From NCBI GenBank assembly GCA_035084275.1, contig CM068755.1, positions 10,912,001-10,976,000 on the forward strand: a stretch of 64,000 nt of DNA, written 5' to 3'. This document shows positions 1-64,000 of the stretch, one piece after another. A program made the position numbers and the translations under genes. Position 1 is the first letter of the stretch. Every line of letters begins with the position of its first letter. The notes under the pieces are model-generated. The model was not told the DNA's origin. It did not search any database and saw nothing but the letters and a program-made list of their open reading frames with translations. Source of the stretch: Hydrolagus colliei. Taxonomy: Eukaryota.

Positions 1-403
1 TTGCTGGGCTATGCTTATTGTTACTGACATCTATTTTCTGTCTGGGTTAACAATACTTTGGAAACGAAGAAATGGATAGTAAAACATTTTTTCTGACTGA
101 CTGCCTTTCCAGTTAGATCACAAAAAGTTGTACAGTATATAGGAAATATTTGGGATTAAATTAGCTAATGCATTTTGCATTCGTTCATACTTTACCAAGG
201 TGAAAAATGTATGCAATAATAGCATAAGTTTGTTTCTTTAAATTAAAAAATCTATTCTTACAGGTCAACTAGTGTTTAATTATCTTCTGACTTGTCAATA
301 TTGGGAGGACATGTGAATACTGGAGTGTTTTTTCTATGATTATTATGATTTATTTAAACAATTGCTTATTCTTTCTCCTCTCTTTTCCCCTGCCATCCTC
401 TAG

Positions 404-489
404 GCTGGACTTTTTATTGGGAATGGAGTGAAAACAACAAAATCCGATGCTGAGAATCCCAGAGAGGTTCTTGCAATAGACATTGCAAG
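404..489 (+). CDS. Gene A exon (AGLFIGNGVKTTKSDAENPREVLAIDIAR)
   Basis: ctag|GCT acceptor, GCAAG|gtaatt donor; 86 nt, same size as paralogous CEMIP exon 55141-55226. Confidence 0.9.
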
Positions 490-3400
490 GTAATTGTAGA
501 CAATATGTTGTATTGAAACATCCCAAACAATTTCTCTTAATTTCACAATCCGTTGGTACAGTGTTCATGAATTTTTAACATGGGTTTGGTTCATCATAAA
601 CATCTTCACCTCTTTAAGGCATGTTGCAGAGAGTAATTCAAATATACCATTGGAAACATTGCCACATAACAGCAAAAGACATTAAATTGTCATAGGTGTT
701 ACATTGTCCCATTCTATGTGTAAACTTCCTGTGAAATTGATAGCCGGTCATGACTGCCATCACAAGGGAGGGTACCAGTGGGTATGTAGCCTCAGCATAA
801 GTTTTCACTTAGGAAAGACCACGTTGATCTCTCTGCCCCTACACTCTGGAACTCCATCCCACAGTCCCTTTGCCTTGCTTCCTCCCTTGTCTCCTTCAAG
901 GGCAGTCTCAAGACCCTCCTCTTCAATCGTGGCTTCTGCTGCCCTCCCAACTCTCTCCCTCCCCTCCTAGCTCTTTCCCTCTCCTCCCCCTAACCTGCCC
1001 CTCCTCCTTGCTCGGGTTCCGACCTGACTGTTCAGCGCCTTGGGACATCCTCCCAACGTGAAAGACGCTCTATAAATGTAACTGATTGTTGCTGTGTGCA
1101 TACACTGGCAAATGATAGCATTGTAGGAACACGCTAAACTGACTAATTTATTCTAGTTTTGTGACACTTCTGGACTTGTAAATGAGTCAGCTCCTGAACA
1201 GGTAAGACAAACATTTGGTAATAAGTACTGGAGAAAATCCCAAACCCTTCCTCCCACGGACCTCTAAACATATTATTCTCATTTGATCTTGAGTTCAATT
1301 GCTTTTAGTAGCGCAAAATACTTGAGATCTCTGTGTGTTTTCATAGATTTTAAAACTGTCCATATCTCTGGAATAAAATGAAAGGTGTAATGTTATTTAA
1401 TTCACAAAACACAAGGTAGATTCACTCAATTCTTTAATGCAAACTTTACAAGGCACATTCTTTCAAATCAACTTCTTTCACACTCTCCTTCAAATCTGCA
1501 AGGCACTATTTCCAGAATCCTTTTATACTTGCACATTCCATAATCACTTATGTCGTTAAAGCAAATACGCAACAAAAGATGGGAGCGAGTGTTTAGTGTG
1601 TCATAATCTGGCCTCTCGCCCCTGAGATCTGGATTGATGTTAAGCTCACACTAATGAGTCCAATGTAAATGGATTTCAATACAGTTTCTTGTTTCAATAT
1701 ATGCAAATACTGTATTACCACTAAATTGTCAATCTGCCACAGAATGATGGCATGGGAACAGAAAATATCACACGCACCCGATGTTGTGCCCTAGTTTACG
1801 CAGTTACTCTGCCTCTCATTCTAGTTTCTCTAACCAGGAAGTACTGCAAACTGACACCACATCCCTGAAATAGGAAAGCACACCTTGTCCATTTGCGAAA
1901 AGCTTATTCAGCCGTACATTTAAAGCAGATTTTACATTTATAAAGCTCCTTTCACATTGGGTGGGATATCCCAAGGCGATGGTCAGTCAGGGATTTGGAC
2001 CAGACATCATTTAAGATACTGAAAATTGTATATTAGTGCATCAGATTGTAATATTTAGCTGTCTGCTCCTGCTGCGGTTTGGGTTCTTATGTTATTAAAT
2101 GCTTAAGGGATTAGACGAGAACCTTGGAGTTTTGTTTGACCCTCAACTGCCCTTTCTACCCCACATCAACTGCTTGTCTGCCTCCCCAACTCTCCCTCCA
2201 TAGGTTGCAGATCATCCAGGACTCTACAGCCTGTGTCTTCTCCCGCACCAGGCTCTATGACCTCATACCCCATTCTCGCTCAACTCCCCTGGCTTCCCAT
2301 CATAAAGAGGATACAGTTCCTGTTATTCACTATCAAAGCTCTCCTTGGCTTTGTTCCCTTCTACCTCTGTGACATACTACCCCCCCCCCCCCCACCACCA
2401 TCCTGCCTGCTCCCTCCGCTCAGTGGACTCTGGCATGCCTTAATATCTCCTGCCTCGTCCGCACCACCATTGGCAGGTGGGCTTTCAACCACTCTGCCCC
2501 ACCTTCTGGAACTCCATCCCACAGTCTCTGCACTTCATCCTCTCCCTTGCCTCCTTCAAAAAGCATCTCAAGGACCCCCTCTTCAACGGTGCCTTCGGTT
2601 TCCACCCTCTCTGATCCCAATTCTCAGCTCGAGTCGAAACCCTGATTGTCCAGTACCTTGGGACATTATCCCAGCTTGAAAGGCACTATAGAAATATAAT
2701 TGTTGTTCAAAGTACATGCTATTGACCGCCGGGTCTGTTTCCAAGATAAATCTTTCATATGACTGCAAGAGAACTAACCATCTGGTTTGTATCTTTGACA
2801 TAGGTTTCGTCCACATCAGGATGCTGATCCAAGAAAGCCTCGAGTTCCTGCCAATATTGATGGTCTTGTAGCCTTTAAAAATAATGATCATGGTGCCTGG
2901 GCTAGAGGGGGTGACATTATATTCAGCAACTCAGGGTATGTTCTCTCTATGCTTCAGCTGCTACTGTGGTATAGCAAACTGGTTATTATAATAGATTACT
3001 AGTTACTTTAAATTATATATTGTTTCTGGAATTCAAAAGTGGCTTTCTTTGTGTTTTTACAGGTTCTCAGACAATGGAATTGGTTTGACTCTAGCAAGGT
3101 AACTTTATTGAAATTATGTTTCTAGCGTTATAAGTGCAGTACTGTAATCCATGTCATTATCCAGCCAATCCCCTGAATCAAATCATTGAACATGTATTTA
3201 AAGTTCAACCCAGATCTTCGACTGGCAGAAATAATTTGACAATAATCTCAAGAGACAAATGTGGTCAACTTGTTTAGTTTTTTTTCAATAATTCTAAATA
3301 TTTCTTGCCATCAAAGTGAAGCTGCGTTGTACAGTGCCCCACAATGGACTCACATTGCTAAAGGACAAACTAAACTCTGAAGTGGCACTCGCCTTTCCCA

Positions 3401-6400
3401 CACTTGTTCCTTTTTATTTGTTGCCTTGCATAATGCTCTGTAAAAAATGATTGCGGAATTAGGGACTTTGTTATCCATTCTCAGGATCCCTCACGTAGGT
3501 TTCACACTGGTTCCAAAATACCCACTAACTCGGAGCATTAAGACAGGCCCCCACACTCTCAATTTCTCAGCTGTATGTAAGAGCTTTTTAATAGACACCC
3601 TATCCTAGACTCCCAGGCTGCATATTAGGCTTTCCAATGGTTTCCAGAATCCTGCAAAATAAATTGTTCTCGTATGGCTCTCTTTGTTTGCTGCTGAGTC
3701 ACAATGCTAGGCAAATACATACAAATTTCAAGTATGGCATTCCTATCCTCTGAGATGTGTTAACTCTGGGTTTAGCCTGAAGATCCAGGCAATGATAGAC
3801 AATGCGCCAGGATTTGCCGGTTCTCGAGCCCCATGTTAAATTTCTAAGAAAGTGAATTGCACATCTCTATCTGAATTAAGTCACTGGAACTTAGTGGTAT
3901 CCTTTTATGCTGAAAACAAAAATTTGAAGGGAACTTTTATAATGTGAGTCATTAGATACCCTGGGATTTGGGGCAAACATGAAGGGTATGAATTAACAAT
4001 TCAGAAAGCTTAGTGATGGTTGTCGTTTGTGTGAGATAACTGTTTGGCAACGGTACCATTGGTTGACTTGTGGTTAGAAGTTTTTTTTTACTTTTGACTT
4101 TTAAATTAAACAAATTTTAAATTGAAAGAATTTGGAGTGCTAGGGCCTGATGTGTTAATTATTGCAATTCAAGCTAGTTCCACGATGTCCATATATAGTT
4201 GTTTTGATTGTATGAATGTTTTATTTAATAAGCAGCAAAGCTAAAGTGGCTCTAGTGATAAAGGGCTTTTTGTAAGTGTTGCAGTTTATTGTCATGGTAG
4301 CTGATTGCTTGTGGGCATTGAGAGACAGTATGAGGTCTGTTTTTTGTTCATGGGTATCACGGTGCTTTTGTTTGTGATACTGACCACAGGAAACAGAATA
4401 GCAATTATAGTGCAAGTTGCTTGGGGCACAAATGACACTTGGTTCATATTGTAGTAGTTCTGGTTGGGATTGTTATCTCGTGTTCGTGGAAATAATTCAA
4501 TTTTCCATGTACAGGAGACCAATTATTTAGAACATAGTGTTATTGGCCACATATATATTTTACTAAGCCTTTGCTTATCTACTTATAACCAGGTCCTCAA
4601 TGGTTTAAATGTACAATGTTCCTCTCTTTTTTGCTTTTAATTGTTTGAAAGTTTGTCATGTGTTTTGCATCAAAAAATGTCTTCATTTTAAAATGGTTAT
4701 TCTCTTGTGTACCATTCTCAGGGCAATCAGACACAGAATCATCCTGAATAAATGTGTATTCAAAACGAAACTCTTTTCTTTCTGCCTGACAATTGTTCAG
4801 GCACAACTGACAAGTGAAGGTACTCAACAGTAGCAATTATTGTTCGTTTTTGTTTCCATAGCGACGGAACTTTCCCGACAGATGACGGATCGAGCTTGGA
4901 AGTGAGCAAATCAATCTTTGTTGGGGAAAGTAGTAATGTGGGCTTCAATGGAGGAAAAAACAGATACTGGGGAAAGGGAGCACATGGTGAATACAGGACA
5001 CTTCCCAGAAACAGGTAGACAACGAGAGCTTGAGTGGATGAGGCATTTTTTTTGGACTTGATATTGCAAGAAGCAACAAGTGCTGAAAGGCTTAGCTGTT
5101 AAGTGATGATTTTCGTTTCCCTCCGTCTTGTGTTTTATAGAACCTTTCCCATTCGGGGATTCCAAATCTACGATGGTCCGATCCGACTAAAACAATGCAC
5201 GTTTAAGAAATACCAACCCACCCATGAAAGATATTCTAGTGCTCTTGCATTTTTTATGAGGAATTCCTGGCAAGTCAGCCCTCAGAACAATGTGTCTCAG
5301 CTGATGATGGAGAGGAGTGTAAGTTGCAGAACTGTTCTTTGTTGTGAATCCAAGCGTAGCAAGAAGTCGGTTACCATGACTGATCACTGTTTGAAGGTTT
5401 TCTAGACTTCGAATGAAAATTTGATTAAGTTCTGTTTATGTTGCGGGATGCTATACAGTTGTTTGAAATAAACATGACTTTGAATTTCCCTGAGGTTGCC
5501 GGTGCTGTGAAATTCTCTCCATTACATCTGTTAAGTGGAATCTGCAAATCTAGCAGAAACCACTGAATGGGTTAGGGAAAGGAAAACACATGAGCCCAGA
5601 ATAATATGTTCAGTTATGTTAAGACAGCAGGGCAAGAGTTTTAGGTCAATTTTAGGACAGACACCATGAGATATTTCTGTACACAAGAGAGTAATAAACC
5701 AGTGTAACAGATCACCAGGAAAAGTAGTCAAGGCAAGGGACAGTGGGCTCTTTTACAAACAGCTCGAAGATGTAGTTGGAAGATGTTAAGATTGACATTC
5801 AGGAAGAAGAAGGCCAATTGAATCGAGTGCCTTCATGTTCTCCAAAGAAAAAAATTAACAATTTAATAATTATTTCATAAATCTTCTCCTTTTTATCTGA
5901 AGGTTTGTGTGTTGAATGTAATGATTTACAATACGTACCCTGCAATGGCACCTGTTAGTACTCTGTTCAGTTGGTCCTGAAATGGCTTTTTGAGTTGACT
6001 AGCCATTTGAGGTCACAACTGAGCCTGTTTTCATCTGTGTGATTTCCAGCAAAGGCATAACATTGGGGTGTGGCGATCCTGTTCAATTTGATGCCTCTTC
6101 CCAGTTGCTCCTTAGTTGAGTTCAGCAACTTAGCATAAGATGAAGGGGATTGAACATATCTTGTGTCAGTTTCACACGAGGCGTAAAAATGGTTGTCCTA
6201 TAAGGTAGTTTACCAACCGAGCAACCAAATTTTGTATTTGAAATGTGATAAACATCATTCAGATTTTTTGGGGGAAAACATACAATATGGCTCATGTTTC
6301 TGGGTTTGAACCCAAATCTCTGGTTGGCTTCGAAAGGTTTAACAAATTGTTAAACACAGTCCTGAAGTGCGTGACTTACTCCTGTGTTATGCAACCAATA

Positions 6401-9400
6401 TTCTAGCAAACCAACAATCGCAAGACATTTCAAAATACATTAAATCCTAATTATTTGGCCTAAGTTACTTTTTAGATGCAAGAATGCTTATTTGGCAGCA
6501 TTTAACACATAACCAATTAAACCAATTAGGTTTAACAAATTCAAGCACTGTAGGCATCTGCATAATGAATAATACCTGCATATTTTGGAAAAAAAAATGA
6601 CTGCAGTCAAGATCAGTGGACTTTGAAAGATTGAATTGGAAACGTCTGGCTTTTTTTTAAACAATGAAAATTTAATGACATATTTTGACTGTAATGACAA
6701 AAAATATTAATTTAAAACAGTGGAACATTTTTCAGTTCATATTCCAAATTGTCTGGAGTTTTCATAGGTAAATAGTGGATTGTTTAGAATTGTACTTTAA
6801 ATTACTGTGGTGTTAATATACAAAATGTGCAGGCATAGGCTATTATATTGTCTCATATGTTATTTTTGTCCTGGGTTTCAATTCAATACTTGAATTGAAA
6901 AGCAGATGGCCTTTGTTTGGAGCATTCCCTTCCAGTACCTCATTTTCCTTCCTTGTTTGTAGGTGGGACTTAAAGTATTCTTTGGCAAAGCAGGACAGTG
7001 GTTTGGAGATATTGACCTCGATGGTGACAAAGCTTCTATTTTCCACGACTTGGATGGTTCAGTAACTGGATTTCCAGACACATTTGTCGCCAGAGCTGAC
7101 AACTATCTGATTCGTCATCCAGGCTGTCTTAGTGTGCCAAAATGGAACGGAGTCATATGTAGTGGAAAATATGCTCAGGTAGTGTTTACTAAAATTGCAT
7201 AACTTTTGGGAGTCCAGATTGCATATTGATAACTTTGTTGATCTATTTTTCTGGGAATACTAGCATTTTGTTTTGTACGATATTTAATCTCCAATGGACA
7301 ACGCTAGTAAAAGAATTAAGGTGAAAAGGATTGAAGGATCGAAATTCAATTCAGTTTTGAAATTCCTTTTTGATTTTCACAGATTGAGGTTTTTGAAACA
7401 TTTTGAGTGCTGCCCTCAACACAAAAGTTGAAGCCCAATAATTTCCATGCTCCATTTTGCTCCAATTGATGGGAAATCAATGTTTTAGTGCAGCTACAAA
7501 TTGGACATCGATTTAATGCAATCAAGTATCCTTTGAAGCAGGAATGAAATCCTAGCTCCAGGCATTGAAAGGCATATTAAGTGTATTTTCACCATTTTGC
7601 GCGCTTAGATTTCTGGCGAACTTGTGACTTCTGTTTACAGCCGTCTTTTTGTTAGGTTTTCACCAAGTTCATAAATAGGTCAATCTGATCTTAATACAAT
7701 ACCCCACCCTTTGAATTGATTTTCCATTTCTCAGTGTTTGCAACATTCAGTACAAGTGCTCACCTATAGCTACAAAACTTTTCATCTTCATGATAATTCT
7801 TAAACGTAAGCCATTTCTGTTTACGTTTTCATAAGCTGTTCACACTTTCTATGTTAACATTCAGACTGATTTGTATTTTTTCGTTTTTATCTGTAAATTG
7901 CCACAATTTCCTTTGCTCTTTATGAACCCTGGTTAGTTTACCACTGCCGTACTCCTCTGCTGGATTTGAACATTGACAAGTATCCTTGCTTGTCCCCTCA
8001 AGTAATTAAGTTCTGTTGGGAGAGTATCTATTTCCAAACATTTATTTCTTCTTTCCAATGGAAAAAAAACACGAGCACATCTGCCAAATCTCCTCTCTAG
8101 AGAATGTAATTTTGAGGGATGTGTACTGTAACCTTCTTAGAATATTCTTTAAATCCTCTGTGTCTCTGGCCCGCAATAGATACTCTAGCTTTCCGAGATA
8201 TTAACCAAAATTGCTTTTGAAGGATTCCCCCGAAATGGATGGAAAAATATTTGTAAAGCCACTTTGGCTTTTCTAAATTGTTATTGGCTAGTAGCCACAT
8301 TGTCCTACCCAGAAAAAGAAGAATGTGTGACCTAACAAACAAAATTCTTAAAAATGTCTGAAATTACCCTTTTAATGTCAGAACTAATAGAACACAACTT
8401 CTTGGATATTTGCAAGAGCTGTTTATTTCAGTCATGCAAAGTTGGATTTTTTTTTTAGTTTTCAACACTTGCTTTAGTTTAATTTTAACAGATTGTTGAA
8501 TTATTCAAGTTGGTGCTAGCCAGGCGGGTTTTCGTGTCAGCTCTGAGCAAAGTGGATGATTGTTAATCATCACAATCTGAAAAGAGGCACAAAGCAGCAG
8601 AGTAGTTCCAAAAGTCTTAAAATAGCATGAACCAAAACTGATAGAACAAGAGAGTACTAGAGACAGCAAACAGTTTTTTAAAATAAAGTGGTTCCTCGCC
8701 ACATATCTTCAGAATCTGGAACGCTGATGTTTCGTGCAAAACGGCAAATGCATTGTTAAGGTACAATAGTCATTCACAATTGATAACTATTGTTAATATT
8801 CTCAAGACCCCCGTTCATGAGTCCCGACCTTGACTTGCCTTGGGATGTCCTTCCGACGTGAAAGGCGCACAATAAATGTAAATTACAATAAATGTAATTT
8901 TGTTGTTGTTAATTTGGCTAAAATAAATATTGCAACCAAACCTCTCCTCTAATTGGATGGAACTCGATATTTCCATAGCCTTTTATGACTTACCGGTTTT
9001 GATCTCCAAAGTACATTTGTAAGAATGTGTGACTTTAATGTGGATTAATGCCTGCTGGCTGTTCGCTTAAAGAGATTAATAAAAGAATGCAATCTGCTAA
9101 TAATCCTTGACTAATTACCAGGTTACATAGAAACTAGCACCAGTGTTAATTTTCGAAAGTGCTTCTCTCTGCATGTGTCGGCTGGTGGTGTGGAGTTTGT
9201 GTTTGTTCAGTAGGCCAAAGATTAAATGAAAAACAATGGGGTTACCAAAAACTGCTGGATTAATAAATGTGCTGAAACATCATCAATGGAATAGTTTTGG
9301 CAGTGCAACATTTGCAACAGAATATTTTGAATAATCCTCTGACTGCAATTCTTGCACCATATTTAATGCACAAACGTGTATCAAAAATATACTAGTCTAT

Positions 9401-12400
9401 ATTAATCTCAAAAGTCTTGAAACATACTTAGTACAGTATATTGCTGAAATAAGATGAACATCGAAAGGTGAGTGTGTGGCACATCTTGTACAATACAATT
9501 TGCACTTATTAATGCCTTTCATGCTGGACACGCAAGTCCAGGTTAGGGTCAATCGAGTTAAAGAATATGGGGGGGGGGGGGGGGGGGGAGCTTGGGTAAA
9601 TGACCAAAGGGACAGTCAGTGGGGTAAGTCTCGAGTCTGGCTTTGAAAGTTGGAAGTTGGGAGGGTGGAGGTGAGTCTGAGAGGCTCTGAGATGGAGTTC
9701 CAAAGAATGGAGGCAGAATGGCTGAAACCCTGCCCAAATAGGATGGAGGAATAATGTAGTAGACGAGTATTTGTTGAGTGAAGCGAATGGCTGGGTTGGA
9801 GAGGTGGAGGGGCAGGGGGAGGAAGTTAGATCATGGATTTACAACAAATTTGAAACATTTTATCTTTTCAATTTAAGCAGTTTTAAAAAAATATATTATT
9901 TGACTATTCGTGAGTAGCAATAAATGCAAAATCCTAAGTTAATTAGGAAAATGATGGATTTTAAACATCTTATTGTAGAATTGTGTTGAAGCTCTCAGCT
10001 TTGTTTGTAAAATCCCATTGTCTCCCAAAGCATCAAGCAGCATCTTCTCTGATCAGAAACTTATCATTGTCACTTCATTCTACTTAGCTCTATGTGCAGG
10101 CAAGACGCCCAGAGAACCTCTCTCTACTGATTACAAGGGATCCATATCTGCACCAAACTCTGACGCTGCAAGGTGTGAATCGTAGAGCGCCATATCAACA
10201 GTATCAGGCTGTGGTGTTGTTGCAACAGGCCTATACTCTGTGCTGGAATGGCAGAGCCCCCAAGGAAATCGTCCTCTACCCAATCAATTTTAACAGGTAC
10301 CTTTATATAAGAGTTGCGATTTGTTTGTTGGTGTCATTATCATTCACCATCCATCCGAAGCTTGAGTCAGGTTTTCTTCTCTACTTTCACTTCTCAGAAT
10401 ATTGCTGTTTATAATAATATGTATTTTATAACGATTGCTTAATTCTTTCCCCCCCCCACCTCCCCATGGCTCAGGCTTCTAATCAGCTGTGGGAAGTATT
10501 CTGATGCAAAAGGAGGCATACAAATGTATATTGTAAATTATTGTTGATTGCAATAATTCTAGATGGGCAAATACATTTATGCATAATTCTTAGTAGACAG
10601 TATTTTCTCAGAGAATATGAATTACTTGTTTAAAAGGCTACACAGCTTGTTTTGAGGCAAAGAGACTGAGTCTCATGCTTTATGCTAAAATAGCTGCTCC
10701 AGCCCAGCTCTAAGATACGATTGTTGATGTTCACTGAACGTATTTCAATCTACTTTATTGATGGTAAGACAGCTTCAGTATTCCAAATACATGCTCTCCT
10801 ATTTCTGACAAAAGATTGGAATGATCTCTCCATTTTTTTACATAATGCTCTCAGGTTACAATCTTTTCTGACAACAAGAGAAGCAATTTTCGTTCCTAAA
10901 ACCTCAATTGAAGCAAAGATAGTTCTGACCTGCTGTGCCTCCAAGCCCATTGTTCTCTATCAGGGATGATTTAATATTCACAAGAAGAACACAGATTTTG
11001 TTTTATAATTTAATACAAAATAATGACTTGAGATTTATAGATGATTGTTTCTTGTGTGGATATGTGAAATGTGTTTCATTTTCCTAATACGCAAGTGTGA
11101 TTTATTGTCACTAGACAGCTTGACAAAAAAGAAACATTCAGCAATGGCAAGGAAAACTTGTTGAGACAGGAACTCACTTGGTGTGGATGAAGTAAGGAAT
11201 GGATTGTGAGCCATAAGTCAAGATAAATTGAAGGATACACAGAAAGATAGTTGAGTTGACTAAAAGCAGCTGTTTTAAAAAAAAAAGTAAATTGCTTTTG
11301 CTTTTCTTTGGTAAAGAAGTCTTTCCAATAACTAGACATCAACATTGTACACCATTTCAGTCAAGAATGCAAGCTTTAACTTGGTAACCTGTAGAAAGTA
11401 ATTACTGGTGTTAGTCAAGTGTTTGTTTGAATGTAGATGTTCAGAAGACTGCATAGTCTATTTTTGACACAACACAAAATACTACAGATGCTGGGAATCT
11501 GAAACAAAACAGAAGTTGCTGGGGAAACTCAGCAGGTCAGACGGCATCCATGGAGAAAGGAAAATTAGTCAACGTTTTGGGTCTACAACCGTTCGTCAGA
11601 ACTAGACCCTAGTCTATTTTTGGTTTTGATGTTTTAGATGTGTGCCATTGTTGTTGCACAAACAGCCATCAAGTGAGTGACCAATTTTATCTGAGGGTTT
11701 GTTGGACAGGACGTTGGAAGAAATCCCCTTTTCTTTTTGAATACTGCAATTCATAAACTACCTGAACTGGCAAATGGTTCCGCAGTTTAACATCACATCT
11801 GATGAATGCCAGCTCCCAACAATACACTGCTCCCTCAGTACTGCAGTGGAGTCTAGACTATGAGTTCAAAGTCCTGAAGTAAACAACTTCTGATTCACAG
11901 TCAAAGAGCACAACCACCTGTGCCAGGCTAACACAATACTAATGTCTCTTTCATGGACTAGGGTTTGGACATTCATCAATCACACTCTTGCTGTCATTTA
12001 TAACCATAGCTTCCTATATTTATGGAGAATACCTGGGAGATAAAAGAAGTGATTAAAGTCTTAAATGACTACTCTTGTGCTGATTTTAACACCATAAATA
12101 CAGAAAAGTAGGATTTTGAGGCATTCTTGTTTCCTCTATACTTACAAATTTCTTTTCACCACATTGATAATATGTGATTTGAAGCTAGACATATATTCCA
12201 TTAGGACTAAATATTGTTTTTAAAAATAGTTTCTCAAATCTAATTTAGTTCTACAATGAGCCAGACAGTTCTCAAGGAGAGTTCAATTTGAAGTTCTATG
12301 TGACCTATATTTATATATATTTTTAAAGAATCACGTTTGCTGTTCAAAATCACTCTGGATACTTCAGCTAAGAAACAAAAATGAACAATGCATTTTGAAC

Positions 12401-15400
12401 TCTTTGCGTCTGCCAAGGTTTTGCACACAGATTAGGAGTGGCATACTAATTCAGTAGTGAACTGCTCAGGTGTCACCAAAAAAACTTTATAACATTAAAA
12501 CTTTCTAAAAGTAGAATAAACTGGTTGCTCTGTGCAAAACTTTGATAACCAGAGCTAAACAGTTGGAAAAATTGACTGCGTTGGTCATTCTTGTTTCTAA
12601 GCTAAAGTCTCCATCCCTGATTCAATAACACAATATTATCTTGGCGAAACCATATAGCTAAATTCATTAGCATTATTTTTTTTCTATCTTTCTTGGATAT
12701 ACAGTACTGTATGAAGATAAATTCTTATGAGGCAAAGTGAATGAAGTTTACTAACTTAAACAGTTATGATTCAATTTTAATAATTTTATTTTTGTTGATT
12801 TTACAAATATTCAGTGGGCTATTTTAAAGTATAGCATTATAGATGTTCGGTAACCCACCATATGCTTTTCATTCAACAATCTGTCAGGGTGAATGCAGCA
12901 TTCAGATGGGTTACAGATGTCAGTGTGGAGCAATAATGCACTTAAACTTTCAATGTTTAGAGCTGTAATGGAAAAAAAAATGAGTCCAATGAAAAATCAT
13001 AATATGTTTTTGATGACAGACTAAAATGTTGCTAAAGGTGCTGTCTGTCTCTGCTTCTGTTTCAGCAGAAGGTGCAAGAAAAAACAGAAGACACAATAAT
13101 AATAATCCTTGCATTTGATATTTCATGTATAATTAGTGTGCAAATTACAGTGGAGTCATCCAAACGAGAGAATTGGCCATACTTTAGCTTCTTTAGGGGA
13201 GAAGAGGAAGCCAGTACCTGTCACGATAATTGAAAAATTACTTGCACAGAAAAGTAGCTTCTGTGTATCTTTTAGTAAACTTATGTGCACTGCTCACAAA
13301 ATACTATACATCTGCCAAGTACAGTATTATGAAACGATTGATGTCATGTCCTCTGTCTGTGCTATGTAACACAAATGTAGCCTGGAACTATTGGAAAGCT
13401 ATGTTTCACTTTTACACAATAAGGACACAGGTCATTTTCCCTTCCTACCATTCCCTGGTCTTCAAATAGATGGACTTTCCCAATTGGAGATGTATTTTGG
13501 ATCCATTCTCCATGTATGTAATGCCTTTCACTTTGGGAAGATGTTTCAAAGTACTGTACTTCACAAGGATGTTGTATCTTGGTGCACTGAAATAGTAACA
13601 TAGAAATGCTGCTTCATGGAATAATAAATACTGGTGGGCTAAATTCCAATCATCTTTAATGTGTAGTGCCTCTGGTGATGTGAGATTCATAATGGCAAAA
13701 TCTCCTTGGCAACCAACACGCCCAAAGGTGCTGTGCTTAACGCCAACCGGAATTTTAGGTCATGGGTTCTCTACAATTTCACATGGTTCTGGGTAAGGAT
13801 AAACCTAAACTTAAATCAACTTGCACCACTGGGTCATGTTTATTACTGTGTGTTGCATGGATGGACCTAAAGCAGTGAAAGGAAACCATTCACAAACCAT
13901 TCACACACCTATAAGACTATCAGTATTACAGTGCCTCGAATATTTAATCTTGACGTGTAGTGTTTTAAATTATTAGTCTAATTTATGACTACTGTATTTG
14001 TAAGTTAGACTTCAGCTAATAATAATCCTTGCATTTGATATAGCACTTTTCACGTCTTCTAGACGTCGCAAAGTGCTTCGCAGAAAATATACTGTAAAGT
14101 GAATTGACTGTTTATCATGAAGAAAGAAAACCTAGAATCAGAGAGACTGTGAGGCATTTCAGCTAGATGGGTTTCATCTTCACTTCTGAAAGGAAATGAG
14201 AGAGACAATAGACATGGTTCTGGTTCATATTTTCAGAAGAGCGAGTATGTGTTAAATAGGAACAGTCATTGTATGGTACGAGTTGCCAAAGAATGTCATT
14301 GAAGCAGGCTATACAAAATTCCTAATGGATTTGTTTCGGGAAAGAGAAAGGATTGAGAGATGTGCGGAGAAGGAGCTGACGTTGAGAAGTATCAAACTGA
14401 ACAATCATGTTGGGCCGATTTGCCTTTTCCTACCCTTAACTAATTTTATGTTTTAAGGTCAGAACATTAGAGACTGGAGGATTAAAAAAACACACACAAA
14501 AATGTTTTCTGAGTAAATGAGACATCATGCCCGGAAATTGTAGACTAGTTAGTCTGATGGGGGAAATATGTCAGGAAGCATTATACTGAATGCTCTCAAT
14601 GTTCAGACAACCATGAAGCCATAAAGAGGACATTGGATTAAATCTCAAGTACAGACTTGAAGGGTTGAATGGTTATTTCTTCTGTGCTGTAACTTTCAAA
14701 ATTATTTCAGATGGATTTAGTAAAAAGAAAAATATCATGTCTCACAAGACTGCTAGATGGATACCAAGGAAGGACCTGAACTAGCACAGGAGACTGCACA
14801 TAGTTTTATTAATACAGAAACTCTTGCAATACAACAAAGAATCTTAAACGCTTTAGGTTTTTGGAAGGAATAGTAACTATTTGTGGCAGCCAATTTCTGC
14901 AAAATGGTGTCCCACAAAGAGTCATGAAGTGAATGACCAATTTTTGATTGTTGACCAGAACAACAGGAGAAACTCCCTTCTCAAAATCTGCTTGATTTTC
15001 AGAAGACATTTGATGGTTTCATTTTACTTTGAATAAGAAAAACACTTTCGCAATTATTAAGCTTGACTTGCTTTTTAATCCTGTGTTTTTTGCCTCCCAA
15101 CATTGCTCAAAAGATCTTCGGGGAATTTACTTTCCAAACCGTAAGTCTTTACTTGCCAGCAAAATGTACAGTCTAATACTTAACACAAAATTGCAATGTA
15201 AATGCGTTGTGATGGGTGATATTTTGGTCACCGGGAAAATATGAACTGTAATGTGTTCAGCCAAGTTAAGTACATTCAGTTTTAAAGATTTTAAAAACGT
15301 GAAACTACTGTAGCTCACCTAAATATTTTTTAAAAAACAAAGCAAATCAAGAAATGTGGCAGTACTATCACAAACAAGAGCATTTTTCAATGCATATAAT

Positions 15401-18400
15401 AATAATCCTTGCATTTGATATATAGTGCATTTCACATCTTATCAATGTCTCAAAGTGCTTCACAGAATATACTGTAAAGTGAATTGACTGTATATTTGTG
15501 GGTGAAACGTGGCAGCAAATTGCACACAGCAGTGTTCCATAAACAGTCATGAATTGAAGTGACCAATTTTATTATACATAGAATTTTCTCACAAGCCAAC
15601 CTCCTGAAACTGTTTCGTGCGGTTTCCTCGCACAAATTCAGTTTGTTTCTAACCATACAATTGTATGGAAGTCAATTATTTATTTTTTTAAACTCGGAGG
15701 GAGGTCTGTTTTTGTTACTTTGTCAAGTTTGTGCAGTATTTGTGTAGAGTGTTTGTTCAGGAAAGGTTGATAATGGATATTTGACTGGCTGGAACACTTC
15801 ACCAAAACAACATAACATCCAGTCTTATTTTCCCTGTTTTTATTATTGTGAGGGGTGTGGGGAACTAGAAGGAAAGCTTGATGGGCTTGTGGCCTTTACT
15901 CTTAAGAGATTTATTTAAAGCAATTCATCTGATGACTGAAATATTACAGAAAATGTGCTAATTATTTGGAGTTCTGCAGCTCAGTGGTTAGAGCACTCAC
16001 CTTACGAGCGAGAGACCTGGGTTACATTCCAGACAGGGCGAAACCTTGGGCAAGTTTCAGTACTCCACACGCCTGATAATTCCTTGAAAAAAACAATAAT
16101 AAATTGGTCACTTCAATCCACGACTGTTTGTGGGACACTACTGTGTGCAATTGGCTGCCGCATTTCACCCACAAAGTATTGCAATCAATTCACTCTACAG
16201 TATATTCTGTGAAGGGCTTCTAGACATCTAGAAGATGTGAAAAGTGTCGTATCAAATCAAGGATTAATTATAAAATAAGAAAACCAGTTCATACCTTAAA
16301 CAATTTGATGTACAAGCCATCTAAAATGAAGCAAAATTATGGATAATGTAAACCTGAAATTGCAGAAAATGTTTATAAAAATGATTGGCTAGGATTCTAA
16401 CTGGCCTCCAATTAATTTTACTGCACTATATTCAGTCAGGTAGTGTTAGTAGCCTAATTGGAAATTATAACCTCAATTTGATTTAACATTAAATTCATAG
16501 TTTTTTTGTGTGTTTCACTAAATTTTAATACAGTTCAGAAATACTGAGGAATGCGAATTCATCCCCCAAATATACATTGTGTATTGGAAAGTCTGAAACT
16601 TAAGGAATGTTTCAAACATGTCTCTAGAGAAGACACTTCATTCCTTGGCTACTTTTTTACATTTGCATTACTGTATTTAATATTGCATTTAAGCAAATGT
16701 ATCATTGCAAGGCAGTCACAAACATACCTTGCTGGGAAGTTAACATTTGCTCCTTGTTGACCAAAAGCTGCAAAAAGAATGTTAAATGTTTCACTTGCCT
16801 TAGCAGAGTTCTTCGAGATTTCTTATGAGGTGTCGAATGCTGTTGTCGATGCTAATCTCAAGATGTCGAGCTGGACTTTGTCATTGACGCGAAATTAGTT
16901 TTTTGCAGTTTGTGTCAGTGATGACTAATTCCGACAAGTCTGAAAGAAAGGCTTCTATTGCACTCAGCTATGATACTCACCAGGTTACAATTTTACTAGC
17001 AAGTGGGAAGTTTTAAGTGCATTTTTAGAACGCTGGCAAACACAGTGAGTACACAGTTGCTCCCCATGTCCCCCTTAACTTGATTTCTCTGGATTCAGGG
17101 ATACATGGTTTATGTAGACGTGAGAAGGATATTTGACTTAAGCCATTATGGATTTGCTTCTTGATGCTTTCCATTGAGTTCCATTACAGGAAACAACGTG
17201 TAATGTAAGATGATCAGTTTTCTCAATTCCAGAAACGTCTAATGCCAAAGCAACCTCACCCAATGATCTTTTACACTTGGGCAATATCCTTCCTGTTATT
17301 AAGCAGTATCCATTGCCATCATACTTTCACACAAATGTGAAGTGTCATTAGAAATTAATTTGGGGATCTCTATTGCCCAAATAATTATAGGGAAAGACCT
17401 GGAGAGAATTTGACTGAATATTTGACTGACTATTTGGGTGCATTTCATACCCTTCATTACGGTTATCTGAATGGCGGAGATCACAAAATGATTATTTAAT
17501 GGCTTTTCATGAATCGGCATAAGTTACCTGTCATTGCAACGCTTGTACGATGACATCAAGACTTTTGTGTCTATGCGCAGAACACATGCTGAATGTGCCA
17601 TCGAACATGTTCTCTCTCAGATCCAGCTTCCCGGGATAGGTGTGAGTGAAGATGATCTCAATCTCTGGGGGTGGGACTAGGAATGTATGTGAAGTGGTAC
17701 TAAATCAGGGGTGATCAGAAGAAATGTGGACAGGTGAAAGATCAAGTTTTGCTTGATTTGTCTTTAGGCATCGGGCAGTTTTTATTCAGGACTTTCCCCT
17801 TGAGATTAAATGGACGAGTGAAGTTTACAATAAGAGTGGTGTTGTGTAACAGTTGAGGGAGTATGGCTGATGAGCCAAATAGCCTTTTCTTTGTCCTTTC
17901 ATTTGTTCTTGTAAATATATAAATTACTGGAATGATTATATGCTGAGACGCGTGCATGATCTCTGTTGTCCGAATTTATCTGAAGCTGAATTATCCTTCA
18001 GACTGTCTTGCCATACGGTGTTTTACCTGTTGTTGACATGATTTGATCCCAGGAGTGGGTTGTACTAAGTCAACTCTGCTACATTATTGAAATTCTTTTC
18101 ATTGTTGATGCATGCATGGGAAATTACAAAAACATTAAGCATATCCCGTGGGATAAAACCATACTGCAAAACAATTGATTTATTACTCTCTGCATTTGTC
18201 AGATTAAGCCAGTGTTTTTCCAATTACTCTGGAGATTAAACTGCTCTTTAATTGTTCCTAGCCGCAGCTCAACTTCTAATCATTAAATCGTACTGTATAC
18301 AAGGAGACCATTCTAGTGTGCTTATTAATTGAGTGTAATTCATAGTTTATATATATTTTCAACATGTCTTGTTATGTTTGAGTTGGATTGCTAAATGGCA

Positions 18401-21400
18401 AATTTGTGGGCATTTCGATTTGTGACTTGTTTTCCAAATGGCCTCATCTCCAGTATTCAATCATAGAACTGAATTGATTTTTCTGCAGAGCTACGTGAAT
18501 TGATACATGGTTGATTTGAATTGAAATGTAAACTGTGCTTTAAATCTAACATCAGTGCATGTTCACTAAATCAATGGAATAGTGGAATTTTGTCAACTAC
18601 CACAGACTATTAATAGCTAATTTCAAGAGGTAATTTCTCGTACTATGGCAATAAATCAGCTGAAAAACATAACGATCTGGCAACTCTTTCCCCTTGAACT
18701 TTGTGTTGGTTATCAACATTTTTGGAATAGCACCTCTGCAAGCTATCAAACTTTCACATTTGACACTGTTTGCTAAATTGCTTTGGTGAAGAGTTGCCTC
18801 AAATCTGTACTTATAGGGTATCAAATAACCAACTAGTGACTATTCTCCCTCAAGAGGGAGAGGTGGGGCAGATGTAAGCAGCATTTCCTTGAGAGGAGCA
18901 AGACAAATCTGGCACAATGAAGGGGTGGGGGAACAAAGGTAAGAAGGGTCTTGAACGAAGGTGCGTTAAAAGAGAAGGCTTTGAGGCTGAAAGCCTAACT
19001 GCTAATAGTTGATTAAGCATGATGATGGATTTCCTCATGTCAGATATTTTTTGACGGACAAAAAAAATGATATAATGTTTAATCATATAATTCATCAAGC
19101 AGATTTTGTTTTAGTTTGGAGGGCTTTGCAATATGTTCTAATAAACCTACTCTCTTACAGAGGGGACTGGATCCAAGTTGGTCTCTGCTATCCCAGAGGG
19201 ACAGTTTTTAAAATCATGTGTGATATAAACGAGCGACAGACTGGAAGAGTACACAGTGTGCAACGATACAAAGCAGCACTGTCAATCAGCACCTTGCAGA
19301 AAAACCCAGACAAGAATTTGTATTATTTCGACAGTGATATGGGGTAGGTACTGTTTGTATTTTTGAAAGGAAAGTGTCAATTGCTAATTGTTTCAATTTG
19401 TTTCATGAGGCTAGTTGGCATAATGAGAACTGAAACTTTGATTTATTTGTTGAAGTATCATCTAACAAATGGCCTTTCCACTGCTAGCAACCTTTTGGAT
19501 ACCGTATATGCAATTGTGACATTTTCAATGCACGTGTACAAGCTGATCGATTGAAAGATAAGTAAAAGTACTTATACTTTGCTAGATGGAAAAGTAAGTG
19601 TTTTCCGTTATGTAGATAGCATAGGTAGCAAAAGTTGTGCATGGAAACTGTCAATCAACTGTTGCTTTCAATTTCAGTAGTTGAAAAATATTTGCATTTC
19701 TAATAAGAATTCCTCTTATTCAAAGAAAAACCCATTAATTTATTTTAGTAATAGTTTGCCCTTCAGCATATTAGGCCTTTTAATGGATTGTAGCTTTATT
19801 TTATATAAGGAAACATGTTGATGTATTTTTGTTTGCTTAAATATTTGCCATGCCCATTCTGGCATAAATAAAATGCATCTTTTGTTCTGTCAATGGATTA
19901 TAAATGAAACTTGTAACATGCCCCATTCAGGGTTTATATATGGGAAGAGTTAAACCATACAAAATAATTACATTCAGGTCAAGCTGAATGACATTCCAGT
20001 TCTCCCTTTAAACACAGTTATAGTTATTGAAGCGGGCTGGAATAAATTAATGTTGTGAACAGTATTGTATGTTTGAAATAATTGAGCTGCTTGGCAAAGA
20101 CTGAACCTAATGAACTTCCAAGATTCTTTTGAGTGCCAGGACGTATAACCTGGGCAGTGCAATATATGGTGTTACATATTTTGGGGGGAGTTTTTTTTTC
20201 TGTTACAATCACCTCTTGTAACAGTTTAACCAACAAGCATTGTGTCTGCATTGCCTTCAGTGCATGTGGAAATGTGTGACTGCCTCACAAATGATTTTGT
20301 TGAAGTCACCTAAAACATTCATTTTGCTTCACCATATTATATTAATTGAGCAAACGTAAGATAAATCTGAAAAAAATCAATTTTATTTATATGCTGCACT
20401 ATATTTGGATTATTAGATCCATTCACATAAAAAAAGATATGATTTATATCAACAGATAAGTACCAAATCACAGGTTGAATATGCATAGCAAAGACTCTTC
20501 ATCGGTTATTCTCTTTACACCACAAGGCAAGCTACCTTCTCCCATAAGAAGATATGAATTTGATTGGACCATGAACTGGTCTCCCTTCATCTGTTTTCAA
20601 TTGTGATCTCATTTCCATTAAATATTAAATATTTTACCAAGATTATGTCATTATGTCTGGTATAAATTTAGTCGATCCTATAAGACCCTCACCCCTTAAA
20701 AGTTTCAGAGTTGTGGAGCGTTTTCAGAAATGCAATCCACTCTTTATTATAGTATTCCCAAAGAGAAGCTTTTTAATTTATCTTGAAGCTGGACGCATTT
20801 CATTTCTACTGTGGGTTGGCTTCAGTTCATGTCACAGTAGAAAGGTCCCAGAGTACATCTGAACAAAAGAAGAGTCAGATCTAGATGTATTCAAATATTA
20901 ACACATTTGGGGTTCTGCTTACTATCTAAAATAATTTCCCAATAATATTATTCAAGTTGCTTCAGCTCTAATATACCAAGTTGCAGAAATAAAATTGCAT
21001 TTGAAAACAAATTGATGATATTACTGTATATAATTATATACAGGTAGACCCCACTGAATGTTGCCTCGCTTGACGTTGTTTTGTTATCACGTTGCTGATA
21101 CATTGGGAACTTATATTCATTTAATGTTGCGATGTTCGCTATTACGTTGTTTGCGTGGGTGGAAAGGGGGCCCGACAGCGCTAGGACCAACGAGAGAGAG
21201 AGAGCCAGCCAGCAGCGAGTGAAACCAGCCAGGCCACCAGCGAGTGAGGCCGGCAGTGAGTGAGTGAGCCGGGCAGGAAGTCAGGGAGCGATTATATGTT
21301 TTTTTCGAAAAGTTTGACAACAAATGGCCAAAAGAACCTAACTCCAGTTTTTACATTCATTCCTATGGGAGACATGTATTCGCTTAACATCTTTTCGCTT

Positions 21401-24400
21401 AAAGTCTCGCTTTGCAAGAACCAAACTATGACGTTAAACGGGGTCTACCTATATATCAAATTCTATTTATTAGCTTGCAAAGCACCTTTTCTTCCTGTAG
21501 CAGTAAGGGATACTGGCTACCTGTCAGTTTCAGAATTTTTGAAGCAGACTGCTCAGATACACTGATTAAACTTTTGAACTGAACAATGAAATGGGAAACG
21601 TGATAATTTCCTTGTTGTACTATTTGTTCTGACTGGGAGTTCATGGTTGATATTCTCCATGAGGTGCACTTGTGAGATATAAATTCAATGTTTTGTTCCT
21701 GTCAGAATCCTCTTTATTATTCTTCAAACAAAGCACATTCGGAAAGGTCACAGTTATTGCTCCAAATATGGCTGTGAACGGGTCAAAATATCAGCACACA
21801 TGATGTCCTGGGGAGTGAATGACTACTTTCAGAAATTATACCCAGTGAAGTACCCAAATATGCCATCTTATCTGTTGCCTCTGACTCAGCGAACAACTGC
21901 ACCTTGTAACCAGTGTGGTGCCCCACAGGTATGTCTTCAACAATCAGTCTTAAAATACTGTGTACATGCACGTGCACACTCTTCGCTGTATAGGACTGTG
22001 TATTGCCAATTACTGCACCATATTTTTAGCAGGCAGTCATTGGCAAATCGCACTAAGTGATCCACTGAATAAAAATGGAAGTTATTGCTCGTGTTAACAG
22101 TTCTTCAACTTTTATTATTGTAATACTTTTTTTTAATTGACAACACAGAAGATAGAATCATAGAATGTTACGGCACAAAAGGAGGCCATTCGGCCCATCT
22201 AGTCTGTGCCGGCTCTTTGAAAAGAGCAACTCATTGCTTGATATAATGTATGTTGCACTTAAAAATGTTAGGCAACAACCTGTTTAGGTCCCTGTAATGG
22301 GGTTGGAAGTTGGTATGAATTGTATACTTTCTGAAACCTCGTTCCTCAGAGTTTGGGCTAAAGTATGATTCCTCCTGTCTGAGTCTGGTTATCCCATGTG
22401 TTTCACTGTCAATTTCAGACTAAATGTACAATATAATGAGTATATTATTCTGAATCAACTTGCATTGAATAAAGTACTGTACTTTCCTTTGTATGGTATT
22501 CCAGGTTGCTATCACCAGTGATCCACATAGAAAGTATGTCAGGATTCAGATACAGTCACAGAGTAGAGCTGATATTCAGAATGGACAAAGACATGCCTTC
22601 ATCAAGGTAAAATGTAATGAGCCGTGGAATTTATGTTCAACAGATTCCAACTACCATATGATGCAGGTATGGGCTCAAATGGCTGCTGTGTTTAACCTAC
22701 CATACACAGTTGACATTACAGTACATCCTGTGAAGCGCTTTTAGGCGTCCAAAACTCTGCCGCACGCATACTCACCCACTCCAAGCTTCGCTCCCCCATT
22801 ACCCCAGTCCTTGCCAGACTTCACTGGCTCCCTATCCCAGAGAGGATCGACTTCAAGATCCTCACTCTTGTTTTCAAATCTCTCCACTCCTCTGCACCCC
22901 CCTATCTCTCTGATCTCCTCTCCCCCCCAACCCAGCACCTGCTGCCTTCGCTCCTCTGGGTCTGGCCTCCTCCATGTCCCCTTGAATCCTCCGCTCCACC
23001 CTTGGTGGCCGTGCCTTCAGCTACTACGCCCTGAACCTCTGGAACTCACTTCCTTCACCTCGCCCTCTCTCTCTTCCCAGTTTCAGGTCACAGCTGAAAA
23101 CCTTTCTCTTCGACCGGGCTTTTGGTCACCTTTCTGCCCCTGTCTCGGTCCCGGGATCCGCTGTTGTAAAGTGCTCTGAGACACTGTCCGGCGTGGAGGG
23201 CGCTATATAAATTGAAGTTGTTGTCTTAAGTGAATAAATAATTCCAGAAAGTATTCACACAGGTTTGCGAGAGCCAAGGCTTGCAGATCCCACAGTGTGT
23301 TTTGGGGTACTGCTGGACTTCAACAAGCTAAAAATACATTGCTTGCCATTGTTTGGTAAGATTTCTGTTGCTGAGCAAGCTTCTTGCTGCTTGTCCAGCT
23401 TGCCTGTTAAGATTTTGGATGGTAGGATTTTGAATAACAAGAGCCAGGTGGGAAGAATCCCTATAGGAAGGTAAAATCAGAATAGAAAGTGAGGGAAAAG
23501 AGCGACAGAAGTATGAAGTGTATCTATTTGCAGTTTAGTTAGTTGATCATTTCCAACAAATGAAATGATCATTTGATTTATGATTTATGTAAATCATAGT
23601 CGATTTTCGTCAACCCTGCAGAAAAACAAATAGATTAAAGGTGCAGGATCCAGGTGCTACATGACGAACATTGTTTGTGTAATCCAATGTATACGGAGCC
23701 ACTGATCTGAATCGTAGCTTTATAGAGGGCGCAATGAAGGGAAAAAATAATTAACAGAGCCTTCCCTTGTCGGAAATCGGAGGAACAGTTGGGCAGACAA
23801 CTCTCATGGCCTTGTGAGCCAGCGACCAGTCACAGCGTGACTTTGGTAGAAAAGCAAATGTTGCCTTTGCACCCTGATAAACAGAAGATGGAGAAGAAGA
23901 AACAGTAAGCCTAGCGACGTCCTCCTGACATGGAAGGCACTATACAAATGTAATTTTGTTGCAAGAGAGAGACAGCTCTGTTCTTCCAGTTTTTACTTAA
24001 TTTTAATTTCACCAACATTTCTCCAGTGCCAAAGTGGAACTCGGATTCTAAGGGAGGGAGTGGAGGGCCGGGGAGGGACTCACTGTTGTCATTTTAGTCC
24101 AGTGTTGGGTGTCCTTACTCTGTTATGTGCTCGGACACAATTGATGCTAATAATCAAGAAATGATGTGTAGAAATCCTAGATCCATAACGGAGTCGCTAG
24201 CCTGGAGTACCGAACAGACTCCACATTCCTTTCAAACAAAACTCTTAGTTTTACCAAGTTGAATTATGTGCTGTACAGAATTACGAGGTAGGGGAACCAG
24301 CTGTATGCTAAATTATCAATTTACGTGGCTGACTCTTTTGCCATCAGCAGCAATGCAATTCCTCACTGGTCATGGCATAAATCAACTCATCACAAAATAC

Positions 24401-27323
24401 ATAGGAACTTTCCTGATGGAGGGTGCGGGGGAGGGGGAAGGGAGTTTGGATGTTCTGACAAATCATGAATAAAAGCTGAAATTTTAGGCGTCTTTTGCAA
24501 TGAATCATTCATGTGTTCCAAAAGAATAAGATCAGATTTCGTATACTGGTTTTGTTTACATGGTTTCTATGCTAAATTTAATTTAACAGTTCAGTACAAG
24601 CCCAATGTCTGACAAAATCACTTCATTTCTAATCAATTATATTTTGTAAAGTGCTTTATTTTTAGAACCACAGAGATTTACAGCACAGAAGAACTTGTTT
24701 TGTGTGGAAGTTTCAAGTTATAGTTATTAAACATATACCATTAACTCTCGGTCAATGTATGTATTTTGTTCCAATAAATATTTGACCTAAATTAATTGAG
24801 TGGCTGCTCTGAGAAGAACGTGAAGGGGGTTGAATAGATAGTTTAGATTTAACTTCTATACATAGAAGATAGTTGAGGTGTTAATTGCTTTGCCTTAAGA
24901 ACCAATGGGACTGAGTAGTGTAAGTAGCTTCAACAAAAAAATTGGTCAGGATTTTGAGGTCGAACGGAATTGGTGGAGACAGGGAGTGATGATATTTGAA
25001 ATGAAGCTGGCCAGATGGCCTGTAATGGCCTTTTCCAGTCCTGCTTATTGCCATTTTCCTAGGCCTCTGAGCCACATTACAGGTCTCAAAGACGACATTT
25101 CATAGCATTTTACAATCGGCGTTCTGGCATCTCCACAACACTCTTTTCCTATTTGAGTCCATTTGGAGAAAGTTAACACAACCCTGGATGCTTTATCGAT
25201 TCATTCGCTTCCTCAAAACAAAAATAACGCATTTCTCTTCTGTTCCTGTAGGTAAATGATGAAGTTTTCCTGTTTGAGAAGCCAGGGCTGTTTTTCGTTG
25301 TGATGGATGCATGTTCTGGAGACATTGTAAGCAGGCAGCATTTTGATACTGTCCTTGTTCCCCGGGTGGTTGATGTCATTGCTAATTACATCAAGATAAC
25401 TATACAAGATAGGTGAGCAGATGGACCATTAAACACATTTTAAATGTTGCCAACTAACACTGTGAAAACAGCTGTAGTGGCTGCCGTAGATGGATGATCA
25501 CTGTAATTCAAATAAAGGGATTTAATATAAACCTTCCGCTGGAATATAATACTTTTCAAGATCACACGTTTAAAAAAAAAACAATTAAGATACTTGAATA
25601 CATGGGGATAGTGAACAGAGCGCTGAGTGGAAGGGAGGGAGGTAAATTGAGGGGGGATTACCTTTGCCCTTCAAGGTCTTTCACAAATGGTTCAACGTCA
25701 AACTGCTCTCAGTTCTTAGTTTCACCCAAGTGTATTCTTGCTAATCATTTCCTGCCTCCGTTGCTTGCAGGTCGATTGTTATGGTTTGTTCAAGAGATGA
25801 TGCTGCATGGCAGCTGACCTCCAGGTCTTCGGCTTTCCTCAGGCTTGGTGCTGCACAGCCAGTAGGATTATTCATGAAAGGTGATGGGTAACTTTTTGCA
25901 CGCTCACATTTAGCTCGTTTTATGCCTCAAAGGCATCCTTAAACATATCAATCAATCCTTTCTGTCATGTGCAGGGGGAGGGAAATGTTGGACACAAATA
26001 GATTATTTGCTGAAATAGAATGCACAGAATCCAGGCCATCAATTTAAAGAGAAGTTATATATCAGTTGTTTACAGCATGAAAGATTCATGAGTGTCTTCC
26101 TTTTGGGGGGGGAAAAAAACTGAAATAATCCTGGAGCACAATGTTCCTGCTATTTTTGCGCTGAAGAATTTGCATGGTTTTGTGTTTGAGTTTTAGAACA
26201 GTGAACCAAAGAGCAAGTTTGCAATATCTGTACAATTTACAAACTATGTCACACAAGCCCCACTTTGTTTTGGTCTCTTACCTTGGAGCCTTTATTTTGT
26301 GGCTAGGTTTTATTTTCACCCATGTGAATTGTTTTTATTTTTGTTGCATGCAATATCCTGTGAGCAATAAAATGATCAGGTCAGCCCACAGAATGAAAAA
26401 TGAGACAGTAAACCTAAGAAGCAAATTCCAGATGTATATAAATGTTTGCCAATTCTTAATTTGTTCCTGACTTGTTAGATACTGGTACAGTTCTTTTTGT
26501 TATATCAAAGTTGCTGAAAAACTTATTTTCATCTGTCAAAGGCTATGCATTGCACAATGGGAATCCATTGCAATGTTTTCGAGGGAGCAATCTTGTTAAG
26601 TGGTCTGCATATTATTGCAACACATTTTAGCTTGGTAAATTTAACCAAGGAAATATAATTTCGAGATGCAATGTTTAGTTTGGGACATGGCAAGTCAGGC
26701 GACTGCCAGGATGGTGTAAGGCGAACCTTAGTCTTCTTTCACTTAGCAAATTATGATATTCTTAATGGTTACAAGTTTTGACAGATCATCAGGTAATGTG
26801 TGCAAAAATAATTGCAGGTGTTGTGTTGTCTGCGTTATTCCCATTATGAGAGCATCTCTAATGCTTGGTTATTGCTCTTTCTTGAAAGTCAAATATTTTG
26901 GAATCTCATCAGTAACCACCATATTGTTACCTTTGGAGCTTTTGCATCAGTATTTTCACATCTCGGTTGAGACAGTTTTAATGCATACTTTTTATCTGTA
27001 CAGGTTCAGACTATTAAGAACCGCCAATTTTCCCATGGACTTCATTCTGTAGCCTAAAATGATTTATGAAAATAACGAGAGCACAGAAAATAATCATTAG
27101 CTCTTTTTTTTGTCTCTTCTTTTTCTTACATTCAGGAAGTTTTGCTATGCTAGGATTCAAAGGGCAGATGAAGCCAGAGTGGATTAAAGTTGTAACCCGC
27201 AGTGCCGGGCAGAAGGCAGCTTCTCTCCAGCATTATGTCCCGTTGAAATTGAACAAATATGGCTGTTCAGAAAACGCAAAGGAAACTCGGAAAGATGTAA
27301 AGTTGTACCACAATCTCATATAG
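404..27323 (+). CDS. Gene A: CEMIP2/TMEM2-like cell-surface hyaluronidase family gene, 3' portion (13 coding exons; 5' part lies upstream of the window)
   Basis: Spliced frame stays open across 13 GT-AG exons to TAG 27321-27323. TMEM2-type motifs: AGLFI.GVKTT, RFRPHQDADP.KPRV, AFKNND.GAW.RGGDII, RTLPRNRTFPIRGFQIYDGPI, C..CG..QV..TSDPH, PL.L..YGC. Exact orthology to CEMIP2 is not established. Confidence 0.92.
835..1092 (+). mobile_element. L2-clade LINE 3' end fragment
   Basis: ctctggaactccatccc...ctgttcagcgccttgggacatcctcccaacgtgaaagacgctctataaatg tail, shared with 2125-2707 and others. Confidence 0.7.
2125..2707 (+). mobile_element. L2-clade LINE 3' fragment (decayed ORF2 C-terminus and tail)
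   Basis: Frameshifted LHRLQIIQDSTACVFSRTR../PILAQLPWLPI resembles the L2 motif LQLIQNAAAR..HITPVL..LHWLP; tail ...aaggcactatagaaatataattgttgtt. Confidence 0.8.
2804..2935 (+). CDS. Gene A exon (RFRPHQDADPRKPRVPANIDGLVAFKNNDHGAWARGGDIIFSNSG)
   Basis: catag|G acceptor, TCAGG|gtatg donor; 132 nt, phase-consistent. Confidence 0.93.
3063..3098 (+). CDS. Gene A micro-exon (FSDNGIGLTLAS)
   Basis: tacag|G, GCAAG|gtaac; 36 nt, matches family motif FADNGIGLT(L/F)AS. Confidence 0.92.
4862..5014 (+). CDS. Gene A exon (SDGTFPTDDGSSLEVSKSIFVGESSNVGFNGGKNRYWGKGAHGEYRTLPRNR)
   Basis: catag|C, AACAG|gtagac; resembles TMEM2 SDGSFPSDEGSSQEVSESLFVGES. Confidence 0.93.
5141..5318 (+). CDS. Gene A exon (TFPIRGFQIYDGPIRL...QLMMERS)
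   Basis: tatag|A, AGGAGT|gtaagt; within ORF 5103..5405. Confidence 0.93.
6963..7178 (+). CDS. Gene A exon (VGLKVFFGKAGQWF...GVICSGKYAQ)
   Basis: tgtag|GTG, GCTCAG|gtagtg; 216 nt, as paralogous CEMIP exon. Confidence 0.93.
9505..9830 (-). mobile_element. Degraded L2-like 3' fragment containing a 20-nt poly-G run (9569-9588)
   Basis: gatggagttccaaag..ggcagaatggctgaa is the reverse complement of the L2 motif at 2480-2520. Confidence 0.55.
10088..10296 (+). CDS. Gene A exon (LYVQARRPENLSL...LYPINFNR)
   Basis: cttag|CTC, AACAG|gtacc. Confidence 0.92.
11467..11609 (-). mobile_element. Short Penelope-like retroelement with minimal hammerhead-like core, flanked by a 13-bp TSD
   Basis: Perfect direct repeat TAGTCTATTTTTG at 11454-11466 and 11610-11622. 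Minus strand reads CTGACGA-acggttgtagaccc-AAAACGTT. Related copies at 39895-39990 and 46800-47020. Confidence 0.7.
11690..11935 (-). mobile_element. Deu-domain SINE (SacSINE/AmnSINE-like), degraded
   Basis: ctgctccctcagtactgcagtggag and gtttaacatcacatctga match the reverse of the Deu core (cagtactgagggagtgctg...agacgttaaac). Confidence 0.65.
14017..14112 (-). mobile_element. tRNA-SINE 3' tail fragment
   Basis: Reverse complement of the tail of the full-length copy 15968-16271. Confidence 0.75.
14215..14440 (+). mobile_element. CR1 LINE 3' end fragment
   Basis: ttgccaaagaatgtcattgaagcagg...catgttgggccgatttgccttttcct, typical CR1 terminus. Confidence 0.6.
15397..15575 (-). mobile_element. tRNA-SINE, 5'-truncated
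   Basis: Reverse complement of the body and tail of 15968-16271. Confidence 0.8.
15968..16271 (+). mobile_element. Full-length tRNA-derived SINE (about 300 bp; resembles the dominant holocephalan SINE2 family)
   Basis: Box A (gcagctcagtggttagagc) and box B-like (gggttacattcc) head, body gtttgtgggacact..tgcaattggctgccg, L2-type tail ...gatgtgaaaagtgtcgtatcaaatcaaggatta; many copies in the window. Confidence 0.88.
19161..19343 (+). CDS. Gene A exon (GDWIQVGLCYPRG...YYFDSDMG)
   Basis: tacag|A, ATGGG|gtaggt; DW.(R/Q)VGLCYP family motif. Confidence 0.93.
21041..21451. mobile_element. Non-autonomous Tc1/mariner (pogo/Tigger-like) DNA transposon/MITE
   Basis: Imperfect TIRs CAGGTAGACCCCACTGAATG (21041-) and CGTTAAACGGGGTCTACCT (-21450), flanked by TA dinucleotides; no transposase ORF. 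Confidence 0.8.
21706..21928 (+). CDS. Gene A exon (ILFIILQTKHIRKGHSYCSKYGCERVKI...CNQCGAPQ)
   Basis: gtcag|A, CCACAG|gtatgt; TMEM2-type GHSYCS..GCERVKI. Confidence 0.92.
22152..22228 (-). mobile_element. CR1 LINE extreme 3' end
   Basis: atagaatcatagaatg...gaggccattcggcccatc, reverse of the CR1 tail at 43790-43948. Confidence 0.75.
22505..22606 (+). CDS. Gene A exon (VAITSDPHRKYVRIQIQSQSRADIQNGQRHAFIK)
   Basis: tccag|GTT, ATCAAG|gtaaaa; resembles TMEM2 VVFTSDPHKSY. Confidence 0.9.
22676..23225 (+). mobile_element. SINE tail fragment (22676-22743) abutting an L2 LINE 3' fragment (22744-23225)
   Basis: L2 part translates VQNSAARILTHSKLRSPITPVLARLHWLPIPERIDFKILTLVFKSL and ends ggagggcgctatataaattgaagttgttgt. 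Confidence 0.85.
25252..25412 (+). CDS. Gene A exon, second GG (ILEI-like) domain (VNDEVFLFEKPGLFFVVMDACSG...TIQDR)
   Basis: tgtag|GTA, GATAG|gtgagc; phase-consistent. Confidence 0.88.
25771..25880 (+). CDS. Gene A exon (SIVMVCSRDDAAWQLTSRSSAFLRLGAAQPVGLFMK)
   Basis: tgcag|G, AAAG|gtgatg; phase 1 joins the final exon to make Gly. Confidence 0.86.
27136..27323 (+). CDS. Gene A terminal coding exon (GSFAMLGFKGQMKPEWIK...PLKLNKYGCSENAKETRKDVKLYHNLI*)
   Basis: ttcag|GA acceptor; stop TAG 27321-27323; TMEM2-type C-terminus (PLQLDEYGC..RRDLELL). Confidence 0.92.
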
Positions 27324-27451
27324 GTCACCTAAGCTATAACATTAGAAACAAGATGACGACGGAATACATTCTACTGGATTTCCCTAATTATCAAATGTAT
27401 AGAAGTGCTGAATCTCTGTCACATTACTTGTATTTTTGTATCACTGGTTTA

Positions 27452-27457
27452 AATAAA
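27452..27457 (+). terminator. Candidate polyadenylation signal of gene A
   Basis: AATAAA about 130 nt after the stop codon. Confidence 0.5.
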
Positions 27458-28479
27458 TATGTTGCAAACAAAAAGCTTGATCTGTTCCATCTTTGAATAA
27501 TTTGCAACACGAAGAGTTATTTTTCCCACTGCCTAACAATGCGGAGCAAATTCTCTCTGTTATTTCTTTTTGCTAACAAATTGTCCATTGCACTTGTCAA
27601 ATTGTAACTGAATGATCAGTCCACCGATCTTTGGCATAACTGATGTTGTATAAATCAGAGAACACTGTATATTTTTTCACTTGCGCTGAAGAACTGAACA
27701 ATATTCATGTACTCTTAATTGCAAAATGTTTTTTCCAGTTTTTCAAATGTGTACGGATTTACAACCAAAGATGTCTGCAAAGCATTTATTCTGAATTATA
27801 ATCACAATATATTGGAATGAGTCTCAGCATGTTATATAATTTGTGGCTTTTTTTTTAATATCATAATATGGCTAATGCTAACCCAGTCCTCAAGCAGTTT
27901 CTTACATTAAACTTGTGCCGTGTTTCTGCTCTATGATGTCTGAAGTATGTTTCCAATGACTGAATTATACAGTTTTATTCAATTTAGGTTTATTTTGGGC
28001 TCTGGAGAGTATGTGTATCTCGTTGTTAAAAATAGAAATATGTTTTCAGAACTGTTTGTTTAAAAGCATTGCAGTGAATTATAATCATGGAATGCAAATG
28101 ACACAGCATCCAGTAATGCAATACAACATACAATTTGTCTGTGCAACTTTACATGCAATGCCACTATTAACTCTTTGAACACCAGGCTTCGTTTTTGGAA
28201 CTTTCCAATATTTAATATGTTGGGTTCAATGTCAATGTTAACTCAATTAACCAGCAAATTTAATCAGAACAAATGAACTTCTTGAATGGACAATTTGCAT
28301 GTTACTGTACTATGGTTTATAATTTCACACCTGCTGTACTTTAGTAATTGTATTACAATCTGCTAAAGGTTAAAAGCAGTAGTAGCGATTATGACACAAC
28401 ACATGTTTGATTTACAGTAGTGGTGCTACCACTGTGTTAAACCACCTTTAGAACTTCTGAAGGGAAAACTGAGCTGTTT

Positions 28480-28748
28480 CTCTTTGGAGGCGAGGTGGCT
28501 CCAGGTTGACTAGTCTGACTGAGGGAGACAAGAGGGAACTCTGGTGGACTCAGTGATCTGATATCTGAGTGAGGCAGGTCTGCAGTGGTTTGAGGCACTT
28601 AATCATTGACCGATTGGTCAATGCCCTGTTTACCAGTTTGACTTTGAAGGATAGATATGGCACTGGGAGTCAATCTTTCCAGCCAGTTGCCCTGCAAGCT
28701 ATGGTCCTAGCTAGACAGGCTAGGAAAACTTCTGAGTGCCTCAAACAG
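28480..28748 (+). other. Candidate non-coding 5' exon/promoter-proximal region of CEMIP (5' limit uncertain)
   Basis: Locally G-richer segment ending in consensus donor CAG|GTAAGT at 28748; matching pyrimidine-rich acceptor ...tgcag at 29832 ahead of the ATG exon. Inference only. Confidence 0.45.
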
Positions 28749-29924
28749 GTAAGTTTCAAGGTTTTCGCTACTTTGCCTTGGAGTCTTCCCTTGCCCTTCG
28801 GCGAAGAGATTTTGTGCTACAGAACTCAACTCCTGTGAATTCTAGAGATGCAAAAGGTTGATGTATGTGTCAGACTCTAGGCTGATCAAAAAAGTATAAT
28901 TATGCCATTGAAAGAGGAGCATTTTGTTAATATTGAAGACCTTTGAAATCTGGCTACTTAAAATCCTCAATATAATATGTGGAGGCAGAAAAGAGGTTTG
29001 CTGCTGAAAAAGATAGCATATTAAAACTATGGCATATACAAATGCTTATGGAAATCTATTGACAAAACATAAGAACTGTTTCAAATTCATACTGTTAAGC
29101 TCTGAAGGGGTTTATGATGAGTTGTTATGCATTTTCAACAGTTGAATAATCAGATTGATATTCATGGTGCCTCTAGCTTTTCCATATCCGCTTTTCAATT
29201 GCACAATTCTCCCAATTTAAAGTGGAAGAATTATCTAATAGTTTCAAAAGTTCAGCAAACAAAAGAGCCCGTTGGAGATATTTCCATGGAAGTTTATTTT
29301 TGCCAAGTTTTTAAAAGTATGTGAATTTTGTCCAAAAAATGATAACTTCAAATATGAAATGCTACATTCTCTGGAGACTCAGTTAACAGGGTTTACCAAA
29401 TACTGTTGTGTGAGATAAAATTGGCCTCAATCAGCACTTTTTTTTAAAGATAGTTTTGAAGGTAAATTGAACCAGACAGTCTCCAAGCAACTGCTGGAGT
29501 TTAGGATGGTAGTTTATGGTCCCTGTATTCCCTTCCCTGTTACGTATGTATTCATGTGTCCACTGATGCAATTACTATCTGTAATATTGGTTTAGAATCA
29601 CGAGACGGACTTCAATCAATACTTGAATCCAGTTGCTGGTGAAGATGGCTGATTAAGATTTTCAATTTGCCACTGACTTTTTTTTAACATATACTTTCTT
29701 AAACAGTCATTTATAAAAAGGGAGTTGCACGAACATTCTATCTTCTGAATATAACATTAGCATAGAAATCAAGTTTAAAGTCTTGTTTTAAATATATAAA
29801 TGGCATTTTCTTTTTTATATATCTATATGCAGATGCTTAAAGTTGGCTGAATTTACCTGCAAAAGAAAGCACTGGTGATCAAACACTCTCCACTTTACTT
29901 ATTATCTGCTGCATACTAAGTACA

Positions 29925-29991
29925 ATGAAGGCAATACTCCTCCTTTGCAATGTTGGCTGGTTACTGACAGAAGCATTTGCTCAATTTGGAG
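29925..29991 (+). CDS. CEMIP: CEMIP first coding exon, signal peptide MKAILLLCNVGWLLTEAFAQFG
   Basis: ACAATGA context, in-frame TAA upstream at 29838-29840, hydrophobic core with AFA cleavage-like motif, donor GGAG|gtaaat in phase 1 matching the next exon. Confidence 0.8.
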
Positions 29992-32900
29992 GTAAATATG
30001 AAAATTAAACTACTTGAAAATAAATTGTGGGATTCATATACAAATACAATGTGCAAAAAAATGCTATAACTTGGCTTTGTTTGCAGAGCTCTCACCAATG
30101 TTTGCAGAATTGGGCATTTATTTCCTCACAAACTCCTTAGTCTCATTCTCTCGAGTGCAAAATACCTGACTTCCATTGACATGGGATTGTGACTGATTTC
30201 AAATTTAGTTAACCTGCTTACAACTACACAGTCACTACATTTCACAGTAAACTCCTGTGAAAAGTTTCGAGTTTTCTCAATGACATACGGCGCTATATCA
30301 GATGCAAGGAATATTATTGTTCTAATCTCTATCAGTGACATACAAGGTTGCTTGTCCACCCGGAGATCAGTGTTTGGTACTCTCTATGGTACCTTGTACC
30401 ATAGAGAGAATGCATTTGCTTAAACGTTAGTGTGAACCAAAAATGTAAATATATAAACAGAATTTTTCCACCAAAGTCAGACTACTGATTTCTATATTGA
30501 TTTCCATATAATTAAACTTGATCGACTCCAAAATGGAACTTAATGCTTGTCTAAGTTTACTCCAGCACACCCAGTTGTGGAATGCGACAAGTAGCTTCAC
30601 GGGAGAAAATTGGGAATAGGATGGAAGGGAAAAAAATCTGTTGCAGAAATGGTGTGATTTCTTAATAGTTTTACAACAACTGTCTGCCTTGTTTAGCCCA
30701 TGAAAGGTTGGCAAAACTTTCCTCTTGTATCGTTAATTAATTCTCCCCACTTTACGCTTGCTCATTCAATAGTGATGAAGAATGGAGACACTTACTTGAT
30801 ATTAATGTCTCCACCACAAACTGCTTAATTAAGTAACCATGGTTCAGCCATCAAGCCTGTGACTATCCTAAGTTTCACTCTAGGCTTTAACTCTATTACT
30901 GGCTCATTGAGGAGGCTGGCTGTTTTCCCATGTAGTTTTTCCAATTCAAATTTCCATGTGATTGCCTCAACAATTAACATTGTGATTTAGTTTGAGGTTT
31001 GTGTAAATCACAAGTAAACACATGAAATTAAAAAACAATGGAAAATTACAGAGGCTCTTGTGATCCTTTTTGATGCTTGTAAATTACCAAACTGAGGGCA
31101 GTTCCCTTCTTTTCACCGTTAAGGGAATTTTACAATTAAATATAATTTGTAAAATAATTCATGCTTGTATCATGTTGTAGTTTACCCCAGAACATATGCA
31201 GTCAATTCACTTTATAGTATATTCTTTAAAGCACTTTTAGACATTTCCAAGCCTTAAAGATAAGGCTCTATATCAAATGCAAGGATTATTATAATGATTT
31301 TTAGTTCCCAAAACATCTTATTCCGTGTTTTTTTTCAAATGCTGTAATATGAAATGCTGATGATTTTCATGTTCTAATAAAAAAAATTAAGGTTTCTCTG
31401 TTGTAACCTTGCATGTTTTCTATCACACAAGCTTGTCCAGATCAGGATCCTGACCTCCGCCATTGGAATCCTGGCCACGATAAGGAACACCATGTCAAAA
31501 TTGGTCAGGATCGGAAGCTGCTCCTTGTATCTTCAGCCACAGTTCATTCTATTCATATTTTTGATGGAGGTATTTTATTTTCCAAGTTCATTATTTTTCT
31601 TAAACAAGCTAACCGCCCACAAAATGTACAGTAAATTCACTGTACAGCGTATTCTGTGAAACATTTTGTACATCTCAAAGTTGTGATGAGGTGCTATATA
31701 AAATGCAAGGATTATTATTATTGCACATTTAAGGCCTCGCTTTGAAATTTGTCCTAGCCATTTCTTTTTCTGAAATAGACTAGGTGTTAGTGTAACAATA
31801 GCACACATCACATTTTTGAGTGACAGTTTATTGAAATAAACCTTTGTGCAACCAAATGGGCATTGGAGAGTAGGGCAAAAGTATAATGTACAATTCTGCA
31901 CCTTTGGCAGATTAGATGTTCTGTACTTATTCATTGTTCCCTTTTGCAGGCAGACTTGTCATTTCAGACAGCGGAAAACAACCTATTGTGCTACGCACAC
32001 GAAACATTCTGATTGAAGCTGGTGGGGAGCTGCATATTGGCAGTGAAGTTTGCCCATTTCAAAGTAACTTCACCATTATTTTATACGGAAGGTAAATACA
32101 GAAAAAAATATTTTTGGGGGAGGAAAGAAAGTCTAAAGTCACAGATGTTAATAGAGCACAATCTAACTACAGTTTTATTTCTGATCTTTCATTCGTAGAT
32201 CTGATGAGAAAACCGAAACGCTGCACAGCTACTTTGGCTTGAAATACATTGGTGTTAGTCGAGGTGGAACACTTGAAATTCACGGAACTCACAAACTGTC
32301 CTGGACATTTCTGAACAAAACTCTTCACTCTGGTGGTATGCGTGAGGGTGGCTACTACTTTGAAAAAAGTTGGGGTCATCGTGGCATCATAGTCCATGTC
32401 ATTAATCATATTGGAGAGGTGGTCCATTCCGACAAGTGAGTTTGAAGCCTGCCTTTTGAGTCTAGTTTATTTGGCTTAGTTCAGGTTAGCACAAAACCAT
32501 GTACGTTTTCTCAGTTGTATTGTGGAACAGAATATGTGTGTTTACTGTGGTAGCTACACCAGTTTGCAGAGCTTATGTCCTTCCATCATTTATCTAAATT
32601 TTTCATGGGCTGCTCATTGTACAAGTAGCTTATTTCTTGTTGCGGTTGAATCCTGTTTGTTCTGGCTATTATTGCTAAACAGGTTCTGTGCGGATATAAA
32701 TCTTCTTTTTTTTAACATAAAGGTTTGATACTTATAAAAGCAAAGATGAGAGTAAACGTCTCGCTGACTACTTGAATGGCGTTGAAGAAGGCATGATATT
32801 ATCAGTCGCTGTGAATGATGAGGGATCAGCCAAGTTGGAGGACTTTGCCAAGACTGTTCTGATGAAGCTGGGCAGTAAGCATTTCAGACAGCTAGGATTC

Positions 32901-35900
32901 AGGTACGCAGTTGTTGCAGGTGTGTTTCCCTAGCAGGGCGAAACCTTAGGCTACTTTCCTTAATCCACATAATTCTGTTTACCTGCAGCAAGTAACAGCC
33001 AGGTTGTTAGTCAATTGGCGAATTGCTTTTTAGGGGGTAATAACCCCTTTTGACTGTGCTTTGTCAAATGCATGGATCAATTTGGCTGCCGTGTTTCGCC
33101 CACAAATATACAGTCAATCTTCCTACTCTCCTTCCCCCTTCCACCCCCCCCTCCCCCCCACTCTGGTCCCTACCTTTTTTCCCCCCTTTCTTCCGTCTTT
33201 TCTTTTCCCTACTCTGAGAAGTAGTAGGGAGAAGACATGTGTGTTCTTGTTCATAACTACCTTGGAACGTTGCTATATTCTGCGAAGCGCTTTGAGACGT
33301 CAATAAGATGTGGAAAGTGCTATATAAATGTAAGGATTATTATTCTTATTATTACAGGAGATGGATGTTTTTTATCCCATGAATTGCCGTAGGGTTTTTA
33401 GCTCTCTGGATTTCACATTCCGTAAGAAAGAATTTGGACAGCAACAGGAGGGAAATATTGAGTGGATAGGTAGATTATTCTGGGAGTGAACTTGGATAGA
33501 TCTCTGGGTTCTCTCCAGATATTTGCTTTTGTTGTATCTTTTAGGGAACCAGTTCATTTGGCAACACTAAATACTGCCAGAAATATCATTTTGCGATCCA
33601 GTAACATGACATGGAGCTTTATTTACTAGTTCTGTGCCAATCAGAAAATAACAGACTTCCTTTTGAACCTTATCTAGACATGTTTAATCACCAATAAGCT
33701 TGTAATTATTAGTCCCACTTCCTGTATAAAGCCACATTTGGACTAAGCAACATCACCTCAGGACTAAATTCTATTAAATGAATATAGATAACATAATTGC
33801 AATTGCATTCTCATCTATTGCAGCTGAGTAGGAACAGGACAAAGCAGGACTACAGTGGAAGTAAAACTTTCTACTGGTTATACGCTCAATTAGAATCTAC
33901 CAAACCACACATGAAGAGATTCAGATTGAATAATATGTTTACCTCTTCTGGTACTCTTTAAGTAATTCTGATCGTGTTCCTTTCTTCCACTTTGTGGTTT
34001 TGCTTCCCAGATAATGCTCTAGAGGTTGAAGCTCTAATATTTGCATCTCTAAAGGAAAACTCACGTTTTTAACAAATGCTTTGTAATGGTAAAAATTTAA
34101 ATTATTCATAAGAGAAGCTATAGCTACACAAAAAAACACATCAAACTTTTATTTCTTCATGGAATGGGATTCTGATATTAATAACAATTTGGAGTCCTGT
34201 TTACTTCCAGGATTGTGAGGATTGTGTAGCATTTGAATATATTCTAAAGTTGTAAGAGCTAGTGTATTTTCACACTGTTGAATTTTTGACTAATTGGGAA
34301 CATTCAACATTGCTCTAAGTTTGGAGGTTGTTTAAACTTATAGGAACAGATGGCTGTCAGATGGTGTCCAAAATTAAATATTTGGTGAAACAACACCGTA
34401 TTATAATGTAATTGAAATTAAATTAATCAATTTAAGGGTTCAGGAGTTTAACATTTTTAAAATCAAAATCAGATGTTATGACCTTTGAACCTGCTATGAT
34501 TCTTTAAAAAGTATAAACATTTACAATTTCTTTATTTTAATGATAACTAGTGAACTGGTTTGTGTTCAGCACCAGTTATGTTACTTCTGTGGCTCAGTTA
34601 TGCTAGATCCACTGCATTGAAGGAATGCATGTGACAGAATGATAAATCATATTGCTGAGTACAGAGTATTTGAAATCATCTCGTATTCCTTCTTGGTCTG
34701 TTCTCTTACTGCGCTGGATCATTCCCTTCTTTCGAGTACTTTACCACTCTTTCCAACTTTTCTTTTGAGGTCATTGATATACTGATTGATCTCCCAAATC
34801 TCTAGGTTTCTAAATCTTTCAACAAGTCCATGTTGGTGTTTTATACTCCACATGAACCCCTCTTAGTCTTTTCGCTCTTTTTGCTTTGCTTTTTGCTTTG
34901 ACTACAGCTTTGAGCAGTGATATTGTTTTAGCTATGGCAGTGGTGGATGGCATGTTGAAGACCAAACAGGTCCTTTCAGGGGAAGAGATATTATATATGA
35001 GGAAATGTGTTACAAAGCTGTTTCGCAAATGAATGGTCTAATTTCACATCCAATTATTTTGCCTTGGGAATTTTATATACAAGTCGATAGTTGAGCACAT
35101 GCCATGAAGAAACTAAAACAATATATATGTCCGCCATACAGGATGCACCCTTGAACCCTTGGGGAAATAAGGAAGGAAATTGATTCCCCTCTGGTTATTG
35201 TCATTTTCCTGCCAACAATTTGTCTTCCCTTCCTCTCTTAAAGACATTTGACTCCTTTGCTTTTTTTTACTGGGGTGTGGTTCCAATAATTAGTCCAGCA
35301 ATTTGGTTAAATACATTGCATTGTATACATGATGCACATGTATGGTGTATTACAAGGTTAATCTGCACATCTTTCAACACCATCATTCATATTATGTCAC
35401 TTGTCATACACAGTAACTTTGAGATTCCATATTATCAGTAATAATGGAACCCAACAATAAAGTATTTATACTGTATTATCCTTGGCTCCTGGCTAAGCCC
35501 ATTGAGGTAATGTTTATGTATTATTTTATACAGAACAGTGGTCCAATTTTTAAACTTGGAATGTAAAGTTTTTCTTAAAGAAAAGTTTGCAATCCATCTG
35601 CATTTATACTTTAAAATCTAGATTATCTATTCAAAATCAAAGGCGGGACTTTTGGAAACATTCCCTAAATCCTTCCACCTTGCATGCATCTCCCTCTCTC
35701 TCCTTTAAAATTCCTTCCAAGACCCCCACCTTGTTGCCTGTGCCTTTTGTTACCTCCCTCTTACACTCCAGCTCCATTCTACTCAAGCTTCCATTATGTC
35801 TCTATGACATGCTTCTCTTATTTGAAATAGTGTGTGCAATGGTGTTGTTGATTTCCATAAGATAACTTTGAAAAGGTTCAATAAACTTAGATTAATGTAG

Positions 35901-37103
35901 AATATGAGGACATTTTATTTTTAGGATAGTTGGCTGTTTATCTCATATCTCATTCTACTAATAATCTGATGGTTATATATGAGATCCAGAGAGATTTCAA
36001 AGAACATCGTTGCTAGCTTGATTACTGCGTTGGTATTTTCACTAACATAAAGATTAATTATTATTCCATAATTGACTGCGCTGTTTGGGTTATCCTTTAT
36101 ATTTCAAATTGTATGGCTGCATTTCTATTATAAAACAATATTTGAAAGCTTCTTCTGCTATTAAAGTTCTTCATTTTCTTTAATTTTGTAAAAAAAAATT
36201 CTCGGCTTCAATGAAGACCTTAATAGAGTAATTAGAACGCTTTTCCGTTTCCTTTTTGAAGGCATCCTTGGAGCTTCATCACAATAAAGGGACATCCCGA
36301 AACTTCTGTGGAGGATCACATTATCTATCAAGGTAACACCATCCCCAATTTGGCGTAACTAACTTGTTGCATTGTTTATTTAAAATGATAAAAAAATGAG
36401 ATTATGGATGCACACACAGTTTGTACAAATCTGACATTAATCTCTTTGCCAGTCATTGCTTATGCATCCAGGGATATGCTCAGCAAACACTGGCCTGCTT
36501 CATGTCCCCCGCTCTAACATTTCCGACCTCGATGGATGGATTTTCAGCTATATTAACCCTGCTTTCTGTAACTCCATCCCACAGTCCCACTGACTCGCTC
36601 ATTCCCTTTCAAGGCCCATTTCAAAACATACCTTGTTTTTAGTACTCTATCCACTTCCACCCTCAGATCAGGAGCCCAACCAACATTGTCAAGTGAGGGA
36701 GTTTCTGACAACAACATGATTTTGTTTTAAGCATTCATTGGAAAAATAATGCGAATGAAAGTCTTGCTTTACCTTTTGAAAGACCACAAGTGTAAATTTG
36801 AGCCAATTTTAGATTTTTTTTTGTTCACGGTTGATGAAACAGGTACCGAAGCATCAGCTGTGGCGAAAGTGTTTAAACTTTTCCAGTCGCCTTATGGAGA
36901 TCACTTCACTGTTGCCTCAACCAGCGAGTGGGTGCAAGGTAAGATCTAAATTTTTGCCAAGGCAATTTTTTTTCATGGCTGTTCAAGCATGTGGTTAATA
37001 GTCTTCATACCCCTATTAGAAATTCCTTGGTATTTTGCAGAATGTTAACCATTCCGAGTATTTTTTGTTTAAAGAAACATATATTATGTTTGAAATTATG
37101 TAC

Positions 37104-37159
<56 letters not shown>

Positions 37160-40100
37160 TTATATATATATATATATGTATCCTATTAGAATTATTCTGA
37201 ACATTCAGTGAAATTTTACTGTTGGCTAGATTATTTTCTAACACTTTAATTTATTTTCAATTTCATTGCAGACGTAGAGTGGACCGAGTGGTTCGATAGG
37301 GATGATGAGAGAGGGTCGGGAGATTGGGAAAAATTGTCAGATCTTAGAGCAGCTTTTCCTGGAAAAATCTGTGCCAGTCCAGTTGACATACAGGTAAACA
37401 TTACATTCTTTGGTTTGACACCTGAATACATATAAAAAGTATAACAATATAAAACAACAGGAGAAAAAAATGAAAAGGAGGAACTTGCACAGCTCAGGAA
37501 AAAATTGCCTATGTTTGCATTCAAATGTCTCCAATGTTAAGTTTCACATATAAAGTGGAACAATTTGGATGTGTTGTAATTAAGTGAAAGAAAAACACTC
37601 ATTCTATCTAATTATAACTTTGATCCATAATAGTCCAACTTTCCTCCAATTTTAGGCATCGACTGTTAATGAAATCCCAGCCAACTTCACAACCCAGGTA
37701 TTCCATAAACATGATCGAGACTATGGGTTTGTTTGCCGTAATCAGGACCAGGTTGATGGAATCTGCCACAACTACAAAGTCCGCTTCCTTTGTGGTACAC
37801 CAGGTTTGTAACAACCAAAGACACACACAGTTGTACAGATAAGTTTGACGATTGATGCCTGAAAGCGAAATCAATCTGAAACAACATTGACTGTTAATGG
37901 AATCCCAACCAATTTGACAACCAAGGTATTTCATAAACATGATCATCTGTCCACTGTTCCAAGCTAAAACAGAAAGTGGAGATCCACATGATTTTGGCCC
38001 GACAGTACATATTAAATCATTGTCAATCCTTTAAAAATTGTAACTTTTCTTCAACATTTCAAACAATGACTATTGTCTGCAGCCATCATTATTATACCAT
38101 CCAGATATCTGCAATTCAGATCAACAATGCTCATTCAAGCACTAGAATACCCTTCAGTCAAATTGCTTTCAATTTGCTAGTGATTGACTGCATTTTACAC
38201 TATTACCCTTTGATAATTGAAGAACTTGTAAAATAATTACAAACTTTAAATTGCATGCTCACCTTTAAGGTTCTCTGGGAAACAGAATCTAGTAATGGTA
38301 TAATTATGTCGTAGGATCACTGAGAAAATAGCATTTATTTTAATGCTACTCTCACTGCCCGCTGATACCTCTTTTATCTATTGTACTCGGTGCACTTGCA
38401 CATAATTGTGAATATGTCAAACACAAACCATTAAATATGAAGATTAGACAAGCCAGGTAGCAGAATAACTTGCATAATTTCCTTCCAACCTATGTTCCCT
38501 GAGTTTCAAACTCAAGGAATTCCTCTCTTTGTTAATCCTTTGAGTTGTCTTAACTCAGTACCTTATGAACACAGGACAACACTATGAAACATCCCATAAT
38601 TTTGCACCAATTTGGAAATCTTATATAGATCGGCAACAAGAATCCTGATGAGGAAAATGTAATAGGTTCACATTATAGATGTGTCTGGCCTGCTTTGAAT
38701 ATTTTTTATCTTCCCTCTCGAAACCCACAATATCATCCGTAATACAAAATGATCACGCTGGTTAATGAATTAAATACCGTTCCCACCGTTCCCACAGGTT
38801 TAGTGAGCGATAAAAAAAAACAGTTGATATCTGGGAAATTACTTTCTTTTTACAGTTTATGATGTAATTAAAACAACATGATTGAACTCAATGGTTTTTA
38901 TGGGGTCTTTAGTGCGAAGGAGGCATTTGCAAAAAACATCTTGTTGACTGCACAGTATGCATGTTAACCTTAAAAAAATAATGATTTCCAGGTCTTTCGA
39001 TGTTGTTGTTAAGGAATTGTTATAAAAGAGAACGTGCTTTGGCTAAGTGTAGTTCAACCATTCATTCCATATATACAGCAATATATATAGTTTTAAAAAT
39101 CTAGGTTTATTCAATTCTATTATAAATGTATTGAGAATAAATTGCTTGTGCATATGGGTTTTCCGAATCCAGCCATCTTGACGAATGTATTGAAAATAAT
39201 TTGCATGGGATTATATATTCGGACATTTAGCTAAAACACTCCCTGGCAGGCGTGTTTAATTATTTTATTTCTGCTCTGCAGTGTGGCCCAAGGTGACCGT
39301 TACCATAGATACACATATTAATAGCAGTATTCTGGAGCTAGCAGACGATGCCAGGACGTGGAAGGCTGGCGATGTCATCCTTGTTTCGAGTACTGACTAT
39401 TCCATGTACCAAACAGAAGAATTTCAGCTGTTGCCTTGCCCAGAATGCAGACCAAACCAGATCAAAATCCGTGGTACGAACTCCAGTGTCCTTTACCTTT
39501 TTGCTTTTTCAAAATTATCTTGGTTGAAACAAAGTGTTATTGATTGTTCAGTACAGGCATTCTTTTCCTTGGTGTGTGTAATGGGGGTGGGGGGGGGAGG
39601 TGGGAAGCTGACCACCTAACACATGTGGATACCTATCACTGGGTAAAAGTGTGCAAACTAGACTTACAGTAGCACACAAGTGTGCCACCTATAAAACGAA
39701 AATCTTCTATTATGTCTGGAATGGAATGCGTGTTCGTTCCCTGGCACCCTGTTACCTAATTCTCACAGTTGTGCTTTTGGGGGTGCTGCTGGACTTTAAC
39801 CAGCTAAACCTGTGCAGCTTGCTATCATGAGCACTGTCCGACAAGCTTCCCGCTGCTTGTTAAGCTGGGAACACCTAGATACAGGTATGAAAAGACAAAA
39901 ACAAGAAATTGCTGAGAAAACTCAGCAGGTCAGGCAGCATCCACGGAGAAAGGAAAGTGAGTCAACATTTCGGGTCCACGACCCTTCATGAATGAGTGGT
40001 TGTGAGCCATTTATTCTGTCAATGCCGTCTTGAGTAACATTACAAGATGAAAAGTCCACTCACATACATTGTATTAGGATGACATTGTTGGGGTGAGTTG

Positions 40101-43100
40101 GGAAAGAGAATTCTAAATGAGTTGTAACTTGTATTTTTATAATGGGGGAAGCACAGACTTAGATTCCAGACTCGCGAATGTCAGCACCAACAGCTGCTGT
40201 CTCCACTGTCACTGTCACCCATTCAAGTCTCTTTGTGTGTAATTCCTCTAGTTTTTCCTTCTGTCCTTCCCTACAGTTATTTCCCATCTGGTACCCATTC
40301 TGTCTCCTTCAAAGACAATGAACAGCAACCATAATACACTCTTACCATGATCATTATAATCTTCTTGATGTAATGTGCTTTCTCACCATACATACTGTAC
40401 TCCTTTTTATTGCGTTAGCATTTTGTGTTTTAGTCACTGTCTTCTTTCAGATGAAACCCAGCAACTAGACTCATTTAAGAAATAGCTGGTTGCTGTAATG
40501 GTAGGGTGAGTGTTCTGGAAGATGAGATCAAATGATCTGAAGGGCCATCAAAACCTTTCTTGTGAAATTCCTGCATAATTTCATGTACATTTCTCAGATA
40601 TTTCAGCCTTTTAGGCCTGAGGCAAACAAATCCAGATATGGACAAATATTGTTAAATACAAATAAATATTTGACACGACACAATCTCTGAATACTACCCA
40701 GCTGAATTTGAAGGAAAATCTATCCCCTTTTGCAGTTCAGATTAGAAACTGATTAGAAACCAATGGCGTTGATGTAAACCCTGCAAGTTTTTTTTGAAAA
40801 AGAGGTCAATCATAAATAATTCTCAGTTGACAGTTTTCATAATGATCACATGTTCTGTTACCATTTCCTTCCATAGCCATAATTATTTTCCCAAAGGCTT
40901 CCTTTCAGTTGAGACATTATATCAAAAATAAGTTGCAGTTGTATAGTGTCCTTCAGGCAGGGTAACATCTTGGAGCACTTGATCGTGGCGTAGTTCGTTG
41001 CCCAGCCAGGAGCAAGGGGACATGACTGTAGACAAGTTGAAAAGGAAAGTCTTCAGGTGTGCTGGGCAAAGCCAGAGGGAGTTCCAGGGGGAGTCTGGTT
41101 ATAACAGTGGCTGAACACACGACCTCCAAAGGTAGAGAGGTTGAGGGACATGGGGAAGGCCCAAGGGTTACAAGGGGTAGAAAGTCCCTGGGTAGTGTGT
41201 CTTGCATAATTCAGTTTTTCTCCATCGAAGGTTCAAGGCTCCACCGATAAGCTTCTTACTGGAAGCTTCCCCGAGTAGGATCAAAATCATCCAGATGTTA
41301 AATCTGAGAATTAGATGGCAGTAGTTGAACCTGCAACTAGAAGAGGTGTGAAGGGAGTGACCTAACAAGCTGCAAGGCTTTTGAATTTGTTCGGCAGACA
41401 TTGTTATTGCAATGATTTTCTATTTCTGGTTAAAATATAGAAATTCGGATTGCTAACATCTGGTGGGGGGGGGGGGGGAACAATATAAAGATGATAATAA
41501 TAATCCTTGCATTTGTTATAGCGCTTTTCACATCTTATCGATGTCCCAAAGCGCTTTACAGAATATACTGTAAAGTGAATTGACTGTATGTATATTTGTG
41601 GGCAAATTGCGACAACCAATTGCGCACAGCAGTGTCCCACAAGCAGTCGTAGATTGAAATGACCAACTTTATTATTGTGGGGTTTTTGACGGATTATTTT
41701 TAGGCATGTGGAGTAAGGAAACTTGCCCAAGGTTTCGCCCTGACCTGCCTGGATTCGAACACAGGTCTCCCCAGCTTGTAAGACAAGTGCTCTAACCACT
41801 AAGCCACAGGAGCTCCATAATAGCTGAAACTGGAAATCAGGAGAGGACAAGAAACAATTTCACGTGCTTACAATTTTCTTCTATTTTTACTGAAGTTACT
41901 GGTAAACCCCCTGCTTTACATGACCCTGCTCCATTCCTCAAAGTAGAGTCAATTCATTTGCAAGACTGTCAAAACACTTACCTGTGTTCAGGATTTATAA
42001 ATGTGGTTTAGTTCACCTGAAATATTGTCCTTTTCTTTTGGTCCACATAGCATCGCTTTCCTTTTTTTTAAAAAAGCGGTTATATAAATTTTTTTAATGA
42101 CTAAATCCAGAAATGCCAATGAGAGGTTCCAAAGATGTTATATAAATTTCACATGAACTCCCCACTGCTTTCATTACTGTCCTGAAATTGTTCCATTTTT
42201 CCTACTTGGGCTGTGGAGCTGTTGGATCAGTTTTATTTCTTATTTTATAAGGTGGTAGTTGAATTATTGCAAGCATTAAATTGGAGGATATGCTATTGCA
42301 GTTGATACATGCACACATACATCTTCACTGAAAAGCTAATACAGTACCGTAATTGGTGTATGTTTTCCAAGCGTATTGAGTGATTATCTGCAATTGATTG
42401 TTAGAAAATGATTGCTAATCTGTACAGTAATTATATTGATGCTAAAGCTATTGATTTTTAAAGCAGTAAATCTTTACAGCAGAATAATTTAATTTACATT
42501 TAAAATACGTCCTGACGACTGATCTTCACCATTTACCAATGTGGCTGCAGCCTGTTATGTAAAGTGGCTGGCTTCAGATTGTTGATATATCCCTGTTATT
42601 GTATAATTCTTGGCATGTGCACTATTGTGAGGAGAATTCTCCTATGGTGTTAGATCTAACAGTTTAGAACTGTCATTTTGGCAACCATTGCAGTGTTAGA
42701 TGCTGAGCACTTTATTCTGTCCCCCGTTTTTAATGCTGGTGGGTTGGTTTCTGAGAATGTGTTATGTTAGCATTGGAAGTGGTATTCAGACAGCTAAGGA
42801 ATTTCAATGTGGTTTAGTTTGCCAGAGGCATCCCTCTGCATTTGCTTGTGCATGAGCTAAAAATAAGGAATCATTCCTATATTTCGCCGGGCCATTAGGG
42901 ATTAGGTAACGCATGCTTTCTGAACCACTAAATTTACAATGCTGGGAAACATTACCCACCAGTTGTGAAGTCTGTGGGTTTGAAGGTCATATTCTGTCTG
43001 CCATGACAAAACGCAATGAAAATTGGTGGTATCGTGTTATAATTTCAAGTTTTTAAGTAATCGAGAAAATTCAATTCATCTTACCGTTTGGAGTTATGAT

Positions 43101-46100
43101 GTTATGAGCTGCATCATTTTCTTCTTCCATGATGTGATGTGCTTCAGAGTGATTGTGATTTCAACTTACATTGTGCCAGCTCATACACTGCAGATTAGTA
43201 CACACATTCATGATGGGAGATATTAATATAGAGCCCAAGGTCCAAATAGGGAGCCCAGCCTTTAAGAATCAGAGTGCATCACACAGACACAAGTAAACTA
43301 CACAAACCTCTTCCTGGCTTATCAGAAAAAGATTATTGCAGGCTGGTATGATGCCTTTCTAATTATCTGCATGATTTCCTTTTGTGACTCAGTTCCTACT
43401 CTATTAACAATTCTTATTACAAATCACTGCAAATCCGATCACTTTATTTGAGCTCGATGTTAAGGCTGGCGTTTCAGTGCACTGCAGGGAGAGCGTCCTC
43501 GGGACGAGATGTTAAACAAGGTCTCTATGGCTATCTGTTCAGCTGGACATCCTCCCCAGGTGAAAGGCGCTCTATAAATGTACTTTTCTTGATGTTGGAC
43601 GTTAAGACCCCCGTGATCAAAAAGAACAAAAAGTTTCCTTTCGATAAAAGTTGGATGTTAACATCATGGCTGTTTGTGTCACATTGCTGTGTATAGGTTG
43701 ACTCATAAGTATACAGTAACTACACTCTATAGAAGTATTGTGGAGCTATTTGAGACATACTCAATGTTTTAAACACTGTATTAAATGCAAAGATAATTCT
43801 GATAAAGGTATTTAAAAATGGAAAATGTGCAGAGCTATGGGGTAAGGGCGGAGGAGAAGGACTGGTTGATAGCTCTTTCAAAGAGCCAGCAAAGACATGA
43901 TGGGCCGAATGGCCTCCTTCCCTGCTGTAAAATTCTATCATTCTATGAATTCACCTGAGAATAAGATTTCTGTTCAGGCCTTTGTATTATCTGTAGAGTG
44001 TTTGACTCTGCTGGTGTCCAATAATGATGATCTCCTTTTAATCTTACAGGAAAGGCAAAGTATCTACATATTGGAGAGGAGGTTGATGGCATTGACATGC
44101 GTGCAGAAGTAGGAATGTTGTCCAGGAACATATTAATTATGGGGGAAATGGAGGATCGGTGCTATGGTGATAATGCCTGCAAATTTTTTGAGTTTGATAC
44201 TGTTGGAGGACACATTAAGGTACAGCATTTTCATCATGTACATCTCATTTGAAAGAACTAATGGGTTACTATGAAAGACTGTAAGGTCTATAAGGAAATT
44301 GCAATTATTTTATGGAAATAGTCATATGTATCCTTAAATGTTCTTGTTTTCACCAGATGGGAATAGGTTTCAAGGCGACTCACATTGAAGGTGCTGAGCT
44401 GAAACACATGGGTCAGCAGTCCATGGGCCATTATCCCATTCATTTTCACATGGCTGGAGATGTGGATGAAAAAGGTGGCTACAACCCTCCAACGTATGTG
44501 AAGGGGGTCTCCATACATGAGTCTTTCTCCCGGTGTGTGACTATCCACGGTTCAAATGGACTACTGGTGAGTAGTGGCATTCATCGAGGCGACAAACAAG
44601 ACTAGCAAAAATGGCAGTTTATGTTTACATGCAGTTTCACCCACAAAATATACAGTGAATTCACTTTACAGTATATTCCCTGAAGCATTTTGAGACGTTT
44701 TGAAGATGCGATACGGCGCTATATTAAATGCAGGGATTTTTATTATTACATTTGCATTATTTTGTGATGGATGTTTTTATAGATAAAACCCCCCTGTAAT
44801 ACTCGGTGTTCTTACACGAAGATATGTAAAACGTCTTTTACTGTTTGAAATAATGAATGAACAAGGACTTGATTTGGTTCTAGGAATGTCTCTGGGATTT
44901 TACATCTAAAATAGTTTCCTTTATATCTGTCATTGACGTTTTTAACGCAACCCTCCCATAATTTTCTCTAAATGCATTAATTCTTCACTAATTCAACGAG
45001 TGATAATGCACCATGCAATTGTTCTCTTGTTATAGTGTTTTTATGGGTAAAATTCTGTGCATTTTCTGCAGCACTAAAACTGTGAGGGAGTGATGTGATG
45101 ATCCCATCTCTTCGTCTAAAAGCAAATTCCCTGATTGAAAAATGATTCGAACCAAACTCCACTGGTTTTCCTCTAACAAATACTAACTAGGCTTTCTTCG
45201 TCAGTGAAGAATTTAGCATGTGTGTACTCAAACATCGATAAATACTGAGCTTCCACACCAAATTCATGCGCTATAAACTTCTAAAGCAATTGAATACATT
45301 CAGGAGATAACTTTATACTGCCTGAGAATCAGTGGCGTGTGGTGTAATGAAAAATACATGGGGTTAGGTCACCTGATGGTGTGCCAATAGCCAGAGATTC
45401 AGTCAGGCCAAATCAAAGTGTTCATCGAGAGCCAACTAGTGTAGTTAGGGAGCGGGTGTTTGTGAAACGGTACTGTACCTTGTTTTTAAACTCTTCAATT
45501 GAAACCATGTTTCACAAGTAATTTCCTGTTATCAGCCACTGGAAAAACTTACATTTAGTCCTGTACCACATCATCAAATTTCTCCTGACAGCACATTGAC
45601 TGGGGGTTGAGTGTTTTTTTTTTAAGGTTCACATTTATGTATCTGTGATTTTTTTTCAAAAAAAGAGGAGGTTAGGGAGTTTTGACCAATTCATTACAGT
45701 CTTTCTTTTTCAATTCCAGCTAACAAACTGATCTGCAAAATTATTTACATTTTTGTGGGTTTCAAAACCGAGAATATAAAGCTTTTGCCGAAACCTTCAG
45801 GGTACTATTATATTTCTGATTACATTTCCAAGAGCTATCATCGCATTTTAACTTTTTCGTTTCCCCTTGGAGAATTTCCACAACTTTCTCAAACTCTTCA
45901 CTGGGGAAATTACCCTATTGATTCCTCCAGTTCAGAGGAAACTTAAGTTTCCCTCACATCTTTCAAATAACGTTCACTTTGTTTTAAAACAAAAGTGCTG
46001 GATGCAGAGAAAACACAGTATAGAATAGTTTGGGCGTATTTCATCTTTCATGCCCATGGTCGAAAATAAAAATAGTTGTATTGCACTAATTGTCCATAAT

Positions 46101-49100
46101 ATCCTGTTCAGAAAGATTATTTTTGATGCAGAACATGTTCTCACGTTACTGTATTGGCTGCTGCCACCTGCTGATTTATAGAGGTCAGTGCCAGGCTTCC
46201 AATTCCAGATCTGCTATTATGTTATTTTCTGATTGGTCCTGTGCTGGCTGTTTTTTTTAAAAAAAATCCTTAAGGATTATTTTCCCTTTAGGTGTGAGCA
46301 TTGACTTGCATCTTAAAAAAAATTACTCCCGTCAATTGTTTTTCTCATTTTATCTGGAGTCCTGTAGCTGAGTGGTTAGAGCACTCGCCTCGCAAGTGAG
46401 AGGACCCAGGTTCATTTCCTGGGTGGGGTGAAACGTTAGGCAAGTTTCCTTATGCCACGACGTACTGTTTACCGAACAGTAAATAGGAACCCAGTTGTGA
46501 GTTGAATAGCAGATCGCTTTTCCGTGGGTAATAATTCCTTTTAAAAATAATAATATTTTGGTCACTCAATCTACTACCATTTGTGGGACAATGCTGTGCG
46601 CAATTGGCTGCCGTATTTCACCCACAAAATATACAGTTGTTTCACTTTACAGTATAGTGTGTGAAGCGCTTTGAGATGTCTCAAAGACGTGTTAAGACAC
46701 TATTTCTAATGCAAGGATTATTGTTTTTTTTAAAAAAAAAACTTTCCCATTTTCTGACTCGTCCGTTTTGTTTCCCTCAACTGTATTTCAAAGCATGTCC
46801 ATGGATCTCAACTGCCTCTTAGTATAATCACTGACACTTTCACCCACTGCCATTCTTTTTTTATTGACTTTCCATCCTCCACTCAGCAGAGATCACCAGC
46901 TCCCAAAGGCTGCCGGTTCAGTTCTGACGAAAGGTCATGTCCAGGATGATAAGTGCTGACGGACTGACCTTACTGTAGATTTGCAGTATTTTTGTTTTTT
47001 TCCCCTTATTTCCAGGATTCTCAGAATGTTTTTGTCCCACTTTTTTTAATACGGCTGTAGCTGCCACGTTTAAGGCCAATTTTCAACATTCCAAGCATGT
47101 CTGTTGTACGTGGAGTGAATTGTATCAGTCCACACCGTGCACCCATTGATACAATCCAGATGGAGAGAAAAGTGACATGCTGGCTTCCGGCCATTGTTGA
47201 GCAATCTGAATTCATTTCATCCTACTTGGGATTTAATTCTCTTCACACCAGTAATCCTGATACAATACTGAAACGACTCTGAAGCTTTGCTATGTTTATT
47301 ATTCCCCATGCAAAAACTAATGCTCACACACGGTAACTTTAAATTAGAATTCTGTGCAAAACTTCGGTCAGGCGGTTCCTTGGCACCATCACATCAGCAG
47401 AATAAGTTAGATTTATTGCAACAATACAGCAAATATTGCCAATTCAGAAATTGAAGGTGTGATCTGAACAAGGGGAAGGAGGAGGCAAGGTGGAGGGATT
47501 GAGCAGGAGAATTCCATAGTTTTCAGAGGTTGGGGCTGAAAGCACAGCTCAGTAAAAGCTGAGTAAAATGAGTTACAATTAAGTACTGTAATGCTAAAGG
47601 CACTGATAACAATAACCTGCACAGAAAACCCGATGCACTGCGTGAACATTGGAAGAGAAAGTAAGGATGGAACACCTTGTTGCTCATTCACTTGTGCATT
47701 GGGATTTTCTCAGTCATGCAACAAAATGTATTGCTCAGTTTACATTGTTTATTCACCCCAAACCACAAGTATATTTTGTTTCAAATTGAGAAAATGTAAT
47801 AAACATTATTTATAACTTGGACTGTGGGTTTGAACGCAGGATTCCTTCTGCTGTTCAGCGGGTCATGTCACCACTAGACGCCAATGGCCATTAGTTTGAA
47901 AATTCCCTTGGCGGCATAGTGATGAAGGTATAAATTCATAAAGCTTCTTGGCCCAACATGATTTATGTAACCACCAGTGTAGGCCACAGAGACAGGGAGA
48001 AGTTTTCAGTCTGTGATTTTATACAGTTTCAAGACAAAAAGCTGAATTATTTCTTTTCGAAATTGTGTGTCTGGTGTCTGGAATTAGATCATTATAACTT
48101 CAGTTCTGTACTGTGGCCAGTGTTTACATGTTATTACCAAGTCACAAATATGTATTATACCAGCCTACGTAGCCGCCATCTGTGGGCGAGAGACGACCAC
48201 AAACGATCAATCTCTTTAGATCTCCATATCCTCTCTAACTCCCACCCTCCCCTCGTTTAAGACACCATCTCAAAACATGCCTCTTTGAGTGCACTTTTGG
48301 TCAATTTTCCCCTCCCCACCCACCTCGGCCCTCACCTGCATCTGATGTGGCCAGCGAGCAGTGTCAAGTACTTTGCGACATCCTCCTGACATGAAAGGCA
48401 TTATATACAGTAAATGTATCTACATTGTCAAAGGCATCATCATCATATTCATTGAATGCGAGTGTGTATACTATCAGAAATATTAATTACCTGCAAATGG
48501 AGAGGTCGCTTCCCGCAATGGGTTTAATTAACTGAAGACAGTTTCAATGCCAAGGCTGGAAGATCACCATCTAAAATTTCATTTAATTCCTAATGGACCA
48601 GTCTGCAAGCTTTTTCTGTTACAGTTAATGTAACAACATATTATAAATTCAAGTGAACTTTTTTTTACCATGACTGGTGTTACATTTTGAAAGCTTATCC
48701 TGCAATCTTGAGTGATTAAACTCACTGAATGATATGTGGTGTGCCTTGCTGAAACGTGACTAATTATTCTTGGCATCGCCTTTCAGGTTGCACGTACATA
48801 TTTGCTTATTTCAAATACAAAGCATGTTGATCTGTTTGGCTGCTTAAGGTGCGTCACACAGCCAATGATAATTGTTGATTGTCACCATGCCAGCAGCAAG
48901 CAGTAAAGACACTAATGAGAAAGCAGAGCGGAGATGATTGCACCCAATGCCATAAATAAATAAAGCATCAACTATTTCTCTCGCTATCTCTATCTAGGTG
49001 AAAGATGTCATTGGCTACAATACCCTGGGGCATTGCTTCTTTACTGAAGATGGGGCTGAGGAACGAAACACATTTGATCATTGCCTGGGACTGCTGGTCA

Positions 49101-52100
49101 AGGCAGGGACCTTGTTGCCTTCAGATCGGAACAACAAGATGTGCAGTTTCATAACAGAGGGAGCCTACCCGGGATACATCCCAAAGCCCAGGCAGGACTG
49201 CAAGTAAGGAGTAACTTGCGTGCCTTTTAAACACGTATTTCCCAAGTCATTGTTAATTTAATGTGCTTTGAAAACAAGGAGGGCCTAGAAAAATTGTAGT
49301 CCAGCATAATGTCTTTCCCATTTGTGCATGTTGCATTTTACATTTACAGATACTCGTGAATTTGTGGGTTTCCACTAGCCAGTGAAGTTTTCCAACTTTT
49401 GTTAATGTCCTATAGCTTATAATAGGATTGCTTTATATAATATTATTTGTCATATATATTATTTCTTGTTGTTGTACCCAAGGTCAGTAATTTCACAGAG
49501 CGGCCAAATAATTTGTTCAAACACATGAATGCATTATTTCTCAATGTTCAGGTATGATCAAAACTGAGCTAGACTGGCCAGAAAGTTTACAATAGGCTGC
49601 CTGATTGCAAATCAGTATCCTGGATCATGTATATGCCTCAGATGTATAGCCATATTGAGCATATTATGGTCATAAAGTTGCATCCATAAAACTGATATCC
49701 TTAGGAGGTTCCATCTGGAATGTATCCCTATTTATCAGTTAAGACATGTAGCCTCACTACATTTCTGGAGTCAATCCAGACTCGGTAGCCCTCAGCCTTC
49801 AACCCTAGCAAAGTGATTTGTAGAGAACTGCTAGTTACATTCAAAAAACGAGTACATTCTGCATAGTTATATTAGCCAGAGCAATGTAGATTGTGGGTAC
49901 AGGATACTGACAACGTACCACAAATCATATACAGAGCCATCAAACTAATGACACTTGACATTTTTTTGACAGTGGGCACTTATTTCCAATGCCAAGTATT
50001 TTCAGTTCGTGCCTAGTAATGGTTTTGTTGTTGTTTTGACATTGAATTCCTAACAGTAACCTACATGGTAAAAAGGCTACATGTTTAGCTAAACTAGTAG
50101 CTAATGGGAACACGCTTCAAGAGGAAGCTGGAGGATCTGTACAGCAGATGGTTGGATTCAGATGGCTATGGGTCCTGGCACACAGAAGACGTCCATATGG
50201 AACCTACCCAGGGCGTTTGTTTTATAGGACTCAAATTCCCAAGTCACCCTATAAAATGGATAGCCTGGGAAAGCTCCAACTGGAAGGTCCTTGTTTGGTG
50301 GACGTCTCGATCCATTTGAGCAAGAAATCAATGATTCCATTGCTCAGCAAGGCATTCGAATGTGAATATTTGAAAAGTGCTTCTATTGCAGTAAGCAGCT
50401 ACTGTATTTAAATATCATGAATATGCATGGCTTTTAGTGTCCTCTAAAACTGCTGCCACACTGATCATATGTTTATGATGGAATTTATTTAGGGTAACTA
50501 TAAGATCCAGGAAGTGGACTTGTAAAGGATAGCTCTACACTGCATATTTTCCTTGCTCCTATTGCTTCAATATTGTCTTTCTCACTGTCTACTGTCAATC
50601 CAAGGAGCTCATATTTTGCTACAATCGAGGTTCAAAGCAGCTTGTTTTTCAATAATTCATGTGCAGTCAATTGACTGTGTCATAAATAAACAACACCACA
50701 TCACTGAATATCTAGAACAACTGCAAGGGCAAAATTTGTTGCAATGTTCCCTTTATGTCACTTGCATCAGTGCCCAATAACAAAAACAACAACTTGGATT
50801 TATATAGCACCCTCCACGCCGAACGGAGTCTCAGAGTGCAAATTTTGGCAATATCCCAGAACCGAAAAAGCAGGAATGTTAGCGAGAGAAAAAGAGATTG
50901 AGAATAGTTACATATAGAAGTTATCTCACAACCCAATATATTTCTGATATGGTTTGTGGTCTGCCGGTATTCAGACACGTGTGGAATCCATCCCCCAGGG
51001 TATCAAAACCATACTAGGATGTCCAAGCGCCCACCTTCACATGGAAACTCCCATGTTTTGGAATGAAAATGCACGCTTTCTCCCTGGACTGATGCATTCT
51101 GTTTGCTCAATTCTGGAGAATATCGGGCACAGGTTGGGAAACTCAGGTTGTACATTGAGGTACTGCAGGGATTTAACCGGCTAAAACCATATAGCTTGCC
51201 CTTGAAAGCATTGTCTGGCACGCCACTCCGTTGCTTGTCTCTATATAACAGTTAGGCATCAGGGGACCAAAACATATTAAAGTTTGGAATTAATCCATCG
51301 AATCTAGTTATTATTCAATTTTATTTGCTAACAGCAGTAAATTTGCCTGTACATGGGACTATTTTGCTTTATTTGCCAAGGTCAATTTCCTGACATGTAT
51401 AAAATCCCCAATAGAATTTTAAATGAGAAATAACTAATTGCAACATTTAATTTAACCACAGAATCCATGCAACACATTTGTTTATAAGTGCAACACCAAA
51501 AGTTCATCTGCTTTGGGAAAGCTAGGAGATTCCATTCCTAATTTTTTGATCTTCCTCTCAGAAGCAAGAATATAAACTTGTTATTACAATGAGTAATGCA
51601 AACATATACCCTTTTATTTGGAGCTTTAAAAAAAAGTTTATAGTTGGACGTGTGACGTTAGTTGTTAAAGAAATATTACAGTTGTGCGCAAATATAAACG
51701 CCAGCTTTAATTAAACTCAAAGTCGCTGCAATTATTCTGGGTATATTTTGACTTTCATTTTGCATATCACTTGGATGCAGATTAGAGAAAGCACGATTCA
51801 GATTATATTGCCATTGTAACAATCTTCTGCTGCAAATTGTATTTATAGCGTATGTTAGTATTTCATTACAGATTTCACGAACAATCAGCTGGCAGGGATA
51901 TTTAGCCATTGCAGAATGATGTACAGTATGTTAATTCCTCTTTTCCCTGGTGATATTTATTTGGCACTTAAAACCAGGAGGTTCTGCACTAAGTATTGGA
52001 GGTCTCTGGTACATAGCTCTTGCAAATTGAAAAGTGCCTTGTTTGGTCATTTCAAGCAAAACGGGTTTAAAAATAATTGTCGTATCATCCCAAATGCTGC

Positions 52101-55100
52101 ACACGATGAAATCTATCACCTTGGGTGTTTCACTGAGGCTTCCCTTGATGATAATGATCCTTACATTTGATATAGCGCCTTATCACATCGTTGAGATGTC
52201 TCAAAGCGCTTTTACAGAATGTACTGTAAAGTGAATTCACTGTGTATTTTGTGGGTGAAATGCAAAATCCCTTGCTCTTAGAAATAATAAAACGAATGCT
52301 GTGAAGGCTGACTGTTCAGCGCCTTGGGAGGTCCTCCCAACATGAAAGGCGCTCCATTGAGATGCTGATTACACTGATGGCAAATTTATGTGGAAGAATT
52401 CATGAGCTGCAGAAATTAGTTCCCCATTCGTCAAACCATCCTGTTTGATGATCCATGGTTCTGAGCTAAAAAGGCTAAGCAAGGTTTCAGTTGGATGCAT
52501 CAGTATAGCCCTTTGCTTTAAGTCCCAACACTAACTGAGCTAGGAATTATAGAATTATTTGGCAAGAAGAGCTTTAAAAATAAAAGAAAGGACCGCTGCT
52601 CTAATTATTTTGTGGCCAAAAAAACAATATGAAATTGATCGGGCTCTTAATAAACCAATTAAACTCGCATTCTCTGTGCACAAATTTTCCTTTCATCAAC
52701 CTTAACAAACAAGCTCTGAGTTGGGGTTAGAAACTCAGTGCTCTTATGCCTTGTGAATCGTTTCTATATTTTGTTATTTAATGGCTTCCAACAAGGGATT
52801 GACTAGCTTGATAGGAATGTCATCTGCTTTTATTAAGGACTATATTCTACCTCCTCCCCCACCCCCTCCGCCACCCACCTCAACCAGAGTACAAAAGGTT
52901 GAAATATTGAGAGTAAAACCTTACGAGCCAGTACCCCATGCAAAGGGTCCGAAATAAATGCAAGTTGTTATATTAACATGAACTGATAATCCATTAATTT
53001 ACCACATCAGGGTTGACAAACTTAACAAATGAGAAATACCTCACCTTAACATACTAGTTGTGAAGATGCAATGTAAAATTGGGCTTTCGTTATCAATTCC
53101 ATTCTGCGACACAATTAGACTTGTTGCCTCCAGCTCAATCTCAATGTCTTTAGTTCTGATGGCATAGAAGAGGGAATCCTGCAAAGAAAAGCATTATCTA
53201 GACTGCAAAGAGCATCAGGTTTAAAGCATTAAAAACAAGGAGAAAGGGGTGTTTAGGAATAGTTGGCAATTCAGATGTAAAAACAAATTCCCTTTTAGTA
53301 GTTGCCATGACATGAACTCACTAATGCGAGTGATTCTTACAAACCCTGGGATATTGGGTTCCCTTTGAGTGTTTGTGTAAAGTGTAAAATATGAATAGTG
53401 TAACATTTACTTTGCAACAGGGAGACGTACAGGAAGAGAAAAATGAAAGGCGTAGAATGAGCTAACTAGTTTCCATTAATACCTCAATCTGTAAATTCAC
53501 AAGGCTAGGTTACATATTGTGCACCGTAATGAAATGTTCTGATTAAACAGTTTATCAAATGCAAGTACAGTATTATTATTATTTACCCCTCATTGTGAAA
53601 ATTGATCTTATTAAAAATGATATCCACGCAGAATTCCCTATTGGTGTTTATTAACCTATGCCTTGTTTAACTTAACCTGGCTAATAATATGGTAACGGGT
53701 CGGTCATTTTGAAATGATTAATGAAACATTCTTGGTTTTGTTACAGTGCTGTTTCCACGTTTTGGATAGCTAACCCAAACAACAACCTCATCAACTCTGC
53801 AGCTTCAGGCTCCGAAGTATGTAAAGCAATCTTCTATCCCACATGTTACCATTTATTGTTCCGCTCGAGTCACGTGGCAGTATTTTAATCTGTGTATCTA
53901 ATCCAAAGGAAAAGTACCTTTTGAAGTTTTGAAGTCATAAGAATTTTTATGTTGCAGGAAACCGGTTTCTGGTTCATTTTTCACCACGTGCCTACTGGGC
54001 CCTCAGAAGGAATGTATTCCCCTGGTTATTCTGAACACATGCCACTGGGAAAGTTCGATAACAACAGAGCTCATTCCAACTTCAGGGTAGGTTTGCACGC
54101 AATGGCTGTAACTGAAAAAAAAGGCGGTGGAGAAGGGGGGGGTAAACAACTTTGATTTGAGCTTTACAGTCAGAGTCAGCTGGTATTTATTAGAAAACCT
54201 GTATCATTTGGGTATTTACAAGCACATTTCTTGCATCTGTGATTCGTACTAAGAGTCTGGTTCACAGAGGCAAAAATACCCATTTTCGGTCTCTTTTGCT
54301 CACCATGAGTGTTATACATCAAAGCTGTGTGACAGATTGGGGAGATTTCATTGGAGTGGAGTGCCGATGGCCTGTGTGACGTTCTAATAGTTAATGGAAG
54401 GAATCTCGATTTGAGATTGCTGCATTTTAGATGCAGTTTTACTGCCTCGTTCAGTTCGCTGTTAGGTTCACATTAACCTCAGAGTGAATTTTCAGACATT
54501 TCATTGTTTTTCTGCAAGACATTAGAATTTGATATATCGCCTTGCGCGATCACTTAACAGGAATTATTCTAAACTGTAGTAACCCTCTATTTTGTAATCA
54601 AACTAAAACCTGGTGTTTTCTCGGCCGGAAGGGAATCAAGATTAATTTTGCTTCAATTTTACCAAATTATAATAGCACAACAGTGGCAAAGTTATGATTT
54701 AAGACTTAGACTGGCACATGGATGAAAAATCCAAACTTTACTAAATATGCCTGACAATAAAACAAATGGTGGACATGAAAATGTGGTCCATGTACATCTG
54801 TCTGCAGTAGCCCATAATTGTTATCGACTGAATAGTATTGCTGCAGCAATTATTTACTTGATATTAAACAAGATAGGAATCCAGGAGCTACTGTCCATTG
54901 TGTATTGGATGCTTATTAACTTCCCTGTTGTACATTAACTTGTATAAATAGTAGATTTTATATTGCACAGTGAAACCTCGGAAAATTAAACCAGGCAGTT
55001 TATAACTCACTCATCCAGTGCTTAAATACAATTATTTAGCATAAGTTGTTGATCCTATCTTCTAAGCATATTTATATTAAAAAGATTGCCATCAGTGTAA

Positions 55101-58100
55101 CATCTGAAGAAGTTCTAACGTGCCTAAATATCTTCTACAGGCTGGATTAATGCTTGATCACGGGGTTAAAACCACTCCAGCCAATGCAAAGGACAAGAGG
55201 CCGTTCCTCTCACTGGTTGGTTCAAGGTGGGTTCATGGTGTAGAATAGAATACTAATAATAATCCTTGCATTTGATACAGCGCTTTTCACATCTTCTAGA
55301 CATCGCAAAGCACTTCACAGAAGATACTGTAAAGTGAATTGACTATATTTGTGGGTGAAATGCGGCAGCCAATTGCGCACCACAGTGTCCCACAAACAGT
55401 TGTGAATTGTAATGACCATTTTATTATTATTTTTGAGGGATTATTATTGCAGAACAATCCTGCAACAGTTATGTTACAGAAAACACTTCATTCTCCTGGG
55501 GAAGACGAGCTGGTTTGGGAAGATGTGCATTTTTAATTTAAAACATATTAAAATATACATATCATGTTATTTTTTAAAAAAACACTGTGAAATTGTTGAT
55601 AATAGTATTTATTTCAAAGGCCTAATCAAAATCAAATGTGTAGTTTGTTTAAAAATGTATCCGTGCTTTTGTAACTGGGGATAAATGGTGATGAGGTTTT
55701 CTATTTTAATTAAGTAATGAAATTAGCATTTTTCCATACATTATTTGGCTGGTAATTGATTGATAATTTGTTGTTAATTTGTGCACCAGGATATACGAGC
55801 GAAATGTTTCTTCCTGTGCATAAATATGGTTGCATTTTATATTGTTCTGCATGTCCTCGGGGAATCCTTTGGTGTCAGACCTGCAGCTGGGTGGATATTT
55901 TATGAATTTATTTTAAATAAATTTGAATTTAAATTTTGTATCGGAATGAAAAGACGATGCATATTCACTACATTTTCTATTCAAGGCGTTGCGGGAAAAC
56001 ACATAGGCTGATTCATTCATAATTGGGAACTTTAATTGATTTATGCAATACGTTGATCAGTATACATTAAAGAGGAAGGGGAAGAGAAATACGCTGTAAA
56101 TAATTCAGAGAAACAACTCAGTATGAATTCTGTGGGTGTTCGTAGGCAGAATCTAAAGAGATTATCTGCCAATGACATAAAACAGTGCAGCTGGAGAGAA
56201 TTCAATTCAAGAAGTTTTCCTCTTCGTAAAATGTAGCGTTCTGAATAAAATCTTAATTTTGTTTTTGGTGAGGATTTGAAACGGTTGTCTGATTTCTTCT
56301 GGTTTTAGGTATAGTCCCCATAAAGAAGCTGATCCATACAAATCCAGGGAGCCTGCTTTAATCAACCATTATATTGCTTACAAAAATCAGGACCACGGGG
56401 CTTGGCTTCGTGGTGGTGATGTGTGGTTGGATAACTGCCAGTAAGTCATACTTTTACTCTTTGAAATACAATTTATGGATTTAATCACTTTTTTTGTTAA
56501 AAAAAACAAAGATTGGCTGTGTACTTTAAATAAAAATGCATTGCATCATCATTCTCTACAGCTCCGGTCCTGATCATTATTTTTCTGCACAGTGGTAATC
56601 AAGTATACAAGGATTCATTCCATTTGTTTTCACTTGTGTAGTATGTCTGCACTGATGAGTCACGTAATATTTGCAATAGAGCATGTGTATAGATTTACCT
56701 TTGAAACATCCCAGCACAGTGTATATATTCCGTATAATACCAATAGATAATTATAAACTATGAATAAATAAAACCTCTTGCACAAGTGTGAGAATAACAG
56801 AATAAGTTTGGCAACAAATATATCCTATAAATATGTAAACATTTGAACACAACAATGATTATTTGCTAAATGTACTTTGGGCCAAGAGGAAAATTTGGTC
56901 TATATCAAATTGATGGCTATCTTGGAAATCTTCAAACCAGTTGTAACAAATCGTACGGCATTAAATTTGAAAAGGTGCATCAAAGAAGGAAACCAACTCT
57001 ATTTTTTGCATTTGTCTCAAACAGTGTATTGGCCTTTACTTCATATCAAAATATTTCTGTGTGCAGCGACGTATTGCACACTAGGAAGGTCAAATATGCA
57101 AATATGAATGATAGAAAATGTGGTCGGTTAATTCAGACATCGCAAAGATGTTGCAACGAGAGAAAGAGACTTCTCCCTGAGCATTGTAAGCTCACTATTA
57201 GCCTGGTTAAGAGATTTCTGAGCAACTCAATAGCTCATCCAAGTTTGCTGACGTTAAACATCTTTTTAAAATGTTTTAATTTGGTTCAGATTCATGACAT
57301 AATTATTCATTCATATCTGTTCTTTCTCTTTAGATTTGCTGACAATGGAATTGGTTTGACCCTTGCCAGGTATGTGCTTGCAATGATTGATTTTTTTTTT
57401 GATGATGATGTCTCTCTGATGTCCTCGTTCGTACTGGGGTATAACTGTATAACTGTCAAGGTGCAGAGTGCCAACATTTACCTTACTCACCTAGTCATTC
57501 CTCAAGCCTGAGTCAAGGTAGTGAGTGAAAATAACTTGTCCCGAGACGTCCCAATGACATGATAAGGTCCTATATCAAACGCAAGGATTGTTATTATTAA
57601 TGTTCACAAACATACTCGCAGGAATCACTGAAAAGTGATTGAGAAGAGAATCCCAAGTTGATTTACCCTGAGATCCAGGTTAGGTGCTGAGCAGTTACAC
57701 CCCAACTGTTGTCCTGGCTGAAATCAGATGACAATTTCTCAACTGTTGATAAAGCATTGTGGACTTCATGACCCTTGATATCATATAATAATCAAATAAT
57801 ATTTTACATTCTTAGTGGTGGGACTTTTCCAGACGATGATGGGGCCAAACAGGAGATTAAAAACTCTTTGTTTGTCGGGGAGAGTGCTAACCGAGGCACA
57901 GAGATGCCGGGGAATCACTTTTGGGGGCCTGGCGGTTTGGATCACAGTGGACGAGCTCTTCCCAAAGGAGTGTAAGTAATTCACTGCTAGCAACAGCAAA
58001 TCACATTTGTGGAGTGCTGTAGCCTTGCAAGCAAGAAACTAGGGTTTGATTCCAGGCAGGGTGGAAACCTTGAGCAAATTTCCTTACTCCACATGCCTGA

Positions 58101-61100
58101 TAATAACTCCTCAAATAAAACAATAATAAATTGCTCACTTCAATCCATGACTGTTTGTGGGACACTGCTCTGCACAATTGGCTGCTGTGTTTCGCCCACA
58201 AAAATACAGTCAGTTCACTTGAAAGTATATTCTGTGAAGCACTTTGAGAAGTCTTGTAGCTCAGTGGTTAGAGCACTTGTCTTACAAGCGAGAGACCTAG
58301 CTGGGTTTGATTCCAGGCAGGGCGAAATCTTGAGTTTCCTTACTCCAAACAACTAATAATAATCCTTCAAAAAATAAAACAATTGCAAATTGGTCATTTC
58401 AATCCACAACTGTTTGTGGGACGCTACTGTGCGCAAATAACTGCCATATTCCGTCCACAAATATACAGTCGTTTATGGTCTATTCTGTGAAGCGCTTTGA
58501 GACTCTAGAAGATGTGAAAAGCACTATATCAAATGCGGGATTATTATTATTAGTATAGTGCCTTTCACATCAGGAGGACATCCCAATTCACTGGACAGTC
58601 AGGGGATCCTCACCCATGCTGGTGGTTGATATCAGGAAGGAGGGTGATGGAAGGCACGTTCGACAAGGAGGGTCTTGAAGCAGGCAAGGGCCATGCATTG
58701 GAATTGCATCACTCTTTGTTTCCGTGTGTTTGCAATATGCTAAAATTAAACGTTTTCTCTATGTGCTTGTCCAGAGTTCGTTAAAGCAAGAAACAGTTAA
58801 TTTTGGGCAGAGGAATCGATTTCCATTCTTGCCATATGAGGTAGCTGGTGAAGCTGAAGCTCCCCCTCCCACCGTTGGGACTTCATCACCGCTTCATATC
58901 TTTCTCCGTTGCATCACCTCAAAAATAAAAGATCAATTTGTGACGAATTATGTGCCGTGCATCTAGGAGGCCCCTCTCAAAGCCAAGGGAGAAAATAGCA
59001 CCTTGTAAATCAGTCAGGGGTAAATGTGCATCCCAGGCCATTTCAAGTTTCCATTTTCAGAAACAAAAGGTATTTTTAATCCCCGTGCTCTGAACCGTTT
59101 CGCTTACTTGTGTGAAAAAAAATTAGCCATGGCTAATTTTGCAACTCTGAAACTGAATGGCGTTTTCTTTTCCCAGGAAATTTCCCATTCGAGGAATGCA
59201 GATCTACGACGGCCCAATTAACGTACAGAATTGCACTTTCCGTAAGTTTGTGGCACTGGACGGACGTCACACCAGTGCTATTGGTTTCCGACTCAACAAT
59301 GCCTGGCAGAGCTGTCCTCAGAACAATGTGACAAACATCACGTTTCAAGATGTGCCGGTATGTCTTTCGATTTGAGCACTTTGTAATAATAATAATACTT
59401 GTATAATAATACCGTTAATACCGAAATAATACCGTTTCGGAGCTTGAACCCGCAACCCTCTGACTTCAGAGCTGAGTGTGTGCCAGGCTGACACACTAAT
59501 GTGACCAGTTGCACTGAGAAACAAACCCCACAATGGGTGCACATTTCCCGTTCTCTTCATTTGGATTTTAAAATCCCTAGCAAACCCTTGTGTTCATGTT
59601 AGAACATTGTGTCATAATATATAGGAATCCTAGGACTTTCAAGATCTTAAGTGACTTCCTCATGACTGTTTCGTATCTCTTTGTTGATGAGAAAATTGTG
59701 ATATCTCGTCCATTCAGATCACATCTCGTGTCTTCTTTGGAGAGCCAGGCCCGTGGTTCCACCAAATGGAAATGGATGGGGATAAAACGACTATCTTCCA
59801 TGACGTGGATGGCTCAGTCTCTGAGTATCCTGGATCTTATATTGTAAAGCATGATAACTGGTTGCTGAGACATCCTGAATGTATTGACGTACCAGACTGG
59901 AGGTCGGCTATCTGCAGCGGTCGCTTTGCACAAGTAAGTTGGCAGGTTTATTTTCATACCAAATATTGTTTCCACAAAAAATATTATTTTAAAAACACCT
60001 TCATTTACAAAAGTTTGAGATTATTAGGCCTTTCAGTATATTTTAACCTATGATCTGTTTAGTAATCCAGTCTTACCATATTTGCTCAACACTCAGAACA
60101 ATACTTAATGTTACATTCTGAATTAAACATTGTCATTCTGCAAAGCAGATTTCATATTATTGCCTGTGACTTCATACTACTATATATATGGATTTGTGAG
60201 GAGCAGTCTGTTGCGTGTTTAGTTCTCACGGGTCCCCATCGCAGTCAGTGTGCTTTCCTTCCTCACCTACTTTGTTTATATTAATGCAAGAATCAAACTT
60301 GGATCGGTTTCCTCTCATCAGTTTTTATTTCAATTTTTGCTTCAAGGTGTATATTCAGACTAGAAAACCAGCGAACCTGAAGATGAAGATGATTAAAGAT
60401 GAATACCCTAACAATCCTCTGCTCTTGAAGGGTGCCCTGGGCAGACACAGTCATTACCAGCAATACCAACCTGTGGTTATGCTACAGAAAGGATACACTA
60501 TCCACTGGAATGGCGTAGCCCCTGAGGAACTAATAATTTGGCTCATCAACTTTAACCGGTGAGTAGAAAACTTTCAGTCCCAAGATAAACTCCTCGAACT
60601 TATTCAAGAGCGATTCAATGTCCATTTCACAAGAATCCTGTCTTCTGTGTGCATATAGTTTTAATGAACATGCCATGTTGATATTGGCCAAGATGCGTTA
60701 AGTGATTACATTAAAAGCAACAAGCCACCACTAACACCCCCCCCCCCTCACCCACCCCACACACATAGACACACTCCTCGGTCTCTCTAGGTGCAAGTGG
60801 TCTGATCTAAGATGGACACCTGCGCTGGTTTGTAATTCTAAGGTCCACTAAACAACTTTCAATTACTTGTTTTGTTCCATTCCTTTCCCTCTAGAGAAGG
60901 GATTTACCTCATCTTGAGATCAGCTGAGCTCATCTTCTATGACTGTTACAGTTGGGACCTTAACTAATGCATGGACAAGTTGTGCAACTTTGATACAATT
61001 TATCCTGGAGGAAGTGAAAATGCACAGAGTCAGAAGTGAACTTGTAGCGTGATTCATCCTGACCAAACCCTACTTATCCTGCACCTTTTTCAGCGAATCT

Positions 61101-64000
61101 GTGCCAAATTTGCAGCATACACGGAGCTATTCCATTCCCTCAGCAGTTCCGTAGCTGCACATAAAACTAAACATACAAACTCCACACGTCTTTCTGTGCT
61201 ATTTATACAAAAAGTTACTCATTAAAATTGGCTGCAAAAACATAATGAACTCATTATACCACCTAGCTGGTAGGAACAGTTCCCGGTTGGCCTTTCCTAG
61301 GATTAGGCTACAAAGTGAAGCATTGATTTCTGTCTAAGGAATCTCTCCAGGGTACTTGTAGGGTAGATAATGACCTACACAATGAAAACAGCCCTGCACA
61401 TAGGGACCTGAAATGGAGATATGTGCTGAATATTTTAAAATTAATTCAAATGAGTACTGAATGTTCAACCCCATAATTTCTCTAAAGAGAAAAAACAAGC
61501 AATAGAAAGAATTATGATTATGTTTTATTTATTTTACTTGACTGATTAACAGTGGCACTGATGACATTGTTAAGAGAAACTTGTCAGGAAGAGTTACCGA
61601 GTTGGATTGTGTGCAGGATCTATTGACTAGAGTTCAAAACAACAAGTTGCTGAAGCGCCCTGAGTTACTGGCTGTGTCTGTAGTGATGTTGTTTCCCAAG
61701 TTATACTGGAGATCAGCGTCAGTTAGGCACATTAACAATCCTGCCTCACACAAAGAGGATATGTTATTCTGCCTGCAACTAAGTGGCATTCCTGTTTGCT
61801 CCAAATCTTACCACCTATGTGCAAACACATGAATTTAGGATGTGCCAAGACAGTTGATCAAGAAGAAATAGGCTTAGAGTTGCAAAGACAATTTCAGTAC
61901 AGACACTGAGAAGTATTTTCTTTACCCGGAGGCTAATTAACGACTAATAAGGTGGTTAAGGTCAGGATGCTGGACACACACATAGAGCATTTTAATCTCA
62001 TGCTTAAAGATTACCCTACTGCCCGTCACACACACACATCCTTTACAGCATTGAGTTGCATTGTAAAATAGTCCAGTGTCCTGGCCTCAACCACCCATCT
62101 TAGAAATGAGTACCAGTAGTTAATTACCTTTTGGGTAAAGAAGCTTCCTGTTGTCTGTCCTGACTTGGTGGGGGCTCAGGCAACAGAACTCCTGCCTCCG
62201 TACCAGAAGATTTTGAGTTCCAGCCTCATGTCAGAAATTGAGTTCACTTTCTAGGCTGACACTTCAATACTGGGAGAGGGATTGCTGCATTGTTAGCCAT
62301 GGGATCTTGCAGATGTGACTTTAGTTGACGTTCCGCATGCCTGTCCTCTGGTGAAAGTTAAAGATTCCATGATAATGTTTGAAGAGAGAACATTCCATGA
62401 TAATGTTTCCCCCAAATCCTGGCCAACAATCTTCAGATTAAAATTAGTCATTCATCTCATGGACCCATTGCCCTGCGCAAAATGGCTGCCGAGTACGCCT
62501 ACAAAAGTAAGAGAAAATGCATCAAGTCCAAGATTAATGTCTTCTAATAAACAAATATCTCATGCTCTGTGTAGATAGCTATTTTTATGATCTCGTAAAT
62601 TAAAACCAATTTATCAAAAAGTTATGTAAATTGTTTCCAGATGGTAAAGCTACTTATGAAGGGGGGATATATGCAATTGACAAATGCTTTATGTTTAAAC
62701 AGATCTTGGTAATCTTGTGGTTCCTAAAGGAAAATAAAAGGTCTAAGGGGGTTGAGATTGGTGTTTATTTTTAGGTTTACTTTTATTGTGGTTGGAGAGA
62801 TTAGGAGGAATGTTTGTGTTCAGTTCTTTTCCAGTCACTCGCATGAATATTTTGCCAATCACACATCTTGCATGTGGACCACAGATGGTACTGGGCTCAG
62901 GAAGAATTCATTGAAACATTTGTATAGTGCTTTTATTTAGCCCAAGGCAGTGAACAGTCAAGGCTTGGTATCCATGCTTGGTGTCGAGAGGGGTGGAGAG
63001 TATGGATGTGGGTATGGGAAGCTGGCTGAATGCACGTTCGAAGAAGAAGGTCTTGAGATGGGCCTTGAGGGAAGTAAGGGAGGGGGTGACTGTTAAACAT
63101 CTGAATTATTGAGGTACAATCTCAGTGATAATTTATTATTAACTGTTATCAGTGTAGTAACTGTAAAATGACTTGCTTTCATGTTGTCCTAACTCACCCT
63201 GCATTATTGCTTGTTACAATCTGTATTCGTATTTTACAGGAACGACTGGATCCGAGTAGGAATCTGTTATCCTAAAGGAACTACATTTAGTATTCTCTCA
63301 GACATTCATAATCAGTTAACAAAAAAAACAGTCAAGACTGGAACTTTCCTGCAATCCCACCAGATGGAGAAACTGGACCGTACCGACTCTGGCAGAGGCT
63401 TCTACTTCTTTGATGAGGGCGCTGGGTACGTCAGTCATCATTAAGATAGTAACACATAGCGTACATCACCTGTTGACTCTTAACATTACTACTGGGTAGA
63501 AATATCCTCGTAAGAATTAGCCACGATATTCAGTGGTGTGTGGCAGGAATAGAGGTCGGAAAATGTAATATAGCCATTTTAAATCTCTTAAAATGTATGT
63601 TGCTGCATTTATCTTTTGCTAAGATTTGATATTAAGTTTCAAAAATTTCTGTAGTTCTGTCTGTATAAGCTTTTGAAGTCGGATGCGGCAGAGAAGTTAC
63701 ACACTTATTTTCCTGTGAATTATTTGGCAAAAATAAAATGCCTGTAAATTAAGCTTTTGAAGTGCGCTTTGATTTTAATAACAGCAAATTTGCTTAATTT
63801 TCATTCAAAAAGATTGTTTCACCTCATTCACATGCTGATTTTTGTTTTATTTTTCCCAATCAAAGAGTTCTGTTCTTGAAAGCGAAAGCTCACCATGACC
63901 GCCAGACTTTTGCTTTCTGCTCTGTGAGAGGCTGTGAGAGGATAAAGATCAAAGCCATCGTTCCAAAGAATAGCAAGATTAGTGACTGTGTTATGAGGGT
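29925..64000 (+). CDS. CEMIP: Gene B: cell migration-inducing hyaluronidase 1 (CEMIP/KIAA1199/HYBID), 24 coding exons, 3' end outside the window
   Basis: Signal peptide, then G8 (CPDQDPDLRHWNPGHD), GG1 (SWGHRG..FDTY), WxxW and PbH1 repeats. CEMIP-specific motifs KDKRPFLS, AYKNQDHGAWLRGGDVWLD, RLNNAWQSCP, FAFCS..GCERIKIKA. All junctions GT-AG and in phase. Confidence 0.96.
31185..31292 (+). mobile_element. tRNA-SINE 3' fragment
   Basis: cagtcaattcacttt..tatatcaaatgcaaggattattat tail. Confidence 0.7.
31432..31569 (+). CDS. CEMIP: CEMIP exon (ACPDQDPDLRHWNPGHD...IHIFDG), G8 domain start
   Basis: acaag|CT, GGAG|gtattt. Confidence 0.92.
31614..31722 (+). mobile_element. tRNA-SINE 3' fragment
   Basis: cgcccacaaaatgtacagtaaattcac...aaatgcaaggattattattatt. 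Confidence 0.75.
31950..32091 (+). CDS. CEMIP: CEMIP exon (GRLVISDSGKQPIVLRTRNILIEAGGELHIGSEVCPFQSNFTIILYGR)
   Basis: tgcag|GC, GGAAG|gtaaat. Confidence 0.94.
32199..32435 (+). CDS. CEMIP: CEMIP exon (SDEKT...KYIGV..GGTLEIHG...SWGHRG...HSDK)
   Basis: cgtag|A, GACAA|gtgagt. Confidence 0.94.
32723..32902 (+). CDS. CEMIP: CEMIP exon (FDTYKSKDESKRLADYLN...VAVNDEGS...LGFR), GG1 domain
   Basis: taaag|G, TTCAG|gtacgc; 180 nt. Confidence 0.94.
32934..33352 (+). mobile_element. Interrupted tRNA-SINE with an internal pyrimidine-rich insertion (about 33118-33273)
   Basis: SINE pieces in order: cagggcgaaaccttagg, ttggctgccgtgtttcgcccacaaatatacagtcaat, tatattctgcgaagcgctttgag..aggattattatt. Confidence 0.7.
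36262..36332 (+). CDS. CEMIP: CEMIP exon (HPWSFITIKGHPETSVEDHIIYQ)
   Basis: tgaag|G, CAAG|gtaaca. Confidence 0.92.
36843..36938 (+). CDS. CEMIP: CEMIP exon (GTEASAVAKVFKLFQSPYGDHFTVASTSEWVQ)
   Basis: aacag|GT, CAAG|gtaaga. Confidence 0.9.
37104..37179. repeat. Compound (TG)n(TA)n microsatellite
   Basis: Directly visible dinucleotide runs. Confidence 0.95.
37272..37393 (+). CDS. CEMIP: CEMIP exon, WxxW domain part 1 (DVEWTEWFDRDDERGSGDWEKLSDLRAAFPGKICASPVDIQ)
   Basis: tgcag|AC, ATACAG|gtaaac. Confidence 0.93.
37656..37803 (+). CDS. CEMIP: CEMIP exon, WxxW domain part 2 (ASTVNEIPANFTTQVFHKHDRDYGFVCRNQDQVDGICHNYKVRFLCGTP)
   Basis: tttag|GCA, CCAG|gtttgt. Confidence 0.92.
37884..37944 (+). 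pseudogene. Partial intronic duplicate of the 5' part of CEMIP exon 37656-37803
   Basis: acattgactgttaatggaatcccaaccaatttgacaaccaaggtatttcataaacatgatc vs exon gcatcgactgttaatgaaatcccagccaacttcacaacccaggtattccataaacatgatc (8 substitutions in 61 nt, no indels). Confidence 0.85.
39282..39473 (+). CDS. CEMIP: CEMIP exon (VWPKVTVTIDT...STDYSMYQTEEFQLLPCPECRPNQIKIR)
   Basis: tgcag|TG, CGTG|gtacga. Confidence 0.93.
39895..39990 (-). mobile_element. Second copy of the Penelope-like short repeat
   Basis: gaaaactcagcaggtcaggcagcatccacggagaaaggaaagtgagtcaacatttcgggtccacgacccttc aligns with 11525-11597. Confidence 0.75.
41494..41816 (-). mobile_element. Full-length tRNA-derived SINE
   Basis: Reverse complement shows head ggagctcctgtggcttagtggttagagcac, box B gttcgaatcc, body and tail. 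Confidence 0.9.
43450..43715 (+). mobile_element. Deu-domain SINE interrupted by a short L2 tail (about 43545-43596)
   Basis: ggctggcgtttcagtgcactgcagggagag..gagatgttaaacaagg Deu core; nested ggacatcctccccaggtgaaaggcgctctataaatg with TGGAC on both sides. Confidence 0.6.
43790..43948 (+). mobile_element. CR1 LINE 3' end
   Basis: gatagctctttcaaagagccagcaaagacatgatgggccgaatggcctccttccctgctgtaaaattctatcattctatga. Confidence 0.8.
44050..44219 (+). CDS. CEMIP: CEMIP exon (GKAKYLHIGEEVDGIDMRAEVGMLSRNI...GGHIK)
   Basis: tacag|GA, ATTAAG|gtacag. Confidence 0.94.
44357..44566 (+). CDS. CEMIP: CEMIP exon (MGIGFKATHIEGAELKHMGQQ..YPIHFH...RCVTIHGSNGLL)
   Basis: accag|ATG, CTACTG|gtgagt. Confidence 0.95.
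44631..44748 (+). mobile_element. tRNA-SINE 3' fragment
   Basis: tttcacccacaaaatatacagtgaattcactttacagtatatt...taaatgcagggatt. Confidence 0.78.
46356..46722 (+). mobile_element. Full-length tRNA-derived SINE, long variant
   Basis: Head ggagtcctgtagctgagtggttagagcactc, about 70 extra nt after the head, standard body and tail. Confidence 0.88.
46800..47020 (+). mobile_element. Degraded Penelope-like repeat (third copy, opposite orientation)
   Basis: ttcagttctgacgaaaggtc...gactgaccttactgtagatttgcagtatttttgttttt resembles the reverse complement of 11467-11609. Confidence 0.5.
48170..48420 (+). mobile_element. L2-like 3' fragment
   Basis: gacatcctcctgacatgaaaggcattatatac tail as in the other L2 ends. 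Confidence 0.55.
48998..49203 (+). CDS. CEMIP: CEMIP exon (VKDVIGYNTLGHCFFTEDG...PKPRQDC)
   Basis: tctag|GTG, TGCAA|gtaagg. Confidence 0.95.
52150..52262 (-). mobile_element. tRNA-SINE 3' fragment
   Basis: ataatgatccttacatttgatatagcgcc...gtaaagtgaattcactgtgtattttgtgggtgaaatgc. Confidence 0.78.
53747..53816 (+). CDS. CEMIP: CEMIP exon (AVSTFWIANPNNNLINSAASGSE)
   Basis: tacag|T, TCCGAA|gtatgt. Confidence 0.94.
53958..54086 (+). CDS. CEMIP: CEMIP exon (ETGFWFIFHHVPTGPS...NNRAHSNFR)
   Basis: tgcag|GAA, TTCAGG|gtaggt. Confidence 0.95.
55141..55226 (+). CDS. CEMIP: CEMIP exon (AGLMLDHGVKTTPANAKDKRPFLSLVGSR)
   Basis: tacag|GCT, TCAAG|gtgggt. Confidence 0.93.
55254..55440 (-). mobile_element. tRNA-SINE, 5'-truncated
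   Basis: taataataatccttgcatttgatacagcgc...cagtgtcccacaaacag..gacc. Confidence 0.85.
56309..56440 (+). CDS. CEMIP: CEMIP exon (YSPHKEADPYKSREPAL...AYKNQDHGAWLRGGDVWLDNC)
   Basis: tttag|G, TGCCA|gtaagt. Confidence 0.94.
57334..57369 (+). CDS. CEMIP: CEMIP micro-exon (FADNGIGLTLAS)
   Basis: tttag|A, GCCAG|gtatgt; 36 nt. Confidence 0.93.
57816..57971 (+). CDS. CEMIP: CEMIP exon (GGTFPDDDGAKQEIKNSLFVGES...GRALPKGV)
   Basis: cttag|T, GGAGT|gtaagt. Confidence 0.94.
58011..58552 (+). mobile_element. Head-to-tail pair of tRNA-SINEs (58011 to about 58247; about 58248 to 58552)
   Basis: Two heads (ggagtgctgtagc..., gaagtcttgtagctcagtggttagagc) and two bodies but only one terminal tail. Confidence 0.87.
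59177..59357 (+). CDS. CEMIP: CEMIP exon (KFPIRGMQIYDGPINVQNC...FQDVP)
   Basis: cccag|G, GTGCCG|gtatgt. Confidence 0.95.
59718..59933 (+). CDS. CEMIP: CEMIP exon (ITSRVFFGEPGPWF...AICSGRFAQ)
   Basis: ttcag|ATC, GCACAA|gtaagt; 216 nt. Confidence 0.95.
60347..60558 (+). CDS. CEMIP: CEMIP exon (VYIQTRKPANLKM...YQQYQPVV...WLINFNR)
   Basis: tcaag|GTG, AACCG|gtgagt. Confidence 0.94.
62170..62520 (+). mobile_element. Deu-domain SINE, degraded
   Basis: ctaggctgacacttcaatactgggagagggattgctgcattgtt...aaagattccatg...gcgcaaaatggctgccg; internal direct repeat attccatgataatgttt. Confidence 0.65.
63240..63425 (+). CDS. CEMIP: CEMIP exon (NDWIRVGICYPKG...FYFFDEGAG)
   Basis: tacag|G, GCTGG|gtacgt. Confidence 0.94.
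63866..64000 (+). CDS. CEMIP: CEMIP exon, truncated by window end (VLFLKAKAHHDRQTFAFCSVRGCERIKIKAIVPKNSKISDCVMR...)
   Basis: caaag|A acceptor, in phase with the previous exon. Confidence 0.92.

Follow-up and report, generated by a model that had tools for sequence, protein, structure and literature searches.

Genes and features of the locus

The window analysed, a stretch of 64,000 nt with 38 % G+C and depleted in CpG, contains two genes of the CEMIP family on the same strand, modelled from tblastn matches and inspection of splice sites. The upstream gene (gene A) comprises 13 exons at 404–27323 (+), all bounded by AG/GT and spliced to a single open frame of 658 aa plus a stop (TAG at 27321–27323). 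This portion was confirmed as the intact last 13 exons of a TMEM2-type gene. It encodes the C-terminal 658 of approximately 1,585 aa; the 5′ half (~926 aa: N-terminus, G8 and first lectin-like domain) falls upstream of the window, and statements on the N-terminal half rest on orthologues. The downstream gene (gene B) is CEMIP, which starts with an ATG at 29925; its 24 exons on the + strand reach the end of the window and encode 1,172 aa in a frame that stays open throughout. The features are as follows.

404–489 (+), 86 nt: first gene A coding exon in the window (at about aa 927 of the Callorhinchus milii orthologue)
2804–2935 (+), 132 nt: gene A exon with the RFRPHQD and KNND motifs
3063–3098 (+), 36 nt: gene A exon
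4862–5014 (+), 153 nt: gene A exon
5141–5318 (+), 178 nt: gene A exon
6963–7178 (+), 216 nt: gene A exon, used with 3 further bases as search query
10088–10296 (+), 209 nt: gene A exon
19161–19343 (+), 183 nt: gene A exon
21706–21928 (+), 223 nt: gene A exon
22505–22606 (+), 102 nt: gene A exon with the TSDPH motif
25252–25412 (+), 161 nt: gene A exon
25771–25880 (+), 110 nt: gene A exon
27136–27323 (+), 188 nt: last gene A coding exon, with the stop and a TMEM2-type YGC tail
27324–29924 (+), 2,601 bp: spacer from the gene A stop to the CEMIP ATG
29925–29991 (+): first CEMIP coding exon, encoding a signal-peptide-like N-terminus
31432–31569, 31950–32091, 32199–32435, 32723–32902, 36262–36332 (+): CEMIP coding exons 2–6
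36843–36938, 37272–37393, 37656–37803, 39282–39473, 44050–44219 (+): CEMIP coding exons 7–11
44357–44566, 48998–49203, 53747–53816, 53958–54086 (+): CEMIP coding exons 12–15
55141–55226 (86 nt), 56309–56440 (132 nt), 57334–57369 (36 nt), 57816–57971 (156 nt) (+): CEMIP exons paralogous to gene A exons 1–4
59177–59357 (181 nt), 59718–59933 (216 nt), 60347–60558 (212 nt), 63240–63425 (186 nt) (+): CEMIP exons paralogous to gene A exons 5–8
63866–64000 (+): CEMIP exon cut by the window end
14016–14115, 15391–16271, 31180–31725, 41494–41822, 46350–46725, 55253–55434, 58023–58550: copies of a ~300-bp interspersed repeat

The gene A exon at 6963–7178 matched residues 843–914 of the TMEM2 structure 8C6I (E 1e-31). 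A first-pass annotation of this DNA had read gene A as TMEM2-type from five motifs. Alignment upheld four of these, as RFRPHQD, KNND, TSDPH and the YGC tail are common to gene A and snake CEMIP2 and absent from CEMIP rows; the fifth, GFQIYDG, is not diagnostic because hagfish CEMIP carries it too.

The gene B protein was 93.8 % identical to C. milii CEMIP. Its exons 2–15 (31432–54086) encode G8, lectin-like domain 1, the WxxW insert and the beta-helix, with the CEMIP-specific WxxW insert carried by two exons within 37272–37803. A short intronic copy of part of the preceding WxxW exon lies at 37890–37943 (83 % identity to C. milii CEMIP across 18 aa, with a stop just beyond) and is probably a small local duplication. 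The distance of about 2.6 kb given earlier for the same-strand pair agrees with the measured 2,601 bp, and all of the exon-size pairs listed with it are exact (86/86, 132/132, 36/36, 153/156, 178/181, 216/216, 209/212 and 183/186 nt). The intron phases are also identical, with eight of eight gene A introns in the shared region at the same alignment column and phase as in gene B. The two proteins share 46 % identity over 432 aa. AATAAA/ATTAAA hexamers, which are candidate polyA signals, occur in the spacer ~129, 583 and 1,697 nt past the gene A stop. Copies of the ~300-bp repeat, 75–89 % alike, are found in introns of both genes. An Rfam scan of the window gave four tRNA-like matches only (15970, 41744, 46365 and 58250), which we read as heads of this repeat, as expected of a tRNA-derived SINE.

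A third CEMIP-family clade, sister to CEMIP2

Searching with the gene A exon returned 246 relatives, and the analysis covered the best 120 of them. The profile of one clade, named CEMIP2L here and 'CEMIP2-like' in databases, was the top scorer for all 119 named matches among these best 120 of 246, with a smallest margin of 300 bits. Within the same 120, CEMIP2L was represented among cartilaginous and ray-finned fishes by chimaera, sharks, rays, reedfish, sturgeon, gar, bowfin and three elopomorph teleosts, and among lobe-finned fishes and tetrapods by coelacanth, lungfish, frogs, turtles, crocodilians, lizards and birds. The gene B exon retrieved CEMIP in 106 of 106 named rows among the 120 matches listed. 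Canonical CEMIP2, hagfish CEMIP and invertebrate outgroups were obtained from a cluster-representative search and an amphioxus query.

A phylogenetic tree was reconstructed from 47 chosen proteins over 1,276 columns (LG+C20+F+G4 with PMSF, quick search). CEMIP2L (17 rows including gene A), CEMIP2 (11 rows) and CEMIP (11 rows including gene B and two hagfish sequences) each received an SH-aLRT of 100, and CEMIP2 and CEMIP2L were joined at SH-aLRT 100. A more careful tree of 25 rows, a subset of the 47, gave 100/100 for each of the three clades, with gene B inside the CEMIP clade, and 100/100 for the CEMIP2+CEMIP2L branch; both trees contain long-branched outgroups and hagfish rows of deviant composition, and neither has a chondrichthyan CEMIP2 or a cyclostome TMEM2-type row. 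Over the windowed half, gene A was 57–90 % identical to CEMIP2L rows, 48–53 % to CEMIP2 and 39–42 % to CEMIP, and it was 91 % identical over 658 aa to the C. milii 'cell surface hyaluronidase-like' protein XP_007905360. Together with the 93.8 % of gene B, this value suggests that the window derives from a chimaera other than C. milii. In each of the 15 alignment windows CEMIP2L was nearer to CEMIP2 than it was to CEMIP, by one point only in two of them. Grouping of CEMIP with CEMIP2 was rejected by the AU test (ΔlnL 66, p 5e-67), as was grouping of CEMIP with CEMIP2L (ΔlnL 67, p 5e-58). Gene A is the chimaera orthologue of CEMIP2L, a third vertebrate CEMIP-family gene and the sister of CEMIP2. 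The third paralogue that the first-pass annotation had proposed is thus seen as a third clade across jawed vertebrates (100/100 with CEMIP2), with gene A placed outside the CEMIP2 clade and apart from CEMIP by both trees and AU tests.

Two simpler accounts of gene A bear on this placement. It could be a local tandem duplicate of CEMIP, with CEMIP diverging fast afterwards and human CEMIP and CEMIP2 staying simple ohnologues. Adjacency, identical intron positions and the signal-peptide-like N-terminus of tetrapod CEMIP2L, as in CEMIP, all fit this account, but it is barely credible given its rejection by the AU test under the model used (p 5e-58), the lack of CEMIP's WxxW insert from CEMIP2L, the C-terminal tail common to CEMIP2L and CEMIP2, and the higher identity of gene A to CEMIP2 than to CEMIP (48–53 % versus 39–42 %). 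The probability that gene A is this genome's sole CEMIP2 orthologue, translocated beside CEMIP, is practically negligible. No chondrichthyan canonical CEMIP2 protein was found among the matches listed, in line with such a translocation; however, the tree joins gene A to the CEMIP2L of gar, coelacanth, frog and turtle and leaves out the CEMIP2 of gar, coelacanth and frog (100/100), a catshark cemip2 is recorded in the TRPM3 block on chr 8 (PMC13143021), and gene A would still be CEMIP2L even were CEMIP2 lost in chimaeras. CEMIP2 orthology of gene A was rejected on the separate clades (100/100) and on its position, which adjoins CEMIP and lies outside the ABHD17B/TRPM3/ZFAND5 block.

Gene A was 45.6 % identical to its own neighbour and 46.0–48.3 % identical to six other CEMIPs. 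Since the adjacent CEMIP is no more similar to gene A than the others are, gene conversion has left no sign, and no signal of conversion or recombination between CEMIP2L and CEMIP was detected in windowed identities.

No mammalian names occurred among the best 120 of the 246 gene A-exon matches, and five of five mammalian TMEM2-type matches classed as CEMIP2. From these sequence searches CEMIP2L was likely lost in mammals. The teleosts among the best 120 of 246 were elopomorphs only (three rows), with no zebrafish-, salmon- or perch-like fish. As the teleost rows are confined to elopomorphs, CEMIP2L may be lost or fast-evolving in clupeocephalans.

The CEMIP2L–CEMIP tandem and its origin

The position of CEMIP2L immediately upstream of CEMIP, in the same orientation, was fixed before chondrichthyans and osteichthyans split. 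The arrangement was read in DNA in this window and elsewhere indirectly from record numbers, and from gene models. The tandem was found in eleven other species, nine by accessions or locus tags and three by fused models, with A. sinensis in both sets. Consecutive or near-consecutive CEMIP2L/CEMIP records were present for C. milii (XP_007905358/360), Aldrovandia (KAJ8393075/6), axolotl (XP_069480267-8/269), Discoglossus (KAM4676365-6/67-8), Acipenser ruthenus (XP_058854905/6), Huso (KAK6476866/7), A. sinensis (FKN15_008392/008391), Polyodon (XP_041082896/899) and Atractosteus (MBN3313362/364). Fused models from Rhinophrynus (2,734 aa), Synaphobranchus (2,665 aa) and Acipenser sinensis read CEMIP2L and then CEMIP, and therefore fix both strand and order. 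In the C. milii CEMIP2L model A0A4W3GVJ4, the last 32 residues match window positions 29830–29925, just upstream of the CEMIP ATG; this tail is mis-spliced and shows the same adjacency in C. milii, for which the RefSeq isoforms have a normal tail.

All three paralogues were retrieved in six species (gar, Amia calva, A. ruthenus, Bombina, Discoglossus and Pelodytes), and in the last five of these CEMIP2L and CEMIP are on contigs of one length and CEMIP2 is on a contig of another. One exception to adjacency was Anguilla, in which the retrieved CEMIP lies on a different contig from CEMIP2L; we infer that this is the second copy from the teleost duplication. No tblastn match to ABHD17C was obtained within the 64-kb window. 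The sturgeon CEMIP2L 90 % cluster also includes ABHD17C fragments, which suggests a fused ABHD17C–CEMIP2L model and so adjacency; alignment detected no such fused model among the retrieved proteins. We take human CEMIP to adjoin ABHD17C, and the frog CEMIP2L contig (153.9 Mb) is presumably chr 3.

The genomic neighbours supply a context for dating the pair. ABHD17B was assigned by Lamb (2021) to quadruplicate A (human 9:71.86 Mb, frog chr 1) and ABHD17C to quadruplicate D (human 15:80.68 Mb, frog chr 3), the species order of the table columns being our deduction, and quadruplicates (A,B) and (C,D) were reported to have separated at the first vertebrate genome duplication (1R; PMC8040251). Table S2 of Morini (2026) places cemip2 in the TRPM3 block of human (71.68–71.82 Mb), duck (Z), frog (chr 1), catshark (chr 8), reedfish and gar (PMC13143021). 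By the published coordinates CEMIP2 is within ~60 kb of ABHD17B in reedfish (173.73–173.88 versus 173.94 Mb) and in human (71.68–71.82 versus 71.86 Mb). CEMIP and TMEM2 had no matches in the portion searched of the ohnologue tables of Lamb, which list three- and four-member families only (PMC8040251), and the CEMIP family had none in 13 of the 19 supplementary files of Hara (2018), a study of gene duplicates that certain lineages have lost (PMC5901865).

Yu (2024) reported that 1R was common to cyclostomes and 2R was not (PMC10927551). Hagfish CEMIP groups with jawed-vertebrate CEMIP, so the split between the CEMIP and TMEM2-type lineages predates the divergence of cyclostomes. In the 25-row tree, the CEMIP stem measured 0.47 changes per site up to the divergence of hagfish and 0.21 from there to the jawed-vertebrate crown, the CEMIP2L stem was 0.25 changes per site, and the position of amphioxus relative to the two vertebrate lineages received a support of 58/12 only. 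With 0.47 against 0.21 and amphioxus unplaced, the separation of CEMIP from the TMEM2-type lineage appears to be far older than 1R, and it would be so provided that rates were not extreme.

The sister relation of CEMIP2 and CEMIP2L, as a pair of 1R ohnologues would show, was recovered in the tree. Branch lengths are compatible with a duplication of these two older than the cyclostome split, in a tree whose rows include no cyclostome TMEM2-type sequence; no such protein was retrieved in the exon, cluster-representative or amphioxus-query searches, and no chondrichthyan canonical CEMIP2 was among the matches listed. A lamprey gene listed as cemip2 lies on chr 1 at 29.85 Mb, ~65 kb from a zfand5-type gene (PMC13143021), on the same chromosome as TRPM7, and fits neither block specifically.

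Given a CEMIP lineage split that precedes cyclostomes, the branch lengths and the paralogous blocks, the simplest history is a tandem, 1R and reciprocal losses. A secreted ancestral gene would have been duplicated in tandem before 1R, giving a TMEM2-type gene followed by CEMIP, and 1R would then have copied the block with the tandem. The ABHD17C copy would have kept CEMIP2L–CEMIP, the ABHD17B copy would have kept only its TMEM2-type gene (CEMIP2) and lost CEMIP, and mammals would later have lost CEMIP2L. A pre-1R tandem pair with subsequent reciprocal loss is the best reading of the data (probability roughly 0.8). The same tandem with reciprocal pruning was proposed from the window sequence at first pass, and it gains support from the third clade, the conserved tandem order and a paralogon context that fits a split at 1R, with the 1R date itself resting on published block assignments and branch lengths. 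This suggests that human CEMIP and CEMIP2 are older tandem paralogues in paralogous blocks and not ohnologues of each other.

A different history with the same tree topology would make CEMIP and the TMEM2-type gene the 1R ohnologues, derive CEMIP2 (quadruplicate A) and CEMIP2L (quadruplicate B) from 2R, and bring CEMIP2L beside CEMIP by ectopic or homoeologous recombination on the jawed-vertebrate stem. The failure to retrieve cyclostome CEMIP2L or CEMIP2 also fits, and this history keeps an outside chance. It requires, however, that CEMIP2L landed precisely upstream of a paralogue and on its strand, the neighbours show no signal of conversion or recombination, and CEMIP would have had to acquire 0.47 changes per site from 1R to the divergence of cyclostomes, more than twice the later 0.21; the CEMIP2L stem (0.25) would also be at least as long as the post-hagfish CEMIP stem (0.21). 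It is quite improbable that the tandem is pre-1R but CEMIP2 is a later segmental or transposed copy of CEMIP2L made on the jawed-vertebrate stem. The tree alone does not separate a genome duplication from a segmental one, but CEMIP2 lies within ~60 kb of ABHD17B in reedfish and human, and the ABHD17 family is listed as a curated ohnologue set split at 1R.

The pre-1R tandem has a parallel in the same paralogon, in which TRPM1/TRPM7 and TRPM3/TRPM6 are described as products of a local pre-vertebrate duplication followed by genome duplication (PMC13143021). Both TRPM tandem members survive on both blocks, whereas CEMIP would have been lost from one block and CEMIP2L apparently from mammals; these two losses would have hidden the history of the CEMIP pair.

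N-terminal architecture, likely function and naming

The Pfam families G8, ILEI/lectin-like (two domains), CEMIP beta-helix and CEMIP_X were above cut-off in three of three full-length CEMIP2L proteins scanned. The Mucin2_WxxW insert was absent from all three, present in C. milii CEMIP and weak in hagfish. The N-terminal regions differ among the paralogues. CEMIP2 has an 82-aa tail and a 25–29-residue uncharged anchor ending 10–11 aa before G8 (nine of nine), and the N-termini of CEMIP and of the invertebrate proteins resemble signal peptides. Those CEMIP2L orthologues whose N-terminus is complete lack a CEMIP2-type anchor directly before G8 and have a hydrophobic segment ~175–200 aa before this domain.

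Part of the intervening region is a conserved block of ~90 aa with two invariant cysteines and no Pfam match, modelled as confident helices by AlphaFold (pLDDT ~90, residues 70–157 of the frog model). In the CEMIP2L set, where many models lack the N-terminus, a profile of this stalk block matched 48 of the 118 long proteins, and it matched none of 108 CEMIP, 24 CEMIP2 and 48 invertebrate proteins; only the zeros are informative, because the profile was built from CEMIP2L. In fold searches, which used the stalk within a longer model, Foldseek gave a single match at E≤0.001, of the G8 part to 8C6I only, and the helical matches of VIA-align (Z ≤5.5) were at background level. An Atlas search with the stalk region gave no usable match. 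On these predictions, CEMIP2L orthologues have a clade-specific helical stalk domain.

Calls of anchor versus signal peptide were made heuristically from uncharged runs. Cartilaginous-fish CEMIP2L has an uncharged run of 18–28 residues, mostly after a long tail, which is signal-anchor-like. The run is 12–18 residues in birds, turtles and many frogs and is followed by a small-X-small motif (SQA, AQA or CEA) that resembles a signal-peptidase site; some amphibian and ray-finned fish rows have runs of 19–32 residues. A type II anchor upstream of gene A had been suggested for inspection and was sought in the orthologues. Chondrichthyan N-termini look right for such an anchor, but tetrapod ones are more signal-peptide-like. 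Chimaera and shark CEMIP2L would probably be a type II membrane protein on a stalk of ~190 aa, and tetrapod CEMIP2L may be released by signal peptidase; CEMIP2L is thus probably anchored in chimaeras and possibly secreted in tetrapods. The predicted stalk domain and the apparently signal-peptide-like tetrapod N-terminus are new here. A coelacanth CEMIP2L model (1,970 aa) has an extra hAT-transposase-like domain (PF05699) and a long unrelated N-terminal part and is probably mis-joined.

CEMIP2L can be compared with characterised members of the family. CEMIP2/TMEM2 (8C6I) belongs to the sister clade and has the same Pfam set, no WxxW insert, the same type of C-terminal tail and the conserved R265, D273 and D286. 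It differs in its identity to gene A (48–53 % over the windowed half), its location in another chromosome block and its anchor beside G8, where CEMIP2L has a shorter hydrophobic segment and a helical-domain stalk that is absent from CEMIP2. CEMIP/KIAA1199/HYBID has the same family core and eight of eight intron positions in common and is the immediate genomic neighbour of CEMIP2L, but it differs in its identity (39–42 %), its Mucin2_WxxW insert and its signal peptide directly before G8, and a sister relation to CEMIP2L was rejected. TMEM2/CEMIP-like proteins of amphioxus, Lingula and Owenia have the same core domains as CEMIP2L, with, unlike CEMIP2L, a signal peptide at the very N-terminus and no stalk domain (0 of 48). 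Amphioxus has a lineage-specific expansion of at least nine B. lanceolatum proteins, apparently on one contig and some with an added PF00754. In an Atlas search, the whole turtle CEMIP2L gave separate CEMIP2-like, invertebrate and CEMIP clusters. It also matched bacterial clusters with G8 and CEMIP beta-helix (0.89–0.90) and a mostly molluscan cluster (0.97), and the family core is therefore far older than vertebrate hyaluronan.

Substitution of R265, D273 or D286 was reported to abolish TMEM2 activity (PMC10206443), and the equivalents are kept in 16 of 16 CEMIP2L rows including C. milii (for gene A they lie outside the window). The H248/A303 pair of mouse TMEM2 (PMC10276149) was rejected as an activity marker as it is too variable outside mammals: CEMIP2L has His in 4 of 16 and Ala in 0 of 16 rows, and non-mammalian CEMIP2 also varies. 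Catalysis by TMEM2 itself is disputed, with reports against (PMC10206443, PMC10276149) and for it (PMC10474455). By analogy with TMEM2, the balance is somewhat in favour of CEMIP2L being a putative extracellular G8/beta-helix protein whose first lectin-like domain would bind hyaluronan and which would cut it, or help to cut it, into kilodalton fragments.

Published expression data include two genes that are likely CEMIP2L, judged by name and accession range. In hen shell gland at 15 h versus 5 h, the 'transmembrane protein 2-like' gene LOC415478 changed by log2 +6.06 and CEMIP by +7.56 (PMC6347800), and another study of the uterus also has LOC415478 among its differentially expressed genes (PMC10398974). 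In Xenopus, the 'transmembrane protein 2-like' gene LOC100491930 was listed among presumptive Six1/Eya1 targets (PMC5035141). A broader scenario, which we hold tentatively and regard as rather doubtful as a whole, is that jawed vertebrates other than mammals have in CEMIP2L a third, active hyaluronidase with a helical stalk domain of its own, anchored in cartilaginous fish and secreted in tetrapods, co-regulated with CEMIP (as the chicken shell gland hints), and lost in mammals and perhaps most teleosts, with human CEMIP and CEMIP2 as the reciprocal survivors of a pre-1R tandem. If this is true, CEMIP2L is missing from mouse and possibly zebrafish, and a natural soluble TMEM2-type enzyme would bear on the dispute over TMEM2 catalysis.

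In databases, RefSeq and UniRef models named 'CEMIP2-like', 'cell surface hyaluronidase-like' or 'transmembrane protein 2-like' (e.g. XP_007905360) are CEMIP2L orthologues under automatic names only. With '-like' annotations in many genomes and an Atlas cluster of its own, CEMIP2L is not unseen but uncharacterised. CEMIP2L records of X. tropicalis, alligator, woodpecker, coucal and bowfin carry the plain names 'cell surface hyaluronidase', 'CEMIP2' or 'TMEM2', and such plain TMEM2/CEMIP2 names are a source of orthology errors. 'TMEM2L' should not be reused for CEMIP2L because it is an old alias of CEMIP itself (PMC9704909). Our literature search, whose scope did not extend to subscription journals, gene-tree databases or bioRxiv supplements, found no paper on a third paralogue, the tandem or its history, and a 2024 review counts two genes in the hyaluronan-degrading family that is distinct from the HYALs (PMC11275217).

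Three genes of the family are present in chicken, Xenopus, axolotl, turtles, gar, eels and sharks, and work on knockdown, expression or orthology of 'tmem2' in these animals may therefore miss or mislabel one. The CEMIP locus indicates that a place in paralogous blocks does not by itself make two human paralogues ohnologues. As a TMEM2-type protein that has diverged in nature and may be secreted, CEMIP2L offers a direct comparison for whether TMEM2 itself is an enzyme.
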